Source: Patescibacteria group bacterium (GTDB lineage: Bacteria; Patescibacteriota; Patescibacteriia; PEXW01). From it: DNA of 64,000 bases. Positions 1 through 64,000 of the stretch are shown here, piece after piece. A program made the position numbers and the translations under genes. Each line of letters opens with the position of its first letter. Positions within the stretch are counted from its first letter, which is position 1. The stretch spans positions 2,913 through 66,912 of the forward strand of contig JBAYJA010000005.1 in assembly GCA_041665345.1 (NCBI GenBank), written 5' to 3'. The notes beneath the pieces were generated by a model, which worked only from the letters and a program-made list of their open reading frames with translations, did not search any database and was not told where the DNA came from.

Positions 1-188
1 GGACATTCTCACCCATAAGTGCCAGGTATGCGGGCACACCAAACGGAACCGCGTGGCAAAGCGGGATAATCGAGAAACGTTATACGCCTTTGCCGTGGCT
101 TTAGCCAAACGACGAGCATCACGGGCGTAAGTCATTTAAAGACGCAAAAAATGCCAGGCGATGTTCGCTGGCATTTTTCTGTTTCAGC

Positions 189-752
189 TTACTGACTATC
201 GACTGTCCGCACAACTTCTTCTGGGTTGGTTGGCTTGCCCAGCTTGAAGATTTTGATAATGCCCCAGGTGAGAATGATGTACACAAAGGCAGCGACCAGC
301 GTTGACCATTCAAAGAAAGCTGTGGTTTCCACTCCTTTGGCCGTGGAGGCGCTAAAGAGACTGGAGAACGGACTAGAAAATGGCGCACTCAGACCGTACA
401 CGAATTTGGAAAATCCCGCTTCAGGGTTTGCGCCCAGGAGTTTGAGGGCGAACCGGAAAGCCAGCACAATTTCAATGAAGCCAAAAATGTACCAGACAAT
501 TTGGTAACTATGGAAAAGGGTTTTCTGCTGGCTGTACGTTTTTGTCGCACCGGCGGAAGCGCCCACAGTGCGTTCAGTCTTTACCGAATTACTGGTGGGT
601 GTTGTGGTTGAGGTAGAGATGGTTTGGGCGGATTGGTTTTGGCCGGTTGCCGTACTTTTTCTAATGGTTTGTTCAGAATTTGCATCTGACACCTTGGTCA
701 GTTCATCTTCGGTATGTGAAGGGGGAAGGTTTGGATCCATATGAGTATTCAT
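189..752 (-). CDS. YggT-family small membrane protein with a long low-complexity N-terminal extension
   Basis: C-terminal half (YIFGFIEIVLAFRFALKLLGANP...FVYGLSAPF) resembles the YggT/Ycf19 repeat. N-terminal 90 aa is Ser/Thr-rich low complexity, so the true start is uncertain. Confidence 0.5.
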   Translation of the reverse strand: MNTHMDPNLPPSHTEDELTKVSDANSEQTIRKSTATGQNQSAQTISTSTTTPTSNSVKTERTVGASAGATKTYSQQKTLFHSYQIVWYIFGFIEIVLAFRFALKLLGANPEAGFSKFVYGLSAPFSSPFSSLFSASTAKGVETTAFFEWSTLVAAFVYIILTWGIIKIFKLGKPTNPEEVVRTVDSQ

Positions 753-945
753 TAAACGCTGCTGAAATTCGCACTTGTCACTACAAAAAAGGTTGAGTGA
801 ATAATTCCTCTCCTCGAACGGTTTCCTGGGTTAGCTACGCACCCGTAGACACGGGCACAACCTAGCGAATACTAGGGTATGTGCAGTATACACCCTTAAG
901 GCGCCAATAGATAGCATGACAAATGGGCAAATAATTACGAATAGG

Positions 946-991
946 AAAAAATAAAAAAGCTGCCCAGATATCCGTGAGGGATCTGCGCAGC
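946..991 (-). terminator. Rho-independent terminator after CDS 1010..1453
   Basis: Near-perfect hairpin gctgcccagatatccgtgagggatctgcgcagc, followed on the minus strand by a T-run (plus-strand A-run aaaaaataaaaaa). Confidence 0.55.
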
Positions 992-1009
992 TTCCAAGGT
1001 TCGAGTTTC

Positions 1010-1453
1010 TTATGCCTCGATTGGGTTTGGCGGTGATCCTTCACTGGCAGCTCCTTCTGCGTCTACAATCGGTTCATCTTTCACAAGTACACCATCGTGG
1101 ATCGTGTACACCCCATGCACATTTCTCCCTTCTACAGAGAACCAGACGAGGACGTCGTACGGCACATCAAGTTGCATACGCTCGGGTCCGTACATGTCCA
1201 CGCGCAGACAGTCAGGCAGGAGTTGCAGGTTTGTAACCAAACCGGCGTAGATGCCGCGACGTGTGTCGAGGAATCTTGCCAGGCAAAGGCCATTCCCATT
1301 CGGTGCACCAAAGGTTGGTGACACAGTAAGTCTGAGGGATTCCAGTCTTCTTTGCAGGATGTGGCCAAATGGCTTGCGGTTCACGTCCGCCATTGCATTC
1401 TGCACTTCGACTAGGAAATCAGCAAAAGTCAGCATTTCGCTCATGATTATCAC
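1010..1453 (-). CDS. hypothetical protein (147 aa)
   Basis: Long ORF with a terminator downstream; no motif recognised. Confidence 0.4.
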   Translation of the reverse strand: MIIMSEMLTFADFLVEVQNAMADVNRKPFGHILQRRLESLRLTVSPTFGAPNGNGLCLARFLDTRRGIYAGLVTNLQLLPDCLRVDMYGPERMQLDVPYDVLVWFSVEGRNVHGVYTIHDGVLVKDEPIVDAEGAASEGSPPNPIEA

Positions 1454-1560
1454 CTCCTCGTGGCGAAAAGGACAGTTTGTATTTGCTCGTGCAGTATGGG
1501 CGCAATTTTTGGGATGTCAAGAGCTCAGCGTTGGCTGCTGAGGTTACCCCTGCACCGATA

Positions 1561-2004
1561 CTACCAGCCGAACTGTACGAAGAATATGCCAATGGGTATG
1601 GCGAGCCAGTACCCAAGCGGCAAACCCAAAAACCAGCGTGCGTGCCACCAAATATGCTGTGGCCGAAATTTGGTAATGCCAAAATGCGGGTTGCAAACAA
1701 ACCACAGAAAGTCTTCCAGGGTGAAGTGGAGAATGCAAAAACCCAGCACCAGTGCTTCGCGCTCCCAAGTCCACGGTTGGGCAAAGAGGATTGGCAAGTG
1801 TGCCAGTGCCAGCACCGTCGCGGTCATGGTGAGGTGGTATCCAGTCAGCGGCACTCCTAAAATACTCTGCACCAACTTCCCGTCAAACTTTTTAGTTGGC
1901 AGCTTTGCCGCCCACCCATCCTTGCCTTCAATCTGAATTTCCATCAGCGCATGTGCTGTGGCTGTGCAAAGCAGGAGAATAAGGAAAGCAGGAATGGAAA
2001 TCAT
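1561..2004 (-). CDS. hypothetical polytopic membrane protein (147 aa)
   Basis: Four or five hydrophobic segments. Preferred over the overlapping plus-strand ORFs 1460..1936 and 1477..1860, which have no features and an odd composition. Confidence 0.35.
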   Translation of the reverse strand: MISIPAFLILLLCTATAHALMEIQIEGKDGWAAKLPTKKFDGKLVQSILGVPLTGYHLTMTATVLALAHLPILFAQPWTWEREALVLGFCILHFTLEDFLWFVCNPHFGITKFRPQHIWWHARWFLGLPLGYWLAIPIGIFFVQFGW

Positions 2005-2058
2005 ACTTTCAAGCAGCGCAAGGAAGATGAAAACAGCAAACGATAAAGAACATTCTCT

Positions 2059-3669
2059 CTATATTCCAGCCTCAATTGGTTCTTCTTTTGGAATGCCGGT
2101 TGCTGAATCAATACAATAGGTAGAGGTTTGTCCGCCTTCTGTTTCTGGTTCTAGCAGCGCGCAGATGGTGTAGGCGGTATTCTTATCACGGGTTTCGTAG
2201 CTGTACTTTTCATCTAGTTCAGGTGGTGGAGGGAGCCGGGAAAGATACCGGTTTGGACTGTCAACAAGCTCGGTTAGGGACTGTGGGTATTGGTTACGAT
2301 CATCGTAGAACAAAGCAAGACCGGTACGGATTTGTCCAAGGTCAGATTTTCGTTGGCTGTTCCGAGCTTGGGCACGCGGGCCGCCCAGAAGATCCGAGAG
2401 TGCTTCCTCAAGTGAGGTTGCGTTTTTTGGAACCTCAACAACTGGCTCTTCATTAATATGCCCGAGCATGACACCCAGGGAGAGGTTCAGTTGCTGGTCA
2501 GCTTGCCCAGAGACTTTTGGTAGAGCAACGAGTGAGGTGAATTGCATTTTCCGCGGCATCGCGCTGCCACCTTCAACCCAGATGCTGAGCGTCGCCCCAT
2601 GTGCCACAGCAGCGAATTCCGCATTATTCTCAAACGCGAAAAGCTCCTGCAGGCTTTTGGTAATGCTACTCCCTTGCTTCCCGCGTTTCGTCACGTCTGC
2701 CACGTACGCTGCCTGAAAGGCGCTCCACTGTTCCGGTACGATCCGCGCGTCAATGCGCGTGGTGGACACATCTGCAATGGTTTCTTTTCCGTTCACCTTC
2801 AGGGTGATCGCCTTTTCTTGCAAGCCTACCTTCAGAAAGGTCGCGATTTCTGCTTGTGCATCTTGCAACATGGCATCTGAACCCGTGTTTGCGTTTTTTG
2901 CAGTCTGCCCTAACTCTGCAGTGAGGGAATCTAAGAGTGGGTTATTCGTCATCTCAACCACATACCACTTGCCAGCAAATGTTGTGAGATCCACTATTGG
3001 AATGTACGGTAAGGTCCCGGCGTAGAGGTACAGCTTGCCATCAAGCATGCGGAGTTCAAGATTGCCACGAAAGGATGATCCGCCCAGCGTTACATCACCC
3101 TGGAGTTTTACCACAGCCTTCGCTTGCTTCAGGAGTTCGGGTATATCCGTACCCTCAATCGTTTTGGCAAAGGAGGAAATGCTGGCGTGAACGGCAAAGG
3201 GATTTGGCAGGTCTGCTGTGAGTGCATCCTGGGCATCGGCGGGGTAGGTGGCGGCCGCTGGTGTCAGAGGTTCTGTGACTGCATCCACGTAAAAGGTAAA
3301 TTCTCCGCCCCGGACAGTTTGTAAGGCGGCAAAGGACTTTTCCAGAAGTTGCTCTGGTTTCGTTATGCCGGGTACGGGAATGTAACCTTTCCACGCCCCA
3401 AAAGCCACTCCGCCCAAAATGAGCACGCCCAATGTCGCACCCAGAGCGGTGAGCAATGTACGGCGTGAAAAATGCTTCTTTGGGGTCTCGTTCGGTAAGA
3501 TGGTTTGCACAACTGGCGGCGCAACGGGCGTCTGCGCCTGAAGGAGAGCGGCGGCCTGGTAGTCCTTCCAGCCACTTTCAATAAGTTTTTCCTGAATGGC
3601 GGTATCAGAAAGACCGGCTGCACGTGCCTGCGCTATCCATGTAGCTATTGCTTGGTTACCATCCTCCAT
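2059..3669 (-). CDS. membrane-anchored protein with a large extracytoplasmic domain and a pseudopilin-like C-terminal segment
   Basis: N-terminal cytoplasmic region, one transmembrane helix (LLTALGATLGVLILGGVAFGAW), then about 400 aa. The C-terminus RKSDLGQIRTGLALFYDDRNQYP resembles the conserved start of the type IV pilin/pseudopilin globular domain. Confidence 0.5.
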   Translation of the reverse strand: MEDGNQAIATWIAQARAAGLSDTAIQEKLIESGWKDYQAAALLQAQTPVAPPVVQTILPNETPKKHFSRRTLLTALGATLGVLILGGVAFGAWKGYIPVPGITKPEQLLEKSFAALQTVRGGEFTFYVDAVTEPLTPAAATYPADAQDALTADLPNPFAVHASISSFAKTIEGTDIPELLKQAKAVVKLQGDVTLGGSSFRGNLELRMLDGKLYLYAGTLPYIPIVDLTTFAGKWYVVEMTNNPLLDSLTAELGQTAKNANTGSDAMLQDAQAEIATFLKVGLQEKAITLKVNGKETIADVSTTRIDARIVPEQWSAFQAAYVADVTKRGKQGSSITKSLQELFAFENNAEFAAVAHGATLSIWVEGGSAMPRKMQFTSLVALPKVSGQADQQLNLSLGVMLGHINEEPVVEVPKNATSLEEALSDLLGGPRAQARNSQRKSDLGQIRTGLALFYDDRNQYPQSLTELVDSPNRYLSRLPPPPELDEKYSYETRDKNTAYTICALLEPETEGGQTSTYCIDSATGIPKEEPIEAGI

Positions 3670-3798
3670 ACATTTTTTATTAAGTAATTTGCTTATATTC
3701 TAGCAAAAAAATGTGAGTTTGTCAACTAACTTCTACCTTGTCGGATAAGAATGGGTGGGTATAGAATAGAGCTATTCGCAGGTAAATTGCCTAAAAAT

Positions 3799-4221
3799 AT
3801 GGAAACCCAGAAAAAACTTTACCGATCAAAAACCAACCGCGTCATTGCTGGTGTGGCCGGTGGTTTAGGCGAGTATTTTGCCATTGATCCGGTCATTTTT
3901 CGGGTGCTGTTCGTCGCGCTCGCTTTTGCGGGTGGGTCTGGGCTGCTCCTTTACATCATTGGCATGCTCGTCATCCCCGAAGCGTCAGGCGTGACAACCG
4001 CGCAGTCAGAGGTGGTTATTGATAAGGAAGGAAAAGTGCAGAATACCGCCCAAGGCTGGTTGGTTGATCGCCGGAACCTCATTGGCTTGCTCATTGTGGT
4101 GGTGGGCATCATTGCCCTTTTGAATCAGGTAGCCCCCCTACACTGGTTCCGCTGGGACTTCTTCTGGCCAATTGTCATCATCATCGTGGGTGCATACCTC
4201 ATCATGAAAAACCGACGCTAA
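3799..4221 (+). CDS. PspC-domain membrane protein
   Basis: LYRSKTNRVIAGVAGGLGEYFAIDPVIFRVLFV is the PspC domain signature. Start placed at the internal ATG 3799; the ORF opens at 3751. Confidence 0.7.
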   Translation: METQKKLYRSKTNRVIAGVAGGLGEYFAIDPVIFRVLFVALAFAGGSGLLLYIIGMLVIPEASGVTTAQSEVVIDKEGKVQNTAQGWLVDRRNLIGLLIVVVGIIALLNQVAPLHWFRWDFFWPIVIIIVGAYLIMKNRR

Positions 4222-4222
4222 T

Positions 4223-5242
4223 ATGGATATTACGAATCAAGAGTCAAAAACACAGAACCCGGAACCAGAAAAGCAGGAGCCAAAGGTGGAACCCAAACCG
4301 AATCCAGAACCGCAAGTTGTGAAAGAAGTGCACCACCATCACTACAAGCGCGGGTTCAATCCTGGTAGCATGTTCTTCGGTCTACTTATCATTGTCGTGG
4401 GTGTGGCTTTTTTGGGCCGGAACGCGGGCTGGTTTGACTTCTCCTTTCAAGTAGATTGGAACATCATTTGGCCAGTCATACTCATTTTGGTTGGTCTGTC
4501 TTTCTTCAACCGGCGGGGTTGGGTGTCTGGGGTTATCGGCGGCATCATCACAGTTATTGTGGTTGGCTTAGTGGCGTGGGCAGTGTTTGGCGGAACCGCG
4601 CACCGGGAAACCACTACAGATACCGTGTCCATTCTGAAACAAGAGAAAGTTGCGGAGAGCGTGGTCAATATCAAGACCGGCGCAGGCAAACTCACCATCA
4701 ACGGTAGTATCCCAGCCTCAAGTACGTCACTCATTACTGGTACGCACACGACGAACAATCTGAGTCTCACCAAGGAGAGCTCATTAAGTGAAACTACACA
4801 GCACACAACCTTGAGCACGAAGTCCAGCGGGAGCTGGGTCTTCAACCATCGTAATGAACTTAGCTTGCAGCTGGCGAAGGATATGCCAACCAGTCTCATT
4901 CTGGATACGGGCGCCATGGACATGACCTTGGATCTTTCTGAGATTCAAGCGAAACTAGTGGATGTGGACACGGGCGCTTCTACGCTCAATCTTACCTTAG
5001 GTGATCTGCTGGAAACTTCTGAAGTGCGGGTGGATGCCGGAGCGAGCACCATCAACCTGACGTTACCCAAAACCCTGGGGGCAAAATTGTCTTTGGACTC
5101 AGGTGCAACGTCGAAGAGCCTCGCAGACTTTACCAAAATTGATGAGCATACCTACGAGTCTACCAACTACAGCTCAACTAGTAAGAAGGTAAACCTGGAT
5201 TTTGACCTGGGGGCAGCCACCCTGGATATTCGGTGGAAGTAA
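4223..5242 (+). CDS. membrane protein with a LiaF/DUF4097-like C-terminal beta-rich domain (PspC partner)
   Basis: His-rich N-terminus, two transmembrane segments, then a Thr/Ser/Leu-rich repetitive C-terminal domain of the kind seen in LiaF-like proteins. Adjacent to the PspC gene. Confidence 0.55.
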   Translation: MDITNQESKTQNPEPEKQEPKVEPKPNPEPQVVKEVHHHHYKRGFNPGSMFFGLLIIVVGVAFLGRNAGWFDFSFQVDWNIIWPVILILVGLSFFNRRGWVSGVIGGIITVIVVGLVAWAVFGGTAHRETTTDTVSILKQEKVAESVVNIKTGAGKLTINGSIPASSTSLITGTHTTNNLSLTKESSLSETTQHTTLSTKSSGSWVFNHRNELSLQLAKDMPTSLILDTGAMDMTLDLSEIQAKLVDVDTGASTLNLTLGDLLETSEVRVDAGASTINLTLPKTLGAKLSLDSGATSKSLADFTKIDEHTYESTNYSSTSKKVNLDFDLGAATLDIRWK

Positions 5243-5243
5243 G

Positions 5244-5810
5244 ATGATTCCTCAGAAACTCCTTGATGAAGTGGTCGCAGTTGCTCGTCAGCAGGCTGTG
5301 GATTTTGGCACCCCACCATTTCCGCAAACTGAGTACATTAGTATCCAAGGTCAAAATTTAGTAAAAAAACATGGGGCGAATGGAGAAATTGTCTTGGTTG
5401 GAACGTATTTGATGGACGTCATGCTTGGCAAAGCGTTAGCGGAAGGCCAGCGTGAAGAACATATTCAGTGGGGTGAGGATATTGCTACGAAACTCTTTTT
5501 GCAATATTCAGAAATGACAATTGATGAAAAAGAGAACATCCTTTTATGTATTCGCCAGCACCATGGCGGCGTACAATTTCAAACAATCGAAGCAGAGATC
5601 TGTTGTAATGCAGATTGCTATCGTTTTCTCTCAGTACAAGGAATGCTTATTGGTTTAACGAACAGTCGGAAAATGCCAATTGATGCACTGGTGAAATTGT
5701 ACAAAGAAAAGGTTGAAGAAAAGTGGCATGCATTGACCTTGCCAGACTGCAAAACTGCATTATTGCCGCAGTATCAGGCAATTGCAGCGATGCTTCGTGC
5801 GTTTGTATAG
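5244..5810 (+). CDS. hypothetical protein, possibly HD-superfamily
   Basis: ORF begins right after the upstream stop; RQHHGG and scattered His/Asp residues give only a weak HD resemblance. Confidence 0.35.
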   Translation: MIPQKLLDEVVAVARQQAVDFGTPPFPQTEYISIQGQNLVKKHGANGEIVLVGTYLMDVMLGKALAEGQREEHIQWGEDIATKLFLQYSEMTIDEKENILLCIRQHHGGVQFQTIEAEICCNADCYRFLSVQGMLIGLTNSRKMPIDALVKLYKEKVEEKWHALTLPDCKTALLPQYQAIAAMLRAFV

Positions 5811-5825
5811 TATTGTAAGAGTCAT

Positions 5826-6353
5826 TTGCAAGAAATTGATTCCTGCGGCATCCTGAAAGGTATGCCGCTTCGCGTCTACCCAAAAAGAAAACAGATGGTT
5901 TCAACCCGACGACTTCTTGGCTTTGGGTTTGGTGCTTTCGCAATCGTATTGCTTGGAGTTTCGTTGTACCCTGAGAACAAACCAGTAGCAGTTGAAGCAC
6001 AATGCGATACGGTTTCCGTAGCGCAGCAGTATGCCGCGGCTGACCTTGTCCTCACCGGCGAAGTTTTTCTGGTTGTGCCGGATGGTGTTGAAAACGCAAA
6101 GGTGCTCATTACCCCTAGCCGTTTGTATAAAGGTAAAGTACCAGCAATAGGTATTGCCATTGCCGCCAAAGCAGGAGCCAACAAAGTGGAAAGCGATGTG
6201 GCCGGGGAGCTGCACTTTGCTTCAGGCCAACCGCCGTACCTACTCTTTCTCAAGACGGGCGAAAACGGTGTGTACACAACCAGTCGCTGCATGGGGAGCC
6301 GGTTGCTAGGCGAGGGACTGACATCTGAAGAACGAAAAGCGTTTGGTATATAG
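5826..6353 (+). CDS. hypothetical exported or membrane-anchored protein
   Basis: N-terminal hydrophobic segment LLGFGFGAFAIVLLGVSLY; no catalytic motif recognised. Confidence 0.35.
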   Translation: MQEIDSCGILKGMPLRVYPKRKQMVSTRRLLGFGFGAFAIVLLGVSLYPENKPVAVEAQCDTVSVAQQYAAADLVLTGEVFLVVPDGVENAKVLITPSRLYKGKVPAIGIAIAAKAGANKVESDVAGELHFASGQPPYLLFLKTGENGVYTTSRCMGSRLLGEGLTSEERKAFGI

Positions 6354-6408
6354 CAAAAGTGTGTCCTGGTAAAAAAAGAGACCTCTATTGCGAGGTCTCG
6401 GTGTTTGC

Positions 6409-7179
6409 TTATGCAAACGAACGGTTGTAGTAGGTCAGATCTAGGCGCCCGTTGCTGCCCTGGTCTGGTATACCAGTGTAGAGCGTAGCTCCGCAGTTGA
6501 TCGGTTTCTCCTCCTCATCAATTCGGTTGAACTCATGTTCATCCAAGCGCTCCAGATTCGCGCGTAAAGCTAGGATGGTTAAGTGGTGACTGACCACGAG
6601 AATTTTTTTCCCGGAAAAGTCGCGCGTAAGGGTGTTCAACCAGGAACGGACTCGTTCCCGTACGTCTGGAACATTCTCTCCCTGCTGCCAGCGAAACCAA
6701 TACGGGCCTTCCTGTTCGTACAAACGCCGTTGCTCTGGGTAGAAAGCAAAGTATATACGCCAGTCGTTGTAGAGCAGTGATAATCCGTGTTCGAGTTCTC
6801 GAATACGTTCTTCCTCAACCATTTTTACGTTTGCAAGTTCTGGCCAACCTTTCTGTAAACCGACTAGCGTGCTCTTCGTTCGTTCGTATGGTGAGCAGAA
6901 AATGAGTTCAGGTGCCGCTATTTGGTCTCTTAGGTTTTGACCAGTTATTACCGCACGTTTTGCTTCAGCGTCTGCAAGGGGCGTTCGACAGTCCGCTACT
7001 TCCAATTTATACCGAAGATGCAAAAGCATAGCAAGCGCGCGCGTTTCCGGAGATTCAGGATTTTCTTCGTACGCTAGTTTGAAGCGATCATACTCCGGGT
7101 CTTGCGCCTTCAATTCCCGTAGTCGGTTGAATTTTGACGTGTCGTGCCGGAGGAACAATATGTAGTTCGGCCATTTCAT
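6409..7179 (-). CDS. histidine phosphatase family protein (phosphoglycerate mutase-like)
   Basis: N-terminal LFLRHDTS (RHG-type catalytic motif variant) and a downstream VVSHHLTI motif. Confidence 0.55.
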   Translation of the reverse strand: MKWPNYILFLRHDTSKFNRLRELKAQDPEYDRFKLAYEENPESPETRALAMLLHLRYKLEVADCRTPLADAEAKRAVITGQNLRDQIAAPELIFCSPYERTKSTLVGLQKGWPELANVKMVEEERIRELEHGLSLLYNDWRIYFAFYPEQRRLYEQEGPYWFRWQQGENVPDVRERVRSWLNTLTRDFSGKKILVVSHHLTILALRANLERLDEHEFNRIDEEEKPINCGATLYTGIPDQGSNGRLDLTYYNRSFA

Positions 7180-7249
7180 GTCTTTCTCCTTTTCAAGGTA
7201 ACTGTGTGTTTCATTGCACCTTATGCTATTCCGTTTTTCTCGTCAAGAT

Positions 7250-7347
7250 AAAAAAATCGGGGACCACAGTGGTGCTCTGAGATTTACCGACGAACCAGGT
7301 TTTGCCGAAGTGTTTCTTAGGGAGTAACGCAGCTAGAATTATTTTTG
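7250..7347 (-). repeat. about 100-nt conserved element ending (minus strand) in a hairpin plus U-run; copy 1
   Basis: Near-identical to 7894..7990. Minus-strand reading: ...ttctagctgcgttactc...cttcggcaaaacctggttcg...gagcaccactgtggtccccgattttttt. A TTGAC box follows immediately, then CDS 6409..7179. Confidence 0.6.
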
Positions 7348-7461
7348 TTTAGCGTAGGGAATGTTACGACGAATAAGTTACAAAGCTTCTTTGGTAATTC
7401 TCTTAAAAAGAAAAGCGCCGTACCATATGGTCGTGCGCTGTGTCAATTTTTGTTCACTGTC

Positions 7462-7812
7462 TTATCGACGTAGATCTCGCATATCTTCAGCGACTGAAGT
7501 TTGGTTGGGGAAAGTGATGTCGAATGGAGTGCCGCTACTGTAGAGTGTCCCAGCAAAGCAATCTTTTGCATTTCGCCCAACTTCCCCGAGGACGTACCAT
7601 TCACCATTTTCGACGCGTAGGGCGCCTCCAATTTTTAGGTGCCCCTCCGGAAGCAACAATGCAGCTTTGATAACGATTTCTAGTTGCTCTGTACGATCGC
7701 CACCGGTATGAGCCGTACATACGATAGGCTTCCCATCGGCAAAGGCGTTAAGCATTTCCTTTACCCCGGGTGTTATTAACAGGTTGAGTGTGTCTCGATC
7801 GTGGATCTGCAT
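7462..7812 (-). CDS. hypothetical protein (116 aa from internal ATG)
   Basis: ORF 7462..7911; start placed at MQIHDRD (ATG 7812) because a TTGACA-18-TACTAT promoter and a terminator lie in the region above it. Confidence 0.4.
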   Translation of the reverse strand: MQIHDRDTLNLLITPGVKEMLNAFADGKPIVCTAHTGGDRTEQLEIVIKAALLLPEGHLKIGGALRVENGEWYVLGEVGRNAKDCFAGTLYSSGTPFDITFPNQTSVAEDMRDLRR

Positions 7813-7893
7813 ACGTTCCTTTCTTTTTAAGTTACATTGTATTGTTTTAGTTTCCAGATAGTATAAAGCCATTTCATATTTTGTCAAACGGAT

Positions 7894-7990
7894 AAAAAAA
7901 TCGGGGACCATGTGGTGCCCCGAGATTTGCCAACGAACCAGGTTTTGCCAAAGTGTTGTTTGAGAGTAACGCAGCTAGAACTATTTTCGT
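7894..7990 (-). repeat. about 100-nt conserved element ending in a hairpin plus U-run; copy 2
   Basis: Aligns with 7250..7347 with roughly 85% identity. Hairpin ggggcaccacatggtcccc plus ttttttt on the minus strand, followed by TTGACA-18nt-TACTAT and the start of CDS 7462..7812. Confidence 0.6.
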
Positions 7991-8250
7991 AAGCGTAGGA
8001 ACGTACCTAGCTGAACGTTTGTTCCATCCAGACCCAATGCTGGTAGGAAGATGATGACCTCCAGGCAAAGCTGGTGTCATCACAAAGTGCGATTTTTTCC
8101 TGACTCGGTGCAAGGTGAAAATAGCACGTTTTTTTGTCCTTTTTCAAGGGGTCGCTGGTTTTTGACGGCAGGTTTTGTGGGTGGTAAGGTAAGCAACTAA
8201 TACACAGATCCAAGTAAATATCGAAACTTAACAAATAGAGGAGGTAGCAC

Positions 8251-11200
8251 ATGCTATTTCGTTTTTATCGAAGCCCGGCGCTTTCGGCGATGCGCAGCAC
8301 CGCACTGCTCCAGAAGGCGCAGGCTGAAGTGTCAGCGGATATTACGGCGGTTGAGACCGAGTGGGTCTATACCGTGGCATCAACCCGTACCCTAAAAACG
8401 CAGGAGCGATTGATCCTGGAATGGATCCTGCGGGAAACTTTCCAACCCGAACGTTTTGGTTTGCAGAGCAGCATTGTCACAAATGGCCACATTGAAGTTG
8501 GGCCGCGGCTGGCAATTGTTTCGCCTTTTTCCACCAACGCCGTGGCCATTTGCCACGCGTGTGGGTTGCAGACCATAACCCGGGTGGAGCGTTCTCGACG
8601 TTTCGTTTTCAAACGCGCCGACGGCACAAGCCTTTCTTCAGCAGAGGAAGCGCGCCTGCTCCCCCACCTGTACGATCGGATGACGGAGGAGCGGTACGGA
8701 CAACCACCCAAAAGTTTTGACCAGGAGGTGAGGCGTCAGCCACTTCCGTTGATCCCTATTCTCGCTGAGGGGAAAGCAGCTTTGATACGTGCAAGCAAGG
8801 AGATGGGTTTAGGTTTAGGTGATCAGCTCGTTACCTACGCAGTCGACCACAGCTTGCATACCTTGCAACGGGATTTGAGTGACGTTGAGGTTTTTAAGTT
8901 TGGCCAGCTGAATTCCAACCACTGTCGGCATTTGGTTTTTTGTGCCGAGTACACCATTGACGGTGTGATTATGCCGCATCCTCCCATGGAGATGGTACGT
9001 TTGAGTTTGGCGGGTAATCTTGGAGATATAATCAGCGCGTTGCGGGATAATGCCGGGGCAATGGCGCCACATTTAGTGCGTGCTTTTGTGCCAAGCAATC
9101 CGGGCCAGCCTTCGGCCTACCACCTGGAGGAGGTGGAGTACTGCATTATTTTGAAAGTGGAAACCCATAACCACCCAACGGGTGTTTCGCCCTACGCTGG
9201 CGCAGCCACTGGGACGGGCGGAGAAATTCGTGACCGGCAAGCAAATGGTCGGGGTGGGTTACCACAAACTGGTTTGGCGTGCTACTACGTTGGTAACCTT
9301 TTCTTGCCTGGGTACCGCCAACCTTGGGAAATGGAAATTGGCCAACGTTCACCTTCCATGGCGCCAGCGTTGGAAATTCTCATTCAAGCCTCAAACGGTG
9401 CCTCAGACTATGGCAACTGTTTTGGACAGCCTCTCATTCTCGGGGCGACTCGATCCTTCGAGTTTCTCTTGGATGAGGAGTGGCTGGGGTATGTGAAGCC
9501 AGTAATGGTTGCAGGGGGTGTGGGTTTGATGCGTTCGGACCATGTGCAGAAGCAAAAGCCAGAACCCGGCTTCCTGGTTGTGCAAATTGGCGGCGATGCT
9601 TACTGCATTGGTCTTGGGGGTGCGGGCCGGTCAAGTGTGGACAGCGGTTCGGCTGCTGACTTGCACCTTGATTTTGCTTCGGTGCAACGCGCGAATCCAG
9701 AAATGGAGCAGCGCGTTGATCGGGTCATCCGTGCCTGTGTTGCCTTAGGCCCGCGTAACCCAATTGTGACCATTCAAGATTTGGGTGCGGGCGGAGATTC
9801 AGTTGCGGTGCCGGAAATTGTGCACCCAGTAGGTGCGCGGATCCAGCTTCGGGCTATTCCTTCTGGTGATCCAACTATGTCCGTGCTTGAGCTCTGGTGC
9901 AACGAGAGCCAAGAACGGTTAGTGTTGATTCTTCGACCAGAAGACCTTGAGCTTTTCATCGCGATCTGCAATCGGGAGCGATGTCCCTTTGCGGTTATTG
10001 GTGTGTGTACCGGGGATGGGAAGATTGTCGTGGAAGATGAGGATGGGACGACGCCAGTTAATCTAGGTTTAGATTTTCTTTTGTCCGATTTGCCCCAGAA
10101 GCAAATTACGTCTGAGCGTGTTGCTCGGGCATTCCAGCCTTTGGTGCTACCCGACGGTCTGACGGTTCGCGCTGCGTTGGAGCAAGTTTTTGGGTTTGTG
10201 GACGTTGGCTCCAAAGCCTTTTTGACGCGGAAGGTTGACCGTTCTGTGGGTGGCTGCGTGGCGCAGCAGCAGACCGTAGGTGCGTTGCAGCTCACTCTTG
10301 CTGATCTTGCAGTAACGGCAGATAGTTTTGATAGCCTCACGGGTACTGCTCAAGCCATTGGTGAGCAGCCAATCAAAGGCATTTTGGACAGCGCAGCGGG
10401 TGCCCGCATGTCTGTGGCCGAAGCCTTAACGAATCTCATGTTCGCAAAGGTTACCGGCCTGGACAAGGTTAATTTCTCTGCCACCTGGCAGTGGCCGGCG
10501 GGTCATCCGGGTGAGGATGCACGGCTGTACGATGCCGTACACGCGGTAACCCTGGGTCTGCAAAAGGATCTCGGGGTACGCATCTTCGTGGGAAAAGACT
10601 CACTCTCCATGGCGACACGTGCGGTGCGTGAAGGTGTGGAAACTGTGGTCAAGGCGCCGGGGACTGTTCAGTTTGTGGCGGTTGCACCTATGGCAGATGT
10701 GACTCGGAAAGTCACCCCAGCATTGCAATATCCTGGAATCAGCCAGCTGTTGTTCCTGGATTTGTCCGGTGGGCAGCAGCGGCTGGGCGCTTCGACCTTG
10801 GCGCGGGCGTATAACCAATTGGGTGATATGACCCCGGATCTTGACGATCCAGACTTGCTTCGCCGGGGCTTCCTGGCGGTGCAAGAGCTGCTACGGCTGG
10901 GTTTGATTCACGCCGGGCACGATCGTTCGGACGGTGGACTCATTACCACGCTGCTAGAAATGGCTTTTGCTGGAAACTGTGGGCTTCGCGTGCACTTCAC
11001 GCACCCAAAATTTGGCACCAATCCATTTTCCCTCCTCTTCAATGAAGAGTTGGGCGTCGTGATGGAGTACCAGCCGTCAAGTTGGCCAATGATTGAAAAA
11101 GTTTTGGCCAGCTACGGTTTGCTGGATCAGTGCCAGGACATTGGGCGAACACTGGTGGCCAAAGAGATTACCGTGGTCGGTCCAGATGGCATTATCCTCG

Positions 11201-12177
11201 CTGAGGATATGCGAGTGTTGCGTGATCTGTGGCAAGCCACATCGTATGAGTTAGATATGCGTCAGACGCATTCCACTTTGGTGGAGTCTGAACGGGAAAG
11301 TAATTTTGACCGTTTCGGGCCCACGTACGCTCTCACCTTCCAGCCGACGCATCGTATGAGCAGCGACACGGAGCAAATCCCTGCTCCGAAAGTTGCAATC
11401 TTGCGAGAGGCGGGGACGAATGGCGACCAGGAAATGGCCAAGGTGTTTCAGCTGGCCGGGTTTACGTCGTACGATGTCACCATGACTGATTTGGCGGACG
11501 GTCGGGTGAGCCTGGCTGATTTCCGAGGTCTGGTACTGTGTGGCGGTTTTTCCAACCGTGACGTGCCAGATGCGGGGAAGGGCTGGGCCGCCACCATTCT
11601 GTTCAATGAGCAGGTGCAAGCGCAGTTTAAGGCGTTCTTTGCGCGGCCAGATACGTTCTCTCTGGGAGTGTGCAATGGCTGCCAAGTCATGACGCTCCTG
11701 GGTATTGTGCCTTGGCCAGGGATTACGGCGGCGCAGCAGCCGCGTTTCGTGACCAACACTTCCGAAATTTTTGAGTCACGGTTCAGCGCGGTCAGCATCT
11801 TACCCAGCCCGTCCATTTTCTTCACGGACATGGCGGGTTCAACCTTGGGCATTTGGGTGGCGCATGGCGAAGGCCGCTTGCACTGTTCCGCCGACATGGT
11901 GGCGGAGATTGAGCGGCTGGGTTTAGCGCCTGTGCGGTTTGTGGATGATCAGCGCAGTGTTACGGAACAATACCCGTTCAATCCCAATGGTTCGCCCTTG
12001 GGTATCACCGCGTTATGTTCGGTAGATGGTCGCCACTTAGCCATGATGCCGCACGCTGAGCGACTGTTCCTCCCCTGGCAGTGGCCCTACTGGCCGCAGA
12101 GTTGGGGTGGGCTCAGGGTCAGTCCGTGGCTCCAAATGTTCCAAAATGCGTACGCCTGGTGCGTCCAGCATTCCTAA
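8251..12177 (+). CDS. purL: phosphoribosylformylglycinamidine synthase, single-chain large type
   Basis: 1308-aa ORF with FGAM synthase N-terminal/linker/AIRS-like domains and a C-terminal glutamine amidotransferase domain (GVCNGCQ catalytic Cys, later HGEG). Confidence 0.9.
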   Translation: MLFRFYRSPALSAMRSTALLQKAQAEVSADITAVETEWVYTVASTRTLKTQERLILEWILRETFQPERFGLQSSIVTNGHIEVGPRLAIVSPFSTNAVAICHACGLQTITRVERSRRFVFKRADGTSLSSAEEARLLPHLYDRMTEERYGQPPKSFDQEVRRQPLPLIPILAEGKAALIRASKEMGLGLGDQLVTYAVDHSLHTLQRDLSDVEVFKFGQLNSNHCRHLVFCAEYTIDGVIMPHPPMEMVRLSLAGNLGDIISALRDNAGAMAPHLVRAFVPSNPGQPSAYHLEEVEYCIILKVETHNHPTGVSPYAGAATGTGGEIRDRQANGRGGLPQTGLACYYVGNLFLPGYRQPWEMEIGQRSPSMAPALEILIQASNGASDYGNCFGQPLILGATRSFEFLLDEEWLGYVKPVMVAGGVGLMRSDHVQKQKPEPGFLVVQIGGDAYCIGLGGAGRSSVDSGSAADLHLDFASVQRANPEMEQRVDRVIRACVALGPRNPIVTIQDLGAGGDSVAVPEIVHPVGARIQLRAIPSGDPTMSVLELWCNESQERLVLILRPEDLELFIAICNRERCPFAVIGVCTGDGKIVVEDEDGTTPVNLGLDFLLSDLPQKQITSERVARAFQPLVLPDGLTVRAALEQVFGFVDVGSKAFLTRKVDRSVGGCVAQQQTVGALQLTLADLAVTADSFDSLTGTAQAIGEQPIKGILDSAAGARMSVAEALTNLMFAKVTGLDKVNFSATWQWPAGHPGEDARLYDAVHAVTLGLQKDLGVRIFVGKDSLSMATRAVREGVETVVKAPGTVQFVAVAPMADVTRKVTPALQYPGISQLLFLDLSGGQQRLGASTLARAYNQLGDMTPDLDDPDLLRRGFLAVQELLRLGLIHAGHDRSDGGLITTLLEMAFAGNCGLRVHFTHPKFGTNPFSLLFNEELGVVMEYQPSSWPMIEKVLASYGLLDQCQDIGRTLVAKEITVVGPDGIILAEDMRVLRDLWQATSYELDMRQTHSTLVESERESNFDRFGPTYALTFQPTHRMSSDTEQIPAPKVAILREAGTNGDQEMAKVFQLAGFTSYDVTMTDLADGRVSLADFRGLVLCGGFSNRDVPDAGKGWAATILFNEQVQAQFKAFFARPDTFSLGVCNGCQVMTLLGIVPWPGITAAQQPRFVTNTSEIFESRFSAVSILPSPSIFFTDMAGSTLGIWVAHGEGRLHCSADMVAEIERLGLAPVRFVDDQRSVTEQYPFNPNGSPLGITALCSVDGRHLAMMPHAERLFLPWQWPYWPQSWGGLRVSPWLQMFQNAYAWCVQHS

Positions 12178-12266
12178 GCACTTTTTATAAGCTCGTATGG
12201 AAATTCCGTACGAGCTTTTTGTTACCTTGCGTCCACGGGGTTTTTCCCGCACAATACACCCTACGT

Positions 12267-14009
12267 ATGCGCCTGCTTTGGACCTACCTCAAAAAGTTTA
12301 AGAAACTCCTGCTTTTTGCCTTGCTCCTGGCCATGATCAACCAGGTGTTCTCCTTATTGGACCCGCAAATTATGCGGCTGCTGGTTGACCGCTACGCTAG
12401 CCGGGTGAGTGAACTTAGCCGGGGTGATTTCTTGCACGGCGTCATTGTGCTGGTTCTCCTCTCCATGGGTACGGCCTTGGTCTCCCGCATCGCTAAGAAT
12501 TTTCAGGATTACTTTGTGAACGTCATTGTACAGCGCATGGGCGCTCGGTTGTACGCGCACAGCGTGAGCCATTCCTTCTCCCTCCCCTACCAGGCATTTG
12601 AAGATCAACGGTCGGGTGAGCTCCTGCAAAAGCTGCAGAAGGCACGAACAGATGCGCAAGCTTTGATTACCAGCGCTATCGGCATTCTTTTTTTCTCCCT
12701 CGTCGGCATCATTTTCGTTCTCAGCTACGCCTTCACGGTGCACTGGTCCATTGGTCTGGTGTACTTTTGCATGATTCCCATTTTGGGTTTCATCACGTTT
12801 TTCATTAGCCGGCAAATTAAAGTTGCGCAGAAGCAGATTGTAGCAGAAATGGCGTCGCTCTCCGGTTCCACCACCGAGACGTTGCGGAATGTGGAGCTGG
12901 TGAAGAGTTTGGGTTTAGATCAACAGGAGATCGAGCGCTTGAATGCCACCAACGACCGGATTCTGCAGTTGGAGCTGAAGAAGATCATTCTGATTCGGAA
13001 ATTCAGTTTTATCCAAGGAACGCTCATCAACACCTTCCGATCCGCTTTGCTCGTGCTCATGTTCTGGCTCATTTTCCAGCAAAGCATTTCTCTGGGTGAG
13101 TACTTCACTTTGCTCATTTACTCCTTCTTCATCTTCAGTCCGTTAGCGGAACTTGGCATGGTTGCCCAGAGCTACCAAGAAGCGCGCGCCAGCATGGAGC
13201 AACTGGAGAAAGTGTTGCAAACACCCGCTGAAGCGAAACCCGAACACCCTCAGCCAATTGCTGCCCTCACCCGCGTTGCCTTTACTCAAGCTGGGTTTGT
13301 GTATGCGACAGCGCCTCGACCAGCAATTGATAATGTCTCCTTGGAAATAACGCAGGGACAAACCGTGGCATTTGTGGGTCCGTCTGGTTCAGGAAAGACA
13401 ACCCTGGTAAAACTCCTCTCTGGTTTGTACCAACCGACGACTGGGACATTACAGTTCAATGCTGTGGATGCGAAGCAAGTGGATTTCCCCGCCTTCCGGC
13501 GCAGGATTGGCTTGGTGGCGCAGGAAACTCAGCTCTTTGCCGGGACTATTCGGGAGAACCTACAGTTTGTGAAACCAAATGCCACGGATCAAGAATGTCT
13601 GGCCGCTTTGGAATCCGCTGCAGCTGGAACCATCCTTCGGCGCTCCAGCCAGGGTTTGGATACGAAGATTGGCGAAGGTGGGCTCAAACTCTCTGGTGGC
13701 GAACGTCAGCGCTTGGCCATTGCCCGTGCCCTGCTGCGCGACCCAGACCTGATTATTTTTGACGAAGCCACCAGCAGTTTGGACTCACTCACGGAGCAGC
13801 AGATCACGGAGACGATCAAGCAGGTGTCCAAGATCAAGCCCAACCTCATGACTGTGCTCATTGCGCACCGGCTTTCCACGGTGAGTCATGCCGACCGGAT
13901 TTTTGTGCTGGAGCAAGGCAGGATCGCCGAGCAGGGTACACATACCGAGCTCCTCGCAAAGGGTGGGCTGTATTCTGCCATGTGGCGACAGCAGGTGGGG
14001 GCGAACTAG
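12267..14009 (+). CDS. ABC transporter, fused permease/ATP-binding exporter (MsbA-like)
   Basis: Six-transmembrane N-terminal domain. Walker A GPSGSGKTT, ABC signature LSGGERQRLAIARA, Walker B LIIFDEATSSLD. Start moved to ATG 12267 because the ORF's 5' end overlaps purL. Confidence 0.85.
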   Translation: MRLLWTYLKKFKKLLLFALLLAMINQVFSLLDPQIMRLLVDRYASRVSELSRGDFLHGVIVLVLLSMGTALVSRIAKNFQDYFVNVIVQRMGARLYAHSVSHSFSLPYQAFEDQRSGELLQKLQKARTDAQALITSAIGILFFSLVGIIFVLSYAFTVHWSIGLVYFCMIPILGFITFFISRQIKVAQKQIVAEMASLSGSTTETLRNVELVKSLGLDQQEIERLNATNDRILQLELKKIILIRKFSFIQGTLINTFRSALLVLMFWLIFQQSISLGEYFTLLIYSFFIFSPLAELGMVAQSYQEARASMEQLEKVLQTPAEAKPEHPQPIAALTRVAFTQAGFVYATAPRPAIDNVSLEITQGQTVAFVGPSGSGKTTLVKLLSGLYQPTTGTLQFNAVDAKQVDFPAFRRRIGLVAQETQLFAGTIRENLQFVKPNATDQECLAALESAAAGTILRRSSQGLDTKIGEGGLKLSGGERQRLAIARALLRDPDLIIFDEATSSLDSLTEQQITETIKQVSKIKPNLMTVLIAHRLSTVSHADRIFVLEQGRIAEQGTHTELLAKGGLYSAMWRQQVGAN

Positions 14010-14109
14010 ATTGAGGGTTTGGGTGTGGCGGTGAGTATAGAGGGAAGGTAGGGGTGAAGAGGCGGCATAGGTAACGACCTGCCATTTTTTGTGAGGTATA
14101 CTTAGGCAT

Positions 14110-15063
14110 ATGCAAACCATTGCCGTGCTTATGGGCGGACCTTCAACAGAGCATGAAGTGTCTCTGGCCTCAGGTGAGAATGTATGTGCCAATCTAGATC
14201 GAAAAAAGTACCAAGTGCTTCCAGTGCGTATTTCCAAAAAAGGTTTGTGGACATTTGGAAATGCAGCGCGCCACTACCCATTACTCGCAGGCATTGCTGA
14301 GTTGCAGCGGAGGAAAATCGCCGTTGTCTTCATCGCACTGCATGGCGTTTTTGGTGAAGATGGAAAGTTGCAGGCGCTATTGGAAACAGCAAACATTCGG
14401 TACACGGGCTCTGGACCCGCAGCCTCAGCGTTGGCAATGGATAAGAAGTTAAGCGGTTTGCTTTTCCAGGCAGCTGGTTTGCGGGTACCAGCCTTCACAC
14501 TTGTTCGCCAGGGGGAGAAAGGAAGACTGTCAAAATTCCCGGTGATTCTCAAGCCCCGATTTGGCGGTTCCAGTGTGGGTATTACGATTGCAAAAAATCC
14601 ACAAGCGTATACCCATGGATTACAAAACGCCTGGAGATATGAGCCGGAGGTTGTTGTGCAGAAGTATATTTCTGGCGTTGAGTTAACCTGCGGGGTTATT
14701 GAATCAGTCAGTGGCAAACCCCAAGCACTGTTGCCCACGTTGATTCGGCCCGTGACTGCACATTTTTTTGGCTACAAGGCAAAGTACACTCCGGGTATGA
14801 CGGAAGAAATTACCCCGGCGCCACTGCCCAATGGAGTGTTACGAAAAATCCAAGCGCAGGCTTTGCTGGCACATACGACGTTAGGCTGCCGTGGCTTTTC
14901 ACGAACCGATTTCATTATCCGGGGACAAACTATGTACGTGTTAGAAACCAATAGTATCCCCGGGTTAACCCAGGAGAGCTTGCTGCCCAAAGCGGCCCGG
15001 GCGAGCGGTTTACCTTTCGCACAATTGCTCGACCGGATTATTCGCGCTGGGGTGAGGCGGTAG
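14110..15063 (+). CDS. ddl: D-alanine--D-alanine ligase
   Basis: IAVLMGGPSTEHEVSLASG at the N-terminus and an ATP-grasp C-terminal region (TPGMTEE...ETNSIPG). Confidence 0.85.
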   Translation: MQTIAVLMGGPSTEHEVSLASGENVCANLDRKKYQVLPVRISKKGLWTFGNAARHYPLLAGIAELQRRKIAVVFIALHGVFGEDGKLQALLETANIRYTGSGPAASALAMDKKLSGLLFQAAGLRVPAFTLVRQGEKGRLSKFPVILKPRFGGSSVGITIAKNPQAYTHGLQNAWRYEPEVVVQKYISGVELTCGVIESVSGKPQALLPTLIRPVTAHFFGYKAKYTPGMTEEITPAPLPNGVLRKIQAQALLAHTTLGCRGFSRTDFIIRGQTMYVLETNSIPGLTQESLLPKAARASGLPFAQLLDRIIRAGVRR

Positions 15064-15092
15064 GAGGTTAGGACGGAGAGGGCTGCAGCATA

Positions 15093-15120
15093 AAAAAACA
15101 GGCAAACATGTGTTTGCCTG
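15093..15120 (-). terminator. terminator between convergent ddl and the PurM-like gene
   Basis: A-run plus hairpin caggcaaacatgtgtttgcctg; reads as hairpin plus U-run on the minus strand. Confidence 0.55.
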
Positions 15121-15130
15121 TGTGGTGGAA

Positions 15131-16258
15131 TTATTTGCCCGGAGGACGCAAGAACCGATTTTTTTCAGGTCCGAAAATGACCCCGCGTCGCCCTGTAACG
15201 ACTTTGCCGAGTTCAAACATTTCGTACCCGGAAGCAACGCCTGCATCTATAGCGAGGTTGACCATTTTGCGTGGCACAAAGGCACAGTAGCCAATGCCCC
15301 AGTTAAAGGTCTTGAGGCAGGTTTTGAGGTCAACACCGAGTTCACGCATGAAGCGAAAGATGAGTGGGATATCCTTTGGCCAGCCGTCCTTGCTGATGAC
15401 GTATGTGAATGAGCGCTGATCAAATGCCATTTTGCTTACGCCATCGCCAGTCATGGGAGCCAACGCATGGATGTCAACGCCATATTCCTGCATTTTTTCA
15501 ACCCAGGCAACATACGATCGGGTCGGTATCAATGTTTCATCACCCAAAGTATTACCGTTCGGCAGTTTGGTTAAGAATTGATCCTGCAAGGTAAGCGCAC
15601 GTTTGATAATCAACGAAATGCCGTTCGCGTGTACACCGGAAGACGTAGCACCAATAATGACGTCACCCACACGTAAACGTTTTCCGGTAATACGTAGTTT
15701 CGGATTCGTGATAATACCAAGTGCACATCCAGAAAGCGACGGCGCGCTCTTGACCGGCGGTTCCGCTTTAATCAGGTAGCGCAGCGATGGCGATTCGCCA
15801 GCCGGCAATGCCATCCCCGCTAGCTTGCAGATTTGGTAGAAGCTTTCTGCTAGTACCTTCGCGCGCTTTTTGTCGCTGAACCACTCGCTGTCTCCTGCAG
15901 CAACTTCATCGGTATATCCGAAAGGCATAGCGCCTTGGGCAATGAGGTCGTTTACCGCCATGAGCGCAGCATCGATTCCGATGCCTTCATAGTAGGTTCG
16001 TCCAGTACCCGCATGTTGGTACATCCATTCGGATATCCAGTTCTTGTTGCCCAATCCCTCAGTGGTCTGGACAAGAATCGACTTGTTCGTCCAACGGCTA
16101 AATCGGTACATTGCACCATGCGCGTGCGGGGCATGGACAACAAACACGCCTCGACGATTTGGGAAGCGCAATGTTCGTTTTCCCGTTTCTTGCATCATGT
16201 GCTTGAATGGGTCGATTTTTCGGTAATTGACGCCAGCAAGGGCGTATTCGTTTTTCAA
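15131..16258 (-). CDS. PurM-like (AIR synthase-related) family protein
   Basis: LAGVNYRKIDPFK near the N-terminus and GDVIIGATSSGVHANGISL in the C-terminal half resemble the PurM/ThiL/HypE superfamily. Not canonical purM, so the specific function is unknown. Confidence 0.45.
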   Translation of the reverse strand: MKNEYALAGVNYRKIDPFKHMMQETGKRTLRFPNRRGVFVVHAPHAHGAMYRFSRWTNKSILVQTTEGLGNKNWISEWMYQHAGTGRTYYEGIGIDAALMAVNDLIAQGAMPFGYTDEVAAGDSEWFSDKKRAKVLAESFYQICKLAGMALPAGESPSLRYLIKAEPPVKSAPSLSGCALGIITNPKLRITGKRLRVGDVIIGATSSGVHANGISLIIKRALTLQDQFLTKLPNGNTLGDETLIPTRSYVAWVEKMQEYGVDIHALAPMTGDGVSKMAFDQRSFTYVISKDGWPKDIPLIFRFMRELGVDLKTCLKTFNWGIGYCAFVPRKMVNLAIDAGVASGYEMFELGKVVTGRRGVIFGPEKNRFLRPPGK

Positions 16259-16516
16259 TGAACACCTCCTACGTAGATGGTTTAGTTTCAGTCCAACCTT
16301 ACAATATCCTCCTTTTTTGTCAATTTTTCTCGTAGTTCTTTGGAAGTAGCTGGAATCGTGCTAAGTACATTCCCCCTTCCCTCCTGAACTTGCCAGGGGT
16401 ATACTTTTTATGCCCTTCAGAGTTCTTTAAACCGTGTCTGATTTGGCAAACCGCCTTTCGCAACAGAGTAACTGACTGTACGTGAGGCGGTTACTTTTTT
16501 CACCAAAACTCACCCT

Positions 16517-16963
16517 ATGAAGAGACAGTTTACCTATGTGCTCATTGCGATTTTCAGCGCTGCCGGGGCAGCTTTGTCAGGCTACTTATCGTACATTAAC
16601 CTGTGGGGAACCGGGTGCCAGCAAGCCGCGCTTTCCTGCGGTAATTCGGGTCCGGTGATGATCTTTGGCTTGCCAAACTGCATTTACGGGTTTGGGATGT
16701 TCACGGCGGTCTTCGTGCTCAGCATTGCTATTCTGCTCCATACGACAGCAGCAGTGCTGCCGAAAATTGTCTTTTGGTTTAGCGTGGTTGGCACGGCGTT
16801 TGCGCTGGGGCTAGTGGTGTACGAGTACGGTTGGTTGAAAGAAACCGGCATCCCAGCTTGTGTCTACGGCCTCATTTTCTACGCCCTGATTTTCATTCTT
16901 GCAATCATGCACCGGAAACAAGCGAATGCAGTATCAACTCCGCCCCTATCGCCTAACGCGTAA
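16517..16963 (+). CDS. small four-transmembrane protein, distantly VKOR-like (loop Cys pair, no CXXC)
   Basis: GCQQAALSC loop followed by GPVMIFGLPNCIYGFGMF resembles the VKOR periplasmic loop; the redox CXXC is absent. Confidence 0.4.
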   Translation: MKRQFTYVLIAIFSAAGAALSGYLSYINLWGTGCQQAALSCGNSGPVMIFGLPNCIYGFGMFTAVFVLSIAILLHTTAAVLPKIVFWFSVVGTAFALGLVVYEYGWLKETGIPACVYGLIFYALIFILAIMHRKQANAVSTPPLSPNA

Positions 16964-16967
16964 ACGT

Positions 16968-17693
16968 ATGGACACCCAACCAAGCGCCTCACCAATTATT
17001 GAGAAGACGTCATCCACAAAACCCACCCATCATCATCGCTGGCTGTGGTGGCTCATTGGGGTTGTGGTTGTGCTGCTCGTTATCATTGGTGGCATTGGGA
17101 TAGTGCAGGTGCCTGTGGTGTCTGCAGTGCTGGGCGTAGCCAAACCCGTTGACCTAGGTGTGGTTGCCAGCGAGCAAGCATTGACCAGCCTGGAGCAAAA
17201 AATTCCTGTGAAGGTTGTTGGTAATCCAACAGATTTTGTGGCGGGTGGTAATGAAACATACACCGGTTCTATTTCAGTGGACACCACAACAACTTCAGAA
17301 GAAGTTACTTCTTTCCTACAGCTTTTTCCGCGCGGCAACAACAGCGTCTTTAAAGACACGCAGGTAAAGAAGGTGGAAGGCGGTGTGGAAATTTCCACCA
17401 TGCTGGAAAAGTACGTGCACGCGCCAGTATACGTCCGCGTCAACATTAGCAAACTGACGAACAAGAGCGTGACCCTGGATATCCAAAGCGCAAAGCTTGG
17501 TCGTATCCCGGTTCCCGCAAAGTACCTGCAGCAAGCGGAGGAGTACATCCAAGATTTGGTGAATGACCGCATTGCGCAGGTTGATGGGTTCACCATCGAC
17601 ACGCTGCAGTACCATGATGGGTACACGACTTTTAAGGGAACGTATCCAGCAGAAGTGAAGTCTGCTGCTGGGCGGTGGATCGAGTTGTACTAG
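16968..17693 (+). CDS. hypothetical membrane-anchored protein
   Basis: Single transmembrane segment WLWWLIGVVVVLLVIIGGIGIV; starts directly after the upstream stop codon. Confidence 0.4.
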   Translation: MDTQPSASPIIEKTSSTKPTHHHRWLWWLIGVVVVLLVIIGGIGIVQVPVVSAVLGVAKPVDLGVVASEQALTSLEQKIPVKVVGNPTDFVAGGNETYTGSISVDTTTTSEEVTSFLQLFPRGNNSVFKDTQVKKVEGGVEISTMLEKYVHAPVYVRVNISKLTNKSVTLDIQSAKLGRIPVPAKYLQQAEEYIQDLVNDRIAQVDGFTIDTLQYHDGYTTFKGTYPAEVKSAAGRWIELY

Positions 17694-17738
17694 TCTGGTT
17701 CACATCAATGAGAACGCGAATAGCCTACCCTCGACAGG

Positions 17739-20567
17739 GTGGGTTTTTTGCGCTATACTGAACCACTCATGATGTTCCAAAAAGCACCGGTAATTTGGCA
17801 AAAGTTCACTTCCCCCCACGCTTTCTTGGCGATTGGAGTGTTTGTGTTGGTGGGTACGTTTACGTGGATACTGCCAACTCAGGCGGCTACGTACTACGTG
17901 GATAATACAGACGCTAGTTGCAGCGATTCATTCACCACGGCGCAGAACTCCACGACCCAGCCGTGGTGTACCATTACCCGGGCAAATAGCGCGCATGCGG
18001 CGGGTGATACGGTTGTGATTAAAAAAGGCACGTACCGCGAGTCTATTATCCCCAAAGCCGGAGTGAGCAATACCCAGCGGACAGTGTACTCGGGTGCCAG
18101 CACTGATCCCTCACAAGTTCTTGTGCTGGGCAGTGATGCTGTCACTGGGTGGCAGCAGTACTCGGGAAATATTTATCGGGCGCCGTTTGTGGGTGGCAAC
18201 CAGTGTCGGGATCCAGGGGACGGCACTACGGTGGTGAACACGAACTGCTGGGTGGACCGGAGCACATGGTTGTTGCGCGGCGCCTTGACGAGTTCTGGCG
18301 ATAGCCTGTCTGACCTGAATGCAGCGGGTGAGTTTTTCTACGATGCGAACGCCCATTACGTTTACGCCTGGATGCCAAATAGCGACAGCCCGAGTAATCA
18401 CCTAGTTGAGTGCTCCAGACGGAATGTTTTTGAAACTGGTGCGTACACCCCAAATCCCGAGGTGTACAACTTTACGCTCCAGAATATTACGGTGATGCAA
18501 ACTCTGGGGCGAGGGCTGACCTTTGGCTCCAATCCGCACCGGCCGGGCAACATAACTATTCAGAATAATGAAATTGCCTTTACCACTGGGAGCAACTTTT
18601 GCGCTGACAATCCCGCCGCCATATACCATGGGAATAGCGACGATTACAGCCCAGACATTCCGAACATACAGATTCTGAATAATACGATCCACGATGCTGG
18701 GAGTCACGGCGGCCCACCTTCTGATGATCGGATTCCAAATACGCACAAGGGTGCAGGAATCGAATTTTACACGGTGAAAGATAGCTTGATTCAAGGGAAT
18801 ACGATTTACAATACCTACGGGCCCATTGGTATGAAGCGCGGCAATTCTGGCATTACCATTCAAGACAATGTGGTGTGTGACTCGTGGGAAGGGATTTGGG
18901 TGGGCCCACCCAATCTAGATGGAACGACCAGTACCGAACTGAATGCAACCGTCGTGGGGAATGTGGTGTACGATTTGAATAATTACGGCGATGCTTGGGG
19001 TTTCTACAGTAGTAATGGGAACACGACATTCAAACTCATAAATAATACTTTTGTCAATACGACGGGCATCCACATTTCTACCGATAAAGCTTCGGACAAT
19101 GACTATCGGAAAGATAATGTGCATGCCACGGTGGCCAATAATGTGGTTTCCAATCTCAAGCGTTTCCCGTATACCCAGCCCGGGTACCGTTTCCTCTCAG
19201 TGTATTGGAATGCGGTAGCAAACCTTACGTCACACAACAATCTTTACTACGATCCGACCAACACCAATTTTGGGGCGACGGCCGTTGGGGGTCGTGACAC
19301 TACGTACACGAATTACACCTCATTGCAGCAATGGCAAACTGCAACAAGTAAAGATGGTCAGAGCATTTTTAGTAATCCCCTATTTGTCAATTTCACTGGC
19401 AAGAATTTTCAACTTTCTGCAACGAGTCCAGCGGTGAATCTTGGGTCTGTTATTTCTGGAGTGCACTGCGCGCAATCTGACGACGTGAATCCAACCCAAA
19501 CCGGGTGTCGACATTGGAAAGGCGCAGCGCCAGATATTGGCGCGCATGAGTATGGCCTGAGCGTCACTACCCCAGCCACGCCAGGTGGTTCCACGCCCAC
19601 CAGCACCCCTGGAACGGTGAGTGTGCCCACCACGCCGGATACCGCTGCAAGTTTCGTAGTTGCGGTAGACGGCGGGGCTAGTCCGGCAGTGCGCGTCATC
19701 ACAGGTGGCACGTTCCAGCGTGAATTCTTCGCCTTTGAAAAAACGTTCCGTGGTGGCATGAGTTTAGCGTTTGGCGACCTGGGAACTGACGGCCAGAAGG
19801 AAATTGTGGTTGGCGCGGGCATTGGGCGGGTTGGTGAAGTGCGGGTATTTTCTACTACCGGTTCACACGTAGCGACCTTCTTACCCTACGGCAGCGCGTT
19901 TCGGAATGGTGTGAACGTGACACTTGCAGACGTGAATGGCGATGGTACCAAAGAAATTATCACCGCCCCCATGCGTGGTGACCAGCGCGTGCGAACTTTT
20001 GGGTATCGCAGTGGTCGGTACACCCAGGTGCAGCCTGAATTTGGCAGCGGCTATTTGAGCACGAGCTTGGCAGCCGGTGATTTGAATGCGGATGGTAAAG
20101 CTGAAATTGTGGTGATGTCCGAAGCGGCAGGCAGCCCAACCATACTGGCCTACGCGTTGCGTGGCACGCGGTACCAACGCATTGCCGCGCTGCAAGGTGT
20201 GTTTAGCACGCGTTACCGAACAGGCTATAGTCTGGCCGTGGGTGACGTGCAGGGGGACGGCATTCAAGATATTGTGGTTACCCGTTCGTCTATCACCGAG
20301 CCGGAAGTACGGACGTTTACACTTCGCGGGAGCAGCTTCCGTCAACAGTCAGTGTTCACGGCGCTTGGGAAAACTGCGCGTGGTGGTGGTCGCATTGCTG
20401 TTATGGACTACAATGGCGATGGGGCTGACGATATACTGCTTACCCGCAATATTCCCGCCGATCCAAAAGTCTACATCTACAGCATGGTTGGCGGCGTACG
20501 GCGCATTGGCACATTGCAGGCATACCCAGCGAACCGTCGCTTTGTGCTGGTGCCGGCGGGAAAGTAA
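17739..20567 (+). CDS. secreted right-handed beta-helix (pectate-lyase-like) protein with C-terminal FG-GAP repeats
   Basis: Signal peptide; repeated NNxI/GNxI beta-helix rungs (ILNNTIHDAGSHGG, IQGNTIYNT, VVGNVVYD). At least five FG-GAP-type DxNGDG repeats (DVNGDGTKEIITAP, DLNADGKAEIVVMS, DVQGDGIQDIVVT, DYNGDGADDILLT). Confidence 0.65.
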   Translation: MGFLRYTEPLMMFQKAPVIWQKFTSPHAFLAIGVFVLVGTFTWILPTQAATYYVDNTDASCSDSFTTAQNSTTQPWCTITRANSAHAAGDTVVIKKGTYRESIIPKAGVSNTQRTVYSGASTDPSQVLVLGSDAVTGWQQYSGNIYRAPFVGGNQCRDPGDGTTVVNTNCWVDRSTWLLRGALTSSGDSLSDLNAAGEFFYDANAHYVYAWMPNSDSPSNHLVECSRRNVFETGAYTPNPEVYNFTLQNITVMQTLGRGLTFGSNPHRPGNITIQNNEIAFTTGSNFCADNPAAIYHGNSDDYSPDIPNIQILNNTIHDAGSHGGPPSDDRIPNTHKGAGIEFYTVKDSLIQGNTIYNTYGPIGMKRGNSGITIQDNVVCDSWEGIWVGPPNLDGTTSTELNATVVGNVVYDLNNYGDAWGFYSSNGNTTFKLINNTFVNTTGIHISTDKASDNDYRKDNVHATVANNVVSNLKRFPYTQPGYRFLSVYWNAVANLTSHNNLYYDPTNTNFGATAVGGRDTTYTNYTSLQQWQTATSKDGQSIFSNPLFVNFTGKNFQLSATSPAVNLGSVISGVHCAQSDDVNPTQTGCRHWKGAAPDIGAHEYGLSVTTPATPGGSTPTSTPGTVSVPTTPDTAASFVVAVDGGASPAVRVITGGTFQREFFAFEKTFRGGMSLAFGDLGTDGQKEIVVGAGIGRVGEVRVFSTTGSHVATFLPYGSAFRNGVNVTLADVNGDGTKEIITAPMRGDQRVRTFGYRSGRYTQVQPEFGSGYLSTSLAAGDLNADGKAEIVVMSEAAGSPTILAYALRGTRYQRIAALQGVFSTRYRTGYSLAVGDVQGDGIQDIVVTRSSITEPEVRTFTLRGSSFRQQSVFTALGKTARGGGRIAVMDYNGDGADDILLTRNIPADPKVYIYSMVGGVRRIGTLQAYPANRRFVLVPAGK

Positions 20568-20666
20568 GGAACCTCAGTTTTTACATCACCACCAAGCCGC
20601 AGCTTCTCCAAGCTGCGGCGTTTAGGGCTATAGATTGAGCTTTACCACACATGGTACACTACAGCC

Positions 20667-21002
20667 ATGCGCGTAACCTGGGTCATGGTCATGTGTCCAA
20701 CCAAGGGCGAAGCCGAGACAATCGGCAACGCCTTGCTTCGGGCTAGGCTGGTTGCCTGCTACGATATTTTCCCCCGCTGGAAGGCTGGGTACTTTTGGCC
20801 ACCGAAGAGTGGGAAAATTGAAACAGCAAAAGGCACCATGCTCGTCCTTGATACGCTGCCAGCAAAAGTTGCAGCGGTTCGAAAATTGGTCAAAAGTGTA
20901 CATAGCGACATGCTCCCCTTCATTGGGTCTTTTGCCATGACCGTGGAGCCGGCGTACTATCAATGGGTTCGAAAAGAACTAACTGGTAAAAAATATGAGT
21001 AG
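20667..21002 (+). CDS. cutA: divalent-cation tolerance protein CutA
   Basis: 111 aa; VACYDIFPRWKAGYFW...HSDMLPF matches the conserved CutA1 pattern. Confidence 0.7.
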   Translation: MRVTWVMVMCPTKGEAETIGNALLRARLVACYDIFPRWKAGYFWPPKSGKIETAKGTMLVLDTLPAKVAAVRKLVKSVHSDMLPFIGSFAMTVEPAYYQWVRKELTGKKYE

Positions 21003-21588
21003 CAAATTTACACGCGCGGTGATTGTTCATGGTTGGGATGGGAGTCCGAATGGTAATTGGTTTCCTTGGGCAAAAGCCGTGCTTGAGCAGCAAGGCATCA
21101 GCACGGTGGTGCCGTCCATGCCGCACCCCAGCCAACCTGAAATTGGAACTTGGGTTCCCACCCTAGCCGAAGCTGTGGGAGAGCCATCCAGTGAACTTGT
21201 GCTTATTGGCCACAGCATGGGTTGCCAGACGATCATGCGGTACTTGGAAACGCTCCCGGCTGAGCAACATGTGGGTGCTGTCATCCTCGTCGCTGGTTTC
21301 TTTCACCTCACAGGTTTGCAAACGGATGAGGAGCGATCCATTGCGCAGCCATGGTTGGTAACACCTTTGGATTTTGCAACAATCCAAGATCGGGCGCAGC
21401 ATATTACCGTCATTCTCTCTGACAATGATCCATTTGTTCCCGTGGCTGAAAATAAGCATGAGTTTGAAACCAAACTTGGAGCCCGAGTAATAGTGCTACA
21501 TGGGAAAGGGCATTTGAATGAAGAAGCTGGGATTAGCGAGCTCCCGCTTCTTTTGGAAATCTTAGCCGAATTGCAGCAGGTGCAATGA
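20995..21588 (+). CDS. alpha/beta-fold serine hydrolase, RBBP9/YdeN family
   Basis: VHGWDGSP...W...LIGHSMGC (GHSMG nucleophile elbow); overlaps cutA by 8 nt, suggesting an operon. Confidence 0.6.
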   Translation: MSSKFTRAVIVHGWDGSPNGNWFPWAKAVLEQQGISTVVPSMPHPSQPEIGTWVPTLAEAVGEPSSELVLIGHSMGCQTIMRYLETLPAEQHVGAVILVAGFFHLTGLQTDEERSIAQPWLVTPLDFATIQDRAQHITVILSDNDPFVPVAENKHEFETKLGARVIVLHGKGHLNEEAGISELPLLLEILAELQQVQ

Positions 21589-22166
21589 CCAAGGCACGGC
21601 AGCAAAAATTGGAAGTTGTGGCCAAGCAACGTCAGGCTGGGTTCATTGTTGTGCTGGAAGACATTCACGACCCGCATAACGCCGCGGCGATTTTGCGTAC
21701 CTGCGATGCTTTTGGCGTGCAGGATGTCTGGTTCATTTTTGCTAAAGAGAAACGCTACAACCCACGTCGGGTAGGCAAATCCAGTTCGTCATCTGCAAAT
21801 AAGTGGCTGGACTTCAAGGTGTTCACTTCAGTTGCAGAATGTAGCGCCGCACTGAAAAAATTGAAGTACGAATCCGTGGGCACGGTACTGCATGACAAGG
21901 CCAAAGACTTTACCAAAGTGAGACTCACGAACAAGCGGATTGCTCTGTGGGTGGGGAACGAGCACGCTGGATTGTCCGCTGAAGCCGTGAAAGCTTGTGA
22001 CCGGCTACTGCTCTTGCCCATGCGAGGGTTTGTGGAAAGTTTAAATGTGTCCGTCATGACCGCCATCTGCGTGTACGAAATTTCCCGGCAGCGTGCTGGG
22101 CAGAGGGGGTATGAGCGATCTTCATTAGAGGTGAAGAAACTTACAAAGCAATTTGTCCAAAAATAA
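21585..22166 (+). CDS. SpoU-class RNA 2'-O-methyltransferase (TrmH-like)
   Basis: VLEDIHDPHNAAAILRTCDAFGV, GNEHAGLS and SLNVSV are SPOUT motifs; ATGA overlap with the upstream gene. Confidence 0.8.
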   Translation: MTKARQQKLEVVAKQRQAGFIVVLEDIHDPHNAAAILRTCDAFGVQDVWFIFAKEKRYNPRRVGKSSSSSANKWLDFKVFTSVAECSAALKKLKYESVGTVLHDKAKDFTKVRLTNKRIALWVGNEHAGLSAEAVKACDRLLLLPMRGFVESLNVSVMTAICVYEISRQRAGQRGYERSSLEVKKLTKQFVQK

Positions 22167-22194
22167 AAGCGCTCCTGATGAGCGCTTGTGAGAT

Positions 22195-22878
22195 TTAGGC
22201 AGTCCTGTGGAAAACTGTGGTTTTCGGCATACCCTGTTGTTTGCGAACTCGGTTGCACGCGTAGGTGAGTTCATCGGTGAAGTAGCCTGATAGGTACTGG
22301 AATCGTTTTGGTACTATCGTCGCAAAGTTTTCAATGAGCACTGGAAAAATTTCCTCTGTCTCCTTCAATTGCTTCAGTTGGAATGCTTTGGGTTCTTTGA
22401 GAATCGTTCGCATATTGTGCAAACGGTCTGCAAGTTTTACTAGGATGATCCACCAGTCTTTGGGTTCAACAGACTGCAAACCCCAGTAGTAATTCTTGCC
22501 CTCTTCCTTCGTGAGTATGCGCAAGCCACGGTACACATCTTTCCCAAAGACATGCTCCACGCCCCACCAATTGAGAATGCGTGAATCTTCGCCAAGGTCG
22601 TGGGTGAGGCCAACGCATAATGGCCGGAAGAGAAAAACCTTGCATTCCAACATGATTATGAGCGCAACACTCTTGCAGTGGTCAAAGTAGCGGGTCTTCA
22701 GGTCATGTCGGAATTGATTTTTATGGCCGTACTTTGCCAAACGGTACGCCAGCATCACTAATTCAAACTCCTGGGAGTAGAGCTGGGTCTGGGCGATCCG
22801 TTCGAATGTTGGCCGGTCAAAAATCCTCTGACTGTACCCAATCCGAATACGTCTGGGCTTCCCGGTAGTTGGTGCCAT
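22195..22878 (-). CDS. HD-domain protein of the RelA/SpoT (p)ppGpp hydrolase type
   Basis: HD...HDLGED and KLADRLHNMRT are the signature of the RelA/SpoT hydrolase domain; no synthetase domain is present. Confidence 0.6.
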   Translation of the reverse strand: MAPTTGKPRRIRIGYSQRIFDRPTFERIAQTQLYSQEFELVMLAYRLAKYGHKNQFRHDLKTRYFDHCKSVALIIMLECKVFLFRPLCVGLTHDLGEDSRILNWWGVEHVFGKDVYRGLRILTKEEGKNYYWGLQSVEPKDWWIILVKLADRLHNMRTILKEPKAFQLKQLKETEEIFPVLIENFATIVPKRFQYLSGYFTDELTYACNRVRKQQGMPKTTVFHRTA

Positions 22879-23034
22879 TGGCTCCTCCTTGTGTAGGTTC
22901 GATATTGATGTTCAGGAGAGTGTATGAGAAATGAGTAGGACTGTCAAACGTAGTATTGACAGTACGTGATGGGGATGATAGGTTTTGGGGAATAAAAGAT
23001 AAGTAAAAGTGAAACCTTCACAAAGGAGTGTATT

Positions 23035-24042
23035 GTGGATTACCCAGGATTGTCAGCGTTTTTTAGTGGGAAAATTGCATGGCACCTTCAAGCTACCGTT
23101 TTTTGCTGTATTGGGCTCTCGGTACTCATGGTAGTTGCCGTCGCATTGTTTTTCACTTTTGATCGAACAAGAAGGCTCTTGAATACCATTTGGTATGTCT
23201 GTACAATCAGTGCTTTTCTTGGACTTGGCTATGTTCAGGTTCTTAACTGGCAAGATTATAGTGAGAAGAAGGCGAATATTGTCCAGCAAGATAAGGCAAA
23301 TTGGGAAACAGCCATGCTGTTCAATGAGAAGTACGTTGCACTGGAAGCAATGCTTGCGCAAATTGTGGAAACCCCTGATCCAAATGTCTTAGAGGGTAGC
23401 GGTGCGTATTTGGACATTTTTGAACCTGCTCAGTTACGCCAGTGCAGGATCGTCACTGTGGAAGCACATAACTTCACCAAGATTTCTGGTACCACAAGCG
23501 GGTACGTGCCACACGGTGGAATCTTTAGCAGTTACGGATGGGTGAACTTGAATCAGGACGCGACAGCTGCGGTTGATCTGCGAGAAGGTCAGGCGCTCGT
23601 TCTCTCGGTTGAACAGGGTGGTGCCTACCGACGGTTGGTTTTTCCAAGTACAATGTGGCTTGACCAACAGCGGAAAGACCTCGAACAGAAGTACAAGCTT
23701 CGGGACAGTGAGCATCAAACTCACATTGATGAAATTTTCACTCAGCACACTAAAGTGATTGATAGCCTGTTTGTAGGAGCGAATGGTTTATCTACCGGAA
23801 GCGTGAGTAGCCTCTGGGCATTGCTTCAAGATAGGCGTAATCAATCCGAGGATATCATCATTGATGCTACGGCGCTGACTGGTTCCTTTGGCCAGGATGC
23901 ATATTACGTTGATGAGATAACAGTTCAGCAGGCGAGTCATTGCCCAGAGGGAATGCAAAAGCCAATTGTTAGCCCGGGCGCGTTTGCACTGCAGGCGTAC
24001 ACAGACATCACTGAGAGGTACATGCAGCAAAGGCCACACTAG
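23035..24042 (+). CDS. hypothetical membrane protein (335 aa)
   Basis: Two N-terminal transmembrane segments followed by a soluble domain; no motif recognised. Confidence 0.4.
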   Translation: MDYPGLSAFFSGKIAWHLQATVFCCIGLSVLMVVAVALFFTFDRTRRLLNTIWYVCTISAFLGLGYVQVLNWQDYSEKKANIVQQDKANWETAMLFNEKYVALEAMLAQIVETPDPNVLEGSGAYLDIFEPAQLRQCRIVTVEAHNFTKISGTTSGYVPHGGIFSSYGWVNLNQDATAAVDLREGQALVLSVEQGGAYRRLVFPSTMWLDQQRKDLEQKYKLRDSEHQTHIDEIFTQHTKVIDSLFVGANGLSTGSVSSLWALLQDRRNQSEDIIIDATALTGSFGQDAYYVDEITVQQASHCPEGMQKPIVSPGAFALQAYTDITERYMQQRPH

Positions 24043-24065
24043 TTCAACATTCCCAGCACATTTCA

Positions 24066-24090
24066 GGCTCCTAGCAATAGGAGCCTTTTT
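24066..24090 (+). terminator. terminator after CDS 23035..24042
   Basis: ggctcctagcaataggagcc followed by ttttt. Confidence 0.6.
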
Positions 24091-24204
24091 CATATCTTTA
24101 AATTTCCTAGCGACTTTCGTCGCATTAGATGATAGTAGTCAAAGTTGACGCGACTAAAGTCGCTTTGAAGGAGATAGGGACTAGCCGTAAGTGAGGGTAG
24201 TTAC

Positions 24205-26031
24205 TTACCCGCGTTTCACTGCCCGCACAATTGCCTGGCTATCAACCCCCTCGTACCGCAGGAGTTGCTCGGGTTTGCCACTATGCGGGGTTTTGCGAAC
24301 CGCGAGTGTGGTGAGTTGTACATCAATCCCAGCAATTGCCTCACGGACTGCTTCACCAATCCCACCCTGGGCATAGTGATCTTCCACTGTGATCAGGTGT
24401 TTGGTTTGCTTGGCTGCTCGGCGGAGGGTTTTTGTGTCGATTGGCTTGACGCAGTAGAGGTCAATCACCCGAGCGCTAATTTTTTTCTTCGCTAGTTCAG
24501 CCGCGGCTTTCAGGGCTTCATGCAAGGTAATGCCAGCTGCAATAATTGTCGCCACATCATGCCGGTTTTCGCGTAGGGTTTTGCTGCCGCCAATGGGAAA
24601 TGCCTCGGTGTTCTTGTACAGCACCGGGGTTTTTTCTCGCGTGGAGCGGAGGTAGACAATGCCTTTCGCTTTCGCAGCTTGTTCCACTAATTTCTCGCAG
24701 CTTACTGCATCACTGGGATAGAGCACGACGCTGTTCTGTAGCATGCGGAACATACCAATATCTTCCAAGCCCATTTGCGATGCGCCATCCACGCCAATGG
24801 AAACCCCGGCATGGGAGCCACAGGCCACCAGGTGTGTATCGCTGTACTGCGCCATGCGGAACTGGTCAAAAGCCCGGGACAAGAATGCAGCGAAGGTGGA
24901 GACAAACGGCAGTTTGCCGCGTCCAGCCAAGCCCAACGCCACGCTCACCATATTCTGTTCGGCTATGTACATTTCCAGAAATTTCTTTGGGTAGGCTTTT
25001 TGGAAATGATCAGCGAAGGTGGAATTGCTCACTTCTGCATCTAGCACAGTCAATTGTGGAAAAGTTGGTGCCAGGCGGACTAGAGCATTCCCATAGGCTT
25101 CGCGGGTGGCAATGAGCGCGCCCCGAGTGTAACTCACTTTTTTTGCGGGTTTGGCATTTGCTACTTTGAGCGCACGGCGTTTTGGCAGTGAGACAACGCC
25201 TCGAATCTTGCCGTCATACTTCCCAAGTTCGTGTAAGGCTAACCGAAGCTCGAATTTTGGTAATGCTTTGCCGTGCCAACCATTCTTGTTCTCTAGGAAC
25301 GATACGCCTTTCCCCTTCAGGGTTTTAGCAATAATGGCTGAGGGTTTGCCTTTCTCGCGTAGAGCTTTTTTGTATGCCTCAATGATCGTTGGAATATCAT
25401 GTCCGTCAACGATAAAAGTTTGCCAACCAAAAGCCTGTAGCCTTTTGGCGTAGGCGGCAACATTATGGCCCAGCATCGTTTGGCCGCGCTGACCCAGCCG
25501 ATTCACATCAATGATGGCCGTGAGGTTGGAAAGTTTTTGGAACCCGGCATACTGCACTGCTTCCCACACTTGCCCTTCAGCCATTTCACTGTCGCCCATG
25601 AGCACGAAGGTTCGGTACGTGAGCTTGTCCATCCGGCTGGCCAGCGCCATGCCCACACCCACAGATAGACCTTGGCCCAGTGAACCAGTGGCAGCTTCGG
25701 TGTATGGGAACGCTGGGGTGGGGTGGCCTTCCATCCGGCTGCCAAATTTCCGAAGAGTCAGGAGTTCGTGATCAGCAATTTTTCCCGCCGCAGCATACAA
25801 CGCGTACAGTAGGGGCGCGGCATGGCCTTTGGAAAAAATGAGCCGGTCGTTGTTTGGGTACTTTGGGTTCTTCAGGTCAGCATGAAAAAAGCCGCCAAAG
25901 AAAAGTACGGCCATCAGGTCAGCTGCAGACAAGCAAGAAGTAGGATGGCCAGAGCCAGCCGCAGTGGTTGAGCGCAGTACATCAGCCCGCAGGCGAGTGG
26001 CAAGTGCTTGCAGTTTGGTTTGGGAAGTCAT
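24205..26031 (-). CDS. tkt: transketolase
   Basis: 608 aa; GSGHPTSCLSAADL (TPP-binding), NNDRLIFSKGHAAP, and C-terminal transketolase domains. Confidence 0.9.
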   Translation of the reverse strand: MTSQTKLQALATRLRADVLRSTTAAGSGHPTSCLSAADLMAVLFFGGFFHADLKNPKYPNNDRLIFSKGHAAPLLYALYAAAGKIADHELLTLRKFGSRMEGHPTPAFPYTEAATGSLGQGLSVGVGMALASRMDKLTYRTFVLMGDSEMAEGQVWEAVQYAGFQKLSNLTAIIDVNRLGQRGQTMLGHNVAAYAKRLQAFGWQTFIVDGHDIPTIIEAYKKALREKGKPSAIIAKTLKGKGVSFLENKNGWHGKALPKFELRLALHELGKYDGKIRGVVSLPKRRALKVANAKPAKKVSYTRGALIATREAYGNALVRLAPTFPQLTVLDAEVSNSTFADHFQKAYPKKFLEMYIAEQNMVSVALGLAGRGKLPFVSTFAAFLSRAFDQFRMAQYSDTHLVACGSHAGVSIGVDGASQMGLEDIGMFRMLQNSVVLYPSDAVSCEKLVEQAAKAKGIVYLRSTREKTPVLYKNTEAFPIGGSKTLRENRHDVATIIAAGITLHEALKAAAELAKKKISARVIDLYCVKPIDTKTLRRAAKQTKHLITVEDHYAQGGIGEAVREAIAGIDVQLTTLAVRKTPHSGKPEQLLRYEGVDSQAIVRAVKRG

Positions 26032-26200
26032 GGTACTTCCATTGTACCACTCTCACCTCTCCTGTCATTGCGAGGAACGAGTCCGCGAGTGACGCGGCAA
26101 TCCCGAAGTACGTAAGAACCAAGGTTATATGCTTGTCTAGTACCGTGTTACAACGGGATTGCCACGTCGTCCCAAGACGGGACTCCTCGCAATGACAGAA

Positions 26201-26232
26201 AAATAAAAAGTACCGTCCAAATTGGACGGTAC
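26201..26232 (-). terminator. terminator after CDS 26240..26725
   Basis: gtaccgtccaaattggacggtac hairpin followed on the minus strand by tttttattttt. Confidence 0.6.
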
Positions 26233-26239
26233 AAAGTTT

Positions 26240-26725
26240 TTAGGTAACAGCTGAGGATTGATTGGCCGGAGTTCTTTTTTTTCGAATGAAGATGCCAATG
26301 GAGAATCCGATAGCACCGACGAAACTTGGCCACAAGCCAGGAATAATTTCCCAGGCAACGGATATCCAAACCCAGAGCGCAAAACTGAATCCGACAATTA
26401 GACTCGTTAGGTCGTTGCCCGCATCTTTCCATCGGCGCGAAAGCCCAGCGAAGACTCCAAGCACACCAATTGCTCCCCACCGCCAATTATCTGGGAATGT
26501 TGCAGCCTTGGTAAAAAGCATTCCAATGAGTCCGATCATACATCCCAGCCCAACGCCGATCCAGAAATCCTTCCAGCCAAATGAGCTATCCTTCTTTTGC
26601 TCTTCTTCCACTTTCCCTCCTTGGGTTATATTGTGTTTCACCGTATCTTGGCATGGGTTTTGGTGGCCGTCAAGCGCTGCCTGGACGGTCAGGAAGTCTG
26701 GTGGTAGGGTAGAGAAAAGAAACAT
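26240..26725 (-). CDS. hypothetical membrane protein
   Basis: Four hydrophobic segments; start uncertain. Confidence 0.35.
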   Translation of the reverse strand: MFLFSTLPPDFLTVQAALDGHQNPCQDTVKHNITQGGKVEEEQKKDSSFGWKDFWIGVGLGCMIGLIGMLFTKAATFPDNWRWGAIGVLGVFAGLSRRWKDAGNDLTSLIVGFSFALWVWISVAWEIIPGLWPSFVGAIGFSIGIFIRKKRTPANQSSAVT

Positions 26726-26743
26726 TTATTCAGGAGGTGAACC

Positions 26744-27151
26744 TTGAAATTTTACGTCATTACAGCATGCGTCACTGCGGCTATCATGTTGTTGCTGGTT
26801 AGCGTATTGCCCGGCGACTTGCTTACGCTTGTAGCATCGATGCTAGTCCTTAGCGGGATAGTACCCCTTGCATTTTTGGTTTTCGTTTTTGAAGGTGGGG
26901 GCGAGGTGTTTACTCCAGCTTTAGTCTGGCACCCGCCGGCCGTTTGTATTCTTACGACAGCCGCATACTTCCTAGTGTCCAGTTGGTCCTGGCTTCTGCT
27001 TTTTCTCATTCTTGGGAGTTTAGTTGCGTACGCCTTGCACCGAATTGTTGCTAGCGAATTTCCAATGCAACGCTCTTTCAGATTCCTTTGTACAGGAGCC
27101 GCACTCTGCGCCACAATATTTGTATCATTAGTAACGCAGTATCCAAAGTAG
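26744..27151 (+). CDS. hypothetical membrane protein (135 aa)
   Basis: Four predicted transmembrane helices. Confidence 0.35.
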   Translation: MKFYVITACVTAAIMLLLVSVLPGDLLTLVASMLVLSGIVPLAFLVFVFEGGGEVFTPALVWHPPAVCILTTAAYFLVSSWSWLLLFLILGSLVAYALHRIVASEFPMQRSFRFLCTGAALCATIFVSLVTQYPK

Positions 27152-27177
27152 ACAGCATCGTTTCCAAGGAGGAGAAT

Positions 27178-27552
27178 GTGGAAGACCTATGTAAGTGTGA
27201 CTGCCACACACAAGGTGCATACAACGGCGGTCTTGAGAATCGGCATCTGTGTAACTGTACCCTGTGTGCGTACTGTGGGCAGTACATCAAAGCCGGGTAT
27301 TGGGAATCGCACAGTGAAACTTGCATAGCCCGACTAGCGCTACAGCAAGTGCAGTCCGGTTGTACAGGGCCTGACTTCTGGGAATGCAGATGCATGTGCC
27401 ATTCCAGTGGCGGGGATCATTGCAAGCCCTGTTGCACACCCTGTTCGAATTGTGGCAAAAGGATTAGAACAGGATTTGAGAGCGATCATCTGACGAAGTG
27501 CAATCCTCGGTTTCGGATTTTGGCAGCTCCTGGTCCTACTCTTGCTCCATAG
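27178..27552 (+). CDS. Cys/His-rich small protein with internal tandem repeat (CxCxCH...CxCxxCxxC...H), paralog A
   Basis: GTG start 27178 preceded by AGGAGG. 18 Cys in about 125 aa. Two repeats: CKCDCH-x14-CNCTLCAYCGQYIKAGYWESHSETC and CRCMCH-x6-CKPCCTPCSNCGKRIRTGFESDHLTKC. Terminator follows at 27558. Confidence 0.45.
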   Translation: MEDLCKCDCHTQGAYNGGLENRHLCNCTLCAYCGQYIKAGYWESHSETCIARLALQQVQSGCTGPDFWECRCMCHSSGGDHCKPCCTPCSNCGKRIRTGFESDHLTKCNPRFRILAAPGPTLAP

Positions 27553-27557
27553 CACTT

Positions 27558-27589
27558 TCCCCTCACTCAAAAGAGAGTGAGGGGTTTTT
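27558..27589 (+). terminator. Rho-independent terminator
   Basis: cccctcactcaaaagagagtgagggg followed by ttttt. Confidence 0.7.
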
Positions 27590-27609
27590 CGTACAGTTAC
27601 ATTCATTTA

Positions 27610-28239
27610 CTATCGTTTTGTCGCGGGTTTCACCGCTTCAATGCTCAGCCAGCGTACTTCGCGGCGTTTACTTTCATCGGCAAAATGTTGAGATGCTTGA
27701 ATGCGGAAACCTGCAGTACGCAGAAGGCTGGTCATTTCTGCTTTGGTAAAGTAGGTGAAGAAGCGGGGCTGAGGGGCAAGTTGGTCGGTCACCCAACCAG
27801 AATCGCGTCCAATTTTTACGCGGACATGGAGAAGCCCACCAATCCGGAGGATGCGGAAGAAATGTCGCAATACCCGGGGAATGTCCTTTCTTTGCAGATG
27901 CAGAAGAACGGCATTTGCCCAAATCGCATCAAAGGTTTGCGGGCGAAAAAGTATTTTTCGTGCGTCCATGACTTTGAATACTGCTTTTGGCACCCGAGCT
28001 TTTGCAATTCTAATAAAAACCGTACTTGAATCAATGCCAGTCAGCCGAAAACCCTGCTGGACAAAAAAATTCGCATCTCGTCCACCAGCGCACCCAACGT
28101 CAAGAATATGTGCACCTGGGGTTAGATGCTTCGCAAAAGTTTTTCGCTCTGGTGGGGCGAGTGATTCCACTGCTGCGGTATACAAACGCCCAAGCGTGTT
28201 GTACGCCTGGCGCGTTTTTTGGTAGACCGTGTTTGGCAT
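27610..28239 (-). CDS. class I SAM-dependent methyltransferase
   Basis: ILDVGCAGGRDANFF (motif I); start ATG overlaps the gdhA stop by 1 nt. Confidence 0.6.
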   Translation of the reverse strand: MPNTVYQKTRQAYNTLGRLYTAAVESLAPPERKTFAKHLTPGAHILDVGCAGGRDANFFVQQGFRLTGIDSSTVFIRIAKARVPKAVFKVMDARKILFRPQTFDAIWANAVLLHLQRKDIPRVLRHFFRILRIGGLLHVRVKIGRDSGWVTDQLAPQPRFFTYFTKAEMTSLLRTAGFRIQASQHFADESKRREVRWLSIEAVKPATKR

Positions 28240-29516
28240 TACTTTACCAACCCCCGGGCTTGCATGGCATCCACAATGCGCTGGATGGCCAGCACGAAAG
28301 CTGCGGTGCGGAGGGAGATTTTCTTCTCTTGTGCAATGGCCCACACTTGGTCAAAGCTCTTTTCCATAATTGGCTGCAAACGACGCAGTACCTCGGCTTC
28401 CGTCCAACGGTCGCCCTGGTTATTCTGCACCCACTCAAAGTAGGAGACAGTCACGCCACCCGCATTAGCCAGCACGTCTGGCACCACCGGGATCCCCCGC
28501 TTCTGCAGACGCTCATCCGCATCGGGCGTCAGCGGGCCATTCGCCATTTCGACAATCGCCTTCGCTTTGATTTTCCCCACATTGTCTTTGGTGATGGCAT
28601 TCTCCAGCGCCGCCGGCACCAGCACATCCACATCCAGTTTCAAAAGTTGTTCGTTGGTAATTTGCTGGTAGTGCTCGCAGTCGCACACTGTACCCACGCA
28701 GTAGCAGCCATCAATGAGCCCTTTCTCCTTCTTCGCATCCATAATGTGCTTGGGATCCATGCCCTTGCGGCGCTTGTCCAGAATGCCACCGCGAGAGTCA
28801 GACACGGCAATCACTTTGTACCCAGCAGCGTGCAGCTTCTGGGCAATGAAGTAACCCACATTCCCAAAGCCCTGGATTGCAACTGTGGTCTTCCCAGGTT
28901 TCAGTTTCAGTTTTTTTGCCAAGGCTTCAAACACGTAGAATCCCCCTTGGCCAGTTGCTTCGGTGCGGCCTTCGGAGCCACCGATGGCAAGTGGCTTCCC
29001 GGTGAATGTTCCAGGTTGCCATTCGCCAGTCACCCGGCTAAATTCATCAACCATCCAGCCCATGATGGTGGGGTTGGTGTACACGTCTGGCGCCGGGACG
29101 TCACGGTTGGGACCCAGGTACTGGGCAAACGCTCGTACCCATCCGCGGGAGAGTTGCTCCAGTTCATGCTGGCTCAGTTTTTTTGGATCAACCGTCACGC
29201 CGCCTTTCCCTCCACCAAAGGGAATGCCCACCACTGCACACTTTACCGCCATCCAAAATGATAATGCCTTCACTTCATGCAAATCCGTTTTGGGGTGGAA
29301 TCGAATGCCGCCCTTGAATGGTCCGCGGGCATCGTTGTACTGCACCCGGTAGGCTTGGAACACTTTGGTGGATCCATCATCCATCCGCACCGGTACGCCG
29401 GATTCCAGTATGCGCGTGGGTCGTTCAAGTTGTCCCCGAATGTCTGTTGAGAGGTTGAGGATATCCGCAGCTTTTTTCAACTGGCTCATTGCACTGGTGA
29501 ATGGATTGGTAGGCAT
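28239..29516 (-). CDS. gdhA: glutamate dehydrogenase
   Basis: 425 aa; GGGKGG, the Glu/Leu/Phe/Val dehydrogenase N-terminal domain, and a Rossmann GFGNVG motif. Confidence 0.9.
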   Translation of the reverse strand: MPTNPFTSAMSQLKKAADILNLSTDIRGQLERPTRILESGVPVRMDDGSTKVFQAYRVQYNDARGPFKGGIRFHPKTDLHEVKALSFWMAVKCAVVGIPFGGGKGGVTVDPKKLSQHELEQLSRGWVRAFAQYLGPNRDVPAPDVYTNPTIMGWMVDEFSRVTGEWQPGTFTGKPLAIGGSEGRTEATGQGGFYVFEALAKKLKLKPGKTTVAIQGFGNVGYFIAQKLHAAGYKVIAVSDSRGGILDKRRKGMDPKHIMDAKKEKGLIDGCYCVGTVCDCEHYQQITNEQLLKLDVDVLVPAALENAITKDNVGKIKAKAIVEMANGPLTPDADERLQKRGIPVVPDVLANAGGVTVSYFEWVQNNQGDRWTEAEVLRRLQPIMEKSFDQVWAIAQEKKISLRTAAFVLAIQRIVDAMQARGLVK

Positions 29517-29790
29517 AGTAGTTACGAATTACGAATACGGTTACGAATTACGAAATAGAGACACGTCACCGCTCTGAGCGGGATCCCGCCTTCTTTAGCT
29601 CAGGTGCAGAAAGTGGCGGGAAAAATACGAATGGGGAAAGATTAGATAGAAGAAGAGCTATTGTCCTTCACCCAATCCGTTCTCCCCTTACCAAGGGGAG
29701 GGGCGGAGGGATAACCCTACTGAGAAAAACCTGACCCTTAAAAGAAAGATTATTACAACTGGCGTGATCTCTACAGCTCTATGGCTTTAC
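29517..29790 (-). repeat. modular intergenic repeat, copy E1 (TTCGTAA heptad array plus G-rich modules)
   Basis: ttacgaattacgaatacggttacgaattacgaa directly abuts the gdhA ATG; atacgaatggggaaag and ccccttaccaaggggagggg modules are shared with the other copies. Confidence 0.55.
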
Positions 29791-29794
29791 GGCT

Positions 29795-30769
29795 CTACAG
29801 CTTTTTCTTCGCGCCCCAGTCAATGAAGACTGCGGGTTTCCCCTGGGATTTTTGAATATACTCAAAAGCTTTCAGTGCAGCCTTTGCGCCTTCACCCGCG
29901 GAGACAACAACCTGCTTAAACGAGATGGTGGTCACATCCCCAGCGGCAAAAATACCTGGAACACTGGTTTCACAATCTTTCGAAATGACAATTTGATTTC
30001 GCTTATCCAGCTCCAGCAAACCTTTTACCAAGTCTGGCTTTACCACATATCCAATTTCTGGGAATACTCCATCCACAGCCAAGCGCTGCACTTTTGTTGG
30101 ATCATCTGCTCTGGCAACGACTATCTCTTTTACCATTTCATCTCCAACAATCTCCAAGACGTTTGAAAAAGGAGTCAACTCAACCGTTTCCGCGGCCACC
30201 ACTTTTTGCGCCAGCGTGGCTTCGCCAACCGGGCACTCGCCCAAGCAAATGAGGTAGACTTTCGCCGCAACGTTTGAGAGTAGTAACGCTGAGTCCATGG
30301 CCGAGTTGCCGCCACCCACTACCGCCACAGTTTTCCCGCGGAATTTTTCCGCATCGGCATACGCGCTGTACGAAACGCCATGGCCAATGAGCGCATCTTC
30401 ACCCGGGACATTCATATGCTTGTGTGACAAGCCGTACGCCAGAATGACTGCACGGGCAGTGAATTGATTCCGAGCAGTGAGCACGTGGAAGAATTCATCA
30501 TCAGCTTTCTCCACTTTGCGGACTTCGTCAATTTTCACCACCGCGCCAAATTTTTCCGCCTGCTCCCGAAACAGCGTGGACAGATCTCGCCCATGGATCA
30601 TGCCCATGCCGGGGTAATTCTCAATGTGCGGCGTGGTGGCTGCCTGACCGCCAATGTCTTGGGAGATGATGAGCGTCGACAAACCCCGACGTGTCGCAAA
30701 AATGCCAGCCGTTAAACCAGCTGCTCCACCCCCAACAATGATGACGTCCAGCACTTGCTCGTCGGCCAT
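29795..30769 (-). CDS. trxB: thioredoxin-disulfide reductase
   Basis: VIIVGGGAAGLTAG FAD site, CLGEC?-type redox-active region, second GGGNSAMD NADPH site; adjacent to trxA. Confidence 0.85.
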   Translation of the reverse strand: MADEQVLDVIIVGGGAAGLTAGIFATRRGLSTLIISQDIGGQAATTPHIENYPGMGMIHGRDLSTLFREQAEKFGAVVKIDEVRKVEKADDEFFHVLTARNQFTARAVILAYGLSHKHMNVPGEDALIGHGVSYSAYADAEKFRGKTVAVVGGGNSAMDSALLLSNVAAKVYLICLGECPVGEATLAQKVVAAETVELTPFSNVLEIVGDEMVKEIVVARADDPTKVQRLAVDGVFPEIGYVVKPDLVKGLLELDKRNQIVISKDCETSVPGIFAAGDVTTISFKQVVVSAGEGAKAALKAFEYIQKSQGKPAVFIDWGAKKKL

Positions 30770-30773
30770 ATAC

Positions 30774-31097
30774 TTACATGAAGCGTTTTACTTGTTCCAG
30801 AATTGCCGGCTTCTGCTGCAAGCCCGCAGCACGCCATACTTCTTTGCCGCCTTTGAAGATGGCCAACGTTGGAATGCTCATAATGCCATACTGCTGTGCG
30901 GTGGCGGGGTTTTCATCAACATCCAATGCTCCAACAGTAGCCTTATCCCCAAGTTCCTTCGCAATTTCTTCAATTATTGGTCCCTGCACCTTGCATGGCC
31001 CGCACCAGGTAGCCCAAAAATCAACCAATACGGGTTTTGCCATTTCGCCCAGTACATCACTCTGAAAATTCTGATCTGTAAACTGTCTACCTGACAT
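30774..31097 (-). CDS. trxA: thioredoxin
   Basis: WATWCGPCK active site; 107 aa. Confidence 0.9.
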   Translation of the reverse strand: MSGRQFTDQNFQSDVLGEMAKPVLVDFWATWCGPCKVQGPIIEEIAKELGDKATVGALDVDENPATAQQYGIMSIPTLAIFKGGKEVWRAAGLQQKPAILEQVKRFM

Positions 31098-31109
31098 AGG
31101 AGTTATTCA

Positions 31110-31487
31110 TTAAGGATGAGAACGTTTTGATAGTATAGAGGGGTCTTTTGTCCTGGGCAAACCCGTTTGTTTTAGATACTTTGATGACCAGCTGGACATG
31201 GCAATGAGGACTTTGGTAAAGGCCTTGCCGCTTTGGGTAAGGCGGTACTCAACACGGGGTGGGCGTTCCGCAAACCGTTCTTGGGAAATGACCCCACAGG
31301 CAGCCAAGGTTTTTAATTTCACGGTGAGGGTGCGAGTGCTTACGGGTGCAACTGCTTGCAGTAGCTCACTGAAACGTTGGGGCGATTTTTCTCGTAAACG
31401 TTCTAAGATGACAAATGATGCCCGGTCACTAAAAGTCGTGCATAGCCGGTCTACCTGGCAAACTGGAGCTTGTTTTAATACTTTCAT
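31110..31487 (-). CDS. HxlR-family winged-helix transcriptional regulator
   Basis: C-x2-RASFVILERL...TRTLTVKLKTL...RVEYRLTQSG matches HxlR/DUF24. The promoter TTGACA-17-TACACT ends about 7 nt before the ATG, so the transcript is probably leaderless. Confidence 0.7.
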   Translation of the reverse strand: MKVLKQAPVCQVDRLCTTFSDRASFVILERLREKSPQRFSELLQAVAPVSTRTLTVKLKTLAACGVISQERFAERPPRVEYRLTQSGKAFTKVLIAMSSWSSKYLKQTGLPRTKDPSILSKRSHP

Positions 31488-31493
31488 AAGTAA

Positions 31494-31521
31494 AGTGTAA
31501 GGCGCTTCGTGTTAGGTGTCA
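31494..31521 (-). promoter_or_regulatory. sigma70-type promoter of the HxlR gene (leaderless)
   Basis: Minus strand TTGACA - 17 nt - TACACT, then 6 nt to the ATG. TTCGTAA heptads lie immediately upstream. Confidence 0.5.
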
Positions 31522-31535
31522 AGCTTGAGTTTGGA

Positions 31536-31960
31536 TCATTACGAAATACGAAAAAAGATACGAATATACGAATTACGAAATAAAGGAGATACGCCCCGCG
31601 GAGCGGGGTCCGGCTTCGCCGGAAATATACGAATATACAAATGGGGAGAGGACGGGGGTAACTCCGAGTGCGGGTCTCTGTGCCCGCAGCTCGACCCGGG
31701 ATGGATTGGAGGATGGGGAGGGTTTGGGTGTAGAGGCTTGTTAGGTTGGAAGGTTAGGGTATGGGCTTCAGAAGGACAGACCCTTTCTTCCAAACCCTAC
31801 ACCCTAACGAGCATCCATACCCTTGCCTACCTCACCGGTCACTTTCCGAGCCGGCCACCGGCCCGGAGAGTGACCGACCCAGGTTCCACCCCGGGCTCCC
31901 TCCGGGGCAGAGCCCGCCCCAGAGGGAGGGAGGACAGAAAAGCCACGCCTCGTTGCTACT
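31536..31960 (-). repeat. modular intergenic repeat, copy E2
   Basis: Heptads (ttacgaaatacgaa...atacgaattacgaa), the conserved double hairpin gatacgccccgcggagcggggtccggcttcgccgga (31585..31625), GGGGAG/GGGTTTGGGTGTAG G-rich modules, and cctaacgagcatccatacccttgc at the far end. Confidence 0.6.
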
Positions 31961-32014
31961 ATGGCTGCAAAGCCAAACAAAAAACTGCCAGCATTTCTAC
32001 TGGCAGTATAGGTG

Positions 32015-32224
32015 TTACGCCTCTCCGGTGCCATTACACGTTTGGCACGTCCCAGTCCCGAGGCAAAAGGTACAAGGTCCATTCTCTGACGGAACCAGTT
32101 CTTGGTCGCCAATGATTTCATGAGCATCTCCAAGTTGCTGGCCGCTTCCGTGGCAGTGACTGCAAATGCCGCTGCCTTTCTGATCAGCCACATGCTCGCC
32201 ATCGCAGTCTAAACAGTTCGCCAT
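32015..32224 (-). CDS. small DnaJ-CR-type zinc-finger protein (four CxxCxGxG motifs)
   Basis: CLDCDGEH, CSHCHGSG, CTFCLGTG, CQTCNGTG; GGAGGA sits 6 nt upstream of the ATG. Confidence 0.5.
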   Translation of the reverse strand: MANCLDCDGEHVADQKGSGICSHCHGSGQQLGDAHEIIGDQELVPSENGPCTFCLGTGTCQTCNGTGEA

Positions 32225-32248
32225 ACTTTCCTCCTCAGGGCATTACCA

Positions 32249-32647
32249 CTACGCAATGCGTATTTCCACACTTGGGTTTCTTCGCTTACACTCTTCGGCA
32301 AGTAATCGCCGATGACAATGTGTTGCCGACTCTTCCACACATAGGACCGTCACATTTTCCACTAGCGCTAATCCAATAAGCTGTGCCATTCGTTTATTTG
32401 CAGGTCCAGAGCTTTGCAAATACGCTAGGTACCGCTGTTCAAACTCGTGCCAGCGAAGCTCACTTCGGTAGTATGCACCCACCAACTTTGCTGGTGGTGC
32501 CAATTCAACCCAATGCCCGTCCAAGGAAGTAACTGGAATTGCCGGGTCTGGGGTCTGTCCGTCGGGAAGAGTGTGACGGCTCATAACAGAGTAGTGTCGT
32601 CCATCATGTTCTGAAAAGGGATTTTTTATACATTTTGTAAGAAGCAT
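32249..32647 (-). CDS. DUF488-family protein
   Basis: C-terminal VTVLCVEESATHCHRRLLAE matches the DUF488 signature. Confidence 0.55.
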   Translation of the reverse strand: MLLTKCIKNPFSEHDGRHYSVMSRHTLPDGQTPDPAIPVTSLDGHWVELAPPAKLVGAYYRSELRWHEFEQRYLAYLQSSGPANKRMAQLIGLALVENVTVLCVEESATHCHRRLLAEECKRRNPSVEIRIA

Positions 32648-32788
32648 TATTCCTCCCAGGGCTACTTTGCTTTAGCATATCTCCGCTGGAAAACTTTCTC
32701 AAGGAAGAAGTATGCCTTTTAATACTTTACTAATAAAAGTATTAAAAAAGACCAGGGCATGTACTGGTCTTTTAAAAAATACTGAGCT

Positions 32789-33532
32789 TTAAGTTGCTAG
32801 CAATGCGAGTGCCTGCTGAACGTACGTTTTTGCTTTACGAAGATCCAAATGGTCATTCGCGTCACGGAGCCTTCCCTGCGCGTCAATGCTGCAATCCGCA
32901 AAAGTTCTAAACAACTTCTTGAGCGTGCTGAGATTATTTCCCTCTAATCCACCGGCGACCCCCATCCCATAATTGCCTAAGGCTTTTTCGGTAAACTTCC
33001 AGGCAAGTTCGGGGTCAATCGCTTTCCCCTCTCCTCCACTAAGGTCAAAAAGTATATCAGTGGCTATCCCTTCGTACTTCTGTGTCTCATCTGCACACGC
33101 ATCAATATCCCTATCGAATTCCTGCAGCGCATCGCGCCCAATTTGGAGCACCAGCCTTGCCTTCGGGTACACTTTTCGAAACCTCTGCAGTACCCGTGAG
33201 TCTGGCCAGGCGATATTCAGCTGCAGCCCGTCGCAGTCTTTCCCTGCCAGCTCATACGCGTAGGCCATTTGGTGAAAAAGTCCAATGCTGTCGCTTGTGT
33301 AGTAGTGAAGAAGGTTCAGAATACCTTTTCTTTTTGGAAAAATCTTTTCAATTTCCAATCGGGATGGTGTTTGATTTGGGAAAAGGTCTGGCTCACCAGC
33401 CAGGGTTTTGTTTGATGCAAGCACACCAAGCATCAAGTCATGGCTACATACTTCAGGCAATAGTCGAGCCAAGGTCAAAGCCTGGTGCCTTGATGTAATG
33501 CCTGTTACACCAATGTACGGTCTATTATTCAT
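32789..33532 (-). CDS. TIM-barrel protein, phosphoribosylanthranilate-isomerase-like
   Basis: IGVTGITS near the N-terminus and GVAGGLEGNNL near the C-terminus resemble PRAI. Start moved to MNNRPY (33532); the ORF's first 26 codons are a translation of the 22-bp palindrome. Confidence 0.4.
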   Translation of the reverse strand: MNNRPYIGVTGITSRHQALTLARLLPEVCSHDLMLGVLASNKTLAGEPDLFPNQTPSRLEIEKIFPKRKGILNLLHYYTSDSIGLFHQMAYAYELAGKDCDGLQLNIAWPDSRVLQRFRKVYPKARLVLQIGRDALQEFDRDIDACADETQKYEGIATDILFDLSGGEGKAIDPELAWKFTEKALGNYGMGVAGGLEGNNLSTLKKLFRTFADCSIDAQGRLRDANDHLDLRKAKTYVQQALALLAT

Positions 33533-33591
33533 GTAAAACTCCTTTGTTGGTTTCTTTTCTTTCACCCTAAAGGTGATATCAGAAAAAAGCA

Positions 33592-33612
33592 ATTGTTCCA
33601 CGTGGAACAATC
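33592..33612. promoter_or_regulatory. palindrome AATTGTTCCACGTGGAACAAT (copy 1), about 60 nt upstream of CDS 32789..33532
   Basis: Exact copy of the palindromes at 34167 and 34442. Confidence 0.55.
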
Positions 33613-33733
33613 AAATTTAAATCATTCACGTGTATTAGCATGTACGATCTTTTTTCTCAATCGGGGACAAGCCAATAAGACCACCATTCTCGATTAGGCA
33701 GTTATTAGTGCTGCATTAAAATCTCTGAATCTT

Positions 33734-33869
33734 GGGGTCCCCGCGAACGTGGCGCGCAACCCCGCTACGGGGTGAGCACGCGTTTGTGGGGTAAAGCGAG
33801 GCTTCGCGCGGAGTCCGGAGTGGAGTCGTAGCAACGGCTACACGCAGGGCGGAGCGCGAAACGAGTAGC
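33734..33869 (-). repeat. tRNA-trailer element copy T5 (downstream of tRNA-Ala GGC, separated by a hairpin-rich insertion)
   Basis: Minus strand: gctactcgtttcgcgctccgccctgcgtgtagccgttgctacg...cgcgaagcctcgctttaccccacaaacgcgtgctc...gcgcgccacgttcgcggggacccc; same family as T1-T4. Confidence 0.6.
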
Positions 33870-34060
33870 TGCCCTTCGACTCCTCGTCTGACTCGTCGCT
33901 CAGGGCGCTCGACTCGAAAAATGGCTTGCCGGCCGAAGCCCGAGGAGGATCATTAGTCCTCCTACGCTCAGAAGCTTCGGCCTACGCCGACCGAAGTCGG
34001 CTCTGGCCGACGTAGGTCGGAGGACAGCCTTCGCCCTCGATAATGCTCGAGGGCGAAGGC
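33870..34060 (-). repeat. about 190-nt hairpin-rich insertion between tRNA-Ala(GGC) and trailer T5
   Basis: Contains at least four strong stem-loops, for example ccttcgccctcgagcattatcgagggcgaagg, cgtaggaggactaatgatcctcctcg and gacgagtcagacgaggagtcg. Confidence 0.45.
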
Positions 34061-34136
34061 TGGTGGACCTCAGGAGACTCGAACTCCTTACCTCTTCCAT
34101 GCCATGGAAGCGCTCTACCAGATGAGCTAGAGGCCC
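34061..34136 (-). tRNA. tRNA-Ala (anticodon GGC), CCA encoded
   Basis: Reverse complement gggcctctagctcatctggtagagcgcttccatggcatggaagaggtaaggagttcgagtctcctgaggtccacca folds as a cloverleaf; G3:U70 Ala identity pair; anticodon loop aTGGCat. Confidence 0.85.
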
Positions 34137-34166
34137 ATATTGGGCGTACTTTAACATACCTACCAT

Positions 34167-34188
34167 AATTGTTCCACGTGGAACAATT
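34167..34188. promoter_or_regulatory. palindrome AATTGTTCCACGTGGAACAATT (copy 2), about 30 nt upstream of tRNA-Ala(GGC)
   Basis: Perfect 22-bp inverted repeat with a CACGTG core. Confidence 0.55.
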
Positions 34189-34201
34189 GTAACTAATCCC
34201 T

Positions 34202-34338
34202 GGATCCCGCGAACGTGGCGCGCACCCTGAGCACAGCCGAAGGGGAGCACGCGTTCGTGGGGAAAGGGGCAACCTTGTGGAGGGTGTAGTGGGGTGGACT
34301 TGCTCTGCCACACGAAACCCGACGCAAGGATTGACCCG
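34202..34338 (-). repeat. tRNA-trailer element copy T6 (after tRNA-Ala CGC), with a diverged 5' half
   Basis: 3' half ccccacgaacgcgtgctc...gcgcgccacgttcgcgggatcc matches the family; the 5' half is diverged. Confidence 0.5.
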
Positions 34339-34412
34339 TGGTGGACCTGGGGAGAATCGAACTCCCGTCTCAGCAATGCGAATGCCGTGTTCTACCACTG
34401 AACCACAGGCCC
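34339..34412 (-). tRNA. tRNA-Ala (anticodon CGC), CCA encoded
   Basis: Reverse complement gggcctgtggttcagtggtagaacacggcattcgcattgctgagacgggagttcgattctccccaggtccacca; G3:U70; anticodon loop tTCGCat. Confidence 0.8.
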
Positions 34413-34441
34413 ATATTTGGCTTAGGTAAGCGTTATTTTCT

Positions 34442-34463
34442 AATTGTTCCACGTGGAACAATT
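34442..34463. promoter_or_regulatory. palindrome AATTGTTCCACGTGGAACAATT (copy 3), about 30 nt upstream of tRNA-Ala(CGC)
   Basis: Exact 22-bp palindrome. Confidence 0.55.
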
Positions 34464-34570
34464 AAATTTCAATAATTTGGCTTTATCCTGACCCAAAGCC
34501 ACCTTCTCTTAGCCTGGGTCAAGGGACCCAGGCCACCCACTTTTGAGCTATTCTTTAAGAGTACTAAAAT

Positions 34571-34721
34571 CTTCGGGGGTCCCCACAGATGTGGCGCGCA
34601 GTCTCCCGAGCGTAGTCGAGGGGGACGAGCACGCGTCTGTGGGGTAAAGCGAGGCTTCGTGCGACGGGCGGAGCGGATTCGGTAGCAACCGGATACGCGC
34701 AGCTCTGAGCACGAAACGAGC
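34571..34721 (-). repeat. tRNA-trailer element copy T4 (after tRNA-Arg CCU)
   Basis: Minus strand: gctcgtttcgtgctcagagctgcgcgtatccggttgctaccgaatccg...cacgaagcctcgctttaccccacagacgcgtgctc...gcgcgccacatctgtggggacccccgaag. Confidence 0.65.
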
Positions 34722-34796
34722 TGGTGCCCCCGGAGGGAATCGAACCCCCATCTCTCCCTTAGGACGGGATTGCTCAATCCATTGAGCTACAGGGGC
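34722..34796 (-). tRNA. tRNA-Arg (anticodon CCU), CCA encoded
   Basis: Reverse complement gcccctgtagctcaatggattgagcaatcccgtcctaagggagagatgggggttcgattccctccgggggcacca; cloverleaf with anticodon loop gtCCTaa. Confidence 0.75.
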
Positions 34797-35106
34797 AAAA
34801 AATCCCTTATTTTAGTTACTTATTAGAGTCGCATTATGTAAACGAGCCGCTACCCTATCGACAAAACCATTTCTATGGTCAAAGTAGAGGACTGTACCAA
34901 AAGCAACAGCGATGAGAATGAGAAGAATGTAGAGCTTCTTCAAATCCTTTTTGATATATTGTGCTTGGTCCATAGGCGTTGGTTATGCGTAAGGGATTGT
35001 ACAGATGGTTTTGGTTTTCATCAATGCCAAAAGCCCTCAGCCTTTCGTTTTCCCAGTAAATACTATACCTTGAAAGTGTCTTCCTTTTCACATTGACGAT
35101 ATTCCT

Positions 35107-35469
35107 ATGTTCAAGAATGACGCAGCAGCAAGTAAAGTTGGCGACACAATTATTGGTCCTTCAGTGAAAGTCGAAGGTCATTTTGTTGGTGAAGGAAATG
35201 TGTCTGTAGAAGGCCAGTTGCAGGGCAGCCTGAAAACCAAACACAACGTCGCAATAGGTGCGGCTGCGGTTGTGAAAGCTGATGTTGAAGGAGTGGATAT
35301 TTTTCTCGCTGGTGATCTCACTGGTAATGTGAAGGCAACGGGCAAATTTACTCTCACAAGCAGCGCCCGGCTTACGGGGAATGTTGAAGCAGCAAGCTTG
35401 AGTGTAGAAGAGGGTGCCCGCATTTCTGGAAAGTGTTCCATTGGTGGCGGTGCCAAGGAAGTGAAGTAG
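35107..35469 (+). CDS. bactofilin (CcmA-like cytoskeletal protein)
   Basis: 120 aa of repetitive VxGxVxG beta-helix units (VKVEGHFVGEGNVSVEGQLQGSL...) typical of the bactofilin DUF583 domain. Confidence 0.75.
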   Translation: MFKNDAAASKVGDTIIGPSVKVEGHFVGEGNVSVEGQLQGSLKTKHNVAIGAAAVVKADVEGVDIFLAGDLTGNVKATGKFTLTSSARLTGNVEAASLSVEEGARISGKCSIGGGAKEVK

Positions 35470-35472
35470 CGC

Positions 35473-36219
35473 ATGTACACGTACATCATTGAGGCAGAAG
35501 CTGCCGCGAAGAAGTACGAAATGGAGCTTGCAAGAATTGAAGCTCGAACTTTGGAGTTGCACATGCCCGGCCGTTTTGAAAAACTTACTATTCTTAAAAG
35601 TCTTCGCGAAATTATTGCTGATGCTGTGAAGCAGAAGGCTGAAACGATTGTGGTCATTGGTAGCGACAAAATTGTGAGTTTAGCTGTAACCGAAATTGCG
35701 CCACTTGGTGGAACGCTTGGCATCATTCCAGTTGGTGGGCCGTCAAACATCGCGCATGCGTTGGGTATTCCCGACGGCGTGGCCGCGTGTGATACGCTCT
35801 CCGCCCGGATTCGGGAGCAGCTGGATTTAGGCAAAGTGAATGGCCGGTACTTTCTGTTTGGCGTAGATATTCCAGATGCACCTTCACTCACCTTAGAGTG
35901 CGATGGACAATTTCATGTTTCCACTGCTTCGCCTTCCTCCATTTCCATTCGAAACTTTGGTGATGACAGTGACCCATGCGATGGGCGTTTGGAGGTTGTG
36001 GTTCGGCCCAAAGTAGAAGGTGGTTTTTTTCAGCGGTTCAGCCAGCGGACATTTTCCAAAGCCAGTGTTTTCCCTTTTAAGAAAGTGACCATCCGCTGCC
36101 CTGGGGATAGTGTTCCCATTCAAGAAGCCGGACAGACGATTGTGAAAACCCCAGCGACGGTGGAAGTTGCTCCTGCAAAGCTAAAAGTTATTGTAGGGAA
36201 GCAGCGATCGTTTGCATAA
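35473..36219 (+). CDS. hypothetical protein, possibly a DAGK-catalytic/NAD-kinase-like fold
   Basis: IVVIGSDKIV...GIIPVGGPSNIAHALG resembles the GGDG...IPxGtgN core of lipid kinases; weak. Confidence 0.35.
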   Translation: MYTYIIEAEAAAKKYEMELARIEARTLELHMPGRFEKLTILKSLREIIADAVKQKAETIVVIGSDKIVSLAVTEIAPLGGTLGIIPVGGPSNIAHALGIPDGVAACDTLSARIREQLDLGKVNGRYFLFGVDIPDAPSLTLECDGQFHVSTASPSSISIRNFGDDSDPCDGRLEVVVRPKVEGGFFQRFSQRTFSKASVFPFKKVTIRCPGDSVPIQEAGQTIVKTPATVEVAPAKLKVIVGKQRSFA

Positions 36220-36265
36220 AAAAAGAGATGCTGGGAGCATCTCTTTTTTGCAAAGGGCGGTTTTT

Positions 36266-37366
36266 TTAGTACACCCGTTCGTGGTTGGAAGGAAACGGCA
36301 CCACTTTGGTAATGTCGTGCCGGCCCAGAATGTACTGGAATATCCGCGACATGCCAAACCCGCAACCAGCATGTGGCACTGAGTGGTAGCGCCGGAGCGC
36401 TTCAATGTACCAGGCAAAGCCCAGTTTGGCATCCGGGTCTTTTTCCAGTAAGCGTTGGAACATCAGGGAGCTGTAGAGACGTTCCTGGAACACGTCTACC
36501 TGGTGCACCCGGGCGGCCGAACCCACGCACTCACCGCCAAAGGGCACAATGCAGTCCGCGCTCAGGACGTACTCCGGATTTTCCGGATCGGGCTGCATGT
36601 TGAAGAACTTGATGGCTTTGCCGTTGGGATCGGCGGCCAGCAGTGCTTTCATGCGTGGATGTTCCGGGTTGGGGAAGTGGGTAATGAAAATTGGCCCGCC
36701 ACATTCCGCTACCAATTCCTGCTCCTGGGTTGAGGACAAGTCATTCCCCCAGGGAACGTTCATTCGAGCGATAGCTTCTTCGTACCGAAGTCGGGTGAAG
36801 CGAGCTGGGTGATTGGACAGGTGCGTCAACTCCGCAGGGAGACCATATTGGGCTCGCTCTGCAGAAGGGATCGCCATTGCTGCATCCACCAGGGCAGTGA
36901 TTGTCCCTTCAATGTGCTCCAGCAGCTGGGTGAAGCTGAAGGCACCTTCAATTTCCACCATCTCGAATTCAGTCAGGTGCCGGGTGTCTACCCCGCGTTC
37001 TGCGCGTGCCGATGGCCCCACGCAGTACAGGAGGGGGTTCTGCGGGTTGCCCAGCAAGGATTCCAGGTAGAGCTGACCGGTCTGCGCAAAGTACACTCGC
37101 TTCTTCATGGGCTGTCCTTCAGCATCGCGCACAATGAACCAGTGCGGATCATTGCCCACGAAAATTTCAAACAGCGTGTCCACGTTTTCACACGCGCCAG
37201 CTGCCGGGACAATGCGGGGGACAGTTACACGCAGGAAGCCCAGCCGCCGAAGGTGGGCTTCACAGGCCTGCATCATGGCGTCACCAAAGCGAATGACGTC
37301 GAAATTCGGTTCGGCAAAAGGCGTGGCGGTCACCAACGGCAGGGTGGTTTGGGTGGAAGATTCCAT
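36266..37366 (-). CDS. class II aminoacyl-tRNA-synthetase-like catalytic-domain protein (AsnA/AsxRS paralog lacking the anticodon-binding domain)
   Basis: Motif 2 RHLTEFEMVEIE and motif 3 GCGFGMSRIFQYILG; 366 aa with no N-terminal OB domain. Confidence 0.55.
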   Translation of the reverse strand: MESSTQTTLPLVTATPFAEPNFDVIRFGDAMMQACEAHLRRLGFLRVTVPRIVPAAGACENVDTLFEIFVGNDPHWFIVRDAEGQPMKKRVYFAQTGQLYLESLLGNPQNPLLYCVGPSARAERGVDTRHLTEFEMVEIEGAFSFTQLLEHIEGTITALVDAAMAIPSAERAQYGLPAELTHLSNHPARFTRLRYEEAIARMNVPWGNDLSSTQEQELVAECGGPIFITHFPNPEHPRMKALLAADPNGKAIKFFNMQPDPENPEYVLSADCIVPFGGECVGSAARVHQVDVFQERLYSSLMFQRLLEKDPDAKLGFAWYIEALRRYHSVPHAGCGFGMSRIFQYILGRHDITKVVPFPSNHERVY

Positions 37367-37420
37367 AGTAGTACTCCTTTCTGAGTATTCGGTTGTTCAA
37401 GAACAGTTTTTTGGGGGTAT

Positions 37421-37447
37421 AAAAAAATACCCCGTCAGTTGACGGGG
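37421..37447 (-). terminator. intrinsic terminator hairpin inside the roughly 190-nt 5' leader of the aaRS-like gene (candidate attenuator)
   Basis: Minus strand aaaagcccccgtcaactgacggggtattttttt lies about 55 nt before the ATG and about 130 nt after the TTGACA-17-TATCAT promoter. Confidence 0.45.
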
Positions 37448-37546
37448 GCTTTTGCAATAAATCCGGCACAGAGCCGGAATTTCTTCTTTTCCAGTACGTG
37501 GTCTCGCCAGTGATAATCGGTGTGGCGGGTCTGCATACTGGGGTAG

Positions 37547-37575
37547 ATGATACAGAAGCTGGGGAGAGGTGTCAA
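37547..37575 (-). promoter_or_regulatory. sigma70-type promoter of the aaRS-like gene
   Basis: Minus strand TTGACA - 17 nt - TATCAT, preceded immediately by TTCGTAA heptads. Confidence 0.5.
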
Positions 37576-37815
37576 ATAGGGTTACGAATTACGAAAAGAT
37601 ACTACGAAAATACGAATGTACGAATGGGGATACGCCCCGCGGAGCGGGGTCCGGCTCCGCCGGAAATTACGAATGGGGAGGGTGGGAATACGGGACTCAA
37701 GATTGTAGAGTGTCTCCCTCGCCCTCTGAGGGAGAGAGAGGGTTGGTTATGGTTCCCAGCGCGGGTGTCCCTGCCCGCGCTGGACTGGGGATGGTTGGAG
37801 GGTGAGGGGTAGGTA
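37570..37815 (-). repeat. modular intergenic repeat, copy E3
   Basis: gttacgaattacgaaaagatactacgaaaatacgaatgtacgaatgggg; double hairpin gatacgccccgcggagcggggtccggctccgccgga (37627..37665); G-rich modules. Confidence 0.6.
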
Positions 37816-37888
37816 AAGAAAACCCCACCTCGTGCAGAAGTGGGGTTATGAAGATTACCAACGAAAATGACTATTCGATGCATGAAGT

Positions 37889-38191
37889 TTAAGAAGCGAA
37901 ATGTTTAAAAAATTGAAAAACTATGTTCAACGCTCCGGCCATTAACCACTCGACACAAAAAATAACACCACCTTTTTGCACCCAAAGAGCTTCATCAAAC
38001 TCATCAACTTCCCTACTAACAAAGGTAATGATTCGAAAACTAAATGTTACGTAGGTCAATGTTCCAATCACACACCACCATCGCGGTTCATGGGTATAGT
38101 ACGCGGGGAAGTAAAAACCCAATAAGCAAATCATTGCGATGGTAACGATTATGCCTATAATCCACACTAGAAATTGATCTTCTTTTGGCAA
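37889..38191 (-). CDS. small membrane protein (100 aa)
   Basis: Three hydrophobic segments; terminator hairpin at 37818..37847. Confidence 0.3.
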   Translation of the reverse strand: MPKEDQFLVWIIGIIVTIAMICLLGFYFPAYYTHEPRWWCVIGTLTYVTFSFRIITFVSREVDEFDEALWVQKGGVIFCVEWLMAGALNIVFQFFKHFAS

Positions 38192-38228
38192 GATTCCTAC
38201 CTTTCAGAAATAACTCTTCTTTAAAAAA

Positions 38229-38663
38229 TTATTTCACTAATATCCTAAGGATGAGTACGGGTATGCCGAACACAATCCCTAAGACAAGCAGTGTGAGTCC
38301 AACAGCAAGCACGATATTGAAAGCAAATGCAGCGATTGGAGTTACCACAAGAACTTTCCAACTCTTTGCAAAACCTTCCCAAAAACTGTCGCCACCCTGC
38401 CATCCACCAATTTGGACAACTCCGTACATTGTAAAAATGTACAAGGCTGTCCAGTAAGGTATGTAAAACAAAGGCGCATACGGACCGAGTGCGTTTGGAT
38501 GACATGGATCCGAAGGAACGTGGATAGTGAACCCCAGAATTATGACCCCTAACCATACTGGGACAAAGCCAACAAAGAAACGGAAGCGGTAATGAGGGAA
38601 GAGGTCCTTATATAACTGGTGTAGCTGGTACAATTTTCTTCGTAAAAAAATAGGTGCTGGCAT
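38229..38663 (-). CDS. hypothetical membrane protein (144 aa)
   Basis: Four predicted transmembrane helices. Confidence 0.35.
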   Translation of the reverse strand: MPAPIFLRRKLYQLHQLYKDLFPHYRFRFFVGFVPVWLGVIILGFTIHVPSDPCHPNALGPYAPLFYIPYWTALYIFTMYGVVQIGGWQGGDSFWEGFAKSWKVLVVTPIAAFAFNIVLAVGLTLLVLGIVFGIPVLILRILVK

Positions 38664-38795
38664 GCAACCTCCTTTATTCAGTTTTCAAAGTTTTTTGTTA
38701 TTAACCAAGCAGTATATTATTGAAAGTGCATTTTGTCAATAATCTTCTTATGAAATGTTGACAAATTATCAATATTCTATATAATATATACATTA

Positions 38796-39572
38796 TTGAC
38801 GAAAATATTCGTCATCAATATGACTGAGCTGCAAACCCAATTGCGTACCCTTGGTTGGCCGGATAAGCAGATTACTGTGTACTCTGCCCTTTTGGGCTTA
38901 GGATCCGCAGGTGCGTCAGAAATTGCTGAAGGAGTGAAGCTCCCCCGGCAGACTGTCTATAGCCTTCTCTCCGAACTCCTGGAAAAAGAAGTTATCGAGC
39001 AAAGTGACCAACAAGGGGTGAAGCAGTTTGTGGCAAATCCAGACGCGTTGCTACTTCGTCTAGAGAAAGACCAGCTACAATTGCAAAAAACCAAGACCGA
39101 GTTAGCTGCAGAACTACCCAAGATTCTTGCCAAGCAACGTCGCAAACCTTCTTACCCGCAGGTGACGTACTACGAAGGGAAAGAAGGTTTGAAACGATTA
39201 TTCAACGGCATTCTCCATTTTTACCAACGTGATGGCGAAAAAGCCTTTCGGGGCTACGGCGTAAACTTCATGAAGCCTGCCCTGGGTGATTTTCTGTACA
39301 CGTTTGTGAAGAAGCGGAGTGAGTATGGAGTGGACACCAAGCTCTTCATTGGTCTGGGGCCAGATGATTTTGGGATAACTGGACCAGAGAACCAACTCCA
39401 GCGAGATATCAAGCGTCTGAACATGCCTGCGGCGAAAGCGGGGGTGTATTTGGTTGGTGATCGGGCGTACCTTTTTTCTTTTGTAGACAATGTGGGTGTC
39501 ATGGTAGAGAACCCGGCAATCGTTGAACTCCTCAAGCGTGCTTTTGATGATCATTGGAAGAAATCCAATTAA
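38796..39572 (+). CDS. TrmB-family transcriptional regulator (paralog 1)
   Basis: N-terminal winged helix (LGLGSAGASEIAEGVKLPRQTVYSLLSELLEKEVIE) plus a roughly 180-aa C-terminal domain. Palindrome TGACGAAAATATTCGTCA overlaps its start region. Confidence 0.6.
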   Translation: MTKIFVINMTELQTQLRTLGWPDKQITVYSALLGLGSAGASEIAEGVKLPRQTVYSLLSELLEKEVIEQSDQQGVKQFVANPDALLLRLEKDQLQLQKTKTELAAELPKILAKQRRKPSYPQVTYYEGKEGLKRLFNGILHFYQRDGEKAFRGYGVNFMKPALGDFLYTFVKKRSEYGVDTKLFIGLGPDDFGITGPENQLQRDIKRLNMPAAKAGVYLVGDRAYLFSFVDNVGVMVENPAIVELLKRAFDDHWKKSN

Positions 39573-39658
39573 CAAAGTGTTACTTGCTTGTTCTTGCCTT
39601 TTCTCAATAATTCTTTAGACTGCAAACAAGAGGAAAGCAAACACGGAAAGGAGAAAAA

Positions 39659-39865
39659 ATGGCTCTCAGTGATTATTGTCCCCCAGACTGGAGTTACTGC
39701 AAATGTGAATGTCATATGACGGCAAGCGATAGTTGCGGGTGCAATTGTCAATTTTGTAACGCCTGTAAGCGCTACATTGCTGGACCTTTCGAAAAACATC
39801 AGCAAGAGGTACACCCAAAAACGGTCTCTCAAAAATGCTGTTCTGGACCAATCTCCATAGTCTAG
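39659..39865 (+). CDS. Cys/His-rich small protein, paralog B of 27178..27552
   Basis: CKCECH-x6-CGCNCQFCNACKRYIAGPFEKHQQEVH, the same motif order as paralog A; 68 aa. Confidence 0.45.
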   Translation: MALSDYCPPDWSYCKCECHMTASDSCGCNCQFCNACKRYIAGPFEKHQQEVHPKTVSQKCCSGPISIV

Positions 39866-39926
39866 TTCCTCGAAGCGCCTCTCCATTGACGGAAAGGCGC
39901 TTTTTTTGTAGAATCATGGCACTCCT

Positions 39927-41918
39927 ATGAATGTTACCGAACTCGCCCGCCGCCTCCGCATTCCTGTCCAAGACCTTCGCCATGCCTTGCCGAAGTTGGG
40001 TTTTGGTATTGGTTCCAAGGCGCACAAGGTTTCCGACGTGGTAGCAACAAAAATTATTGGGAAGCATAAGACTGAGCCTGAACTCTTTGCCCCGGAGAAG
40101 GAAGAGGACGTTATTGAAGTAGCAGAAAAGGCTGCACCGGTTGGCCGCATTGCCATTCCATCTCGCATTACGGTTCGGGAGTTTGCCGCGCGTCTGAACA
40201 AGCCAGCTTCACTGGTTATTTCTCACCTGATGAAAAATGGAATCCTGGCCGCGCTGAATGAGGAAATTGATTTTGATACCGCCTCCATTGTGGGAGCAGA
40301 TTTTGGTGCGGAAGTGCAGCGGCAGCAAGAGCAAACCACGGCCGAGCGGGAAACTGCCATGGCGGATAAAGTTGGGACGCTCATTGCGGCGGATGAAAAG
40401 CGAACCACGGTGCGCCCACCGGTCGTGGTGGTCATGGGCCATGTTGACCATGGGAAAACCAGTTTGCTGGACGCGATCCGAACGGCCAACGTCGCCGGCA
40501 AAGAGCACGGTGGTATTACCCAGCACATTGGCGCCTACCAAGTGACGTTGAACGACCGAGGGATTACCTTCATTGATACGCCGGGGCACGAAGCGTTTAC
40601 GGCCATGCGTTCCCGCGGCGCGAACGTGGCGGACGTGGCCATTGTGGTCATTGCTGCCGATGATGGGATGAAACCTCAGACTCGGGAAGTGCTGAGCATT
40701 GTGGAACGGAACAAGCTCCCATTTGTGGTGGCGATTACGAAGATTGATAAAGACGGTACGAGCGTGGACAAAGTGAAAACGGATTTAGCGTCAATCAACC
40801 TCCAACCGGAGGACTGGGGTGGAAAAGTCATAACCCAAGCGGTCTCCGCGAAAACCGGGAAAGGCATTCCTGAACTTTTGGAATCTGTTCTACTGGTTGC
40901 GGATTTGGAAAAGGACACGCTCCTGGCAAACCCGGATGGGAAATTGGTTGGAACTATTATTGAATCCCACGTGGACCAAGGTGAAGGCCCAGTGGCCACC
41001 ATGATTGTGCAGAACGGTACCCTGCGCCGTGGGGATTTCATTGTGGCTGGCCCAGTGGTGGGGAAAATTCGGAGTTTGAAAGATTGGAATGGGAAGATTG
41101 TCGACGCCGCAGGTCCGTCCATGCCGGTGGTCATCCTGGGACTCAAAGCCGCGCCGTCCGTTGGTGATGTGGTGGAAGCGCCGGAAGATGAACGGGCAGC
41201 CAGAAAACTCATGAAGCAGCAAGAAGCCACGCTGCGCTTGATGCAGGTGAAAGCTCGGGAAGCCTCGCAAACTGCGTCGGTGATTGGCGGCAGCGTGGAC
41301 ACCAAGGACGTGAAGAAGCTTCCACTCTTCCTGAAAGCAGACAAGGTGGGTTCTTTGGAGGCAATTGTGGAAAGCATGAAAGGCTTTGCCTACCCAGATG
41401 TGCAGCCCGTGATTGTGGGCCAAGGTTTGGGCGATATTACCGATGCGGATGTGATGCGCGCCGAACAAGCTGATGCCTGGCTCCTGGGGTTCAACGTGGA
41501 CGTTGGCCAGAAAGCTGTGAGCAATGCGCGCGTACCCGTGAAAACCTTTACCGTCATCTACCAGCTGCTGGATGAAATTCGGGACGGCCTGGCTGCCAAA
41601 CTTGGAGTGGAAATTGTGGAAGAGCCCATTGGCCAAGCTCGGGTGCTCAAGATTTTCCGCCAGGAAGGGAAGGTGACCATTGCCGGCGCCAAGGTCACGG
41701 AAGGTGTGGCCAAAGCAAAGGCACGGGTCAAAGTCTTCCGCAGTGGGAAAGTGCTGGGCGCTGTATCCCTGGATCAGCTGCAGCAGAACAAGCAGAACGT
41801 GGGTGAGGTCGCCACCAACCTGGAGTGCGGTCTGAAACTCAGCGGCCTGGCCGGGATTGTGGAAGGGGACACCTTGCTGTTCACGGAAGAGAAGCAGGTA
41901 GCGAGGAAACTTGAATAG
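39927..41918 (+). CDS. infB: translation initiation factor IF-2 (short N-terminus)
   Basis: GTPase G1 [30 protein letters not shown]; 663 aa. Confidence 0.9.
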
Positions 41919-42049
41919 CGAACAGATAGAAGGTTTGGTTTTCGATAGCGGTATAGATTGAAGGCAAAGGCGAATGAATACCCGTTACCAAAACCGTCCA
42001 CCATCTACCCATACAATAATCCAAACCCAAACCTTCTACCCCTGCAACC

Positions 42050-42424
42050 ATGCCCTCCAAGCGCGTGAACCAACTCAATGCACTGCTCCAGCAAAAACTG
42101 GGCGAACTTTTTTTAACCGAAATCAACTTTGCCGCAGGGACGTTAGTGAGTATTACCCGCGTGGAAACCACGGGTGACATTCGGCACTGCAGCGTGTTCC
42201 TGTCCGTGATGCCAGAGGAGTATGGGAATGGTGTGCTCAATCTCTTGCAAAAGCGCCTGCCCTTTCTGCAGCACGAGCTCATGAAGCGGCTTACCTTGGC
42301 GCGCATTCCGTCGCTCCACTTCCGTCTGGATATCCGGGGCCAAAATGCCGCGCACATGGAAGCATTGCTGGATGAGGTGAAGAAGACGTTGCCGCCGGAG
42401 GAAGAAGTCCAACCGGAAAAGTAA
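42050..42424 (+). CDS. rbfA: ribosome-binding factor A
   Basis: 124 aa; RVNQLNALLQQKLGELF...SITRVETTGDIRHCSVFLSV matches the RbfA KH-like fold; located downstream of infB. Confidence 0.8.
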   Translation: MPSKRVNQLNALLQQKLGELFLTEINFAAGTLVSITRVETTGDIRHCSVFLSVMPEEYGNGVLNLLQKRLPFLQHELMKRLTLARIPSLHFRLDIRGQNAAHMEALLDEVKKTLPPEEEVQPEK

Positions 42425-42454
42425 ACTTATTTTTTTGAAAGGAAAAAGGCGAAT

Positions 42455-42480
42455 GCTTGTCAAAAAAGCCTAAGGTGTTC
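42455..42480. terminator. bidirectional terminator between rbfA and CDS 42505..43098
   Basis: aaagcctaaggtgttccctaggcttt hairpin with flanking A- and T-runs. Confidence 0.5.
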
Positions 42481-42504
42481 CCTAGGCTTTGCTCACTCGT
42501 TTAC

Positions 42505-43098
42505 TCATGCGTTTACTGCATGTGCATTAAATCTTGGTACAGGCTTTGGAAGTTCTTGCTCATGGACCAAGCTCCAGGAACGGAATTCCAAGCAGCCAAT
42601 AGGAGTGTACGTCTCTTCATCCAGAGTATTGAAGAACTCCCTCCGTCCGGTAAAATCCAGAAAGTCCCCCGTATTTTTCGATTGAATGTACACGCATGGC
42701 AGGCCACCACCACCCATAATCCCGATGGATCTGCGCATCGGCTCTCTTTGCAGTACATCCAACAGCTCAAAGTCCACCACGGCCTGTAATTGACTGGGGA
42801 ACGTGCCCTGGTAGTGCATAGTCCAGACCGGCGTGCCGTCCACGTAAATGGTCATGGTGCCGGTGACATTTCCTGAGACCTCATTCCGGGAAAATGTGTC
42901 CCACATCTCAAAGCTTCTTGGTTCGGGCGGGAAGAAGTACTTCTGGTGATGGTAGTACCAGACGCCTGGCTCCAGGGGGTGTGGTAGTGCTTTGACCCTC
43001 TCTGGATCACGCATTCGTCGTCGTATTGCCTCGCGAAAGAATTCTCGCACCTCGTATACCATGGCGCGGAAGACTTCATTTGCATCATTGTCCGGCAT
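42505..43098 (-). CDS. hypothetical protein (197 aa)
   Basis: Long ORF; no motif recognised. Confidence 0.4.
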   Translation of the reverse strand: MPDNDANEVFRAMVYEVREFFREAIRRRMRDPERVKALPHPLEPGVWYYHHQKYFFPPEPRSFEMWDTFSRNEVSGNVTGTMTIYVDGTPVWTMHYQGTFPSQLQAVVDFELLDVLQREPMRRSIGIMGGGGLPCVYIQSKNTGDFLDFTGRREFFNTLDEETYTPIGCLEFRSWSLVHEQELPKPVPRFNAHAVNA

Positions 43099-43182
43099 TG
43101 TGTCCTCAACTTTCAGTTTGTGAACGTTCAGTATGTTTAGAGCTATCCTAGATTGCTGGGGAATGGTTTGTCAAATAAAAAA

Positions 43183-43220
43183 AAGCGCCAGGTTGTCCGG
43201 GCGCTTAGAGCTATTTTTTT
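43183..43220. terminator. terminator hairpin family copy 1 (conserved loop GGTTGTCCGGGCGC)
   Basis: aaaaaaaagcgccaggttgtccgggcgcttagagctattttttt. Confidence 0.5.
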
Positions 43221-43228
43221 GCGAGCAC

Positions 43229-43483
43229 TTACGTGAAGTCTTTTACTCCGAAGGATTCTGAGGGTAGCATGGCCGATAAAGCATCTTGCACTTTTTCTCG
43301 GTCACCTATGGCGAGCACTCGCGCATGCCCACCCCAAGAATGCCAATCTACGTGTTTCTTGCCAGTTACTCGCCTGACCTCTTGAATGACACTCTCGAAA
43401 TCCGGTGGTGTGGATTTTGAGTAGAGTAGAGCTACGCATGAACCAAGGTGCCAAACAAGTCTACTGCACCTGTTTGCTGGCAT
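43229..43483 (-). CDS. hypothetical protein (84 aa)
   Basis: ORF bracketed by two copies of the terminator hairpin family. Confidence 0.3.
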   Translation of the reverse strand: MPANRCSRLVWHLGSCVALLYSKSTPPDFESVIQEVRRVTGKKHVDWHSWGGHARVLAIGDREKVQDALSAMLPSESFGVKDFT

Positions 43484-43566
43484 ATATGACCTCCTCGTTA
43501 CTTTTGTTTTTTCACTGCTACTTTACCACCCACAAACATTGTGTCAATAAAATTGTTTGTAAGTAA

Positions 43567-43593
43567 AAAGCGCCAGGTTGTCCGGGCGCTTTT
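43567..43593. terminator. terminator hairpin family copy 2
   Basis: aaagcgccaggttgtccgggcgcttttt; 27 nt identical to copy 1. Confidence 0.5.
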
Positions 43594-43608
43594 TGGAAGG
43601 TTCTTCGA

Positions 43609-43935
43609 TTAGTCGGTTTTTAACCACCCGATGTAGCGCTGAAGGATTGGTGCCTGCAGATCTCTCCGATCCAACGCGTCCTTCGCCCGTTGGACAAGTG
43701 CTCCTTCAAGAGGTGCACCGCATTCTTGGAGTCTTTTTTCGTACTTCTGCAGCAATGCTCGTAGGGCAGGGATTTCATACGGCTGAATAGCCCTGACAAA
43801 GTCTGGATTCTCAGCTTTTTCATGTACAGCAACTAAGAAGTTAGATCTCGTCGTCAGTATTTCCTTGAGTATTCTAAAATTTTCTCTCTCGACTTCTTCT
43901 TGTTGTTCAGGGCTTAATGAATAAAACATAACCAC
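43609..43935 (-). CDS. hypothetical protein (108 aa)
   Basis: ORF only. Confidence 0.3.
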   Translation of the reverse strand: MVMFYSLSPEQQEEVERENFRILKEILTTRSNFLVAVHEKAENPDFVRAIQPYEIPALRALLQKYEKRLQECGAPLEGALVQRAKDALDRRDLQAPILQRYIGWLKTD

Positions 43936-44308
43936 GTAGAGCTCCTTTCGATGTTGTTTTTGTATTTAAGCTAATTCTCCTGTTTGAATCCTCCTTTTCA
44001 CCTCCCTCCATTCTTCAGCCGAGAGCACAATAACTTTTTCGGGTTCACTTGACTGTCGTAGCGCTTTCCCGCCATCTGGAGTTTCTGCAATCTCCAGGCA
44101 GCTGCCAATGACACAGCTAAATTTTAATGACTCATGCATTATTCCTCCGATTGTGTTGATGTAAAAAAAGAACCTGTTCGTCTCTACTCTATGAACAGCG
44201 GAAGCAGAGCGCCAGACGTGAGAAGCGTTACGAATATTTACCCCTAAGGTTAGCGGAGAATCAGCATAAATAATTGACAATATTCTTGTCACTTAATATC
44301 ATAAGGTT

Positions 44309-45115
44309 ATGCCACCCATGCCTACAAAATTTTTTCAGCTCCTCAACCTCTCAGCAGTTGAGCAAAAGATTATTCTGCAACTGCAGGTACACGCTTCAAT
44401 GACGGTCTCAGCATTAGCCCGGGAGATTGCGATACCACGAACAACGACACATTTTCTCCTCAAGAACTTGGAACGACGTGGCTTATTACACCGAGTGAGG
44501 GTCGGAAAGCATGGAGAATGGAGCCTTGCGGATTCAGCAGTGATAACCAACCAGCTCCAAATTGGGCTGCAACTATTTTCCCATGCAAAGAACCTGGGCG
44601 AGCGGGTTGTCCTGGGAGATAACGTTGTGCAGTATTCTCAGGGTCTGCACAACATTCAAACAACCTACACAGCATTGCTGCGGGCACATGTTGGGGAAAG
44701 AATTTACTTTATCCAGGGAACACAATCCGCCAAAATCGCGCTGCAAAATCTTTCACCGGAATTCTTCCAGAAGTTTCATGCGCAGATAAAGAAGCGAAGA
44801 ATTATCCTGGAAGGGATTGGGAGCACAGAGCTGCTTGCGCTATTTCACACCCTCGATAAAAAAGCGTTGGCCTCACACCAAGGACGCCCATTGATTACCT
44901 CGTTGGTTCCCAGCCGTTTTCTTCGTCCGGATATTGATGTGCTCATTTTCCGTTCCACGCTCTACGTCATAAATATGAAGAAGGAAACGCTGCTGACTTT
45001 GGAAAGTGAGGAGGTGGCAGATGTCCTCAAAAATTTTCTGGCATACATTCTTGCCGGTGAGCGGCGTATGAATGTGAATGAGTATGTCCAGCAACTGCTT
45101 GAGCGGAAGAAATAA
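44309..45115 (+). CDS. TrmB-family transcriptional regulator (paralog 2)
   Basis: N-terminal winged helix LSAVEQKIILQLQVHASMTVSALAREIAIPRTTTHFLLKNLERRGLL. Palindrome TTGACAATATTCTTGTCA sits 25-45 nt upstream. Confidence 0.6.
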   Translation: MPPMPTKFFQLLNLSAVEQKIILQLQVHASMTVSALAREIAIPRTTTHFLLKNLERRGLLHRVRVGKHGEWSLADSAVITNQLQIGLQLFSHAKNLGERVVLGDNVVQYSQGLHNIQTTYTALLRAHVGERIYFIQGTQSAKIALQNLSPEFFQKFHAQIKKRRIILEGIGSTELLALFHTLDKKALASHQGRPLITSLVPSRFLRPDIDVLIFRSTLYVINMKKETLLTLESEEVADVLKNFLAYILAGERRMNVNEYVQQLLERKK

Positions 45116-45145
45116 AAAAGCACTCGGTTGTCCGGGCGCCTTTTT
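45114..45145. terminator. terminator hairpin family copy 3
   Basis: aaaaaagcactcggttgtccgggcgccttttt; the loop core ggttgtccgggcgc is shared with copies 1 and 2. Confidence 0.45.
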
Positions 45146-45158
45146 AGAAAAGTGCAAT

Positions 45159-45926
45159 CTACGGTTTCTTCGCAACGAACTGTATGAAGGCTGGGTGCCC
45201 CCACGGACTCCCTGCCCACAGCGCGCTTTTGGCAATGTGCTCTGGCCGGACGTACGTGTCTTGCCGGCGGATAACTTCCAATCCTGCTTCGCGCAGCAGA
45301 CGTGGGAATAGATCCTCCGGGTGGTACCACACTTCTGAGACGAAGACATCGCCGTGGATATTCATGTAGCGCTCCTCGAACTTCTGCGACCGTGTAAGCG
45401 GAACGTTTGGCTCTACTGGTTTGTACTGTACCCATTTTGCATGGCCGGTACGGGTTGGCGATGTGGATTGGTACAAGAATGGGTGCATGATACTCACCAC
45501 TAGCCGTCCACCTGGCCTGAGGACGTGTGAGGCATTCAGAAAAAATGCTGCACACTCCTTGGGGCTGTCGTGAATAAGTACTGCTGCGCAGAAAACTGCG
45601 TCAGCATCATGAACGTAGGGAAAGAGACTTTGGGTAATGTCTCCCATGCAGTAGCCCTCCACTTTTGGGTCAGCTTGTTCTCGTTGCCTTGCTCGGGCTA
45701 ACATTTTTTCGCTCCGATCAATGCCAACCACGCATGCGCCACTATCAGCGATGACCCGGGTCAGCAGACCTTCACCACAGCCCGCGTCAAGAATGAGCTC
45801 ACCAGGCTGTGGGTTGAGCAGCTCCACTGCCGGAACGCGACCCAGCCAGTCACCCATGACGGTCCAACCCAGGCGGGATTTCCAGAAGTCAGTCTGCTCT
45901 TCGTACGGTTTCTGCGTGTTATCCAT
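45159..45926 (-). CDS. class I SAM-dependent methyltransferase
   Basis: ILDAGCGEGLLTRVIADSGACVVGIDRSEKM (motif I) and a downstream acidic motif. Confidence 0.6.
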   Translation of the reverse strand: MDNTQKPYEEQTDFWKSRLGWTVMGDWLGRVPAVELLNPQPGELILDAGCGEGLLTRVIADSGACVVGIDRSEKMLARARQREQADPKVEGYCMGDITQSLFPYVHDADAVFCAAVLIHDSPKECAAFFLNASHVLRPGGRLVVSIMHPFLYQSTSPTRTGHAKWVQYKPVEPNVPLTRSQKFEERYMNIHGDVFVSEVWYHPEDLFPRLLREAGLEVIRRQDTYVRPEHIAKSALWAGSPWGHPAFIQFVAKKP

Positions 45927-46041
45927 TTTTCAATCCTCTCGTTTTTGGTTTTTTATCCTTCTCCCAACCAACAATTTTATTTGCGTTCTGGGAGAAGTCC
46001 CCATGTTTTGATAAGTGATCGACAAACATGGGGGTGAATTA

Positions 46042-46629
46042 TTATTTTCTAGAGTTTGGCACTGCAGCAAATACACATTCGTGACAATGGACCGCGTTTA
46101 AGTAAAGGCTACACAACCAGGGCTTCTGATGTATCAAACGAATGTAAGGTACAATTTTTCCTGGTGAAATGCTGACAGAATTGAGAGCAAAAATTGGTCG
46201 TTCACACAGAATTTTTCGCTGCTCTCCAAAAGCAAGGAGTTCTTGGAGGTTTGCTGGACGATACCCACATTTCTCCAGTAACCATCTCACATCATCAGCA
46301 TCACCACATTCGGTGTCAAACTGTACTAGCTTCAATGTAATGGAGTGCGTGCCACCGCCGGTTCGTGGAAAGTTCACTTCATGTATTTCCGGATCGACAT
46401 TACCATATTTCCCGGCAGCGATGTATTGACCAATGGAACGATTCATATTGACTATCAGCCGAACTGAATCAATATACGCTGTGATTGAGTGTTCTGGTTC
46501 AGTAACATCTGTTAGGCCAGTGAATTCGACACCATACGTGCCAAAACGGAAGGTTGGTTTTCTTACTCGTCTCGATTTTGAAATGACGATTACTTTTTTG
46601 CGCATTGTTGTACTATGCCATCCTTTCAC
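46042..46629 (-). CDS. hypothetical protein (195 aa)
   Basis: ORF only. Confidence 0.35.
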   Translation of the reverse strand: MKGWHSTTMRKKVIVISKSRRVRKPTFRFGTYGVEFTGLTDVTEPEHSITAYIDSVRLIVNMNRSIGQYIAAGKYGNVDPEIHEVNFPRTGGGTHSITLKLVQFDTECGDADDVRWLLEKCGYRPANLQELLAFGEQRKILCERPIFALNSVSISPGKIVPYIRLIHQKPWLCSLYLNAVHCHECVFAAVPNSRK

Positions 46630-46780
46630 AATGTTTTTTCTTTTATTTCATTTTTAACAAAGAAGTATAAAGAAGAGTTTAGATATTGTCAATGCTTTAA
46701 GCAAAATATTAAAGTGGAATTGACAAAATGGCTAAAATAAGCTAAAATTGTGATATAGTATTTGTCATAATCTTCGTCAA

Positions 46781-47554
46781 ATGAACATTCAAGAGGCATT
46801 AACGCACTTTGGACTCAATGAAAAGGAGGCTGGGGTATACCTTGCTGCTCTTGCTTTAGGGAGGGCGAAAGGTCAGGAAGTTGCAAGAAATGCTGGGTTA
46901 CCACGTTCCACCACGTACAGCATTCTGGATACGCTGGTGCAGAAGAAGCTCATTCTTACCCTGGACGACCGCAAAGTGCGTGAGTATGCAGCAGAAGACC
47001 CTGACAAGTTGGTGGAACAAAGCGAAGCAGCCTACCGCACCATGAAAGCCGCGCAACCGGATTTGGCGGCGCTGTTCCGGGGGGCGAAGAACCGGCCGCG
47101 GGTGCGGTACTACGACGGGTTGCAGGCAATTAAGGGTATGTACGAGGGGATTTTGCTCCAGCGGAAGAAGGGGCTGAAAGACTACCAAGTCATTGCTTCC
47201 GAATCCGCTTTCCTTAGCCGTGATCGGGAGTGGTTTACCAATTTTGTGAAGCGCCGAGCAGCGTTTGGCATGCACTCGCGGTTAATTCTGGAAGCCAGTG
47301 AAGATACCCGGCAAAAGCAAAAAGAGGAAAAGGAGATTAATTCAGAAATCCGGATTTTGGACAACTTTTACGAACAGCGGAGCAAGGCGGGAATTTACAT
47401 TTTGCTGAAGAGTGTCATTTTTGTGGAGTACACCAAAAACCCCGTGGCCGTGGAAATGGAGAGTAAAGAACTGGTTTCCATGCACCGCATGCTGTTTGAA
47501 GCCCTGTGGAAGACTTTGCCCGCAGCTTCGCAGCCTGCGCTGCAGTCCACGTAA
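46781..47554 (+). CDS. TrmB-family transcriptional regulator (paralog 3)
   Basis: N-terminal winged helix LNEKEAGVYLAALALGRAKGQEVARNAGLPRSTTYSILDTLVQKKLI. TTGTCAA...TTGACAA inverted repeats lie upstream. Confidence 0.6.
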   Translation: MNIQEALTHFGLNEKEAGVYLAALALGRAKGQEVARNAGLPRSTTYSILDTLVQKKLILTLDDRKVREYAAEDPDKLVEQSEAAYRTMKAAQPDLAALFRGAKNRPRVRYYDGLQAIKGMYEGILLQRKKGLKDYQVIASESAFLSRDREWFTNFVKRRAAFGMHSRLILEASEDTRQKQKEEKEINSEIRILDNFYEQRSKAGIYILLKSVIFVEYTKNPVAVEMESKELVSMHRMLFEALWKTLPAASQPALQST

Positions 47555-47614
47555 GGTACTTTTTCAGAGTATAGACACTCGTTCACTTCAAGCCGTAGGC
47601 GTATACTTCACAAT

Positions 47615-48196
47615 ATGAAAAAGCTACTCTGTGTCGTTGACTACCAAAATGACTTTGTCAGCCCTGACGGGAAGGTAGCCAAGCAGCTGGGCAATGACAA
47701 GCTACTGAAAGCGCAGGCACTACTGCCAAAAATTCAGCAGCTGCTTGATGCCTGGCACAAGCGTTCAGATCCTGTGCTTTTTCTGCAGTCAGACTACAGC
47801 CTGAAAAATTACAAAGCGTCTTTTCAGGAGGGGAGGAAGAATAGTGCGTACAGCAATGCAGCAATCGTTGGCACCTGGGGGCATGCACTTTTCGGGCTGC
47901 AACCGGCTGCTTCTGATGCACGCTTGGTCAAACTGTATTTCGATGGTTTCTACCAATCTGCTTTGGAAGACACGCTTGTGAAGCAAGAAATTACCGACGT
48001 GTATTTTTGTGGCATTAATACCGATGTTTGCGTGTTCCACACGGCAATTGGTGCAATCGTCCGCGGCTATCGTTCCTACGTCATTGAGGATGCAACCGAG
48101 ACCGTTTCAAGCGCTGAGCAGAAAGCCATATTCTTGCAATACTTGAAGAACTATGTCGGCGTGCAGATCGTACCCTTACGTGATGTACTTCTATGA
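47615..48196 (+). CDS. isochorismatase-family cysteine hydrolase (nicotinamidase-like)
   Basis: LLCVVDYQNDF (catalytic Asp), K residue, and CGINTDVCV (catalytic Cys). Confidence 0.7.
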   Translation: MKKLLCVVDYQNDFVSPDGKVAKQLGNDKLLKAQALLPKIQQLLDAWHKRSDPVLFLQSDYSLKNYKASFQEGRKNSAYSNAAIVGTWGHALFGLQPAASDARLVKLYFDGFYQSALEDTLVKQEITDVYFCGINTDVCVFHTAIGAIVRGYRSYVIEDATETVSSAEQKAIFLQYLKNYVGVQIVPLRDVLL

Positions 48197-49023
48197 CTGA
48201 AAATTTCCAAGAACTGTACAACCCAGAAAACGCACCAGAGTGGAATGAAGAGAAGACCATGGAGCATGCTTCCGGGATCTGGGGCAGGGATCCAATGCTT
48301 CAATACCTCCGAGATGAAGTGATTAAGCCCGGAGATAAAGTCCTGGATATTGGCTCTGGCGCAGGGTACCCATCTGCCCGAATGGCAGAGATGGTAGGAA
48401 AAGATGGAACCGTGGTTGGCCTGGAGTACAGCAAATCTATGCTGGGCATTGCTGATGATGAAAAAGGTGAACCAGCGAGTAAGAAGTATGAGGCACTGAA
48501 GCAGCTGATGTTCATCAATGGTGATGCCACAAACATGCCCATACAAGAAAAATCTTTTGACGTTGCCACGTCTTTTATGGTGCTGCACAATTTGGAGCTT
48601 CCACAAGTGCAGAAAGTACTTCAGGAAACTGCCCGGGTTCTCAAACCTGGCGGCAAGGCAGTGTTTCTTACCATGCATCCGGATATGCTGGAGTCAGATT
48701 GGAAATTAGACTTCATGGAATATCCTGACGATGCTATTGCCGCCTACAAGGCACTGGAAGAAAAGGAGGGATTCCGATTAAGCGGGAAAGTGAAAAATGC
48801 TGGTGGGGGTGAAAAGCAGATTGGCTTGGTGGTACATACCCGGGAAAATATGCAGCAGGCCATTGCACAAGCCGGGTTAGAGCTTGCACATGAAGAAGGA
48901 TATTTTATTGATGCCGACACAGCAGCCGAAAAGTTTGGTGAAAATGCATCGCGGGTAATGCCAACCACGCCAACTTTTTGGAAATTGGAATTGGTGAAGC
49001 CGGAAAGCACTGAAGCAAGCTAA
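48193..49023 (+). CDS. class I SAM-dependent methyltransferase
   Basis: VLDIGSGAGYPSARMAE (motif I); ATGA overlap with the upstream gene. Confidence 0.6.
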   Translation: MTENFQELYNPENAPEWNEEKTMEHASGIWGRDPMLQYLRDEVIKPGDKVLDIGSGAGYPSARMAEMVGKDGTVVGLEYSKSMLGIADDEKGEPASKKYEALKQLMFINGDATNMPIQEKSFDVATSFMVLHNLELPQVQKVLQETARVLKPGGKAVFLTMHPDMLESDWKLDFMEYPDDAIAAYKALEEKEGFRLSGKVKNAGGGEKQIGLVVHTRENMQQAIAQAGLELAHEEGYFIDADTAAEKFGENASRVMPTTPTFWKLELVKPESTEAS

Positions 49024-49049
49024 TAATATGGGTGGAGTGTGGGCGGCCC

Positions 49050-49078
49050 TTGACGCATACGCATTGGTAGGGTACAGT
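49050..49078 (+). promoter_or_regulatory. sigma70-type promoter of the DHH phosphoesterase gene
   Basis: TTGACG - 17 nt - TACAGT, about 10 nt upstream of the ATG at 49089. Confidence 0.45.
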
Positions 49079-49088
49079 AGCTAACTTT

Positions 49089-50066
49089 ATGACCGACCAC
49101 ACTGCCAGCTACCGCGCAATTCACCGCGCCATTACCGAAGCCAAAGAGGTGCTCCTCATTGCCCACCAGAAACCGGACGGGGATACCCTGGGCGCGAATT
49201 TGGCCATGGCTAACTGGTTGCGGGATCAAGGCAAGCATTTCCATATTTTTTGCGCGCATCCGGTGCCGTCACACTACCAGTTCTTGCCCTTGTGGGAGCA
49301 TGTGAAGAGCACCGAAGAGGAAATTGCCCACATCCCATTCAACGTTGTGGTGGCCCTGGACTCTTCCAGCCTGGATTATGCCGGCGCGACTTCTTTAGTT
49401 GCAAAACTAAAAGGGAGTCCGACGATTATCAACATTGACCACCACGGTACCAACCCGCACTTTGGGGATATGAATATTGTGGAACCCACTGCGTCGTCCT
49501 GTTCTGAATTGGTGTATAAATTTTTGGATCACCATCGCATTCACATTAGCCAAGAAATTGCTACCTGCTTGCTCACCGGCATTCTCACAGACACGGGTGG
49601 TTTCAGCAATCTGGGCACCACCACTGATGCGGTGGAAATTGCTGGTACCCTCATGCGGCGTGGCGCTAAGTTCCGCACAATTACAGAAAACACTGTGCGG
49701 AATAAGTCCGTGAACACCCTGAAGCTCTGGGGCATTGCCTTGGACCGGCTGACACAGCATGCGGATGGGCTGGTGAGTACAGTCATCACCCAGGCTGATT
49801 TGGATGCGTGTGGTGCAGTGGAAGAAGATATGGAAGGTGTAGCAAATTTTCTCAACGCCCTGCAAGACGCCAGAATGGTGATGGTGCTGAAAGAGCGTGA
49901 GGGTGTGGTGAAAGGGAGTTTACGTACGACGCAGGCTGATGTGGACGTGGCCGAGTATGCCAAGAAGCACTTTGGCGGTGGTGGTCACAAAAAAGCCGCG
50001 GGCTTTGCCGTGCCGGGTCATCTGGTACAAACGCCGGATGGCTGGCGAGTGCAACCAAATACGTAA
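49089..50066 (+). CDS. nrnA: DHH/DHHA1 phosphoesterase (NrnA-like bifunctional oligoribonuclease/pAp phosphatase)
   Basis: DGDTLGA, IDHHGTN (DHH motif), and C-terminal GGGH (DHHA1). Confidence 0.75.
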   Translation: MTDHTASYRAIHRAITEAKEVLLIAHQKPDGDTLGANLAMANWLRDQGKHFHIFCAHPVPSHYQFLPLWEHVKSTEEEIAHIPFNVVVALDSSSLDYAGATSLVAKLKGSPTIINIDHHGTNPHFGDMNIVEPTASSCSELVYKFLDHHRIHISQEIATCLLTGILTDTGGFSNLGTTTDAVEIAGTLMRRGAKFRTITENTVRNKSVNTLKLWGIALDRLTQHADGLVSTVITQADLDACGAVEEDMEGVANFLNALQDARMVMVLKEREGVVKGSLRTTQADVDVAEYAKKHFGGGGHKKAAGFAVPGHLVQTPDGWRVQPNT

Positions 50067-50190
50067 GAGACAGCGGAGCGGAAGAATGTACACCCCAGGA
50101 ATTCTTGGTGATGTTTGGGTTGCATTTGACACCGTCAGGCTGACTGGAACATACTGGCGTTACAAAAAAACATGGTAGGAGGTAAAACCC

Positions 50191-50379
50191 ATGTACCCTG
50201 CTCACAACTACTATTGGACCTGCAGCTGTGGCGCGAACCCAATATCAGATCATGCTGATGAGAGAACTGGTGTCCCTCTTGGTCAGGCTCCCACTTGTCC
50301 CAACTGCGGGAAACCCATGCAAGGTAGTCCGATGAAACTGGATGGCCCTTTCCCTGAAGATCCAAAACCGCTCTACTAA
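50191..50379 (+). CDS. small zinc-ribbon protein (62 aa)
   Basis: CSC...CPNC; strong RBS ggaggt 7 nt upstream; terminator hairpin follows. Confidence 0.45.
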   Translation: MYPAHNYYWTCSCGANPISDHADERTGVPLGQAPTCPNCGKPMQGSPMKLDGPFPEDPKPLY

Positions 50380-50451
50380 ACTATACAGGAGTACCAACAG
50401 GGCACTCCTTTTTCCTTGCACGGGCGTGGCCTGGTATGGAATACTTTATCC

Positions 50452-50754
50452 ATGGAACGCGAACCAGGAAAGCAAGAGCGGGAGGTACACTATCGTGATA
50501 TAAGCGAGGAATTTTTGAGTATTCCAGGGTATGATTTTCCAGAATTTCTTCGTACGCTAGACCATGAGCCAGCGCTGGAAATAAAAGTTGATTGGAAAGA
50601 CAAGTACATGGCACGGCGGTTAAAGGCTTTTCTCGAAGATTTTCATGCGCTGGATATCAAACAAAAGCGTCGTGCTACTATACGCGCAACAGAAGCACAG
50701 TGGATGGAGGAGCTGAATGTCTTTGCCTCAGGAGTGAAGTGGGAAAAGGTATAA
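50452..50754 (+). CDS. hypothetical protein
   Basis: The ORF opens at 50416 inside the upstream terminator, so the start is moved to an internal ATG; weak. Confidence 0.3.
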   Translation: MEREPGKQEREVHYRDISEEFLSIPGYDFPEFLRTLDHEPALEIKVDWKDKYMARRLKAFLEDFHALDIKQKRRATIRATEAQWMEELNVFASGVKWEKV

Positions 50755-50756
50755 AA

Positions 50757-50785
50757 AAAGGACACCTTGGGGTGTCCTGTGGATG
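50757..50785. terminator. bidirectional terminator
   Basis: aaaaaaaggacaccttggggtgtcc with flanking A- and T-runs. Confidence 0.5.
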
Positions 50786-50786
50786 C

Positions 50787-51023
50787 GGGCTATTTTTTTG
50801 GCGCCTCTGGTTCGGAAGAGGCAGCACGGATTGCTTCCCAATCCAGAATTTCTTGCTGGATGAGTCGGCATGGGGGCTGCTGTGCACCAAGCCGTGTCTT
50901 CCGAATGAGCGCTGGCGGGAGCGGACGAACCTTTCCGTTTTTCGCTACATCGTTCATGTAGCTCAGATGCTGTTTGGGATGGCCTTGTTCCGTTTGGTCT
51001 GTTCCATCTTTTGTTTCTGGCAC
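50787..51023 (-). CDS. small hypothetical protein (78 aa, GTG start)
   Basis: AGGAGG sits 4 nt upstream of the GTG; the stop abuts the terminator. Second gene of a two-gene minus-strand operon. Confidence 0.35.
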
Positions 51024-51037
51024 TTCTCCTCCTGGAG

Positions 51038-51301
51038 TTATCTGGTTTGGGGATCTCCCTGGAAACGCTCAAGGAAATTCCGAGGGTCAATTTCATGCTG
51101 CAGCACTGCAGGCAGTTCTTCGTGAGGCACGTCTTTGTGCCGCTCGGCCAATATTCCCGCCTGGATTGCGCACGCAACATGTTCATCCCGTTCCAGGGAA
51201 ATGCCAAAGGTAAACATGGCCTGCAGGATAGTTGGAGCAATCAGCTCTGGCTCACCATTTGCTTTTTTCGCAGCAAAGGCAAGTTTCTTTACAAAGGGCA
51301 T
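51038..51301 (-). CDS. small hypothetical protein (87 aa)
   Basis: GGAGGA sits 5 nt upstream of the ATG. Confidence 0.4.
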   Translation of the reverse strand: MPFVKKLAFAAKKANGEPELIAPTILQAMFTFGISLERDEHVACAIQAGILAERHKDVPHEELPAVLQHEIDPRNFLERFQGDPQTR

Positions 51302-51379
51302 TTTTCCTCCTACGAAAACGTTTTGCTATGAGCTTCTAGTGTACTAAAAAAATGGTAGAGCTAAAAGTAGCCCTTTTAA

Positions 51380-51680
51380 TCCGCTTCGCCAAGGGTTTTG
51401 TGAGGGTTTGTGGTAGAGCAAGGGTTTGGATGCTCGTTAGGACGTTGGGTTGGGAAGGAGGGTGATACATTTTCGAAAAACACACCCAACCTTCCAACTC
51501 CACCTGGCGCTTCAACAAAACCTCTTTCCCTCTCCCTTGTTCCCTCTCCCTCAAAGGGCGAGGGAGACGTTCTGCAATCTTGTGTACCGTATTCCTATCC
51601 CTCTCCATCTTCATTCGTATCCCTTTTCGTAATTCGTAACCGGGTTGACTTTTCCCCCAAACCGCAGTATACCTTCAAGA
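51380..51680 (+). repeat. modular intergenic repeat, copy E4 (oriented toward clpP)
   Basis: gcaagggtttggatgctcgttagg...ggttgggaagg...ccctctccct...cattcgtatcccttttcgtaattcgtaa, immediately followed by the TTGACT -35 box. Confidence 0.6.
51645..51673 (+). promoter_or_regulatory. sigma70-type promoter of clpP
   Basis: TTGACT - 17 nt - TATACC; 95-nt leader before the ATG at 51769. Confidence 0.45.
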
Positions 51681-51768
51681 CGTAGATCGTGCTTCTGCCT
51701 TCTCTTCCCCTCAACCAACCCCTCCATCCATACTCGCTTCCACACCCAAACCCTTTACCCCTCCAACC

Positions 51769-52353
51769 ATGTACCTAGTCCCAACCGTCATTGAAAAATC
51801 CAACTTTGGTGAGCGTGCATACGACATCTACTCTCGCCTGCTCAAAGACCGTATCATCTTCCTAGGTGATGCCATTGACGATGGCGTTGCCAACACAGTC
51901 ATTGCGCAGTTACTGCTCTTGGAAAACCAAGACCGAGACAAGGATATTAAAATTTACCTGAACACCCCCGGCGGTTCGGTCACGGCTGGCATGGCGATTT
52001 ATGACACCATGCAGTACGTGAAACCGGACGTGAGCACCATTTGCGTGGGGATGGCTGCCAGCATGGGGGCGGTGCTCCTGGCCGGTGGCGCGAAGGGAAA
52101 GCGCTTCACTTTACCGAATGCAGAAATCCTCATTCACCAAGTTATGGGTGGGACGGAAGGTCAGGCCTCAGATATTAAAATCCGCGCGGAGCATATCTTG
52201 AAGATTAAAGACCGGCTGAACCAAATTTTGGCCAAGCACACTGGCCAGTCCGTTAAGAAAATTGAGGAAGATTCAGACCGGGATAAGTACATGTCTGCTG
52301 AGGATGCCAAAAAGTACGGCATCGTGGACAAAATAATTTCCAAGGCAAGTTGA
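51769..52353 (+). CDS. clpP: ATP-dependent Clp protease proteolytic subunit
   Basis: 194 aa; [15 protein letters not shown] (Ser nucleophile region), and the His and Asp of the catalytic triad. Confidence 0.9.
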
Positions 52354-54260
52354 TGCGACGCATACATTCCACGCTGCTCTTCCTGGGAGGAGCGCTTGGC
52401 ATTCTTTTGTCGTGCCTCATTTTTGCCGCGCCGGCCCAAGCTGCAGTTTCCGTTGAAGTCATTTCGGCCACGCAGCCAGACCCAAAGTACGCAAACACCC
52501 CTGCCAAAGATTTTGTCTCGGATGCGCCGTGGGTCCACCGGCTAGGTGCCAATGCTGACATTCCTGTCATCACCTTCATTAAAGATGCGCAATCAGACAG
52601 CGCGCTGCTGGATTACATTAGCTACACGCGGACCGATACGAACACCGAAATTATTCGGTACGACCCCAACCCAGATCTGGTTGTGAATGCATCATTCTGG
52701 GGGATTCGCGTACGCGAACTGACGCCTACCGAGGTTGGTCTAACGCCTGGCCAGACCTTGCCGCTGCGGGTGGACATTCGCTTCCGCGATCAACTCATCT
52801 GGCATACCTACAGCCAGCACTTGCAGGTGAAGATTGCTAGTCCCTGGCCATCGCTGCCTGGTTGGTACCGGGGCGATACACATTTCCACAGCGAGTTTAC
52901 GGATAACGCCTTTGAGTATGGCGGAAATTTTGATTTCAATGTGGAAGCGTCGCAGGCAATTGGCATGCAGTGGACCACGCTCACGGAGCATTCCTACGAT
53001 GTGACCGCCACCGAATGGGATCAGCTCGTTGCACGCAGCCTGGCAGCGTCCAATGCAACGTTCCGCCTCATTCCCGGCTTGGAATTTTCCGTAGATACGA
53101 ATGAGACGAACGAATCGGTGGATGATCGTATTCATGTTTTGGGTTTAGGGTTGAACAAGTGGATCGCGGGGCCGGATATAGTACCAAGCTTCAACGTCAC
53201 GGCAAACCAACCCCGCACGCTGTCCGCCGTCCTAACGGATATTACCGACGCGAACGGCGTGGCGTATGCCTCACATCCGGAGAGCGATTCGTTGCCCATC
53301 GACGTCTTTGGCTTCTTACCACCGTGGTCAAACGCGAATTACACCACCGCGCTCAGCTTCCCGGTTTTTGTGGGTCTGGAGATTTTCAACGAGCGGCCAA
53401 CCTCCGTCACGAATAGTAATGTGACCACAGACAACATGAGCCCGTTTCCTTGGACGGCAAATACCAACTGGGACGCGGAATGGCAGCGCGGCATTGTTCG
53501 GTACAATGCTTTGGTCCGCGCAAATATTTTTCGCAACATTTCTCTGCTGGGCGGTTCGGACGCGCATGGTGATGCAAATTACAAAGTCTTCAACGCAAAT
53601 GGCGCCTTTGACGTGGCGGCGAATGAGACGGCTTCCGGAAAAGTGCACACGGTTGTTCCATTGCCTGGTGGTCTGACGCAAACCGGGATTATGGACGCCT
53701 TACGCAATGGTCGAGGCATCGTTTCTGATGGTCCGCTGGTTATACCCGAAATTCGTCTTGGGAGTACAACACTCGCGCAGGTGGGGGATCGAATTACTTT
53801 TCAGCCAACCGCAAATGTACACGTACGCTCGCTTTCCAGCGTAGAGTTTGGGAACCTCAGCACCCTTACCCTACACGTCCTTTCCCCTGGTACGGAGGCG
53901 CATCAGGTTGTACCGCTCACCGGCCTGGATCAAACGTTCACGCGGACACTCGCCGATCTTAACGTTGCTCCACCTTTTGCCGTGTGGGTAGAGGCACGTA
54001 CGACCCTTGGTCATCGAAGTTTTAGTAATCCCATTTGGCTCAATGGCCCAATGCTCTGTGGTGATGCAGATGGAGATGGCAAAATTTCTATTGGAGACGC
54101 GGTGAATATTATTAACTATATCTTCGCCAATGGCACCACCCCGGTTTCCGGTGACCCAAATAACGATGGCCAAACGGATATTGGCGATGCGGTGTACCTC
54201 ATTAATTACATTTTTGGAGGGGGTCCCGCCCCTACCTGCAGTCAGCAAAAGCGAAAGTAA
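52350..54260 (+). CDS. secreted PHP-family metallophosphoesterase with C-terminal tandem dockerin repeats
   Basis: Signal peptide; PHP motifs [20 protein letters not shown]. The C-terminus [23 protein letters not shown]...[21 protein letters not shown] is two dockerin type-I calcium-binding repeats. Confidence 0.6.
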
Positions 54261-54439
54261 CCAAGAAAGTCTTCAGTTCAGGCCATCCTTGTGCAATGCG
54301 TGATAATGTGGGGCGATGATGCATTCTCCAAGCGACCTTTGCGTCCCAAAAACCTCTGTGCTAAGGTAGGAAAGCTCAGTTCCTGCACGCATTTCGTGCA
54401 CGCAGAGCACTCTATGACCAACCTTACCTCCATACTTCT

Positions 54440-55984
54440 ATGTCCTTCGACAACTTCAGCACCTGGTTTTGGGTACTCCTTTTACCAATTGGCACCTTCG
54501 GCGGCATGCTCGTGGGTTACTTCGCTCGTAAAGTTTGGGCTTCCAAGCAAGTAGAAACCGCAGAAGCCCGCTTGCAGAAAGCGGAAGAAGAAGCACGACA
54601 GCAAGAAAAAGAAATTCTCTTCAAGGCCAAGGAAAAAGGCATGAAGATTATTGAAGATGCAAAACGGGACGAAGACCAACGTCGCCGGGAGATTCAGGCA
54701 CAGCAGCAGCGTTTAGAAACGCGTGAGAGCACGTTCGATCAAAAGTTAATGCAAATCGAGAAGAGCCAGAAGCAATTGGTAGAAAAGGAAAACCGTTTGG
54801 AAAACGTGCATAAAGAACTTTCGACCATTCGTGAGCAGCAGGTGGCGAAGTTAGAGAAAATTGCCGCCCTGAGTAAAGACGAGGCGAAGCGGGTGTTGCT
54901 GGATGCCACGGAGCGGGATATGAAGGATGAATTAGCTGACCGTTTGAAGAAGCACCAAGAGCAAGCCGCCGAAGCCATTGACCAGCAAGCGAAAAATCTC
55001 ATTAGCCTGGCAATTCAGCGCGTGGCTTCACCCCACACCGCGGAAACCACTACTACGCTGGTGGCTTTGCCCAACGAGGAAATGAAAGGCCGCATCATTG
55101 GCAAGGAAGGTCGCAATATTAAATCCCTGGAACTGCAGACTGGCGTAGAAATTCTGGTGGATGAATCTCCCGACTCGGTTGTGGTATCTGGCTTCTCGCC
55201 CACCCGTCGCCAAGTGGCCAAACGTGCGTTGGAAAAACTCATGTCCGATGGCCGCATTCACCCCGGACGCATTGAAGAGGCTGTTGCGCAAGCCAAGAAA
55301 GATATTTCCCAAGAAATGAAGAAGGCGGGTGAAGAAGCGGCATACGAAGTAGGGGTTGCAGGTTTGGACCCCAAACTCTTGCAGCTGGTTGGTCGCTTGA
55401 AGTACCGCACCAGCTACGGCCAGAATGTACTCCGCCACTCGGTGGAAGTCGCCATTGTGGCTGGGCTGCTGGCCGAAGAGCTGAATGCCAACGTGAGCGT
55501 GTGTAAGAAAGGTGGTTTGCTTCACGACATTGGCAAAGCATTGGATCATGACATCCAAGGGACGCATCCGGAAATTGGCTACGACATTCTGCGCCGGAAG
55601 TTCCGCATGCCAGAGGAAGTTGCCTACCAGTGCATTTCCCATCATGAGGACAGTCCCAAGACACTGGAAGGTGCAATTGTGAAAGCTGCGGATGCAATTT
55701 CCGGTTCACGCCCAGGCGCGCGCAAAGACAGCATTGAGCAGTACATCCAGCGCCTGGAAGATTTGGAACGTTTGGCCGGCGGGTTTGAAGGGGTGGACAA
55801 GGCGTACGCCATTCAAGCAGGCCGAGAAATTCGGGTGTTCGTCACCCCAGAGAAGTTGGACGACTTTGGCGCCATCAAGCTTGCCCGGGAAATTGCCAAC
55901 GGCATTGAAAAAGAGCTGCAGTACCCGGGAGAAATTAAGGTGACGGTAATCCGCGAGCGACGCGTTATCGAGTACGCCAGGTAA
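54440..55984 (+). CDS. rny: ribonuclease Y
   Basis: N-terminal transmembrane helix, coiled coil, KH domain (GRIIGKEGRNI), HD domain (GLLHDIGKA...HH). Confidence 0.9.
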   Translation: MSFDNFSTWFWVLLLPIGTFGGMLVGYFARKVWASKQVETAEARLQKAEEEARQQEKEILFKAKEKGMKIIEDAKRDEDQRRREIQAQQQRLETRESTFDQKLMQIEKSQKQLVEKENRLENVHKELSTIREQQVAKLEKIAALSKDEAKRVLLDATERDMKDELADRLKKHQEQAAEAIDQQAKNLISLAIQRVASPHTAETTTTLVALPNEEMKGRIIGKEGRNIKSLELQTGVEILVDESPDSVVVSGFSPTRRQVAKRALEKLMSDGRIHPGRIEEAVAQAKKDISQEMKKAGEEAAYEVGVAGLDPKLLQLVGRLKYRTSYGQNVLRHSVEVAIVAGLLAEELNANVSVCKKGGLLHDIGKALDHDIQGTHPEIGYDILRRKFRMPEEVAYQCISHHEDSPKTLEGAIVKAADAISGSRPGARKDSIEQYIQRLEDLERLAGGFEGVDKAYAIQAGREIRVFVTPEKLDDFGAIKLAREIANGIEKELQYPGEIKVTVIRERRVIEYAR

Positions 55985-56055
55985 TTACCCGAAGCAAAAG
56001 AAAACCAGCGGTTTTACTACCGCTGGTATTTTTGCATTTATGGGATTATGGAGTT

Positions 56056-56481
56056 CTAGCCCCGACCAGGCAACCATATGGCCCGCACGGCCCAGCACTG
56101 TTGCAGGACACGCAAATCACACATATCGATGGTTATTGAGCATCGACCGCCATCTTTCCGAACATCAGTAGCAACAGTTGCAATAACGGAATCAATTGCT
56201 GTTAATGTCGCAATATTTTGGTTAATCGGATCGATCCAAACGTTTGTTCGCCAAGAGGTAGGTCCATTTCCGTTACCAACTCTGAATGGCATGTGGTAAG
56301 CAGAATAAAGTCTGCTTGCTTCACTTTCTGCCTGATCCATACTATCCACCTCGCAGGCTAGATGGTATAGCTGGTCAAGTGGCGGGGAAAGTTTACTAGA
56401 CAGGGTGGATGGGGGCGAACTCGTACATGATGCTAGTAACCAACCAAAAAGTAGGACAATGAACATTTTCGCTTTCAACAC
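56056..56481 (-). CDS. putative lipoprotein (141 aa)
   Basis: Signal peptide with lipobox LLASC. Confidence 0.4.
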   Translation of the reverse strand: MLKAKMFIVLLFGWLLASCTSSPPSTLSSKLSPPLDQLYHLACEVDSMDQAESEASRLYSAYHMPFRVGNGNGPTSWRTNVWIDPINQNIATLTAIDSVIATVATDVRKDGGRCSITIDMCDLRVLQQCWAVRAIWLPGRG

Positions 56482-56584
56482 TTTTTACTCCTTTCCTTGT
56501 GTGAACAGCTTACGGGCAGGAGCATTTGGGTGTCAAGCTTATGCAGGAATTGCCTACGCCCACGAAGTACGGTATGGTTTGTGC

Positions 56585-57373
56585 ATGCGCATTCTTTTTT
56601 TAGGCGATGTTGTGGGTAAACCTGGTCGGGCTATCGTGTCCAAGCTGTTGCCACAGCTCAAAAAGGAGTTTTCCCCGGACGTGATTCTGGCTAATGTGGA
56701 AAATCTGGCGCATGGCAAAGGCGTGACCAAGAAAACTTGGGCCGAAGTGCAGGCTGCAGGGGTGATGATTGGCACGTCTGGGAATCACATCCTGAGCAAA
56801 GAAATGGATGCAGCAGCGCTGCTGACTGACCCGGACACGCACGTACTGCGGCCGGCGAATTATCCATCCACCTTCCCTGGGGTTGGTGCGAAGGTTTTTC
56901 CCGTTGCGGGCAAAGAGGTTCTCGTTATGAACTTGAGCGGTGAGGTGAACATGGCGCATGAACCAACATCACCGTTTGTGGCGGTGGAAAAACTGCTGAC
57001 TGAAAACCCAAAGCATGACCTGGTTATTCTGGATCTCCATGCTGAGGCGACCAGTGAAAAAGTCGCCATGGGTTGGTACTTGGACGGTCGGGCAACATTG
57101 GTGGTAGGCACGCACACGCATGTCCCAACGGCGGACGCGCGGATTCTCCCAGGTGGTACGGCCTACGTTACAGACCTGGGTATGTGCGGATTGCAGAATG
57201 GCATTATTGGCGTGGATCGGGAGGCAATTATGCCGCGCTTCTTGGAAAATCGGAAACCGCCCCACGAAATTGCTGAGCATGGGCCCGTGCAATTCTGCAG
57301 CGTTTTGGTGGAAGTTGGGACTGATGGGAAGGCAACAGCCATCCAGCGCATTGACCGCCAAAGTACGGTATAA
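56585..57373 (+). CDS. ymdB: YmdB-family metallophosphoesterase (2',3'-cNMP phosphodiesterase)
   Basis: MRILFLGDVVGKPGR...NVENLAHGKG matches the YmdB/TIGR00282 N-terminus; conserved rny-ymdB gene order. Start moved to the internal ATG at 56585. Confidence 0.75.
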   Translation: MRILFLGDVVGKPGRAIVSKLLPQLKKEFSPDVILANVENLAHGKGVTKKTWAEVQAAGVMIGTSGNHILSKEMDAAALLTDPDTHVLRPANYPSTFPGVGAKVFPVAGKEVLVMNLSGEVNMAHEPTSPFVAVEKLLTENPKHDLVILDLHAEATSEKVAMGWYLDGRATLVVGTHTHVPTADARILPGGTAYVTDLGMCGLQNGIIGVDREAIMPRFLENRKPPHEIAEHGPVQFCSVLVEVGTDGKATAIQRIDRQSTV

Positions 57374-57415
57374 TAGGAGCAGCTACTTCTTCCAAACCGA
57401 AAGGGGGTGAGCCGT

Positions 57416-57700
57416 ATGAACAAAGCAGAACTCATTGATCGTTTAGCCGAAAAGCTCAACCAGCCCAAGAAGCAGGTGGAGGATGTGCTGGAAGGTTTTC
57501 AGAAAACCGTTATGGAAACGCTCCAAGCGAATGAAGAGGTTACCCTCACAGGTTTTGGCACGTTCATGGCGAAAGAGCGTTCCGCACGTACCGGCGTCAA
57601 CCCTCAGAATCCAACCGAGAAAATTCAGATTGCTGCCGTCCGCGTCCCCAAGTTCAAGGCTGGCAAAGCCCTGAAAGACTGTTTGAAGCACCCAGCGTAA
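57416..57700 (+). CDS. hup: DNA-binding protein HU
   Basis: MNKAELIDRLAEK...GFGTF...R-x-G-x-NP; 94 aa; RBS aaggggg upstream. Confidence 0.85.
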   Translation: MNKAELIDRLAEKLNQPKKQVEDVLEGFQKTVMETLQANEEVTLTGFGTFMAKERSARTGVNPQNPTEKIQIAAVRVPKFKAGKALKDCLKHPA

Positions 57701-57720
57701 ATTTTCTTCCATAATGTAAA

Positions 57721-57757
57721 CCGCCCTTGTGGACATACAAGGGCGGAGTTTTGTTTT
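57721..57757 (+). terminator. terminator after hup
   Basis: ccgcccttgtggacatacaagggcgg followed by a T-run. Confidence 0.65.
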
Positions 57758-58060
57758 AAAGTGTGCATGCTTGGAAACACTATCCGTATTGAATTTCGTA
57801 GAGCAACGCGCCAATCAACCAAGTAACAAAAATAATTCCCACAGAAGTTTCAAAGAGCTCATTTGCGCGGAGTGTATTCCAACTCAGAGAACCACCAATC
57901 AGGACAATAACTGTCCAAGGCAGGAAAAAATGCCACCGTTTGTGCGCCATTTTCAACTCTCACTTTTTTAAAGTTTCTACTATTCCAAGCATACCAATGA
58001 GTCTGGAAGCAGTCAAAAAAGAAACATGAAAAGCCCCGGCCATGTGGTCGGGGCGTTGTA

Positions 58061-58429
58061 TTAGCGTGCGGGTTGTATGAACTTCGGATACTGTGCACTC
58101 AGCGACATGTAGTCATCCTCTGCATCCTGGAGTTGGCAGGCGCAGCTCTCTAAATCCCCATTGGTAAAGGCGGAAAAACTCAGTGCTAACTTTGCCTGGC
58201 AGGAAATCCGGTACGTGTCTGCTGGGAGTGATTGCACGAGATAGTGTACCCATGCCAACCGAAGGAGAAGAATTTTTGCGATTTTTCGGGGACGCTTTGC
58301 CAGGGAATGTGCGGTGTTGCCAAAATGGTCTTTTGCGGTTTTCTCAAGTGCTTGTAACTCAGCTTTTTGCTGCTGGTTCAGCGTTGTGTTTATAGACACA
58401 TCAGCCTCCTCGTCAGTGTGTGTAGTCAT
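58061..58429 (-). CDS. hypothetical protein (122 aa from internal ATG)
   Basis: ORF 58061..58534; start moved to MTTHTDEE to avoid overlap with the VKOR promoter region. Confidence 0.3.
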   Translation of the reverse strand: MTTHTDEEADVSINTTLNQQQKAELQALEKTAKDHFGNTAHSLAKRPRKIAKILLLRLAWVHYLVQSLPADTYRISCQAKLALSFSAFTNGDLESCACQLQDAEDDYMSLSAQYPKFIQPAR

Positions 58430-58499
58430 TGTACATGACCACTGGAGTGCGGCAAGCGCCTTGGCGGATGGTATTTTCCCGAGTACTATAACAGCACCT

Positions 58500-58967
58500 A
58501 TGTCGACCCGAACCCGCCTGCTCACAATCGCCATTCTGTCCCTTGCTGGGATTGCTGTTTCCGCTTACGCCCTGAAGCTCCACTATTCCGTGGAACCTTC
58601 TACGTTTTGCAACTTCAACGCAACCTTCAACTGCGATGTGGTAAATAAGAGTTGGGCCAGCCAAATTGCCGGGGTGCCGGTTGCTTTGCTTGGGATCATT
58701 GGGTATGCCCTTATGCTGGTCGTTAGTCTCTGGTTGCTGCTAATGAAAAAACTGCCCACCCTGGCGTGGGGCGGGCTGGCGCTGGCAAGTCTTGGCGGGC
58801 TGGGCTTTTCTTTGTTTCTGACAGGTGTGGAAATTTTTGACCTGAAAACGTTTTGCGTGCTGTGCTTAGGTTCGCAAGTAGTTATGCTGGCAATCGCCTT
58901 GCTGGTGTGGACCAGTGTGGAGGCGCGTCATTCCTTCCGCTCCTGGTTCTTCTCCTCAGCTTCCTGA
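58500..58967 (+). CDS. vitamin K epoxide reductase (VKOR) family protein
   Basis: Loop cysteines FCNFNATFNC and redox CVLC in a transmembrane helix. Confidence 0.7.
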   Translation: MSTRTRLLTIAILSLAGIAVSAYALKLHYSVEPSTFCNFNATFNCDVVNKSWASQIAGVPVALLGIIGYALMLVVSLWLLLMKKLPTLAWGGLALASLGGLGFSLFLTGVEIFDLKTFCVLCLGSQVVMLAIALLVWTSVEARHSFRSWFFSSAS

Positions 58968-59182
58968 GCACCAAGTTTTGCCAATCGCATTGTCAGCCAG
59001 ACAACAACAACGGTAACAATGATTGCATAGCCAAACTTGGCCACGAGGCCACTTGCGGTGCCAAAAATCCTGGCGAACAAGTCTTTCACCGCCTCATTCC
59101 AGGCTAACGCCGCTATCAGACCCAGGGCTCCAGTAATGAGCGTTCGGATCTGCTCTGCAACGGCTTTGGTCGTCTTTGGCAT
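58928..59182 (-). CDS. small membrane protein (84 aa)
   Basis: Two hydrophobic helices; convergent with VKOR and overlaps it by 40 nt. Confidence 0.35.
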   Translation of the reverse strand: MPKTTKAVAEQIRTLITGALGLIAALAWNEAVKDLFARIFGTASGLVAKFGYAIIVTVVVVWLTMRLAKLGAQEAEEKNQERKE

Positions 59183-59212
59183 ATGTGAAGTATATCATGG
59201 ACAGGATGAGGA

Positions 59213-59455
59213 GTGCGGCAAGGGTTTGGATGCTCGTTAGGGTTTAGGGTATGGAAGGGGGGAGATTTTCTTGGAGGTTGCACCAATCTTTCGTCACGAA
59301 GGCAAGCTTCTCCTGGTAAGCATTACCCCTCCGCACCTCCCCTTAGTAAAGGGGAGGACGGGTTTTGTGGTGAAAGCTCAAGACTCTTCCTATTCGTAAT
59401 TCGTACTTTCGTAGCATCTATTCGTATTTCGTAACTGTATTCGTATATTTGACGA
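59213..59455 (+). repeat. modular intergenic repeat, copy E5 (oriented toward pilT)
   Basis: gcaagggtttggatgctcgttagggtttagggtatggaagg...cccctccgcacctccccttagtaaaggggagg...ctattcgtaattcgtactttcgtagcatctattcgtatttcgtaactgtattcgtat, abutting the TTGACG -35 box. Confidence 0.6.
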
Positions 59456-59477
59456 AAGTGAAAAAACATGCTAGAAT
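59449..59477 (+). promoter_or_regulatory. sigma70-type promoter of pilT
   Basis: TTGACG - 17 nt - TAGAAT. Confidence 0.5.
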
Positions 59478-59663
59478 ACATTTAGAAATAAAGAACAAAT
59501 ATGAAAAAACTTTCACCAGCCTTCCCCTCGGGGCATATTAGCTTGGTCATGCTAGGACAGACCATGTACTACGAAAAGGCATCAATGTCACTGGGCCACC
59601 GCATGGCCAAGCGCATTTTTGGTGCATTGAAAAAGAAACCCGCCCAGCGGTAACGCGTCCTTT

Positions 59664-60710
59664 ATGATTAAAATTGACGACCTGTTTCGCATCGCGGTTG
59701 ACCGCCGGGCCTCCGACGTCCATATTGTTTCCGGCAAACCACCAATCCTCCGCATTGATGGGAATTTAGTTGAGGTTGAAGGTATTCCACCCTTGGCGCC
59801 AAAAGACACCCAGGCGTTGATTTTCTCCATCATGAATGACAAGCAGAAGCAGTTGTTCATTGGTGACCGGGAATTGGATATGTCCTACGAGATTCCCGGT
59901 GGGTATCGCTTCCGTGTGAATTGTCACTGGGAGCGTAACAACGCCGGTTTAGTTGCGCGTATCATTTCCCAGCAAATTCCAGCCATGGAAGATTTGGCCA
60001 TGCCGCAGGTAGTGTACGACCTGATCAAGCAGAAGCAGGGGCTCATTTTGGTCACTGGCCCTACGGGTTGTGGGAAGTCCACTTCCTTGGCTGCCATGAT
60101 TGACTACATTAATAATGACCGTGCGGCGCACATCATCACCCTGGAAGATCCCATTGAATTCATCTACGAATCCAAGAAGTCCATTATCAAGCAGCGCCAA
60201 CTTGGAACGGACATTCTCTCCTTTGGCCAGGCACTGAAGCATGTGTTGCGCCAAGACCCCAACGTGATTTTGGTGGGGGAAATGCGCGATTTGGAAACCA
60301 TTTCTGCCACCATTACCTTGGCGGAGACTGGACACTTGGTTCTGGCTACCCTGCACACCTTCAACGCCGCGCAAACCGTGGATCGCATCATCGACGTGTT
60401 CCCACCCTACCAGCAAGACCAAGTCCGCATTCAGCTCTCCCTCTTCTTAAAGGGAATTATCTCCCAGCAGCTCTTGCCCCGGATGAATGGCGGACGTATT
60501 TCGTCCCGGGAAATTCTCATTAACACGCCAGCAATTGCAAACTTGATTCGGGAGAACAAGGTGGCGCAAATTAAAACCGTCATTCAAACGTCGGCAGAAG
60601 ATGGCATGATCACCATGGACCAAGATTTGAAGCGTTTGTACGACGCGGGGGAAATTGCGGAAGACATTGCCCGGGCGTACATGCTGAATCCAGAAACACT
60701 GAAAGGGTAA
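59664..60710 (+). CDS. pilT: type IV pilus retraction ATPase PilT
   Basis: Walker A GPTGCGKST, Asp box, Walker B, and His box of the PilT/PilU family; 348 aa. Confidence 0.85.
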   Translation: MIKIDDLFRIAVDRRASDVHIVSGKPPILRIDGNLVEVEGIPPLAPKDTQALIFSIMNDKQKQLFIGDRELDMSYEIPGGYRFRVNCHWERNNAGLVARIISQQIPAMEDLAMPQVVYDLIKQKQGLILVTGPTGCGKSTSLAAMIDYINNDRAAHIITLEDPIEFIYESKKSIIKQRQLGTDILSFGQALKHVLRQDPNVILVGEMRDLETISATITLAETGHLVLATLHTFNAAQTVDRIIDVFPPYQQDQVRIQLSLFLKGIISQQLLPRMNGGRISSREILINTPAIANLIRENKVAQIKTVIQTSAEDGMITMDQDLKRLYDAGEIAEDIARAYMLNPETLKG

Positions 60711-60800
60711 GCAATATAGTCTACGAAGTGCAATAAACGAGCCCCGCAGCCAGCGGGGTTTCTTGCATATCAGCGCGTTCACTGCTACGTTGGAAGCCGA

Positions 60801-60876
60801 GCGCCCGTAGCTCAACGGATAGAGTACATGGCTTCGAACCATGGGGTTGGGGGTTCGATTCCCTCCGGGCGCACCA
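60801..60876 (+). tRNA. tRNA-Arg (anticodon UCG), CCA encoded
   Basis: gcgcccgtagctcaacggatagagtacatggcttcgaaccatggggttgggggttcgattccctccgggcgcacca; anticodon loop cTTCGaa. Confidence 0.8.
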
Positions 60877-61026
60877 GCTCGTTTCGTGCTCCGCCCTGCG
60901 TGTAGCCGTTGCTACGGCTCCACTCCGGACTCCGCACGAAGCCTCGCTTTGCCCCACAAACCCGTGCTCCCCTTCGATTCGCTTCGCTCACTCAGGGTCC
61001 GCTTCGTGTTTGTGGGGACCCCGAAG
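60877..61026 (+). repeat. tRNA-trailer element copy T1
   Basis: gctcgtttcgtgctccgccctgcgtgtagccgttgctacggctcc...cacgaagcctcgctttgccccacaaac...gtttgtggggaccccgaag; starts at the first nucleotide after CCA. Confidence 0.65.
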
Positions 61027-61033
61027 AAAGCTC

Positions 61034-61110
61034 GGGCAACTAGCTCAGTTGGTTAGAGCGTCTCGTTTACACCGAGAAGGTCGTAGGTTCGACTCCTACG
61101 TTGCCCACCA
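61034..61110 (+). tRNA. tRNA-Val (anticodon UAC), CCA encoded
   Basis: gggcaactagctcagttggttagagcgtctcgtttacaccgagaaggtcgtaggttcgactcctacgttgcccacca; anticodon loop tTTACac. Confidence 0.85.
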
Positions 61111-61247
61111 GCTCGTTTCGCGCTCAGAGCTGCGCGTATCCGGTTGCTACCGAATCCGCTCCGCCCGTCGCGCGAAGCCTCGCTTTACCCCAGAAACGCG
61201 TGCTCGTCCTGATGCAGGACTGCGCGCCACATTTCTGGGGACCCCGG
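61111..61247 (+). repeat. tRNA-trailer element copy T2
   Basis: gctcgtttcgcgctcagagctgcgcgtatccggttgctaccgaatccg...cgcgaagcctcgctttaccccagaaacgcgtgctcgtcctgatgcaggactgcgcgccacatttctggggaccccgg. Confidence 0.65.
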
Positions 61248-61257
61248 AAAAAATTAT

Positions 61258-61333
61258 GGGCCCTTAGCTCATTTGGTAGAGCGCCGCGTTTGCAACGCGG
61301 AGGTGACCGGTTCGAGCCCGGTAGGGTCCACCA
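61258..61333 (+). tRNA. tRNA-Ala (anticodon UGC), CCA encoded
   Basis: gggcccttagctcatttggtagagcgccgcgtttgcaacgcggaggtgaccggttcgagcccggtagggtccacca; G3:U70; anticodon loop tTTGCaa. Confidence 0.85.
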
Positions 61334-61470
61334 GCTCGTTTCGCGCTCAGAGCTGCGCGTAGACGTTGCTACGTCTCCGTTCCGCCCTTCGCGCGAAGCC
61401 TCGCTTTGCCCCACGAACGCGTGCTCGTCCTGCGGCAGGACTACGCGCCACATTCGTGGGGACCCCGGAG
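61334..61470 (+). repeat. tRNA-trailer element copy T3
   Basis: gctcgtttcgcgctcagagctgcgcgtagacgttgctacgtctcc...cgcgaagcctcgctttgccccacgaacgcgtgctcgtcctgcggcaggactacgcgccacattcgtggggaccccggag. Confidence 0.65.
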
Positions 61471-61595
61471 ATGCTGAGCATATTTGAGTAATATTACTCC
61501 GCACGAATTTCGTCCCACTGCGTTTTTCACAGCGGCAGCTTTTTTCAGATACCAGTGCATTGCCATGACGAACACAGAATTGCTACTCTATTATT

Positions 61596-61994
61596 ATGAC
61601 TAACGAGATAACCGCTTACAATAATTTACAAGCAAAGAAGGAGAAAAGCATTTGCGATGCCCTACGTCGGGTGATTGATGCCTCTTTGCCAAAGGCTGAG
61701 AGTAAAGTGTGGCACGGTGGGCCAGTGTGGTTTTTGGCTGGGAATCCAATTGTTGGTTACTCGCTGCGGAAGCAGGGTGTGCAGCTTCTGTTCTGGAGCG
61801 GTATGTCGTTTGCTGAAACAGACCTCCTGCCCGTTGGGAACGTCAAAAAGTTCAAGGCTGCTGGTGTTATCTACACTGACCGTAAGGAGCTGAAGCATGC
61901 ACTCATCAAACGTTGGCTGCGGAAAGCAAAAACCATCCAGTGGGATTATAAGAATATTATCAAGCGACGAGGGAAACTGGTGCGGCTGAAGTAG
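61596..61994 (+). CDS. DUF1801 (YdhG-like) domain protein
   Basis: LRRVIDASLPKAESKVWHGGPVWFLAGNPIVGYSL matches the DUF1801 pattern. Confidence 0.55.
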   Translation: MTNEITAYNNLQAKKEKSICDALRRVIDASLPKAESKVWHGGPVWFLAGNPIVGYSLRKQGVQLLFWSGMSFAETDLLPVGNVKKFKAAGVIYTDRKELKHALIKRWLRKAKTIQWDYKNIIKRRGKLVRLK

Positions 61995-62170
61995 GATGTG
62001 TTACCTGATCGCCTGCTTCAGCAACGTAACAATTTTCTTTCCTCAGTAGTCCCTAACTTCTTCAAAGCAAAAGCAACGGGCCACATGCTGCCATCGTCGA
62101 GCTTGGCCGTGTTCTGAAAATTCAGGGTTGAGTAGCGGTCCTTGAATTTATTTGCAACCATTTTCCCCAT

Positions 62171-63334
62171 TTAGCTTTGCTTGGCTTTTAGGGCTTCCCC
62201 GGCTTCCTGGCCAATTACCTGAAGTTCATCAACATATTCCCTGGCCCTTTTCCGCTGTCCCGGATGCTTGACTATGTAGCCGGTGGATTTCACTTTCCCC
62301 CATTCAAAATCATTTAACCCCTGATACTCCATATCTTGACTGCGAACGTCGTGCCGATCTCTTGAATGCAATGCTTTACTTGTTGGCTTCCTGGAGATTT
62401 CTTTATTTATTGGCCATTTGATATTTTTTTCTTGAGCGTATCTTTCGCCCTCATTCTGTATTTGGTTTCTTGCGGAATCTTCTAGTTTTTTTTCCCAAAA
62501 ATCATTAATACTAATCTCATTGTCTAAGCAATACCGTTTAATATGCTCTTTCACTTGATTAGGTACATTTTCTTTGTGCCACAAGTCCATTCTTGCTGAG
62601 CTATTTATTAAAACTTCTGGTGTTGACTGTTGAGATCCCCATATCTCAGGCTCGTTGTCTTTCAAAATTTTGTGGAAAGTTTTTATAACCGAGATCAGAG
62701 ACCCATAATACATACCACGTTTTTGGGTTTCACTATTTTTGGTATCAAGTTTTGCGGTATTGTTATCAAATTTATACAAGAAATTATCGTAATCTTTTTG
62801 CGTTGGCGCGTCGCTGTAAGTTTCAATGCCATGAATATTCCCCTCATCAAAGACAATAATTTTGGGGTTCTCCTTGCTAATAATTCTTTTCAATCGCTCC
62901 TCCATTTGAGGAGCGTAAGATTCTTGCGCCATTTTTTGAACCAACCCGTCATCGTTATTTTCTAACCATTTAAATAGCATTGGATCCACCCGTAGAAACC
63001 TGGGGATTGATTCCTCTCCCTGGAAGGCTGCTTTCCACGCCGCTTTGAGTACGTAACCATATGGAATGGCGCTCGAATCCGTAACAAAAACGTAGTCTGG
63101 CTTGATTTCATCGTGCCACTGCGTTACGACCTTAGCTGCCCAGTTTTTGATCCTCTCAGTTTGATGTTCCGTAAGCTGCTCCCGCCAGCCCTTATTAAAA
63201 TCGTAGTTTTCTGCCTTCGTATTCGGCTTATTCACACTCTGGCTTCTCTCTATCGTCTGACTATCATCCTGCTGCCCCAGCGCAGGACTTGGTTCACTCT
63301 CCTGTACATGTCGGTAGTCTTCAGGATTCCCCAT
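62171..63334 (-). CDS. hypothetical protein in a low-GC (about 38-40%) segment; weak PRTase-like core
   Basis: 387-aa ORF with flanks markedly AT-richer than the rest of the window. DYVFVTDSSAIPYGYVL...KIIVFDEGNIHGIET loosely resembles a type I phosphoribosyltransferase fold. Confidence 0.4.
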   Translation of the reverse strand: MGNPEDYRHVQESEPSPALGQQDDSQTIERSQSVNKPNTKAENYDFNKGWREQLTEHQTERIKNWAAKVVTQWHDEIKPDYVFVTDSSAIPYGYVLKAAWKAAFQGEESIPRFLRVDPMLFKWLENNDDGLVQKMAQESYAPQMEERLKRIISKENPKIIVFDEGNIHGIETYSDAPTQKDYDNFLYKFDNNTAKLDTKNSETQKRGMYYGSLISVIKTFHKILKDNEPEIWGSQQSTPEVLINSSARMDLWHKENVPNQVKEHIKRYCLDNEISINDFWEKKLEDSARNQIQNEGERYAQEKNIKWPINKEISRKPTSKALHSRDRHDVRSQDMEYQGLNDFEWGKVKSTGYIVKHPGQRKRAREYVDELQVIGQEAGEALKAKQS

Positions 63335-63521
63335 GCATTCATTTTAGCACATGGTCAGGCTAAGGAATTTCCCGCATTTTTCGTAGTTAATTAAAACCAA
63401 GTGAACCCACTTTACGTGATGAATCCATACCTTTATATCGTATCTTGCTCCTTTGTCGAGTTTTGGAATAGAAAAGAAGAGTGGGTAAATGAAAAAGCCA
63501 CGCGCATGTGCAACGTGGCTG

Positions 63522-64000
63522 TTAGAAGGTTCGATCTTTTTGGAGAAAATCTTGGAGCAGCTTCGCACGTAGGGGGTGCTGAAACCACTTGAGGATTATC
63601 TTTTTTATTTGACGAGTTCGTTCTCTTGAGAGATTGTACCGTTCACCAATCTCTTCTAAGGTTAATGGCCCCTCACCATTCAACCCAAAGTAGAGCATGA
63701 AGATTTCTGCGTCCCTCGATGGAAGCGTATAAAGCAATGAACGGATGATGTTGCGGAGCTCCTCTTGTTCCAGGGCAATGGGTGCTAGAACTGCATGATC
63801 ATCGGCGATGGTGTCCATTGCGGATCCATCACTTTCACCGTCAAAGAACATTTCAAGTGAGACGTGGGAATCACGAACCTGGTAGGTCGCCAGAATTTCC
63901 GCCTCGGTCATCTTTGTTGCAGCAGCAATCTCTTCCACACTTGGCTCGCGATCAAAACTGTGTAGCAATTTTTGGCTCACCTCATTCACAGTGTGCTTAT
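63522..64000 (-). CDS. sigma-70 family RNA polymerase sigma factor (C-terminal part; N-terminus beyond window edge)
   Basis: Regions 3/4: LTLEEIGERYNLSRERTRQIKKIIL is the region 4.2 helix-turn-helix; the ORF runs open to the window end. Confidence 0.7.
   Translation of the reverse strand, partial: KHTVNEVSQKLLHSFDREPSVEEIAAATKMTEAEILATYQVRDSHVSLEMFFDGESDGSAMDTIADDHAVLAPIALEQEELRNIIRSLLYTLPSRDAEIFMLYFGLNGEGPLTLEEIGERYNLSRERTRQIKKIILKWFQHPLRAKLLQDFLQKDRTF

Follow-up and report, generated by a model that had tools for sequence, protein, structure and literature searches.

A probable lineage-restricted structured RNA gene, with a decaying partial copy, upstream of a histidine phosphatase gene in a Patescibacteria genome

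A repeat pair and the genes around it

The stretch of DNA analysed here, which we call the window, is 64 kb long and comes from a contig that, judging by its proteins, belongs to a metagenome-assembled genome (MAG) of the Patescibacteria (CPR). At one point in the window two similar non-coding segments lie among housekeeping genes, with only a single orphan open reading frame between them; all features described below are on the minus strand, so that higher coordinates are upstream. Downstream of both segments is a gene of the histidine phosphatase family (6409-7179; His_Phos_1, Pfam E 5e-16), which is preceded by a conserved 5'UTR (7180-7217) and has hundreds of orthologues in Patescibacteria at 52-67% identity. 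The ORF between the segments (7462..7812) encodes a hypothetical protein of 116 aa, and both genes are as an earlier note on this DNA had described them. A word-index search for homologues of the 116-aa protein matched only the protein itself, and the matches returned by an exhaustive HMMER search were artefacts, arising from a 17-residue motif present 18 times in one giant protein and from DUF5122 propeller blades in another. Upstream of this ORF is a predicted promoter, TTGACA-16-TATACT (7860..7887), which agrees with the consensus at 11 of 12 positions, and downstream of it is a palindrome with a T-rich tail that is probably a terminator (7405..7439, arms 7414-7439).

The two non-coding segments are direct copies with a start-to-start spacing of 643 nt, the downstream one (copy B) at 7251-7348 and the upstream one (copy A) at 7894-7990. 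In a global alignment they are identical in 85 of 98 columns, or 86.7%, which bears out the earlier description of a duplicated element of ~100 nt and ~85% identity. For both of the longest blocks unchanged between the copies, the 17-mers TTCTAGCTGCGTTACTC and GGCAAAACCTGGTTCGT, a search of the 64 kb that allowed three mismatches gave exactly two occurrences, a count reached in 0 of 100 shuffles for the first and in 7 of 100 for the second. Since further copies had been proposed as a check, it should be said that a profile search with all filters off found no third one in the 64-kb window. The similarity is, however, wider than ~100 nt: it extends ~20 nt further upstream, to ~8012 in copy A and ~7367 in copy B, and continues downstream through a TTGAC -35 box. 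Taken at this extent, the copies occupy 7894..8012 and 7250..7367. The -35 box that ends the repeated segment had already been recognised after each copy, and it belongs to TTGACA-16-TATACT after copy A, that is, to the predicted promoter of the orphan ORF, and to TTGACG-17-TAAGGT (7218..7246) after copy B.

The locus in a second genome

The closest orthologue of the window's phosphatase, at 67% identity, is P0006, encoded on a metagenomic Logan contig (L001). Upstream of P0006 there is a single unbroken non-coding region of ~290 nt, which aligns in turn with the window sequence upstream of copy A (8130->8013), with the element, and with the sequence downstream of copy B, the last part comprising the TTGACG-17-TAAGGT promoter and the 5'UTR GCAAUGAAA...CCUUGAAAAGGAG. 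In other words, L001 contains one contiguous homologue of window positions 8130->7895, followed directly by what in the window lies downstream of copy B (blastn: 240 nt, 76%, E 1e-40). With nhmmer, the copy-A locus (E 1.6e-75) and L001 (E 2.7e-69) were both matched end to end, whereas copy B matched profile positions 114-223 only (E 1.4e-24).

Because the homologue in L001 is contiguous, the ancestral layout can be read as an RNA unit directly upstream of the phosphatase promoter, the order being promoter, ~215-nt RNA with its intrinsic terminator, the phosphatase's own promoter and the phosphatase gene. The window departs from this order: it has two copies of the RNA's 3' ~120-130 nt, separated by a segment of ~0.5 kb. 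On this comparison the ~100-nt repeat is no self-contained element and belongs to a conserved unit of ~215 nt. Copy A, which alone has the 5' half of this unit upstream of it, makes up the remaining 3' half of the RNA gene, from the loop of its last hairpin to the terminator, and copy B is a fragment truncated at its 5' end. The earlier suggestion of two equivalent ~100-nt RNA genes therefore finds no support, there being one complete copy of a ~215-nt unit with its own upstream promoter. Likewise, a promoter and a gene do come after each copy, as had been remarked, but after copy B the promoter is the phosphatase's own ancestral one, and after copy A both promoter and ORF are parts of an inserted orphan cassette.

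The degree of conservation between the two genomes is informative in this respect. The phosphatase coding sequences are 65% identical over all positions, and 73.5%, 80.5% and 39% identical at codon positions 1, 2 and 3, respectively, while the RNA region is 74% identical and the promoter plus 5'UTR 76%. Since third positions are near saturation (39%) and the non-coding stretch is kept at 74-76%, the non-coding stretch is under purifying selection along its whole length. Indels of 1 nt and 7 nt between the window and L001 break any reading frame in the 3' half of the RNA, so that a coding function can be ruled out for that half.

Each of the two units in the ancestral order has promoter-like sequences of its own. 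Upstream of the RNA there is a consensus match, TTGAAA-18-TATTTT with a TG extension (8118..8147), and at the homologous position L001 has a promoter-like site, TTGGCA-17-TGnTATTTT as compared with TTGAAA-18-TGnTATTTT in the window; TATTTTCACC of this promoter region is conserved in L001. For the phosphatase, the hexamers of TTGACG-17-TAAGGT are identical in the two genomes and the spacer differs, and three orthologues without the RNA (L004, L005 and L006) have TTGACA-16/17-TAnnnT at the same distance of 36-39 nt from the ATG. As this geometry is that of orthologues lacking the RNA, the phosphatase is presumably independent of the RNA promoter, and the alignments indicate that it has kept its ancestral promoter in TTGACG-17-TAAGGT, with the RNA lying upstream as a unit with a terminator of its own.

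The candidate RNA and its truncated copy

The full-length candidate structured RNA (7894..8111) is ~215 nt long and 74% identical to L001:93-301; its start was placed ~7 nt after the -10 box and its end at the close of the U7 tract. Its minimum free energy (MFE) is -65.1 kcal/mol (z -2.54), and the L001 homologue has a z of -3.02. Both the consensus fold and the single-sequence folds show a long-range helix, P1, closed around three hairpins, with the terminator after it. In P1 the 5' strand CGAGUCAGG (8099..8107) forms 9 bp with the 3' strand CCUGGUUCG (7934..7942), the latter being the 'aacctggttcg' of the earlier note, and in L001 seven of eight pairs are kept, with one GU->GC change and one U-U mismatch. 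P2, GUGAUGAC-CCAG / CUGG-GUCAUCAU (8051..8083), has 12 bp in both genomes, which differ in it by one compensatory AU->GC pair and one AU->GU pair. The 8 pairs of P3, UUCC-UA-CCAG / CUGG-AU-GGAA with an 8-nt loop (8022..8049), are invariant, and differences between the window and L001 are confined to its internal loop and apical loop. P4 (7968..8019) is the variable hairpin: in the window it reads AACG-CAGCUAGG / UUCUAGCUG-CGUU (z -1.0), its 3' arm corresponding to the internal sequence ttctagctgcgttactc that had been singled out earlier, while L001 has in the same place a hairpin of unrelated sequence, AACAUUUA-CCAU / AUGG-UAAAUGUU (z -2.9). Only the base AAC...GUU is kept in both genomes, the rest being CAGCUAGG/UUCUAGCUG in one and AUUUA-CCAU/AUGG-UAAAU in the other.

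Across the P2-P3 stretch, 10 of 10 substitutions fall in loops or bulges or preserve pairing. Over P1-P3 and the terminator 98.7% of cells pair, as compared with 24-52% in slid registers, a biased control, since the structure had been worked out on the same two sequences. Two sequences are too few for covariation to have statistical power: a single compensatory pair is seen, and 229 of 500 shuffles are as good. The antisense strand folds about as stably as the sense strand (-65.8 vs -63.7 kcal/mol), which makes MFE uninformative as a guide to the strand; what assigns the RNA to the minus strand is therefore its G-U pairs, the U7 terminator and the promoters.

The terminator itself, UCGGGGCACC...GGUCCCCGA + U7 (7894..7923), is called terminator-like by a terminator scan. 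Copy A ends in GGGGCACCACATGGTCCCC + U7, and its hairpin, at -14.3 kcal/mol, is about as stable as that of L001 (-14.6 kcal/mol). A GGGG...CCCC hairpin with U7 had been described at the end of both copies; this holds for copy A and fails for copy B, where the 5' arm is CAGAGC in place of CGGGGC, the hairpin is reduced to -4.3 kcal/mol and the scan makes no call. Judged as a small RNA (sRNA) gene from its sequence, the unit that ends in copy A thus has a promoter match of its own upstream and a GC-rich hairpin with a U tract, and copy B falls short in its hairpin.

Several other features of copy B point in the same direction. It is without the P1 5' strand, P2, P3 and the P4 5' arm, and its fold is no better than that of shuffled sequences (z +1.28). 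When the differences between the copies are polarised with L001 as an outgroup, copy B has 5 derived substitutions, two of which are G->A changes that destroy G-C pairs of the terminator, whereas the derived changes of copy A, 3 substitutions and the loss of 1 nt from the terminator loop, all affect unpaired positions. It is the position of these changes, not their rate, that suggests relaxed selection on copy B: the numbers are alike (4 in copy A and 5 in copy B), and so the case for a relic rests on the truncation and on where the changes fall. Copy B also shares several states with L001 that copy A does not. We take copy B to be non-functional.

No known family accounts for the RNA. Rfam 15 gave no match to the RNA region at E<=10, either in the window (6300-8400) or in L001, which agrees with the earlier remark that no riboswitch consensus could be placed, and at gathering thresholds the whole window yields tRNAs only. 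One short sequence in the candidate RNA, AGUCAGGA, resembles the B12 box of cobalamin riboswitches; T-box, cobalamin and ykkC-type riboswitches were all rejected for want of support from an Rfam model. Pattern scans of GTDB genomes and JGI metagenomes for blocks conserved between copies A and B, or between the window and L001, yielded no further homologue, their single match (L008) being a chance match inside a 733-aa ORF, and scans of a viral collection (IMG/VR) gave nothing. In the literature we found no description of an RNA motif that is specific to Patescibacteria or associated with histidine phosphatases and, to our knowledge, Rfam catalogues very few CPR non-coding RNAs beyond the universal ones.

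Possible origin and role of the RNA

We consider it probable that the locus contains one structured non-coding RNA gene of ~215 nt, intact and ending in copy A, together with the decaying partial copy B, and that this gene is confined to a narrow lineage of Patescibacteria. What had been put forward as a small RNA gene or structured element is, in this respect, conserved, structured, ended by a terminator and without an Rfam match, but the idea of a pair of duplicated equivalent genes is not supported; we are probably dealing with one new lineage-restricted small RNA. The intact gene would run from ~8111 to 7894, with a sigma-70-type promoter that has an extended -10 element, a P1 helix closed around P2, P3 and the variable P4, and a strong intrinsic terminator, and we infer that it is transcribed as a discrete unit between these positions. 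Ancestrally, as in L001, it would have stood directly upstream of the independent promoter of the histidine-phosphatase-family gene. In the genome of the window a cassette of ~0.5 kb, consisting of a promoter, the 116-aa ORF and a terminator, would then have been inserted with a duplication of ~120-130 nt of the RNA's 3' half, so that an intact RNA now ends in copy A, and what precedes the phosphatase promoter is copy B, truncated at its 5' end and decaying. An origin of the insert by tandem duplication was rejected, as neither blastn nor tblastx detected any similarity of the insert to the phosphatase region or any other part of the window beyond the 10-mer ATGAAATGGC (E 0.65).

As to its mode of action, our preference is for a structured sRNA that stands alone, and against a leader of the riboswitch type. 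Such an RNA would most likely bind a protein or a ligand, or else act in trans, and its terminator would shield the promoter downstream. It resembles stand-alone sRNA genes with sigma-70 promoters and terminators in having a promoter-like site, ~215 nt conserved above the neutral level, and a GC-rich hairpin with U7, and also in being intergenic, adjoining its neighbour's promoter but separable from it. It differs from them in that it belongs to no Rfam family and was found in two genomes, and in that its four-helix junction is more elaborate than is typical of base-pairing sRNAs. Some likeness exists to 6S RNA, which is also ~200 nt long, closes by pairing of its 5' and 3' regions and has single-stranded stretches on both sides; however, the candidate has three separate hairpins in place of a long irregular stem with a central bubble, and no Rfam 6S match was obtained at E<=10. 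Targeting in trans of the 5'UTRs of the phosphatase and the orphan ORF was rejected: RNAduplex predicted long spurious duplexes, as good ones being obtained with 231/300, 21/300 and 72/300 shuffled UTRs, so that the pairing is at best marginally above shuffles, and different segments of RNA and UTR were involved in the two genomes.

The alternative that survives best, although we regard it as unlikely, is that the RNA is a cis-regulatory leader, i.e. a riboswitch or a protein-dependent attenuator whose terminator decides on read-through into the downstream gene, the regulated gene being ancestrally the phosphatase and now the orphan ORF. In both genomes the RNA does lie directly in front of a gene on the same strand, and a P1-closed multi-helix junction followed by a terminator is the usual layout of terminating riboswitches, which likewise tend to be co-oriented upstream of a metabolic-type gene. 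Moreover, there is a conserved alternative pairing with the 5' arm of the terminator: the 5' strand GCACCGAG can pair with CUCGGGGC (7/8 bp) in both genomes, and both differences between the window and L001 in this pairing preserve it (GC,CG -> GU,UG). The cost of enforcing this antiterminator fold, however, is 12-17 kcal/mol relative to the MFE, and between the terminator and the gene there is the promoter with conserved hexamers, a divergent spacer and the geometry of orthologues without the RNA. In the window, furthermore, the phosphatase retains only a truncated fragment with a dead terminator, and hence its linkage to the RNA is dispensable. Whereas a riboswitch should be consistently associated with one gene family, the RNA is upstream of 2/11 examined phosphatase orthologue loci, counting copy B of the window as one, and is absent from the nine others (L002-L007, L012-L014) and also from three purL-relative loci (L009-L011). 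In all, it is missing from thirteen other loci that were retrieved. Unlike known terminating riboswitches, then, the candidate has an intervening promoter, a poor alternative fold and, in the window, a lost gene association, and it matches no Rfam riboswitch.

A bolder form of the same idea would make the RNA the first of a Patescibacteria-specific class of sensor RNAs, orphan riboswitches or protein-responsive attenuators, that tune read-through into the phosphatase gene. We think this decidedly unlikely, but if true it would imply a signal that has gone unrecognised in these reduced, symbiotic bacteria, and the phosphatase is conserved across Parcubacteria.

That the repeats represent a plain local duplication of an intergenic terminator plus promoter, with no RNA function at all, is in our opinion very unlikely. 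The presence of only two copies in the window, the chance-level fold of copy B and the failure of the scans of large collections to detect a homologue would all fit such an explanation. Nevertheless, a plain terminator does not need 215 conserved nucleotides, and here the sequence, including a 5' half of ~120 nt, is conserved at 74-76% in a genome with saturated synonymous sites and has kept all of its helices. A recent local duplication carrying a plain terminator had been named at the outset as the null explanation; it is rejected for copy A, which is conserved in L001, and fits copy B.

We give an even slimmer chance to the 3' half of the RNA gene having served as a recombination or integration site, with copy A as the incoming 3' end and copy B as the displaced original. 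Here one can point to direct repeats that bracket a foreign-looking cassette of 0.5 kb with its own promoter and terminator, to the fact that what follows copy B is still the ancestral sequence TATCTTGACG... found in L001, and to the L001 states that copy B has and copy A is missing. The arrangement recalls the partial duplications of tRNA and tmRNA genes at genomic islands, in which a repeat of the 3' part of an RNA gene likewise brackets an insert, one repeat completing the gene and the other being stranded. Against this, no integrase, transposase or other mobile-element gene was found within about 8 kb on either side; the insert has no PHROG match and no similarity to phages or plasmids, its GC content matches that of its neighbours, and at ~0.5 kb it is far below the size of any known integrative element. 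The repeats, in addition, are 87% identical and not ~100% as at such islands, and the RNA is no tRNA or tmRNA.

Finally, it is highly improbable that the 5' half of the RNA encodes a small peptide, M(T/A)PALPG(G/S)HHLP(T/A)SI(G/K)SGW..., as part of a leader-peptide attenuator or a dual-function RNA: although an ATG-initiated frame is open across P2-P3 in both genomes and 5/10 nucleotide differences are synonymous (CCA/CCG, GCT/GCA, TTG/CTG, CCT/CCC, GGA/GGC), the RNA structure explains the same 10 changes equally well, in neither genome is a Shine-Dalgarno sequence suitably placed (GGAG or AGGA precedes the neighbouring genes by 5-8 nt), the AUG lies within the P2 stem, there are only two His codons, stop and length are unconserved (24 aa in L001 vs about 68 aa in the window), and indels that shift the frame have left the 3' half of the RNA conserved.

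The importance of a stand-alone structured RNA of this kind is limited by its narrow distribution, in two metagenomic genomes. The locus does show that a repeat seen in a single genome can be part of a larger unit that is revealed only by a second genome. CPR genomes are small, and 215 nt of conserved non-coding sequence with four helices are unlikely to be idle in them; if confirmed, the RNA would join the few that are catalogued for these bacteria as a lineage-specific structured RNA whose promoter and terminator are defined.

The ORF between the repeat copies

Between copy A, the repeat copy that forms the 3' half of the intact candidate RNA gene, and copy B, the 5'-truncated fragment before the phosphatase promoter, lies an orphan ORF of 116 aa (window 7462-7812, minus strand) that has a complete set of predicted expression signals: a promoter agreeing with the consensus at 11 of 12 positions, AAGGA as ribosome-binding site, and a palindrome downstream. 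An alternative gene call makes it 149 aa long, with a start that falls within the RNA terminator. No true homologue of the 116-aa protein was found among 1.8 billion representatives, and its similarity to DUF5122 beta-propeller blade motifs was only weak.

Some 10 nt past the copy A terminator, within the spacer of the promoter of this ORF, the sequence ATGAAATGGC (7873-7882) is an exact match to the 10 nt with which the phosphatase gene opens (blastn E 0.65), where they encode the start of an N-terminus (MKW...) that is conserved across all orthologues. This may be what is left of a duplicated start of the gene, or the match may be due to chance.

Phosphatase gene flanks and the putative RNA promoter in a related contig

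The 5'UTR of the phosphatase gene (window 7180-7217, minus strand) is strongly conserved (GCAAUGAAA..ACCUUGAAAAGGAG) when compared with positions 333-368 of the related metagenomic contig L001, and the CCUU/AAGG that it contains could pair into a small hairpin overlapping the Shine-Dalgarno sequence. At the other end of the gene, between it and a convergent ORF (5826-6353, plus strand), there is a symmetric hairpin, GAGACCTC...GAGGTCTC (6378-6399), that was called terminator-like on both strands and has a clean T-run on the minus strand only.

In L001, the -35 box of the putative RNA promoter is overlain by CTCCGCCTTGGCAAGGCGGAG (50-70), a perfect palindrome whose arms are 9 bp long. A T5 run comes after this palindrome on the other strand, where it was scored as terminator-like, and a divergent promoter-like site (TTGCCA-17-CACAAT) overlaps it as well. 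The palindrome, which has no counterpart in the window, may serve as an operator or as a terminator for both directions.

tRNA clusters, purine synthesis genes and the purL neighbourhood

tRNA genes occur in the window as two groups of three: Ala-GGC, Ala-CGC and Arg-CCT (34061-34796, minus strand) and Arg-TCG, Val-TAC and Ala-TGC (60801-61333, plus strand). It also encodes a large, single-chain PurL of 1308 aa (8251-12177, plus strand) and an AIR-synthase-family gene (15131-16258, minus strand); genes for de novo purine synthesis are not known to be common in CPR genomes. The nearest relatives of this PurL, at 56-57% identity, are located in purN-purL operons that adjoin a gene for a CsoR-like repressor and copper-ATPase genes. 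A PspC-domain/LiaF-like gene pair is kept near purL, with differing intervening genes, in the window (3751-5242, plus strand) and in the two contigs carrying those nearest relatives (L009, 19093-20560; L011, 22011-23478).

What the first reader, a model, noticed from the sequence alone, without database searches (positions are those of the whole stretch)
27178..27552. Paralogous Cys/His-rich small proteins with a CxCxCH...CxCxxCxxC tandem motif (second copy at 39659..39865)
The 27178 protein has 18 Cys and about 7 His in 125 aa, arranged as two internal repeats: CKCDCH-x14-CNCTLCAYCGQYIKAGYWESHSETC and CRCMCH-x6-CKPCCTPCSNCGKRIRTGFESDHLTKC. The 68-aa protein at 39659 has one unit with the same order, CKCECH-x6-CGCNCQFCNACKRYIAGPFEKHQQEVH. 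The arrangement resembles bacterial metallothionein-like CxC/CxxC clusters fused to a C2HC-type finger. I cannot assign it to a named family. One copy sits next to a TrmB regulator.
Basis: seen in the sequence. Interest (0 to 1): 0.6.

Follow-up and report, generated by a model that had tools for sequence, protein, structure and literature searches.

The report
Unannotated multi-zinc-finger mini-protein family
Two small genes in this Patescibacteria (CPR) genome, missed or mis-framed by public annotation, encode members of an undescribed family of Cys/His-rich mini-proteins that most likely fold around several zinc ions, and whose cellular role is still unknown.

Summary
Gene A (27178..27552, 124 aa, two units) and gene B (39659..39865, 68 aa, one unit) are real genes. 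Each has a Shine-Dalgarno site and a strong terminator hairpin. They belong to a family of about 125 non-redundant small proteins (median 72 aa).

The family signature is C-x-C-x-C-H-x(4-11)-H-x3-C-C-x2-C-x2-C-x(10-12)-H-x(3-4)-[C/H]. Eleven ligand positions are conserved, and Cys and His swap at two of them.

The C-terminal half is a classical C2HC beta-beta-alpha zinc finger of the RAD18-UBZ / TRAF / Sgf11 / LYAR type, but only by weak profile hits and medium-confidence AlphaFold models. The N-terminal CxCxCH...H-x3-CC half matches nothing known. Pfam, NCBIfam, PHROGs and PADLOC gave no family hit.

Members occur mainly in CPR bacteria and in a few phage contigs, with no conserved neighbours. 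Copy number varies, and in the one orthologue pair compared the non-ligand residues have diverged strongly.

The most likely reading is a zinc-scaffolded binding module. Metallothionein-like metal buffering is the main rival. The metallothionein label is not supported as family membership. The function is inferred, not shown.

The parts
27178..27552 (+). Gene A: 124-aa protein with two units (GTG start; stop codon included)
   Evidence: ORF and sequence. 44% identical to the two-unit relative P0001, with the same architecture and the same C-terminal ...LAP ending. In the ENA assembly of this genome the overlapping 50-aa ATG ORF 27176..27328 in another frame was called instead.
27166..27172 (+). 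Shine-Dalgarno site AAGGAGG, 5 nt upstream of the GTG start of gene A
   Evidence: Read directly from the sequence.
27190..27324 (+). Gene A unit 1 (residues 5-49), 'type 1' variant: CKCDCH-x12-H-x-C-x-C-x2-C-x2-C-x11-H-x3-C
   Evidence: Regex hits. The same H-x-C-x-C variant occurs in unit 1 of P0001 and P0002. AlphaFold places strands at residues 27-29 and 36-38 and a helix from residue 42.
27385..27501 (+). Gene A unit 2 (residues 70-108), canonical: CRCMCH-x5-H-x3-CC-x2-C-x2-C-x11-H-x3-C
   Evidence: Regex hits. AlphaFold model of this unit has mean pLDDT 73, rising to 77-86 in the core, with a beta-hairpin plus helix carrying the C2HC ligands.
27559..27589 (+). Intrinsic terminator after gene A (10-bp stem plus U-tract)
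   Evidence: -20.0 kcal/mol, z = -5.2.
26744..27151 (+). Upstream 135-aa membrane-protein gene, 26 nt before gene A; possibly co-transcribed with it
   Evidence: ORF. No significant family match. No convincing promoter between it and gene A. The link to gene A is inferred only.
39659..39865 (+). Gene B: 68-aa protein with one unit (ATG start; stop codon included)
   Evidence: ORF and sequence. Identical ORF present but not called in the ENA and JGI assemblies. The flanking GenBank proteins have consecutive accessions (MFA6042404/05), so gene B is unannotated there too.
39648..39653 (+). Shine-Dalgarno site AAGGAG, 5 nt upstream of the ATG start of gene B
   Evidence: Read directly from the sequence.
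39698..39814 (+). Gene B unit (residues 14-52), 'type 1' variant. The second His is replaced by Cys (C-x-C-x-C) and the last ligand is His.
   Evidence: alignments.
39872..39907 (+). Terminator hairpin plus U7 tract after gene B. A promoter-like site for infB overlaps it.
   Evidence: -18.9 kcal/mol, z = -3.5. Promoter-like site at 39886-39914.
38796..39572 (+). TrmB-like HTH regulator gene, probably in one operon with gene B
   Evidence: PF01978, E = 7e-11. A 12/12 consensus promoter lies at 38758-38785, and no promoter-like site lies between this gene and gene B.

Best explanation
Genes A and B encode cytoplasmic mini-proteins of an undescribed family. The repeat unit is about 40-45 residues and is a composite, multi-zinc structural domain.

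The last four ligands (C-x2-C-x11-H-x3-C/H) form a classical C2HC beta-beta-alpha zinc finger. The seven preceding conserved ligands (C-x-C-x-C-H, then H-x3-C-C) pack against that finger. They probably hold one or two more zinc ions, for example through an 'H-x3-C' knuckle that abuts the next finger's CxxC, as in tandem CCHC fingers.

The metal framework is fixed, while most surface residues are free to vary. On that basis the protein most likely acts as a small zinc-stabilised binding module (an adaptor or regulator) for a protein or nucleic-acid partner. It is deployed as a stand-alone gene in CPR bacteria and some phages.

Shown: the genes are real, the family exists, and the ligand framework is conserved. 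Supported: the C2HC finger fold. Inferred: zinc as the metal, a stoichiometry of 2-3 per unit, and the binding-module function.
For: Real genes. Each has a ribosome-binding site and a terminator. About 125 non-redundant relatives exist. A syntenic orthologue pair, L018/L021, has pN 0.278 against pS 0.77.

Ligand framework. Seven Cys and two His are invariant in an alignment of 65 full-length HMMER hits that was not filtered by any pattern. A third His is at least 90% conserved there. The spacing is tight: the C-to-H gap is 11 residues in 114 of 137 units, and H-x3-C/H occurs in 114 of 137.

Metal ligands rather than disulfides. The last ligand is Cys in 109 units and His in 28. The second His is replaced by Cys at the same position in P0004, P0006 and P0012 (unit 2 of each) and in gene B. 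No member has an N-terminal hydrophobic run.

Folded finger. Pro before CC is conserved (93/135), as are Gly after the knuckle (84/135), Ile/Val (135/135) and aromatic positions. AlphaFold gives beta-hairpin plus helix over C30/C33/H45/C49 in both units of gene A. The profile hits only the C-terminal half of the unit: TRAFD1 2d9k (E = 1.4e-3), RAD18 UBZ (5.7e-3), CCHFV Gn tail (0.013), Sgf11 (0.038) and LYAR (0.042). Foldseek overlays 23-30 residues on the Sgf11, RAD18 and WRNIP1 fingers at 0.5-1.2 A, although the E-values are above 1.

Module behaviour. Proteins carry 1 or 2 units. One viral contig fuses a unit to a cytidylyltransferase-like domain. One member sits in a T4-like phage next to gp23, and another in a phage-like region of small genes. 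No neighbour is conserved. Orthologues are 52% identical while the adjacent ThyA is 95.5% identical, and one of the two genomes has an extra copy.
Against: There is no experimental metal or partner data. The AlphaFold models are only medium confidence (pLDDT 73 and 68, from 11-12 sequences), and no coordinates were available to check the ligand geometry. All fold-search hits are non-significant, and all PDB sequence hits are marginal. Eleven conserved ligands do not divide into complete tetrahedral sites, so the number of metals is open. The family's net charge is near zero (median -1), which gives no hint of nucleic-acid binding. Fast divergence of non-ligand residues and high ligand density also fit a metallothionein-like role. 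The divergence rate rests on a single orthologue pair with saturated synonymous sites, so it may reflect a paralogue replacement.
Confidence: 0.55

Rival explanations
1. Metallothionein-like metal buffer, store or chaperone. On this reading the dense Cys/His array binds several Zn(II), or Cu(I)/Cd(II), exchangeably. It would supply or sequester metal in small-genome CPR cells. This is the functional version of the first reader's idea.
For: About 25% of unit residues are Cys or His, with 11-13 per unit in 120 of 137 units. CxC and CC motifs are typical of thiolate clusters. Units are duplicated in tandem, and a genome can hold several copies. No partner gene is conserved. Non-ligand residues diverge fast.
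Against: There is no match to metallothionein models in Pfam or NCBIfam. Spacing is rigid, and the conserved Pro, Gly, Ile and aromatic core positions plus the predicted beta-beta-alpha secondary structure indicate a fixed fold. Presence in phage genomes and a fusion to an enzyme domain are odd for a metal store. No metal transporter or metal-sensing regulator is evident next to either gene; the only hint is an insignificant CadD match (E = 0.13).
Confidence: 0.2
2. Iron-sulfur or redox-switch protein. Here the C-C-x2-C-x2-C stretch and the CxCxCH motif would ligate an Fe-S cluster, or act as a thiol or zinc-thiolate redox sensor. The thioredoxin/thioredoxin-reductase pair lying 2-4 kb from gene A could be related.
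For: C-x2-C-x2-C resembles the ferredoxin motif. Thioredoxin reductase (29795..30769) and thioredoxin genes lie nearby.
Against: The fourth ferredoxin Cys (x3-C-P) is absent; the next residues are G-[KR]-x-I. The last two Cys of that stretch pair with a His and a Cys/His at C2HC finger spacing, and they match zinc fingers in the PDB. The trx genes are on the opposite strand, separated from gene A by two other genes. They are absent from the other loci examined.
Confidence: 0.1
3. Exported disulfide-rich peptide or RiPP precursor, such as a bacteriocin or a SCIFF/ranthipeptide-type peptide.
For: The proteins are small and Cys-rich, the genes stand alone, and the sequence outside the Cys positions is variable.
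Against: No member has a signal peptide or hydrophobic run. No radical-SAM enzyme, cyclase, protease or ABC exporter lies next to either gene or recurs at other loci. His positions are invariant and interchange with Cys, which points to metal ligation rather than disulfides.
Confidence: 0.05
4. Chance ORFs in non-coding sequence ('GC-rich noise'). The real gene at 27176 would then be the 50-aa ORF called by the ENA pipeline.
For: Public gene callers did not call either Cys-rich frame.
Against: There are about 125 relatives with the same framework, including a 44%-identical two-unit relative. The orthologue pair has pN well below pS. Ribosome-binding sites and terminators frame exactly these ORFs. 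The motif count is 3 against 0.08 expected.
Confidence: 0.02

Closest known systems
C2HC (CCHC) beta-beta-alpha zinc fingers of the UBZ4 / TRAF-type / Sgf11 class: RAD18 UBZ (PDB 5vf0, 2mre), TRAFD1/FLN29 (2d9k), Sgf11 (2lo2, 3m99)
   Same: The C-terminal 20-25 residues of every unit have the same ligand spacing, C-x2-C-x11-H-x3-C. They share the G after the knuckle, a hydrophobic residue at +4 and an acidic residue before the His. The predicted fold is a beta-hairpin plus helix. These are the best profile hits (E = 1e-3 to 4e-2) and the best local structural overlays.
   Different: Those fingers are single-zinc modules in large eukaryotic proteins, where they bind ubiquitin or nucleosomes. 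Here the finger is always preceded by seven further conserved ligands, and it occurs in stand-alone prokaryotic or phage mini-proteins. No Pfam finger model reaches its threshold.
LYAR-type tandem C2HC zinc fingers (PDB 1wjv; Pfam zf-LYAR)
   Same: LYAR has ...H-x3-C-x2-C-x-C-x2-C-x2-C-G-x10-H. This is the same C-x-C-x2-C-x2-C-G string as the 'type 1' units (gene A unit 1 and gene B), with an H-x3-C immediately upstream.
   Different: The match is marginal (E = 0.04 with the family profile, 4.6 with the three-unit profile). LYAR lacks the CxCxCH motif, and its first finger is a full-length C2HC finger.
Bunyavirus Gn cytoplasmic-tail dual CCHC zinc fingers (CCHFV, PDB 2l7x)
   Same: The arrangement is back to back: the H-x3-C end of one zinc site directly abuts the CxxC of the next finger. 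The profile alignment covers 'H-x3-C...C-x2-C...H-x3-C'. This offers a model for how the N-terminal H-x3-C could belong to a second site packed on the finger.
   Different: E = 0.013 only. The viral first finger uses a normal C-x2-C pair and a 12-residue spacer, not CxCxCH with a 4-11 residue loop. There is no second Cys after the H-x3-C.
Bacterial metallothioneins (SmtA/BmtA family)
   Same: Small, cytoplasmic and rich in Cys and His. They contain CxC motifs and bind several metals per roughly 50 residues. SmtA itself contains a zinc-finger-like sub-fold (my own knowledge, not tested here).
   Different: There is no detectable sequence relationship. The ligand order and spacing differ. The present family has a recognisable C2HC finger and strongly conserved non-ligand positions.

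Membership tests
C2HC beta-beta-alpha zinc finger (UBZ4 / TRAF-type / Sgf11 / LYAR class) | Ligand spacing C-x2-C-x(10-12)-H-x(3-4)-C/H | tested here: met
   All three window units have it. Across the family the C-to-H gap is x11 in 114 of 137 units, and H-x3 occurs in 114 of 137.
C2HC beta-beta-alpha zinc finger (UBZ4 / TRAF-type / Sgf11 / LYAR class) | Beta-hairpin carrying the CxxC knuckle, followed by a helix carrying H and C | tested here: met
   AlphaFold secondary structure: strands 27-29 and 36-38 with helix 42-49 in the unit 2 model, and the same pattern twice in full-length gene A. The models are of medium confidence only.
C2HC beta-beta-alpha zinc finger (UBZ4 / TRAF-type / Sgf11 / LYAR class) | Significant sequence or structure match to family models | tested here: inconclusive
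   PDB profile hits reach E = 1.4e-3 to 4e-2 and cover only profile positions 28-55. All Foldseek E-values are above 0.5. Pfam zf_UBZ, Sgf11 and Sina_ZnF hits are sporadic (1-2 of 65 members) and below threshold.
C2HC beta-beta-alpha zinc finger (UBZ4 / TRAF-type / Sgf11 / LYAR class) | One Zn(II) bound tetrahedrally by the four ligands | not testable with these tools
   Needs metal analysis or a structure. No model coordinates were available.
Bacterial metallothionein (SmtA/BmtA) | Match to the family's sequence models | tested here: not met
   No Pfam or NCBIfam hit for the window proteins at E <= 1 or 10. No metallothionein family appears among the hits of 65 members.
Bacterial metallothionein (SmtA/BmtA) | Polynuclear, exchangeable metal-thiolate cluster and metal-responsive expression | not testable with these tools
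   Needs biochemistry and expression data.
4Fe-4S ferredoxin-type cluster motif | C-x2-C-x2-C-x3-C(P) | tested here: not met
   After C-x2-C-x2-C the consensus is G-[KRQ]-[NR]-I-[KR], with no Cys at +4.
RiPP precursor (SCIFF / ranthipeptide-like) | Adjacent radical-SAM or other maturase, and an exporter | tested here: not met
   The neighbours are a membrane protein, a methyltransferase, GDH, a TrmB-like regulator and IF-2. No neighbour family recurs across 18 loci.
Known anti-phage defence or phage protein families | Match to PADLOC or PHROG models | tested here: not met
   PHROGs gave 0 of 65 members. PADLOC gave no hit for the window proteins.

The most novel reading that the evidence does not exclude
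The unit is a new three-zinc 'knot' domain. Its N-terminal CxCxCH / H-x3-CC cluster has no structural precedent. CPR bacteria and their phages would use it as a rapidly diversifying, copy-number-variable binding scaffold in host-symbiont or phage-host conflict. Standard gene callers largely miss it.
Probability: 0.2. Interest if true: 0.7.

Novelty: new variant of a known kind. Interest (0 to 1): 0.5.

Why it matters
CPR/Patescibacteria genomes are full of small proteins of unknown function. This work defines one coherent family of about 125 clusters, with a precise and testable metal-ligand signature.

It also shows that public pipelines either skip these genes (gene B is absent from the ENA, JGI and GenBank annotations) or call the wrong frame (gene A). 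Protein databases therefore under-represent the family.

If the N-terminal CxCxCH...H-x3-CC cluster proves to be a new zinc-binding topology fused to a C2HC finger, it adds a new type of prokaryotic zinc finger. C2HC/UBZ-like fingers are mostly known from eukaryotes. Its occurrence in both CPR cells and phages, together with its fast divergence, would make it a candidate player in their interactions.

If it is instead a metal buffer, it would be a new prokaryotic metallothionein class.

Tried and rejected
- **Word-indexed protein search.** With gene A it found nothing. With the family alignments it found only 8 and 4 hits. The index is poorly suited to this family, and many members are uncalled.
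- **Exact look-ups.** Genes A and B are not on record in the protein collection.
- **The search for related loci.** With gene A alone against genome contigs, no relative was confirmed.
- **Variable-gap DNA pattern.** The tool rejected it. I used fixed-gap codon patterns instead. About half the hits in metagenomes and IMG/VR were TGC/CAC simple repeats: L015-17, L019, L022, L024, L025, L027, L028 and L031.
- **tblastn against GenBank phages.** No match.
- **Literature searches for the motif.** Nothing relevant.
- **Strain variation upstream of the TrmB-like gene.** An apparent difference between L001 and L002 turned out to be only a difference between gene callers. The DNA is 99.94% identical.
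- **Conserved neighbourhood.** None found, including for TrmB.

Full report
**1. Observation**

Gene A runs 27178..27552 on the + strand with a GTG start. It encodes 124 aa with 18 Cys and 6 His. Gene B runs 39659..39865 on the + strand with an ATG start. It encodes 68 aa with 11 Cys and 3 His. The quoted motifs and spacers are exact.

C-x-C-x-C-H occurs three times in the six-frame translation of the window, against 0.08 expected from shuffles. Each occurrence is followed by C-x2-C-x2-C...H...C/H, and the window holds no other copy. The two proteins align at E of about 1e-6.

Each gene has an AGGAG-type ribosome-binding site 5 nt upstream of its start codon. Each is followed by a strong hairpin with a U-tract: -20.0 and -18.9 kcal/mol, with no shuffle folding as well.

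Gene B has no promoter-like site of its own. A perfect TTGACA-16-TATAAT promoter lies upstream of the preceding TrmB-like gene, so the two are probably one operon. The downstream infB gene has its own promoter-like site. Gene A lies 26 nt after a 135-aa membrane-protein gene and may be co-transcribed with it.

**2. Source and annotation status**

The IF-2 and TrmB-like proteins of the window are recorded in GenBank as 'MAG... [Patescibacteria group bacterium]'. Their accessions are consecutive, so gene B, which lies between them, is not annotated there. The same DNA in an ENA assembly and a JGI assembly carries the intact ORF, but no gene was called. The JGI contig is 99.94% identical to the window.

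For gene A, the ENA pipeline called an overlapping 50-aa ATG ORF (27176..27328) in another frame. This explains why exact look-ups and the word-indexed search found nothing.

**3. A real family**

A profile of the three units was searched against 1.84 billion cluster representatives. It returned 128 hits at E <= 1e-3. Three are repeat-rich or finger-only false positives: P0042, P0082 and P0117. The rest are small proteins (median 72 aa) with one unit (111 proteins) or two units (13 proteins).

The signature is [D][FLW][ED][EIV]-C-x-C-x-C-H-x(4-11)-H-x3-C-C-x2-C-x2-C-[GK]-[KRQ]-[NR]-[IV]-[KR]-x(6)-H-x(3-4)-[C/H]. In an alignment of 65 full-length hits that was not selected by any pattern, seven Cys and two His are invariant and a third His is at least 90% conserved.

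Two ligand positions interchange Cys and His:
- The last ligand is Cys in 109 units and His in 28.
- The second His is replaced by Cys in several units, including gene B.

This interchange, together with the lack of any hydrophobic leader, argues for metal ligands rather than disulfides.

Gene A unit 1, gene B, and the first units of P0001 and P0002 share a variant, H/C-x-C-x-C, in place of H-x3-C-C. P0001 is 44% identical to gene A over both units and has the same C-terminal tail.

**4. Not a described family**

Pfam, NCBIfam, PHROGs and PADLOC give no family-level match to the window proteins or to 65 members. Literature searches for the motif found nothing relevant.

**5. Structure**

A 135-unit profile searched against PDB sequences hits only with its C-terminal half (profile positions 28-55). 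The hits are C2HC fingers: TRAFD1/FLN29 (E = 1.4e-3), RAD18 UBZ (5.7e-3), CCHFV Gn tail (0.013), Sgf11 (0.038) and LYAR (0.042) (an earlier weak LYAR hit is).

AlphaFold2 on gene A unit 2, with 12 aligned sequences, gives mean pLDDT 73, rising to 77-86 in the core. It shows a beta-hairpin and a helix that carry C30, C33, H45 and C49. Full-length gene A repeats this pattern in both units, with low inter-domain confidence (pLDDT 68, pTM 0.39).

Foldseek finds no significant match in PDB or BFVD. It does overlay 23-30 residues on the Sgf11, RAD18 and WRNIP1 fingers at 0.5-1.2 A.

So the C-terminal finger is a known kind. The N-terminal C-x-C-x-C-H...H-x3-C-C part has no detectable counterpart.

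The 'H-x3-C' directly before the finger's CxxC resembles the junction of tandem CCHC fingers in LYAR and the bunyavirus Gn tail. This suggests a compact second zinc site. The remaining Cys2-His ligands may complete a third site or bridge to another.

The minimal ligand count is 11 per unit (38 of 137 units have exactly 11 Cys+His). Optional extra Cys occur at H+1 (57/135) and at about -7 from the first Cys (26/137).

**6. Distribution and context**

A codon-pattern scan of one genome per GTDB species found two members. Both are CPR: Ca. Saccharibacteria and Ca. Vogelbacteria.

In the metagenome and protein look-ups, members sit beside varied housekeeping genes. Those neighbours include UvrB, MscL and ClpB; NusB and RNase III; malic enzyme; SHMT and ThyA; and, on a 694-kb contig, EF-Tu.

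Other members lie in a T4-like phage contig next to gp23, and in a phage-like array of small genes. Two IMG/VR contigs also carry members. One of them is a fusion of a unit to a cytidylyltransferase-like domain.

GenBank phage genomes gave no tblastn match. An all-against-all comparison of neighbours across 18 loci found no recurrent partner.

**7. Evolution**

Two syntenic contigs, L018 and L021, share the order dUTPase-SHMT-[family gene]-ThyA. Their ThyA proteins are 95.5% identical, but the family proteins are only 52% identical, with every ligand kept.

For the family gene, pN is 0.278 against 0.025 for ThyA, and pS is 0.77 against 0.47. The ratio pN/pS of about 0.36 is still consistent with a coding sequence under constraint. 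L021 also carries an extra 92-aa family gene at the same spot. This is a single comparison, and the saturated synonymous sites could mean a paralogue replacement.

**8. Interpretation**

The best-supported reading is a zinc-scaffolded mini-domain used as a binding module, with confidence of about 0.55 for the whole statement. The sub-claim 'a genuine metal-binding protein family with a C2HC finger' is much more secure.

The rivals are:
- metallothionein-like metal buffering (0.2);
- an Fe-S or redox protein (0.1);
- an exported peptide or RiPP precursor (0.05);
- a chance ORF (0.02).

**9. Verdict**

The finding is real. It is a new, unannotated family that combines a known finger type with an undescribed Cys3His-His-Cys2 cluster, which I class as a new variant of a known kind. 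Interest is moderate (0.5). The sequence pattern is clear, the gap in public annotation is evident, and a possibly new zinc topology sits in an under-studied lineage. The function is unknown, and nothing so far points to a surprising mechanism.

Noticed in passing
window 37582-37680 and 31539-31640: An intergenic element of about 95 nt is repeated at 86% identity. It consists of runs of ATACGAAT-like heptamers followed by two GC-rich hairpins, CCCCGC-GGA-GCGGGG and CCGGC-TYC-GCCGG. It could be a small RNA, a terminator cassette or a REP-like element.
   Followed up: partly
window 27176-27328 (+): In the ENA assembly of this genome the gene caller chose a 50-aa ATG ORF in a different frame, overlapping the start of gene A, instead of the 124-aa GTG ORF. 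Gene B is absent from the ENA, JGI and GenBank annotations. Cys-rich small genes of this family are probably under-represented in protein databases.
   Followed up: yes
L018 5299-5505 and L021 6419-7056: These are syntenic groundwater contigs (dUTPase-SHMT-[family gene]-ThyA). The family gene is 52% identical between them while the adjacent ThyA is 95.5% identical. L021 has an additional 92-aa family gene inserted at the same site.
   Followed up: yes
L030 4680-5255 (IMG/VR UViG_3300020577_013547): A 191-aa viral protein fuses one family unit at its N-terminus to a cytidylyltransferase-like domain (PF01467, E = 1.2e-6). It is the only domain fusion seen for the family.
   Followed up: partly
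window 38758-38785 (+): A perfect sigma-70 consensus promoter, TTGACA-16-TATAAT (12/12), lies upstream of the TrmB-like gene. A divergent 11/12 promoter is on the opposite strand at 38739-38711.
   Followed up: no
window 26240-26725 (-) and 26744-27151 (+): Two divergently oriented small membrane-protein genes lie just upstream of gene A. Only insignificant matches were found: CadD cadmium transporter (E = 0.13), phage holin (weak) and a PADLOC 2TM effector (E = 0.0017). A link to metal handling or lysis is unproven.
   Followed up: partly
window 34064-34796 (-) and 60801-61330 (+): Two clusters of three tRNA genes each.
   Followed up: no
L015, L016, L017, L019, L022, L024, L025, L027, L028, L031: Codon-pattern scans for Cys/His motifs pick up TGC/CAC-type simple-sequence repeats, which translate to poly-(C/H) ORFs. 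One is in a giant-virus MAG. These are false positives for the family.
   Followed up: yes
L010 1650-2003: The Ca. Vogelbacteria member (117 aa) has a degenerate first unit (CTHCGCVCH...H-x3-CC...C-x2-C, with no C2HC helix ligands) ahead of a canonical second unit. This suggests units can decay after duplication.
   Followed up: no

Follow-up and report, generated by a model that had tools for sequence, protein, structure and literature searches.

A dispersed, modular intergenic repeat family with a TTCGTA block in an uncultivated Patescibacteria bacterium

RESULTS

Five related intergenic regions in one window

The stretch of DNA analyzed here (the window; 64,000 nt) belongs to a MAG contig from an uncultivated, Kerfeldbacteria-like member of the Patescibacteria. 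Five of its intergenic regions, E1 to E5, are probably, though by no means certainly, copies of a lineage-specific, noncoding, nonautonomous mosaic repeat that has asymmetric ends and is comparable in kind to BIME, BOX, and MITE elements. Judging by sequence comparison with relatives, E3, E4, and E5 did not supply the promoters that they adjoin; these promoters predate the repeat.

A dispersed family of modular intergenic repeats had been proposed in the initial annotation, and our analyses support it; E5, at the least, is an indel relative to two sister lineages. Each E region was used as a BLAST query against the window. All five regions assigned to the family were found at their given positions and were related, with pairwise E values of 1e-7 to 1e-19: E2/E3 (97 nt, 84.5%, 8e-19), E3/E4 (68 nt, 85%, 1e-14), E2/E4 (115 nt, 71%, 4e-13), E2/E5 (41 nt, 93%, 3e-10), E4/E5 (49 nt, 84%, 2e-9), and E1/E5 (93 nt, 70%, 1e-7). 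The copies examined number five, within 67.6 kb. Because their sequences are the same in independent ENA and JGI assemblies, the copies are not assembly artifacts, and the ends of Logan short-read contigs fall within E1 (29550 and 29563), E2 (31568), and E4 (51536), as repeats would cause.

Alignment showed that module order and orientation are constant across all copies. Common to the family are a G-rich unit of ~50 nt, GC hairpins, and, at the 3′ end, TTCGTA hexamers in a block; a copy (235 to 300 nt) is built from an optional 5′ G-rich unit, one or two varying GC hairpin modules, and the 3′ TTCGTA block. The ends are conserved and the interiors variable: module A is 84 to 93% identical between copies, M2 and M3 alternate, and M4 is optional. 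The suggested element start, GCAAGGGTWTGGATGCTCGTTAGG, is present in E2, E4, and E5 but not in the other copies. Likewise, the idea that the element always points toward the downstream gene is informative for E1 to E3 but not for E4 and E5, which sit between divergent genes. The sole open reading frame (ORF) called across any copy, a 199-amino-acid (aa) ORF over E2, had no homologue among 5.8 billion proteins.

Anatomy of the copies and of separate G-rich units

Sites were compared with those of two syntenic sister lineages, L087 and L092, which have ~84% nucleotide identity to the window (~62 kb compared). E1 (29517 to 29794, minus strand) lies between the trxB stop codon (29795) and the gdhA ATG (29516). 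On the same strand it carries a TTCGTA block (29519 to 29561), a distal TTCGTA (29626 to 29631), module M3 (29666 to 29761; common to E5), and a divergent double hairpin, M4′ (29564 to 29638), which is retained although its sequence differs; the G-rich start module and a recognizable promoter are both absent. The core of E2 (31536 to 31834, minus strand) comprises a TTCGTA block (31537 to 31579), the double hairpin M4 (31588 to 31639), a GC hairpin, M5 (~31660 to 31692), and an inverted pair of G-rich units at 31715 to 31769 (plus) and 31779 to 31832 (minus), the latter being module A. An E2-specific GC-rich stretch (31835 to 31975, minus strand), which is unique within the window and contains two very stable hairpins, lies just 3′ of the intrinsic terminator (32007 to 31984) of a 69-aa gene. 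On the other side of E2, a promoter-like site (31494 to 31522, minus strand; TTGACA-17-TACACT) lies 6 nt 5′ of the hxlR ATG (31487), which implies a leaderless mRNA.

E3 (37581 to 37815, minus strand) consists of a TTCGTA block (37581 to 37625), M4 (37629 to 37679), M2 (37675 to 37743; common to E4), M5 (~37755 to 37785), and a C-rich stretch. A terminator (37847 to 37821) precedes this copy, which occupies the edge of a 2.3-kb window-specific segment (37581 to 39885). The resident promoter on the aaRS side (37547 to 37575, minus strand; TTGACA-17-TATCAT) serves a near-leaderless 33-aa small ORF (sORF; 37536 to 37435), which ends in two terminator hairpins (37478 to 37430) before the aaRS-like gene. 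E4 (51405 to 51644, plus strand), missing in L087, L092, and L091, contains module A (51415 to 51463), a partial inverted partner (~51480 to 51506), M2 (51537 to 51608), and a short TTCGTA block (51612 to 51643); the resident clpP promoter (51645 to 51673, plus strand; TTGACT-17-TATACC) follows directly. E5 (59211 to 59446, plus strand) contains module A (59212 to 59263), M3 (59276 to 59372), and a TTCGTA block (59392 to 59446). It lies between the extended −10 promoter of a DUF5654 gene and the −35 box of the resident sORF-pilT promoter (59449 to 59477, plus strand; TTGACG-17-TAGAAT, TG extended), which is followed by a 50-aa sORF (59501 to 59653) and then pilT. This copy is a discrete indel of ~236 nt; the L087 and L092 sites are empty, with 14 to 16 nt instead.

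G-rich fragments had also been noted near 14010 and at about 41930 to 42050, and both were confirmed. The first is a solitary unit of the ~50-nt module A family (14009 to 14061, plus strand) between two plus-strand genes; the second is an inverted pair (41924 to 42040; 38-nt arms, 36-nt spacer) between infB and rbfA, kept at the identical site in L087. A further copy, separate from E4, is found in the clpP 5′ untranslated region (UTR) (51683 to 51758, minus strand; C rich on the sense strand). The window and L087 have it but L092, L091, and L093 do not, which marks it as a small indel of independent origin that predates the E copies. A different short repeat with a hairpin (43180, 43565, and 45115) falls at cassette junctions.

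The TTCGTA block is a fixed architecture

TTCGTA occurs 65 times (18.7 expected) and TTCGTAA 22 times (6.0 expected), and no shuffle reached either count; the five E regions hold 26 of the 65 hexamers. The copies had been described as carrying three to seven tandem TTCGTAA heptads. We found just two to four exact heptads per copy; the true unit is the hexamer, at three to six per copy. Its spacings are fixed (7/8, 8, 12/13, 7), so the block is a homologous sequence block rather than a variable tandem array. In the four promoter-adjacent copies, the last hexamer and the −35 box are separated by different distances (9, 12, 13, and 23 nt).

A fixed multihexamer block resembles a protein-binding array and may have a regulatory role. 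An arguable, if unlikely, alternative is that it is an operator or activator array, bound cooperatively beside the −35 box by a small DNA-binding protein, for example, a ribbon-helix-helix (RHH) dimer on each 7- to 8-bp unit, the arrangement seen with MetJ and with omega of pSM19035, or else by a TrmB-like regulator. If so, gdhA, hxlR, the aaRS-like leader, clpP, and pilT would be coregulated and the repeat would be a vehicle spreading a regulon, a function that could be added to a mosaic repeat without conflict. Consistent with such a role are the direct repeats at 7- to 8-bp spacing, the 3+2 layout conserved in every copy, the location of the block 9 to 23 nt 5′ of the −35 box in four copies, and the starts of the proximal pair 19, 20, 28, and 30 nt before that box, roughly one helical turn apart. 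There is also a precedent in 7-bp heptad arrays that overlap promoters and are bound by an RHH protein (PMC9499535). The only candidate binders in the window were three TrmB-like winged helix-turn-helix (wHTH) proteins, two of them encoded in window-specific segments; a scan of 20 small or unknown proteins revealed no RHH protein. Dimers of wHTH proteins normally recognize palindromes, which counts against a TrmB-type binder. Also against an operator array, relatives that lack the block have kept the promoters, which presumably still work there; ~200 nt of hairpin and G-rich modules, unrelated to the block and superfluous for binding sites, accompany it in every case; strictly contiguous heptads occur as pairs only, with every unit in the same direction; and the E1 block has no adjoining promoter.

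E copies at segment edges

E3 and E4 lie at the edges of larger strain-specific segments and may owe their positions to cassette recombination rather than to transposition of their own. That the whole family consists of recombination scars, or junctions of a flexible gene pool, carried at cassette ends and spread via short intergenic repeats, seems to us improbable. E3 is indeed the last 235 nt of its 2.3-kb segment, E4 is the end of a 0.67- to 1.6-kb segment missing in L092 and L087, and the positions of the short hairpin repeat fit the same pattern. However, E5 is a stand-alone indel with no attached gene, and the opposite cassette ends lack E modules.

Transcription and RNA structure

E2 and E3 each directly follow an intrinsic terminator, and divergent promoters flank E4 and E5; most E copies are therefore probably in nontranscribed DNA, as far as sequence features can tell. 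Four of the five regions fold into hairpin-rich structures with z-scores of −2.2 to −5.2 relative to shuffles (−5.2 for 31530 to 31975, E2), and E1, which lies between codirectional genes with no terminator, may be transcribed, like REP/BIME and BOX elements in operons. It is nevertheless very unlikely that the family works as structured RNA, in the form of long 5′ leaders, 3′ UTR stabilizers, or small RNAs: E2 and E3 are 3′ of canonical terminators and 5′ of the next promoter, E4 and E5 are flanked by divergent promoters, the E4 fold is no better than those of shuffles (z = −0.9), and no Rfam match was found in the E regions.

Promoters beside E3, E4, and E5 are resident

A −35 box, 17-nt spacer, and −10 box had been reported at four copies; an independent scan recovered them at E2, E3, and E5, and those at E4 were read from the sequence. 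The reading that the repeat delivers these promoters, one of two offered, was not borne out for E3, E4, and E5, since −35 box, spacer, −10 box, leader, and sORFs are almost unchanged in relatives without E. Both clpP hexamers are identical, with 0 to 5 spacer changes, in four relatives (L087, L091, L092, and L093), all without E4 sequence, the L093 contig being uninformative on E4 presence because it starts just 5′ of the −35 box. In L087, which lacks E3, the promoter and 33-aa sORF stretch before the aaRS-like gene are conserved, and 59448 to 59520, the sORF-pilT promoter stretch, has one mismatch relative to L087 and a few relative to L092. Homology between the window and L087/L092 starts at 51644, 59447, and 37580, that is, at or no more than 6 nt from the three −35 boxes, and beyond these points promoters and leaders are near identical. 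Similarity between copies likewise ends at the −35 box; E2 and E3 have only TTGACACCT in common there and then diverge. The 2.3-kb window-specific gene segment fits exactly between two back-to-back −35 boxes, so a position against a −35 box is to be expected of any insertion that is tolerated here. A mobile element that switches on any gene downstream by bringing an outward promoter, or a −35 box at the very least, is thus scarcely credible despite the good sigma-70-like sites after four copies, the shared TTGACACCT at the junction, and the documentation of "putative mobile promoters" in many genomes (PMC3488235): complete ancestral promoters at the sister sites refute it for E3, E4, and E5, three of the four copies next to a promoter, between-copy similarity excludes the spacer and −10 box, and E1 has no promoter.

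DISCUSSION

Origin and spread

The E 5′ module had no match in 185,579 GTDB species genomes and one match, a chance one in coding sequence, in JGI metagenomes. Neither TTCGTA arrays nor E modules were found in the ~62 kb of sequence from the two sister lineages or at other loci in Patescibacteria. The E copies would have arisen in the window species after its split from the nearest sampled relatives, or the relatives lost them; whether E5 was gained here or lost there is judged by parsimony over two sister lineages. From this one indel and the within-genome similarity, we infer that the element has been mobile. Boundary inspection of E5, the sole clean junction, revealed neither terminal inverted repeats nor a target-site duplication, and no transposase, RAYT, or other mobilizing gene was seen among about 30 window proteins scanned.

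Under the mosaic-repeat explanation, copies would persist where a compact genome tolerates DNA, namely, in the untranscribed gap from a terminator or divergent promoter to the next −35 box. The two ends, G rich on the 5′ side and TTCGTA on the 3′ side, are the most conserved parts and may be cis sites for a trans-acting protein. Encoded elsewhere, this recombinase, transposase, or DNA-binding protein would copy or maintain the element. Any influence on the adjacent promoter would be incidental, arising because an AT-rich repeat block now occupies roughly −40 to −100.

Comparison with known systems

MetJ met boxes and the CtsR heptad repeat are direct 7- to 8-bp units side by side at a promoter. 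The E block resembles these sites and the omega arrays in having multiple direct units adjacent at a promoter. Sites for omega/ParB of pSM19035 (5′-WATCACW-3′) consist of 7 to 10 strictly contiguous units in mixed orientation overlapping the promoter (PMC9499535), whereas the E block has a different sequence and three to six units in a single orientation, with gaps of 12 to 13 nt, 5′ of the −35 box. Putative mobile promoters were defined by Matus-Garcia et al. (2012) as stretches of 50 to 100 nt, at least 80% identical, directly upstream of nonhomologous genes in a single genome (PMC3488235). The 97-nt E2/E3 match is of this kind, but the shared stretch halts at the −35 box, leaving the promoter proper outside the repeat.

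MITEs with promoter effects (Correia/NEMIS of Neisseria) and hybrid-promoter IS ends are, like E, small, noncoding, and located beside the promoters of unrelated genes, and they show insertion polymorphism among relatives. Correia elements, however, have terminal inverted repeats and a TA duplication, both absent from E at its clean junction, and contribute their own −35 and −10 boxes, whereas the promoters beside E3 to E5 preexist. BOX (boxA-boxB(n)-boxC of Streptococcus pneumoniae), bcr1, and ERIC share with E a module order that is fixed, internal modules that are optional or variable, a length of about 100 to 400 nt, an intergenic location near promoters, and the capacity to form stable secondary structure. 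In BOX, boxA and boxC are related and pair together, while the E ends are mutually unrelated, and BOX is commonly transcribed, while most E copies are in apparently untranscribed DNA. The BIMEs and REP-REPIN elements of proteobacteria differ in host (E resides in a CPR bacterium), have no sequence similarity to E, and are built on one palindromic REP unit, in contrast to the asymmetric E (G rich 5′, TTCGTA 3′). Like E, they are short extragenic mosaics of several motifs, rich in GC hairpins, that are lineage specific and present or absent between close relatives, and the inverted G-rich pairs at 41924 to 42040 and 31715 to 31832 resemble REPIN doublets.

E1 to E5 form one family of modular intergenic repeats

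Five intergenic regions, E1 (29517-29794, minus strand, facing gdhA), E2 (core 31536-31834, minus strand, hxlR), E3 (37581-37815, minus strand, the leader of an aaRS-like gene), E4 (51405-51644, plus strand, clpP), and E5 (59211-59446, plus strand, a small ORF [sORF] ahead of pilT), had been described in the initial annotation as related and modular; BLAST matches, an excess of TTCGTA, and a collinear alignment bear this out. When the regions were searched against the window by BLAST, segments were found to be shared by E2 and E3 (97 nt, 84.5% identity, E value of 8e-19), E3 and E4 (68 nt, 85%, 1e-14), E2 and E4 (115 nt, 71%, 4e-13), E2 and E5 (41 nt, 93%, 3e-10), E4 and E5 (49 nt, 84%, 2e-9), and E1 and E5 (93 nt, 70%, 1e-7). 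TTCGTA occurs 65 times in the window versus 18.7 expected, with 26 of the 65 inside E1 to E5, and TTCGTAA occurs 22 times versus 6.0 expected; neither count was reached by any shuffle. Direct reading of the sequence placed TTCGTA clusters in all five regions, on the strand facing the next gene, and multiple alignment gave the same module order across all copies.

The five copies, of 235 to 300 nt each, lie in 67.6 kb of one genome. HMMs of the TTCGTA block and of modules M2, M3, and M4 detected no additional copies within the window, and the extra 3 kb of the extended contig (L094) hold no E copy. The 5′ module pattern AGGGTNTGGATGCTCGTTAGG had no matches in GTDB species genomes, and its one match in JGI metagenome contigs was set aside as chance, being inside an unrelated coding region. 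A literature search for a TTCGTAA/TTACGAA repeat gave no papers. Since a 199-aa ORF called over E2 matched only itself in a protein search, we regard the family as being without coding capacity. Short-read contigs terminate inside E1, E2, and E4; other assemblies of the window species are 99.9 to 100% identical and hence uninformative on the E copies. The host is an uncultivated Patescibacteria bacterium (its ClpP is so labelled in NCBI), the nearest named relatives being Candidatus Kerfeldbacteria and Parcubacteria. There are few descriptions of dispersed repeats in Patescibacteria, whose genomes are tiny and gene dense.

Module composition of the copies

In the direction of the downstream gene, the modules of a copy are an optional G-rich unit, the GC hairpin M5, M2 or M3, the double hairpin M4, and the TTCGTA block. 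The G-rich unit (~50 nt) is found in E2, E4, and E5 only and M5 in E2 and E3; M2 (E3 and E4) alternates with M3 (E1 and E5). M4, with one TTCGTA before it, is limited to E1 to E3: the near-identical double hairpin first noticed in E2 and E3 was confirmed as this module, and the E1 version differs in sequence with both stems retained. Module A, one form of the G-rich unit, is 84 to 93% identical between copies, the TTCGTA block is present in all five, and the interior is variable. The block has a fixed layout of three units, a 12- to 13-nt step, and the pair TTCGTAWTTCGTAAC, with spacings of 7/8, 8, 12/13, and 7 nt, and is therefore a homologous sequence block rather than a hypervariable tandem array. 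Thus, of the tandem heptad arrays originally proposed, the TTCGTA clusters stand for every copy, but their layout is fixed and contiguous 7-bp units occur only as pairs.

The sequence GCAAGGGTWTGGATGCTCGTTAGG, originally given as the start of the element, is one variant of the G-rich unit. An HMM built from eight copies placed 14009-14061, 41924-42040, and 51706-51758 in the same G-rich-unit family, and the first two of these vindicate the outlying G-rich fragments of the initial annotation. G-rich units form inverted pairs at two sites. Copies in the clpP 5′ untranslated region (UTR) and between infB and rbfA are also present in the sister lineage L087; the clpP 5′ UTR copy is absent from a second sister lineage, L092, and from two further relatives, L091 and L093. 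By sequence comparison, the G-rich unit is a small repeat in its own right and is older than E. A G-quadruplex role for the G-rich modules was rejected (6 motifs versus 5.7 in shuffles, not concentrated in G-rich units). clpP is without a Shine-Dalgarno sequence and has a C-rich leader (51674-51771, plus strand) containing CCCCTCC twice; this leader is extended by ~60 to 70 nt through the G-rich-unit insertion in the window and L087, not in L092, L091, and L093.

Promoters adjoining the copies

As first reported, -35 and -10 boxes with a 17-nt spacer were found beside four copies. These sigma-70-like sites are TTGACA-17-TACACT after E2, 6 nt before the hxlR ATG; TTGACA-17-TATCAT after E3; TTGACT-17-TATACC after E4; and TTGACG-17-TAGAAT, with a TG extension, after E5. 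No such site was found at E1, in agreement with the earlier description; the heptads said to reach the gdhA ATG belong to a block that ends 5 nt before it. At E5 the promoter serves a 50-aa sORF situated before pilT. The E3 promoter serves a near-leaderless 33-aa sORF, not the aaRS-like gene directly; the sORF ends in two terminator hairpins, and the aaRS-like gene after it has its own Shine-Dalgarno sequence. This unit (37430-37575, minus strand), comprising a consensus promoter, the sORF (MQTRHTDYHWRDHVLEKKKF...), and two intrinsic terminators, followed by the 366-aa class-II aaRS-like gene, is ~90% conserved in L087 and is a candidate leader/attenuator or small gene. Starts 6 to 10 nt after a -10 box were seen on the minus strand at hxlR (31487), the 33-aa sORF (37536), and a DUF5654 gene (59182), and leaderless mRNAs appear common in this organism; clear GGAGG sites occur at other genes, e.g., the gene starting at 51301 and the aaRS-like gene.

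The TTCGTA block as a possible binding array

The TTCGTA block resembles an array of protein-binding sites, and a regulatory role for it, which is compatible with its being part of a repeat, is the best of the alternatives, if still a rather doubtful one. One known case of 7-bp units arrayed at promoters is that of omega, the ribbon-helix-helix (RHH) protein of pSM19035 (PMC9499535). However, the omega/ParB operator of pSM19035 requires at least four contiguous 7-bp units with no gaps (PMC9499535), and in the TTCGTA block only pairs are contiguous at 7 bp. In addition, the block is always accompanied by ~200 nt of unrelated modules, and neighbouring promoters exist without it. Should the block prove to bind a protein as an array, it would illustrate how the spread of a repeat can enlarge a regulon. 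CtsR operators have the heptad consensus (A/G)GTCAAA; the sequence at clpP does not fit it, so a CtsR-like operator was rejected there.

E copies and a gene cassette abut -35 boxes

Relatives were chosen by ClpP protein search as a graded series, and the contigs of the closest ones were compared; the informative comparison was with those whose ClpP is 98 to 99% identical. L087 has a 98% identical ClpP and 78 to 90% nucleotide identity over syntenic genes; L092, L091, and L093 have 98 to 99% identical ClpP and ~84% nucleotide identity; L088, L089, and L090 have ClpP identities of 96% and 92%. Neither a TTCGTA cluster nor an E module was found in the L087 to L093 contigs. L087 and L092 align with the window again from 51644, 59447, and 37580, next to -35 boxes whose first positions are 51645, 59449, and (minus strand) 37575. 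E5 is a discrete difference of ~236 nt, the DUF5654 promoter and the -35 box being separated by 14 to 16 nt in L087 and L092; the polarity of this indel is based on these two sister lineages.

One possibility is that E is a promoter-proximal, site-directed mobile element. E would then home to DNA immediately upstream of sigma-70 -35 boxes, the TTCGTA block would bind a trans-acting recombinase or RHH-type protein, and the unrelated housekeeping promoters of gdhA, hxlR, clpP, pilT, and the aaRS-like leader would come under one DNA-binding protein, so that a selfish repeat would be building a regulon in a reduced CPR genome. We consider this unlikely. Targeted insertion at TTGAC was not adopted, since a 2.3-kb gene cassette gives the same -35-edge pattern. 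Besides E3, this window-specific segment (37581-39885) carries genes for two small membrane proteins, a TrmB-like gene, and a Cys-rich sORF. It fills exactly the gap between the -35 boxes of the aaRS-leader and infB promoters, which stand back to back and are ~36 nt apart in L087. The ancestral spacers (14 to 36 nt) are unconstrained, and divergence is too great to place an insertion point to the nucleotide. Because a non-E segment shows the same pattern and the spacers are too diverged, we do not read adjacency as targeting. In these genomes conservation begins at the -35 box and the DNA upstream, judged by alignment, is replaceable, so that any surviving insertion would appear "immediately upstream of a promoter." That the E copies are themselves cassette junctions is likewise improbable.

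A 27-nt terminator-like hairpin repeat (AAAAAGCGCCAGGTTGTCCGGGCGCTT) at 43180-43206, 43565-43591, and 45115-45141, single copy in L087, coincides with the junctions of segments specific to the window relative to L087 (42408-43564 and 45118-49046); cassettes may thus have been gained or lost when short repeats between genes recombined. Three TrmB-like winged-helix regulators are encoded within 9 kb (38796-39572, 44309-45115, and 46781-47554, plus strand), the first and third within segments absent from L087. The stop codon of clpP is overlapped by the gene of a 635-aa protein (52350-54260, plus strand) with only a faint dockerin match, which L092, L091, and L093 share; L087 lacks it, and there RNase Y comes directly after clpP.

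The promoters beside E3 to E5 predate the repeat, and most copies are probably not transcribed

In folding comparisons with shuffled sequence, four of the five copies were more stable (z of -2.2 to -5.2), E4 being the exception (z = -0.9). Among Rfam covariance models run on the window, only six tRNAs reached the gathering score and nothing was found at the E copies. Canonical intrinsic terminators of upstream genes precede E2 (32007-31984) and E3 (37847-37821), and E4 and E5 sit between divergent genes; because they lie behind terminators or between divergent promoters, these four copies should be untranscribed, which makes it very unlikely that the E regions act as RNA.

The least credible reading is the first of the two in the initial annotation, in which the repeat delivers promoters; for E3, E4, and E5 it is refuted by promoters present in relatives without E and by similarity between copies that stops at the -35 box. 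L087 and L092 have the promoters without E at all three sites, as do L091 and L093 at clpP. Four relatives have the same clpP promoter hexamers, with 0 to 5 changes in the spacer; the sORF-pilT promoter and leader differ from L087 at one position; and the aaRS-like promoter, 33-aa sORF, and both terminators are conserved in L087. Since the promoters are conserved in relatives without E and the E5 site is empty there, they are older than the repeat. The promoter, leader, and 50-aa sORF start at 59447-59653 (plus strand) have one mismatch to L087 over ~73 nt, versus 78 to 90% identity in surrounding genes, which points to strong constraint on the regulatory region upstream of pilT. Here a young repeat family survives nowhere but in the short stretches just upstream of -35 boxes, and the lesson is that a repeat cannot be taken to carry a promoter simply because it lies beside one. 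Comparison of sister species also allows several promoters, leaderless starts, and leader sORFs to be mapped purely from conservation in a lineage that has not been cultivated.

Other repeats in the window

Six tRNA genes (Arg-TCG, Val-TAC, and Ala-TGC at 60801-61470, plus strand; Ala-GGC, Ala-CGC, and Arg-CCT at 33734-34800, minus strand) are each followed by a conserved, hairpin-rich spacer of ~150 nt, forming ~220-nt tRNA-plus-spacer units of 80 to 93% identity. Further copies lie at 14966-15584 of L094 (contig end) and at 5-336 and 17019-17523 of L087, and the JGI strain (L002) departs from the window immediately after tRNA-Val (61110). A perfect 22-nt palindrome (AATTGTTCCACGTGGAACAATT) occurs three times (33590-33611, 34167-34188, and 34442-34464), two copies being ~30 nt upstream of tRNA-Ala genes, and could be an operator or promoter element. 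A direct repeat of ~100 nt (80 to 86% identity; 7251-7348 and 7894-7990) flanks a 149-aa ORF (7462-7911).

Relation to known repeat classes

E most likely falls in the broad group of BIME/REP, BOX, and MITE elements, as a mosaic repeat that is young, lineage-specific, and non-autonomous, because its ends are conserved and its interior is variable, it contains many hairpins, is strictly intergenic and non-coding, is present or absent between close relatives, and has short-read contigs ending inside three of its copies. Pfam scans of 20 small or unknown and 10 flanking window proteins found no transposase, RAYT, or RHH protein; three TrmB-like winged helix-turn-helix proteins and one HxlR were the only regulators.

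E resembles MITEs in being small, non-coding, and multicopy and in its presence/absence polymorphism, as two sister lineages do not have E5 at the orthologous site. Its departures from the textbook MITE lie in its unrelated ends (GGAGTGCGGCAAGGG... and ...GTATTCGTATA in E5), in lacking terminal inverted repeats (fold and inverted-repeat searches of E5 gave no terminal pairing beyond weak G-U pairs), and in target duplication: the duplications that the initial annotation had proposed to look for were not seen at E5, the one clean junction, where no direct repeat flanks the copy relative to the empty L087 and L092 sites and the flanking spacer has diverged. In contrast to putative mobile promoters, its repeated sequence excludes the -35 and -10 boxes. 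For REP/BIME (REPIN) elements, which are extragenic imperfect palindromes often arranged as inverted doublets, the comparison is mixed: E is extragenic and hairpin rich, and its G-rich units form inverted doublets at two sites, but no single palindromic core unit is common to all copies. As in BOX elements, module order is fixed and internal modules are optional or variable. BOX-like repeats are also transcribed into stable RNA structures that affect nearby genes, and the positions of four of the five E copies speak against transcription. The E family is unusual in its host rather than in the kind of element it is.

Follow-up and report, generated by a model that had tools for sequence, protein, structure and literature searches.

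Two described kinds of binding site for proteins of the ParB family are closest to the palindromes considered here. The Noc-binding site (NBS), approximately ATTTCCCGGGAAAT, is the site for Noc, the ParB paralogue in Firmicutes; its centre is CCCGGG, and NBS sites are numerous and scattered. For the other kind, parS, the general consensus is TGTTNCACGTGAAACA, the Pseudomonas putida site is TGTTCCACGTGGAACA, and the entries for P. aeruginosa and Myxococcus xanthus are TGTTCCACGtGGAACa and TGTTCCACGTGGAACG, respectively (PMC7022226). No published description of parS in Patescibacteria came up when the literature was searched for parS or ParB in this phylum.

Here we consider three palindromes in the DNA of an uncultivated Patescibacterium, lying in a stretch of 64 kb (the whole stretch that was analysed, called the window below). 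Based on their sequence, the three palindromes are very probably chromosomal parS, that is, centromere-like loading sites for ParB (Spo0J). The palindrome is a known kind of element in a new instance, in an uncultivated phylum, and is no new regulatory principle. Searching the window with up to three mismatches allowed, we find the 22-mer AATTGTTCCACGTGGAACAATT exactly at 34167-34188 (parS-2, core 34170-34185) and at 34442-34463 (parS-3, core 34445-34460), while the third copy, at 33591-33612 (parS-1, core 33594-33609, with A/T flanks), reads AATTGTTCCACGTGGAACAATC and agrees with the 22-mer at 21 of 22 positions, its last base being C. The earlier note had described three exact 22-bp copies beginning at 33592, 34167 and 34442, which holds for the latter two in both sequence and start, whereas the first begins one base earlier and departs at one position; the palindrome that the three copies share without a mismatch is 20 bp long, ATTGTTCCACGTGGAACAAT, and the inner 16 bp of all three is TGTTCCACGTGGAACA. 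With the same tolerance of three mismatches the 22-mer has no fourth match in the 64 kb and none in 100 shuffles. With the same tolerance, the 14-bp core gives extra matches in the window at the chance level only, and half sites, counted in the window, show no excess elsewhere. The three palindromes thus all lie inside 873 bp and the other 63 kb of the window is without a copy; no full site is present either on locus L122, which takes in the remaining ~3-3.6 kb of the 67.6-kb contig.

All three sites are followed by units on the minus strand. parS-1 lies 58 nt upstream of the ATG of the CDS at 32789-33532, parS-2 lies 30 nt upstream of tRNA-Ala(GGC) at 34061-34136, and parS-3 lies 29 nt upstream of tRNA-Ala(CGC) at 34339-34412, so that the previously given spacing of 30-75 nt fits two of the distances and is missed by the 29 nt of the last. 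The identities given before for the two tRNA-Ala genes were borne out by ARAGORN and Rfam, which also place tRNA-Arg(CCT), having no parS upstream, at 34722-34796 on the minus strand; Rfam at both gathering and permissive thresholds finds only tRNAs in the parS region. Between parS-2 and parS-3, 23 nt, AATTGTTCCACGTGGAACAATTA, comprising the palindrome and one flanking base, are 100% identical, and in the 29-30-nt spacers between these sites and the paralogous tRNA-Ala genes about half of the positions match outside the last 9 nt. The identity of the palindromes amid diverged spacers points to selection, or gene conversion, that would act on the palindrome itself.

The core TGTTCCACGTGGAACA is identical to the parS of P. 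putida and fits the consensus TGTTNCACGTGAAACA at 15 of 16 positions, the entries of P. aeruginosa and M. xanthus having one variable end base; each of the three copies contains a 16-bp palindrome matching tGTTNCACGTGAAACa. A full-text literature search for the 12-bp centre returned mostly papers on bacterial DNA partition (ParB/parS/Par) or on ParB-like proteins. The A/T bases on either side of the core, which bring the palindrome to 20-22 bp, represent, judged from the flank count below, the usual flank preference of parS and no separate motif. In this count, which covers 88 sites other than the search seeds and hence 176 half-site flanks, A is present at −2 in 124 and at −3 in 95 of the flanks, and A or T is present at −1 in 153. 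Since the flanks at other parS sites are A/T-rich, an extension to 20-22 bp is ordinary for parS.

The distribution of the exact 20-mer in other genomes is also consistent with parS. A scan with it, in which each species was represented by one genome, gave at least 120 blocks of 8 kb from at least 12 phyla; the matches listed include Acidobacteriota, Bacteroidota, Bacillota, Verrucomicrobiota, Planctomycetota, Nitrospirota, Bdellovibrionota, Proteobacteria, Spirochaetota, Gemmatimonadota, Actinomycetota and Patescibacteria. An exact sequence common to at least 12 phyla is what is expected of a universal centromere and not of a lineage-specific operator. The 120 blocks listed contain 235 core 16-mers, with half of the blocks holding 2-11 core sites, often within a few hundred bases. 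Moreover, a ParB of the classic type (motifs LGRGL, GERRxRA and ENLQREDLNP) is encoded in 26 of these 120 blocks, while parB would be expected by chance in ~0.3% of random 8-kb blocks of a 3-4-Mb genome; the palindrome thus co-occurs with parB across genomes. Domains ParB_N and HTH_ParB are present in six of the block ORFs that were sampled, and one more sampled ORF is ParA.

Within Patescibacteria, seven blocks are present among the matches listed, six having clusters of 3-8 sites and one (L105) having a single site, which adjoins trxB. In Moranbacteria (L070) three parS sites lie 0.5-1 kb upstream of dnaA-dnaN, and in Kerfeldbacteria (L005) tRNA-Val and tRNA-Ala(GGC) are interspersed among four sites, after which come trx, trxB and gdh. 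In L018, L040, L075 and L084 the clusters lie inside an ORF for a Wzy_C-like membrane protein, and those of L075 and L084 adjoin tRNA-Ala(GGC), with or without Arg(CCT) or Ala(CGC). tRNA-Ala(GGC) neighbours the parS clusters of the Patescibacteria L005, L075 and L084, as it also does in L030, with the distance from parS being 4, 30, ~170, ~330 or ~530 nt depending on the genome and with the orientation varying too. Within the phylum, the surroundings of the parS array are conserved. The related MAG locus L125 says nothing about conservation, because it hardly differs from the window.

It is noted that the protein partner is present in the phylum, because the cultivated Patescibacterium Southlakia epibionticum encodes adjacent Soj/ParA (K03496) and ParB (K03497), SEML1_0183/0184, with the ParB carrying PF02195 and PF17762 and with ParA/ParB classed as growth-defect/essential in Tn-seq (PMC10633639). 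A ParB profile search of a set of 5.8 billion proteins gave no entry named as Patescibacteria among the best 120.

Two separate observations concern the loci just described. The neighbourhood of parS array and tRNA-Ala(GGC) with trx-trxB-gdh is common to the window (28239-31097 and 33591-34463) and to the Kerfeldbacteria locus L005 (140-7998). In L075 (7040-7990) and L084 (780-1800) nested modules are seen, in which a complete parS or a GC-rich hairpin is enclosed by the half sites ATGTTCCAC ... GTGGAACAT; this suggests that elements were inserted into or around parS, as if into its centre.

The genes of the window are otherwise housekeeping ones: purL, ddl, transketolase, gdh, trxB, trx, infB, clpP, rny, ymdB and sigma-70; the rest of the 67.6-kb contig contains four tRNAs. 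The organism is a Patescibacteria MAG, and the NCBI proteins identical to those of the window carry the label "Patescibacteria group bacterium". ParB, ParA and DnaA are absent from the ~50 window ORFs as searched with Pfam, a ParB HMM has no match among all ORFs of the window and of the rest of the contig, and the remaining ~3-3.6 kb holds no par genes, no dnaA and no cluster of DnaA boxes. DnaA boxes in the window show no excess (14 matches against 12.3 expected), and there is no skew inversion in the window. The CDS downstream of parS-1 encodes a conserved hypothetical protein of Patescibacteria of 247 aa with no Pfam match, and its ATG at 33532 is preceded by the ribosome-binding site AAGGAG. 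It had been noted before that the palindrome, translated as MFHVEQL, creates spurious ORF starts, and this is indeed seen for the ORFs 32789..33610 and 33982..34461. The public gene calls of this CDS include 270-aa versions (P0020, P0022 and P0023), as compared with 247 aa from the ATG; from their length we infer that these calls start inside the palindrome and are an annotation artefact induced by parS. The presence of parS thus accounts for a recurrent artefact, namely ORFs starting with MFHVEQ or MFHVEH and over-long calls that begin in parS. Elsewhere in the window, the non-coding stretches 31540-31960 and 37580-37860 share a 74-nt repeat with 78% identity (31553-31626 and 37594-37667), in which TACGAAT-like units are combined with a GC hairpin (ACGCCCCGCGGAGCGGGGTCCGGCT.CGCCGGAAAT), with G-rich sequence coming next; these stretches have no Rfam match, and long spurious ORFs are called across both of them.

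We now turn to the other explanations of the palindrome. The first is that it is an operator or promoter, where a dimeric transcription factor binds it, or it is the promoter itself, with both tRNA-Ala genes and the CDS downstream under its control. Such a role is suggested by the position of the three copies, all of which are intergenic and 29-58 nt upstream of minus-strand units, and by a weak sigma-70-like match, TTGAAA-18-AACAAT, that overlaps parS-3; moreover, ParB itself is described as repressing the promoters next to parS3 and parS4 of P. aeruginosa (PMC5521831) and, by spreading, as modulating the competence genes of Streptococcus pneumoniae (PMC4488948). We nevertheless regard this explanation as very improbable. 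The motif is upstream of only two of the ten tRNAs of the contig, with tRNA-Arg(CCT) of the same cluster being without it, and none of the four other units of tRNA and trailer on the contig has it; in the other genomes only one of 235 sites among the matches listed has a tRNA within 150 nt. By the refuting condition given with the earlier note, the motif does not mark transcription units. The distance to tRNA-Ala(GGC), ranging from 4 to ~530 nt across genomes, and the changing orientation do not fit a promoter element. The regulatory role raised earlier is also disfavoured by the sites that lie inside ORFs in several Patescibacteria, often inside the Wzy_C-like one. Nor does the site go with the CDS: for homologues of the latter (~38-43% identity) in Buchananbacteria, Paceibacterota, Magasanikiibacteriota and Uhrbacteria, the flanks of up to 10 kb on each side (5.4 kb upstream in L136, which ends there with its contig) contain no site even when two mismatches are allowed, and these four loci have no ParB either. 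An operator or promoter would be expected to lie at a fixed distance in most members and to travel with its gene in relatives, and neither is seen. In the earlier proposal of a site for a dimeric protein or of a shared promoter or processing element, it is therefore the first part that stands, as a predicted site for a ParB dimer, and not the operator, promoter or processing signal. A side effect of ParB on neighbouring transcription is possible by analogy with the cases above, and on the plus strand a weak promoter-like sequence may overlap with parS-2.

The second alternative involves the GC-rich sequences that crowd the tRNA loci, which were described as trailers before and which merit separate study. 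They are a structured element of ~145 nt that follows seven of the ten tRNAs of the contig (three Ala, two Arg and two Val), beginning 0-2 nt after the CCA end of its tRNA; tRNA-Pro, tRNA-Phe and tRNA-Ile of the contig have no copy. A covariance model built from three copies on the plus strand (33730-33868, 34198-34338 and 34571-34723) detects three minus-strand copies (60875-61026, 61109-61249 and 61332-61470; E-values between 1e-29 and 1e-36), and each of the other three tRNAs in the window has one of these directly behind it. The rest of the contig adds a seventh copy, which comes after tRNA-Val(GAC) (L122 12051-12181, plus strand). In metagenomes, a scan recovered another seven copies on six contigs, and in five cases the copy lies directly against a tRNA 3' end (Met, Leu, Arg, Asp or Ser). 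With all 14 copies taken together, pairing is seen in 94.8% of cells and compensatory double changes in 25 of 42 pairs, values reached by 0 of 500 shuffles. The structured strand is the one antisense to the tRNA, with the G·U pairs numbering 24 and 23 there against 2 and 3 on the tRNA-sense strand, and with 11 mismatches (at 24 G·U) against 33 (at 2 G·U). The element has no match in Rfam 15. It is probably a more interesting object than the palindrome.

Several further observations concern this element or the tRNA loci. Just upstream of two copies on the structured strand there are sigma-70-like matches, TAGGCA-16-TAAAAT at 33695-33722(+) and TTGAGC-16-TAAAAT at 34543-34570(+), and at the third copy the corresponding position overlaps parS-2. 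In the cluster at 60.8-61.5 kb the gap between an element and the next tRNA is only 8-12 nt, leaving no room there for a promoter of the element's own. tRNA-Val(GAC) and its element are separated from tRNA-Ile(GAT) by a small gene for a GIY-YIG nuclease (L122 12260-12500(−) and L124 5798-6049(−)). One copy is separated from tRNA-Ala(GGC) by a run of GC-rich hairpins of ~190 nt (33869-34060), and in L132 (62-240) a GC-rich insert of 139 nt has a 20-nt direct repeat of the tRNA-Asp 3' end (GATTCCCTTCGGGTCCGCCA) on either side. These two inserts share TCGAAGGGCAGC, and they suggest repeated site-specific insertion right after the CCA at the 3' ends of tRNAs. In addition, L134 (2405-2500) contains a tRNA-like sequence (GCCGATGTAGCTCAGCTGG ... 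GGATAGAGC), for which ARAGORN made no tRNA call and whose D-loop is interrupted by a GC-rich hairpin of ~55 nt (GGGCAGCAGCGA...GCGCTGCCC).

With these elements so close, it could be argued that the palindrome is a part or an insertion target of GC-rich, mobile-looking elements crowding the tRNA loci, with no role in partition. Each parS is followed on the plus strand by the first helix of a structured element 16-127 nt away, the end of parS-2 lying ~10 nt before the element 34198-34338 and ~16 nt before its first helix, and the half sites of L075 and L084 flank GC-rich hairpins or a complete parS, as would be expected on this explanation. Against it, the four further element copies on the contig are without parS, none of the seven copies in other metagenome contigs has one, the spacing between parS and element is variable, and the core is the universal parS. 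We give this explanation a still smaller probability than the operator or promoter one, and the narrower form of it, in which the palindrome is part of the structured element, was rejected, 11 of the 14 element copies having no parS nearby. The least probable explanation, that the palindrome acts as an RNA hairpin, being an intrinsic terminator or a processing site between the tRNA units, is disfavoured, since although the palindrome is able to form a stem of 9-10 bp and parS-1, followed on the minus strand by CTTTTTTCTG, was flagged as terminator-like, alone among the copies, the T run is present at this one of the three copies only, the stems are A/T-rich at their ends and not the GC-rich hairpin with a U run of an intrinsic terminator, the terminator scan of the region gave 5 sites against 3.4 expected, and the same sequence is kept across phyla whatever the transcription context.

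Taking the three palindromes as chromosomal parS, the following pathway can be proposed by analogy with described ParABS systems. ParB dimers would recognise each 16-bp site, and each site would load CTP-bound ParB clamps, which would then slide onto the flanking DNA. The clamps would build the partition complex, which ParA would move and by which SMC would be loaded or recruited. With three sites in 873 bp, the array would act as one strong loading zone. ParB binding, clamp loading and the segregation role in this organism are thus transferred from these systems. A more far-reaching model, which we consider improbable, is that the centromere of Patescibacteria is a parS array placed at a conserved landmark, namely tRNA-Ala(GGC) and trx-trxB-gdh, and not at parAB. 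In this model the loaded ParB may gate its neighbours, with parS-2 overlapping a putative −35 element of the structured RNA antisense to the tRNA, so that assembly of the partition complex could be coupled to the expression of the tRNA and of the RNA family.

If the three sites are parS, as is very probable, the probable centromere of an uncultivated bacterium with an ultrasmall genome is placed on this contig. The cluster may then serve as an anchor for ordering the contigs of MAGs and for studies of ParB or SMC in the phylum.

Finally, we compare the locus with the known systems. As in chromosomal parS of ParABS systems, the 16-bp core is identical, the sites are palindromic and, on the 67.6-kb contig, few in number and tightly clustered, and they co-occur with parB across genomes. 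Unlike in the known chromosomal cases, the 67.6 kb here are without parAB, dnaA or oriC, tRNA genes lie among the sites, and the host is an uncultivated Patescibacterium. As with the effects of ParB at parS3 and parS4 of P. aeruginosa and at the com locus of S. pneumoniae, the sites lie beside promoters and spreading could dampen the neighbours; unlike in those cases, this would be at the window sites a putative side effect and not the defining function. As with the NBS, the site is a palindrome of similar length for a dimer of the ParB family; by contrast with the NBS, the sites of the window have the parS-type centre CACGTG and form a single cluster.
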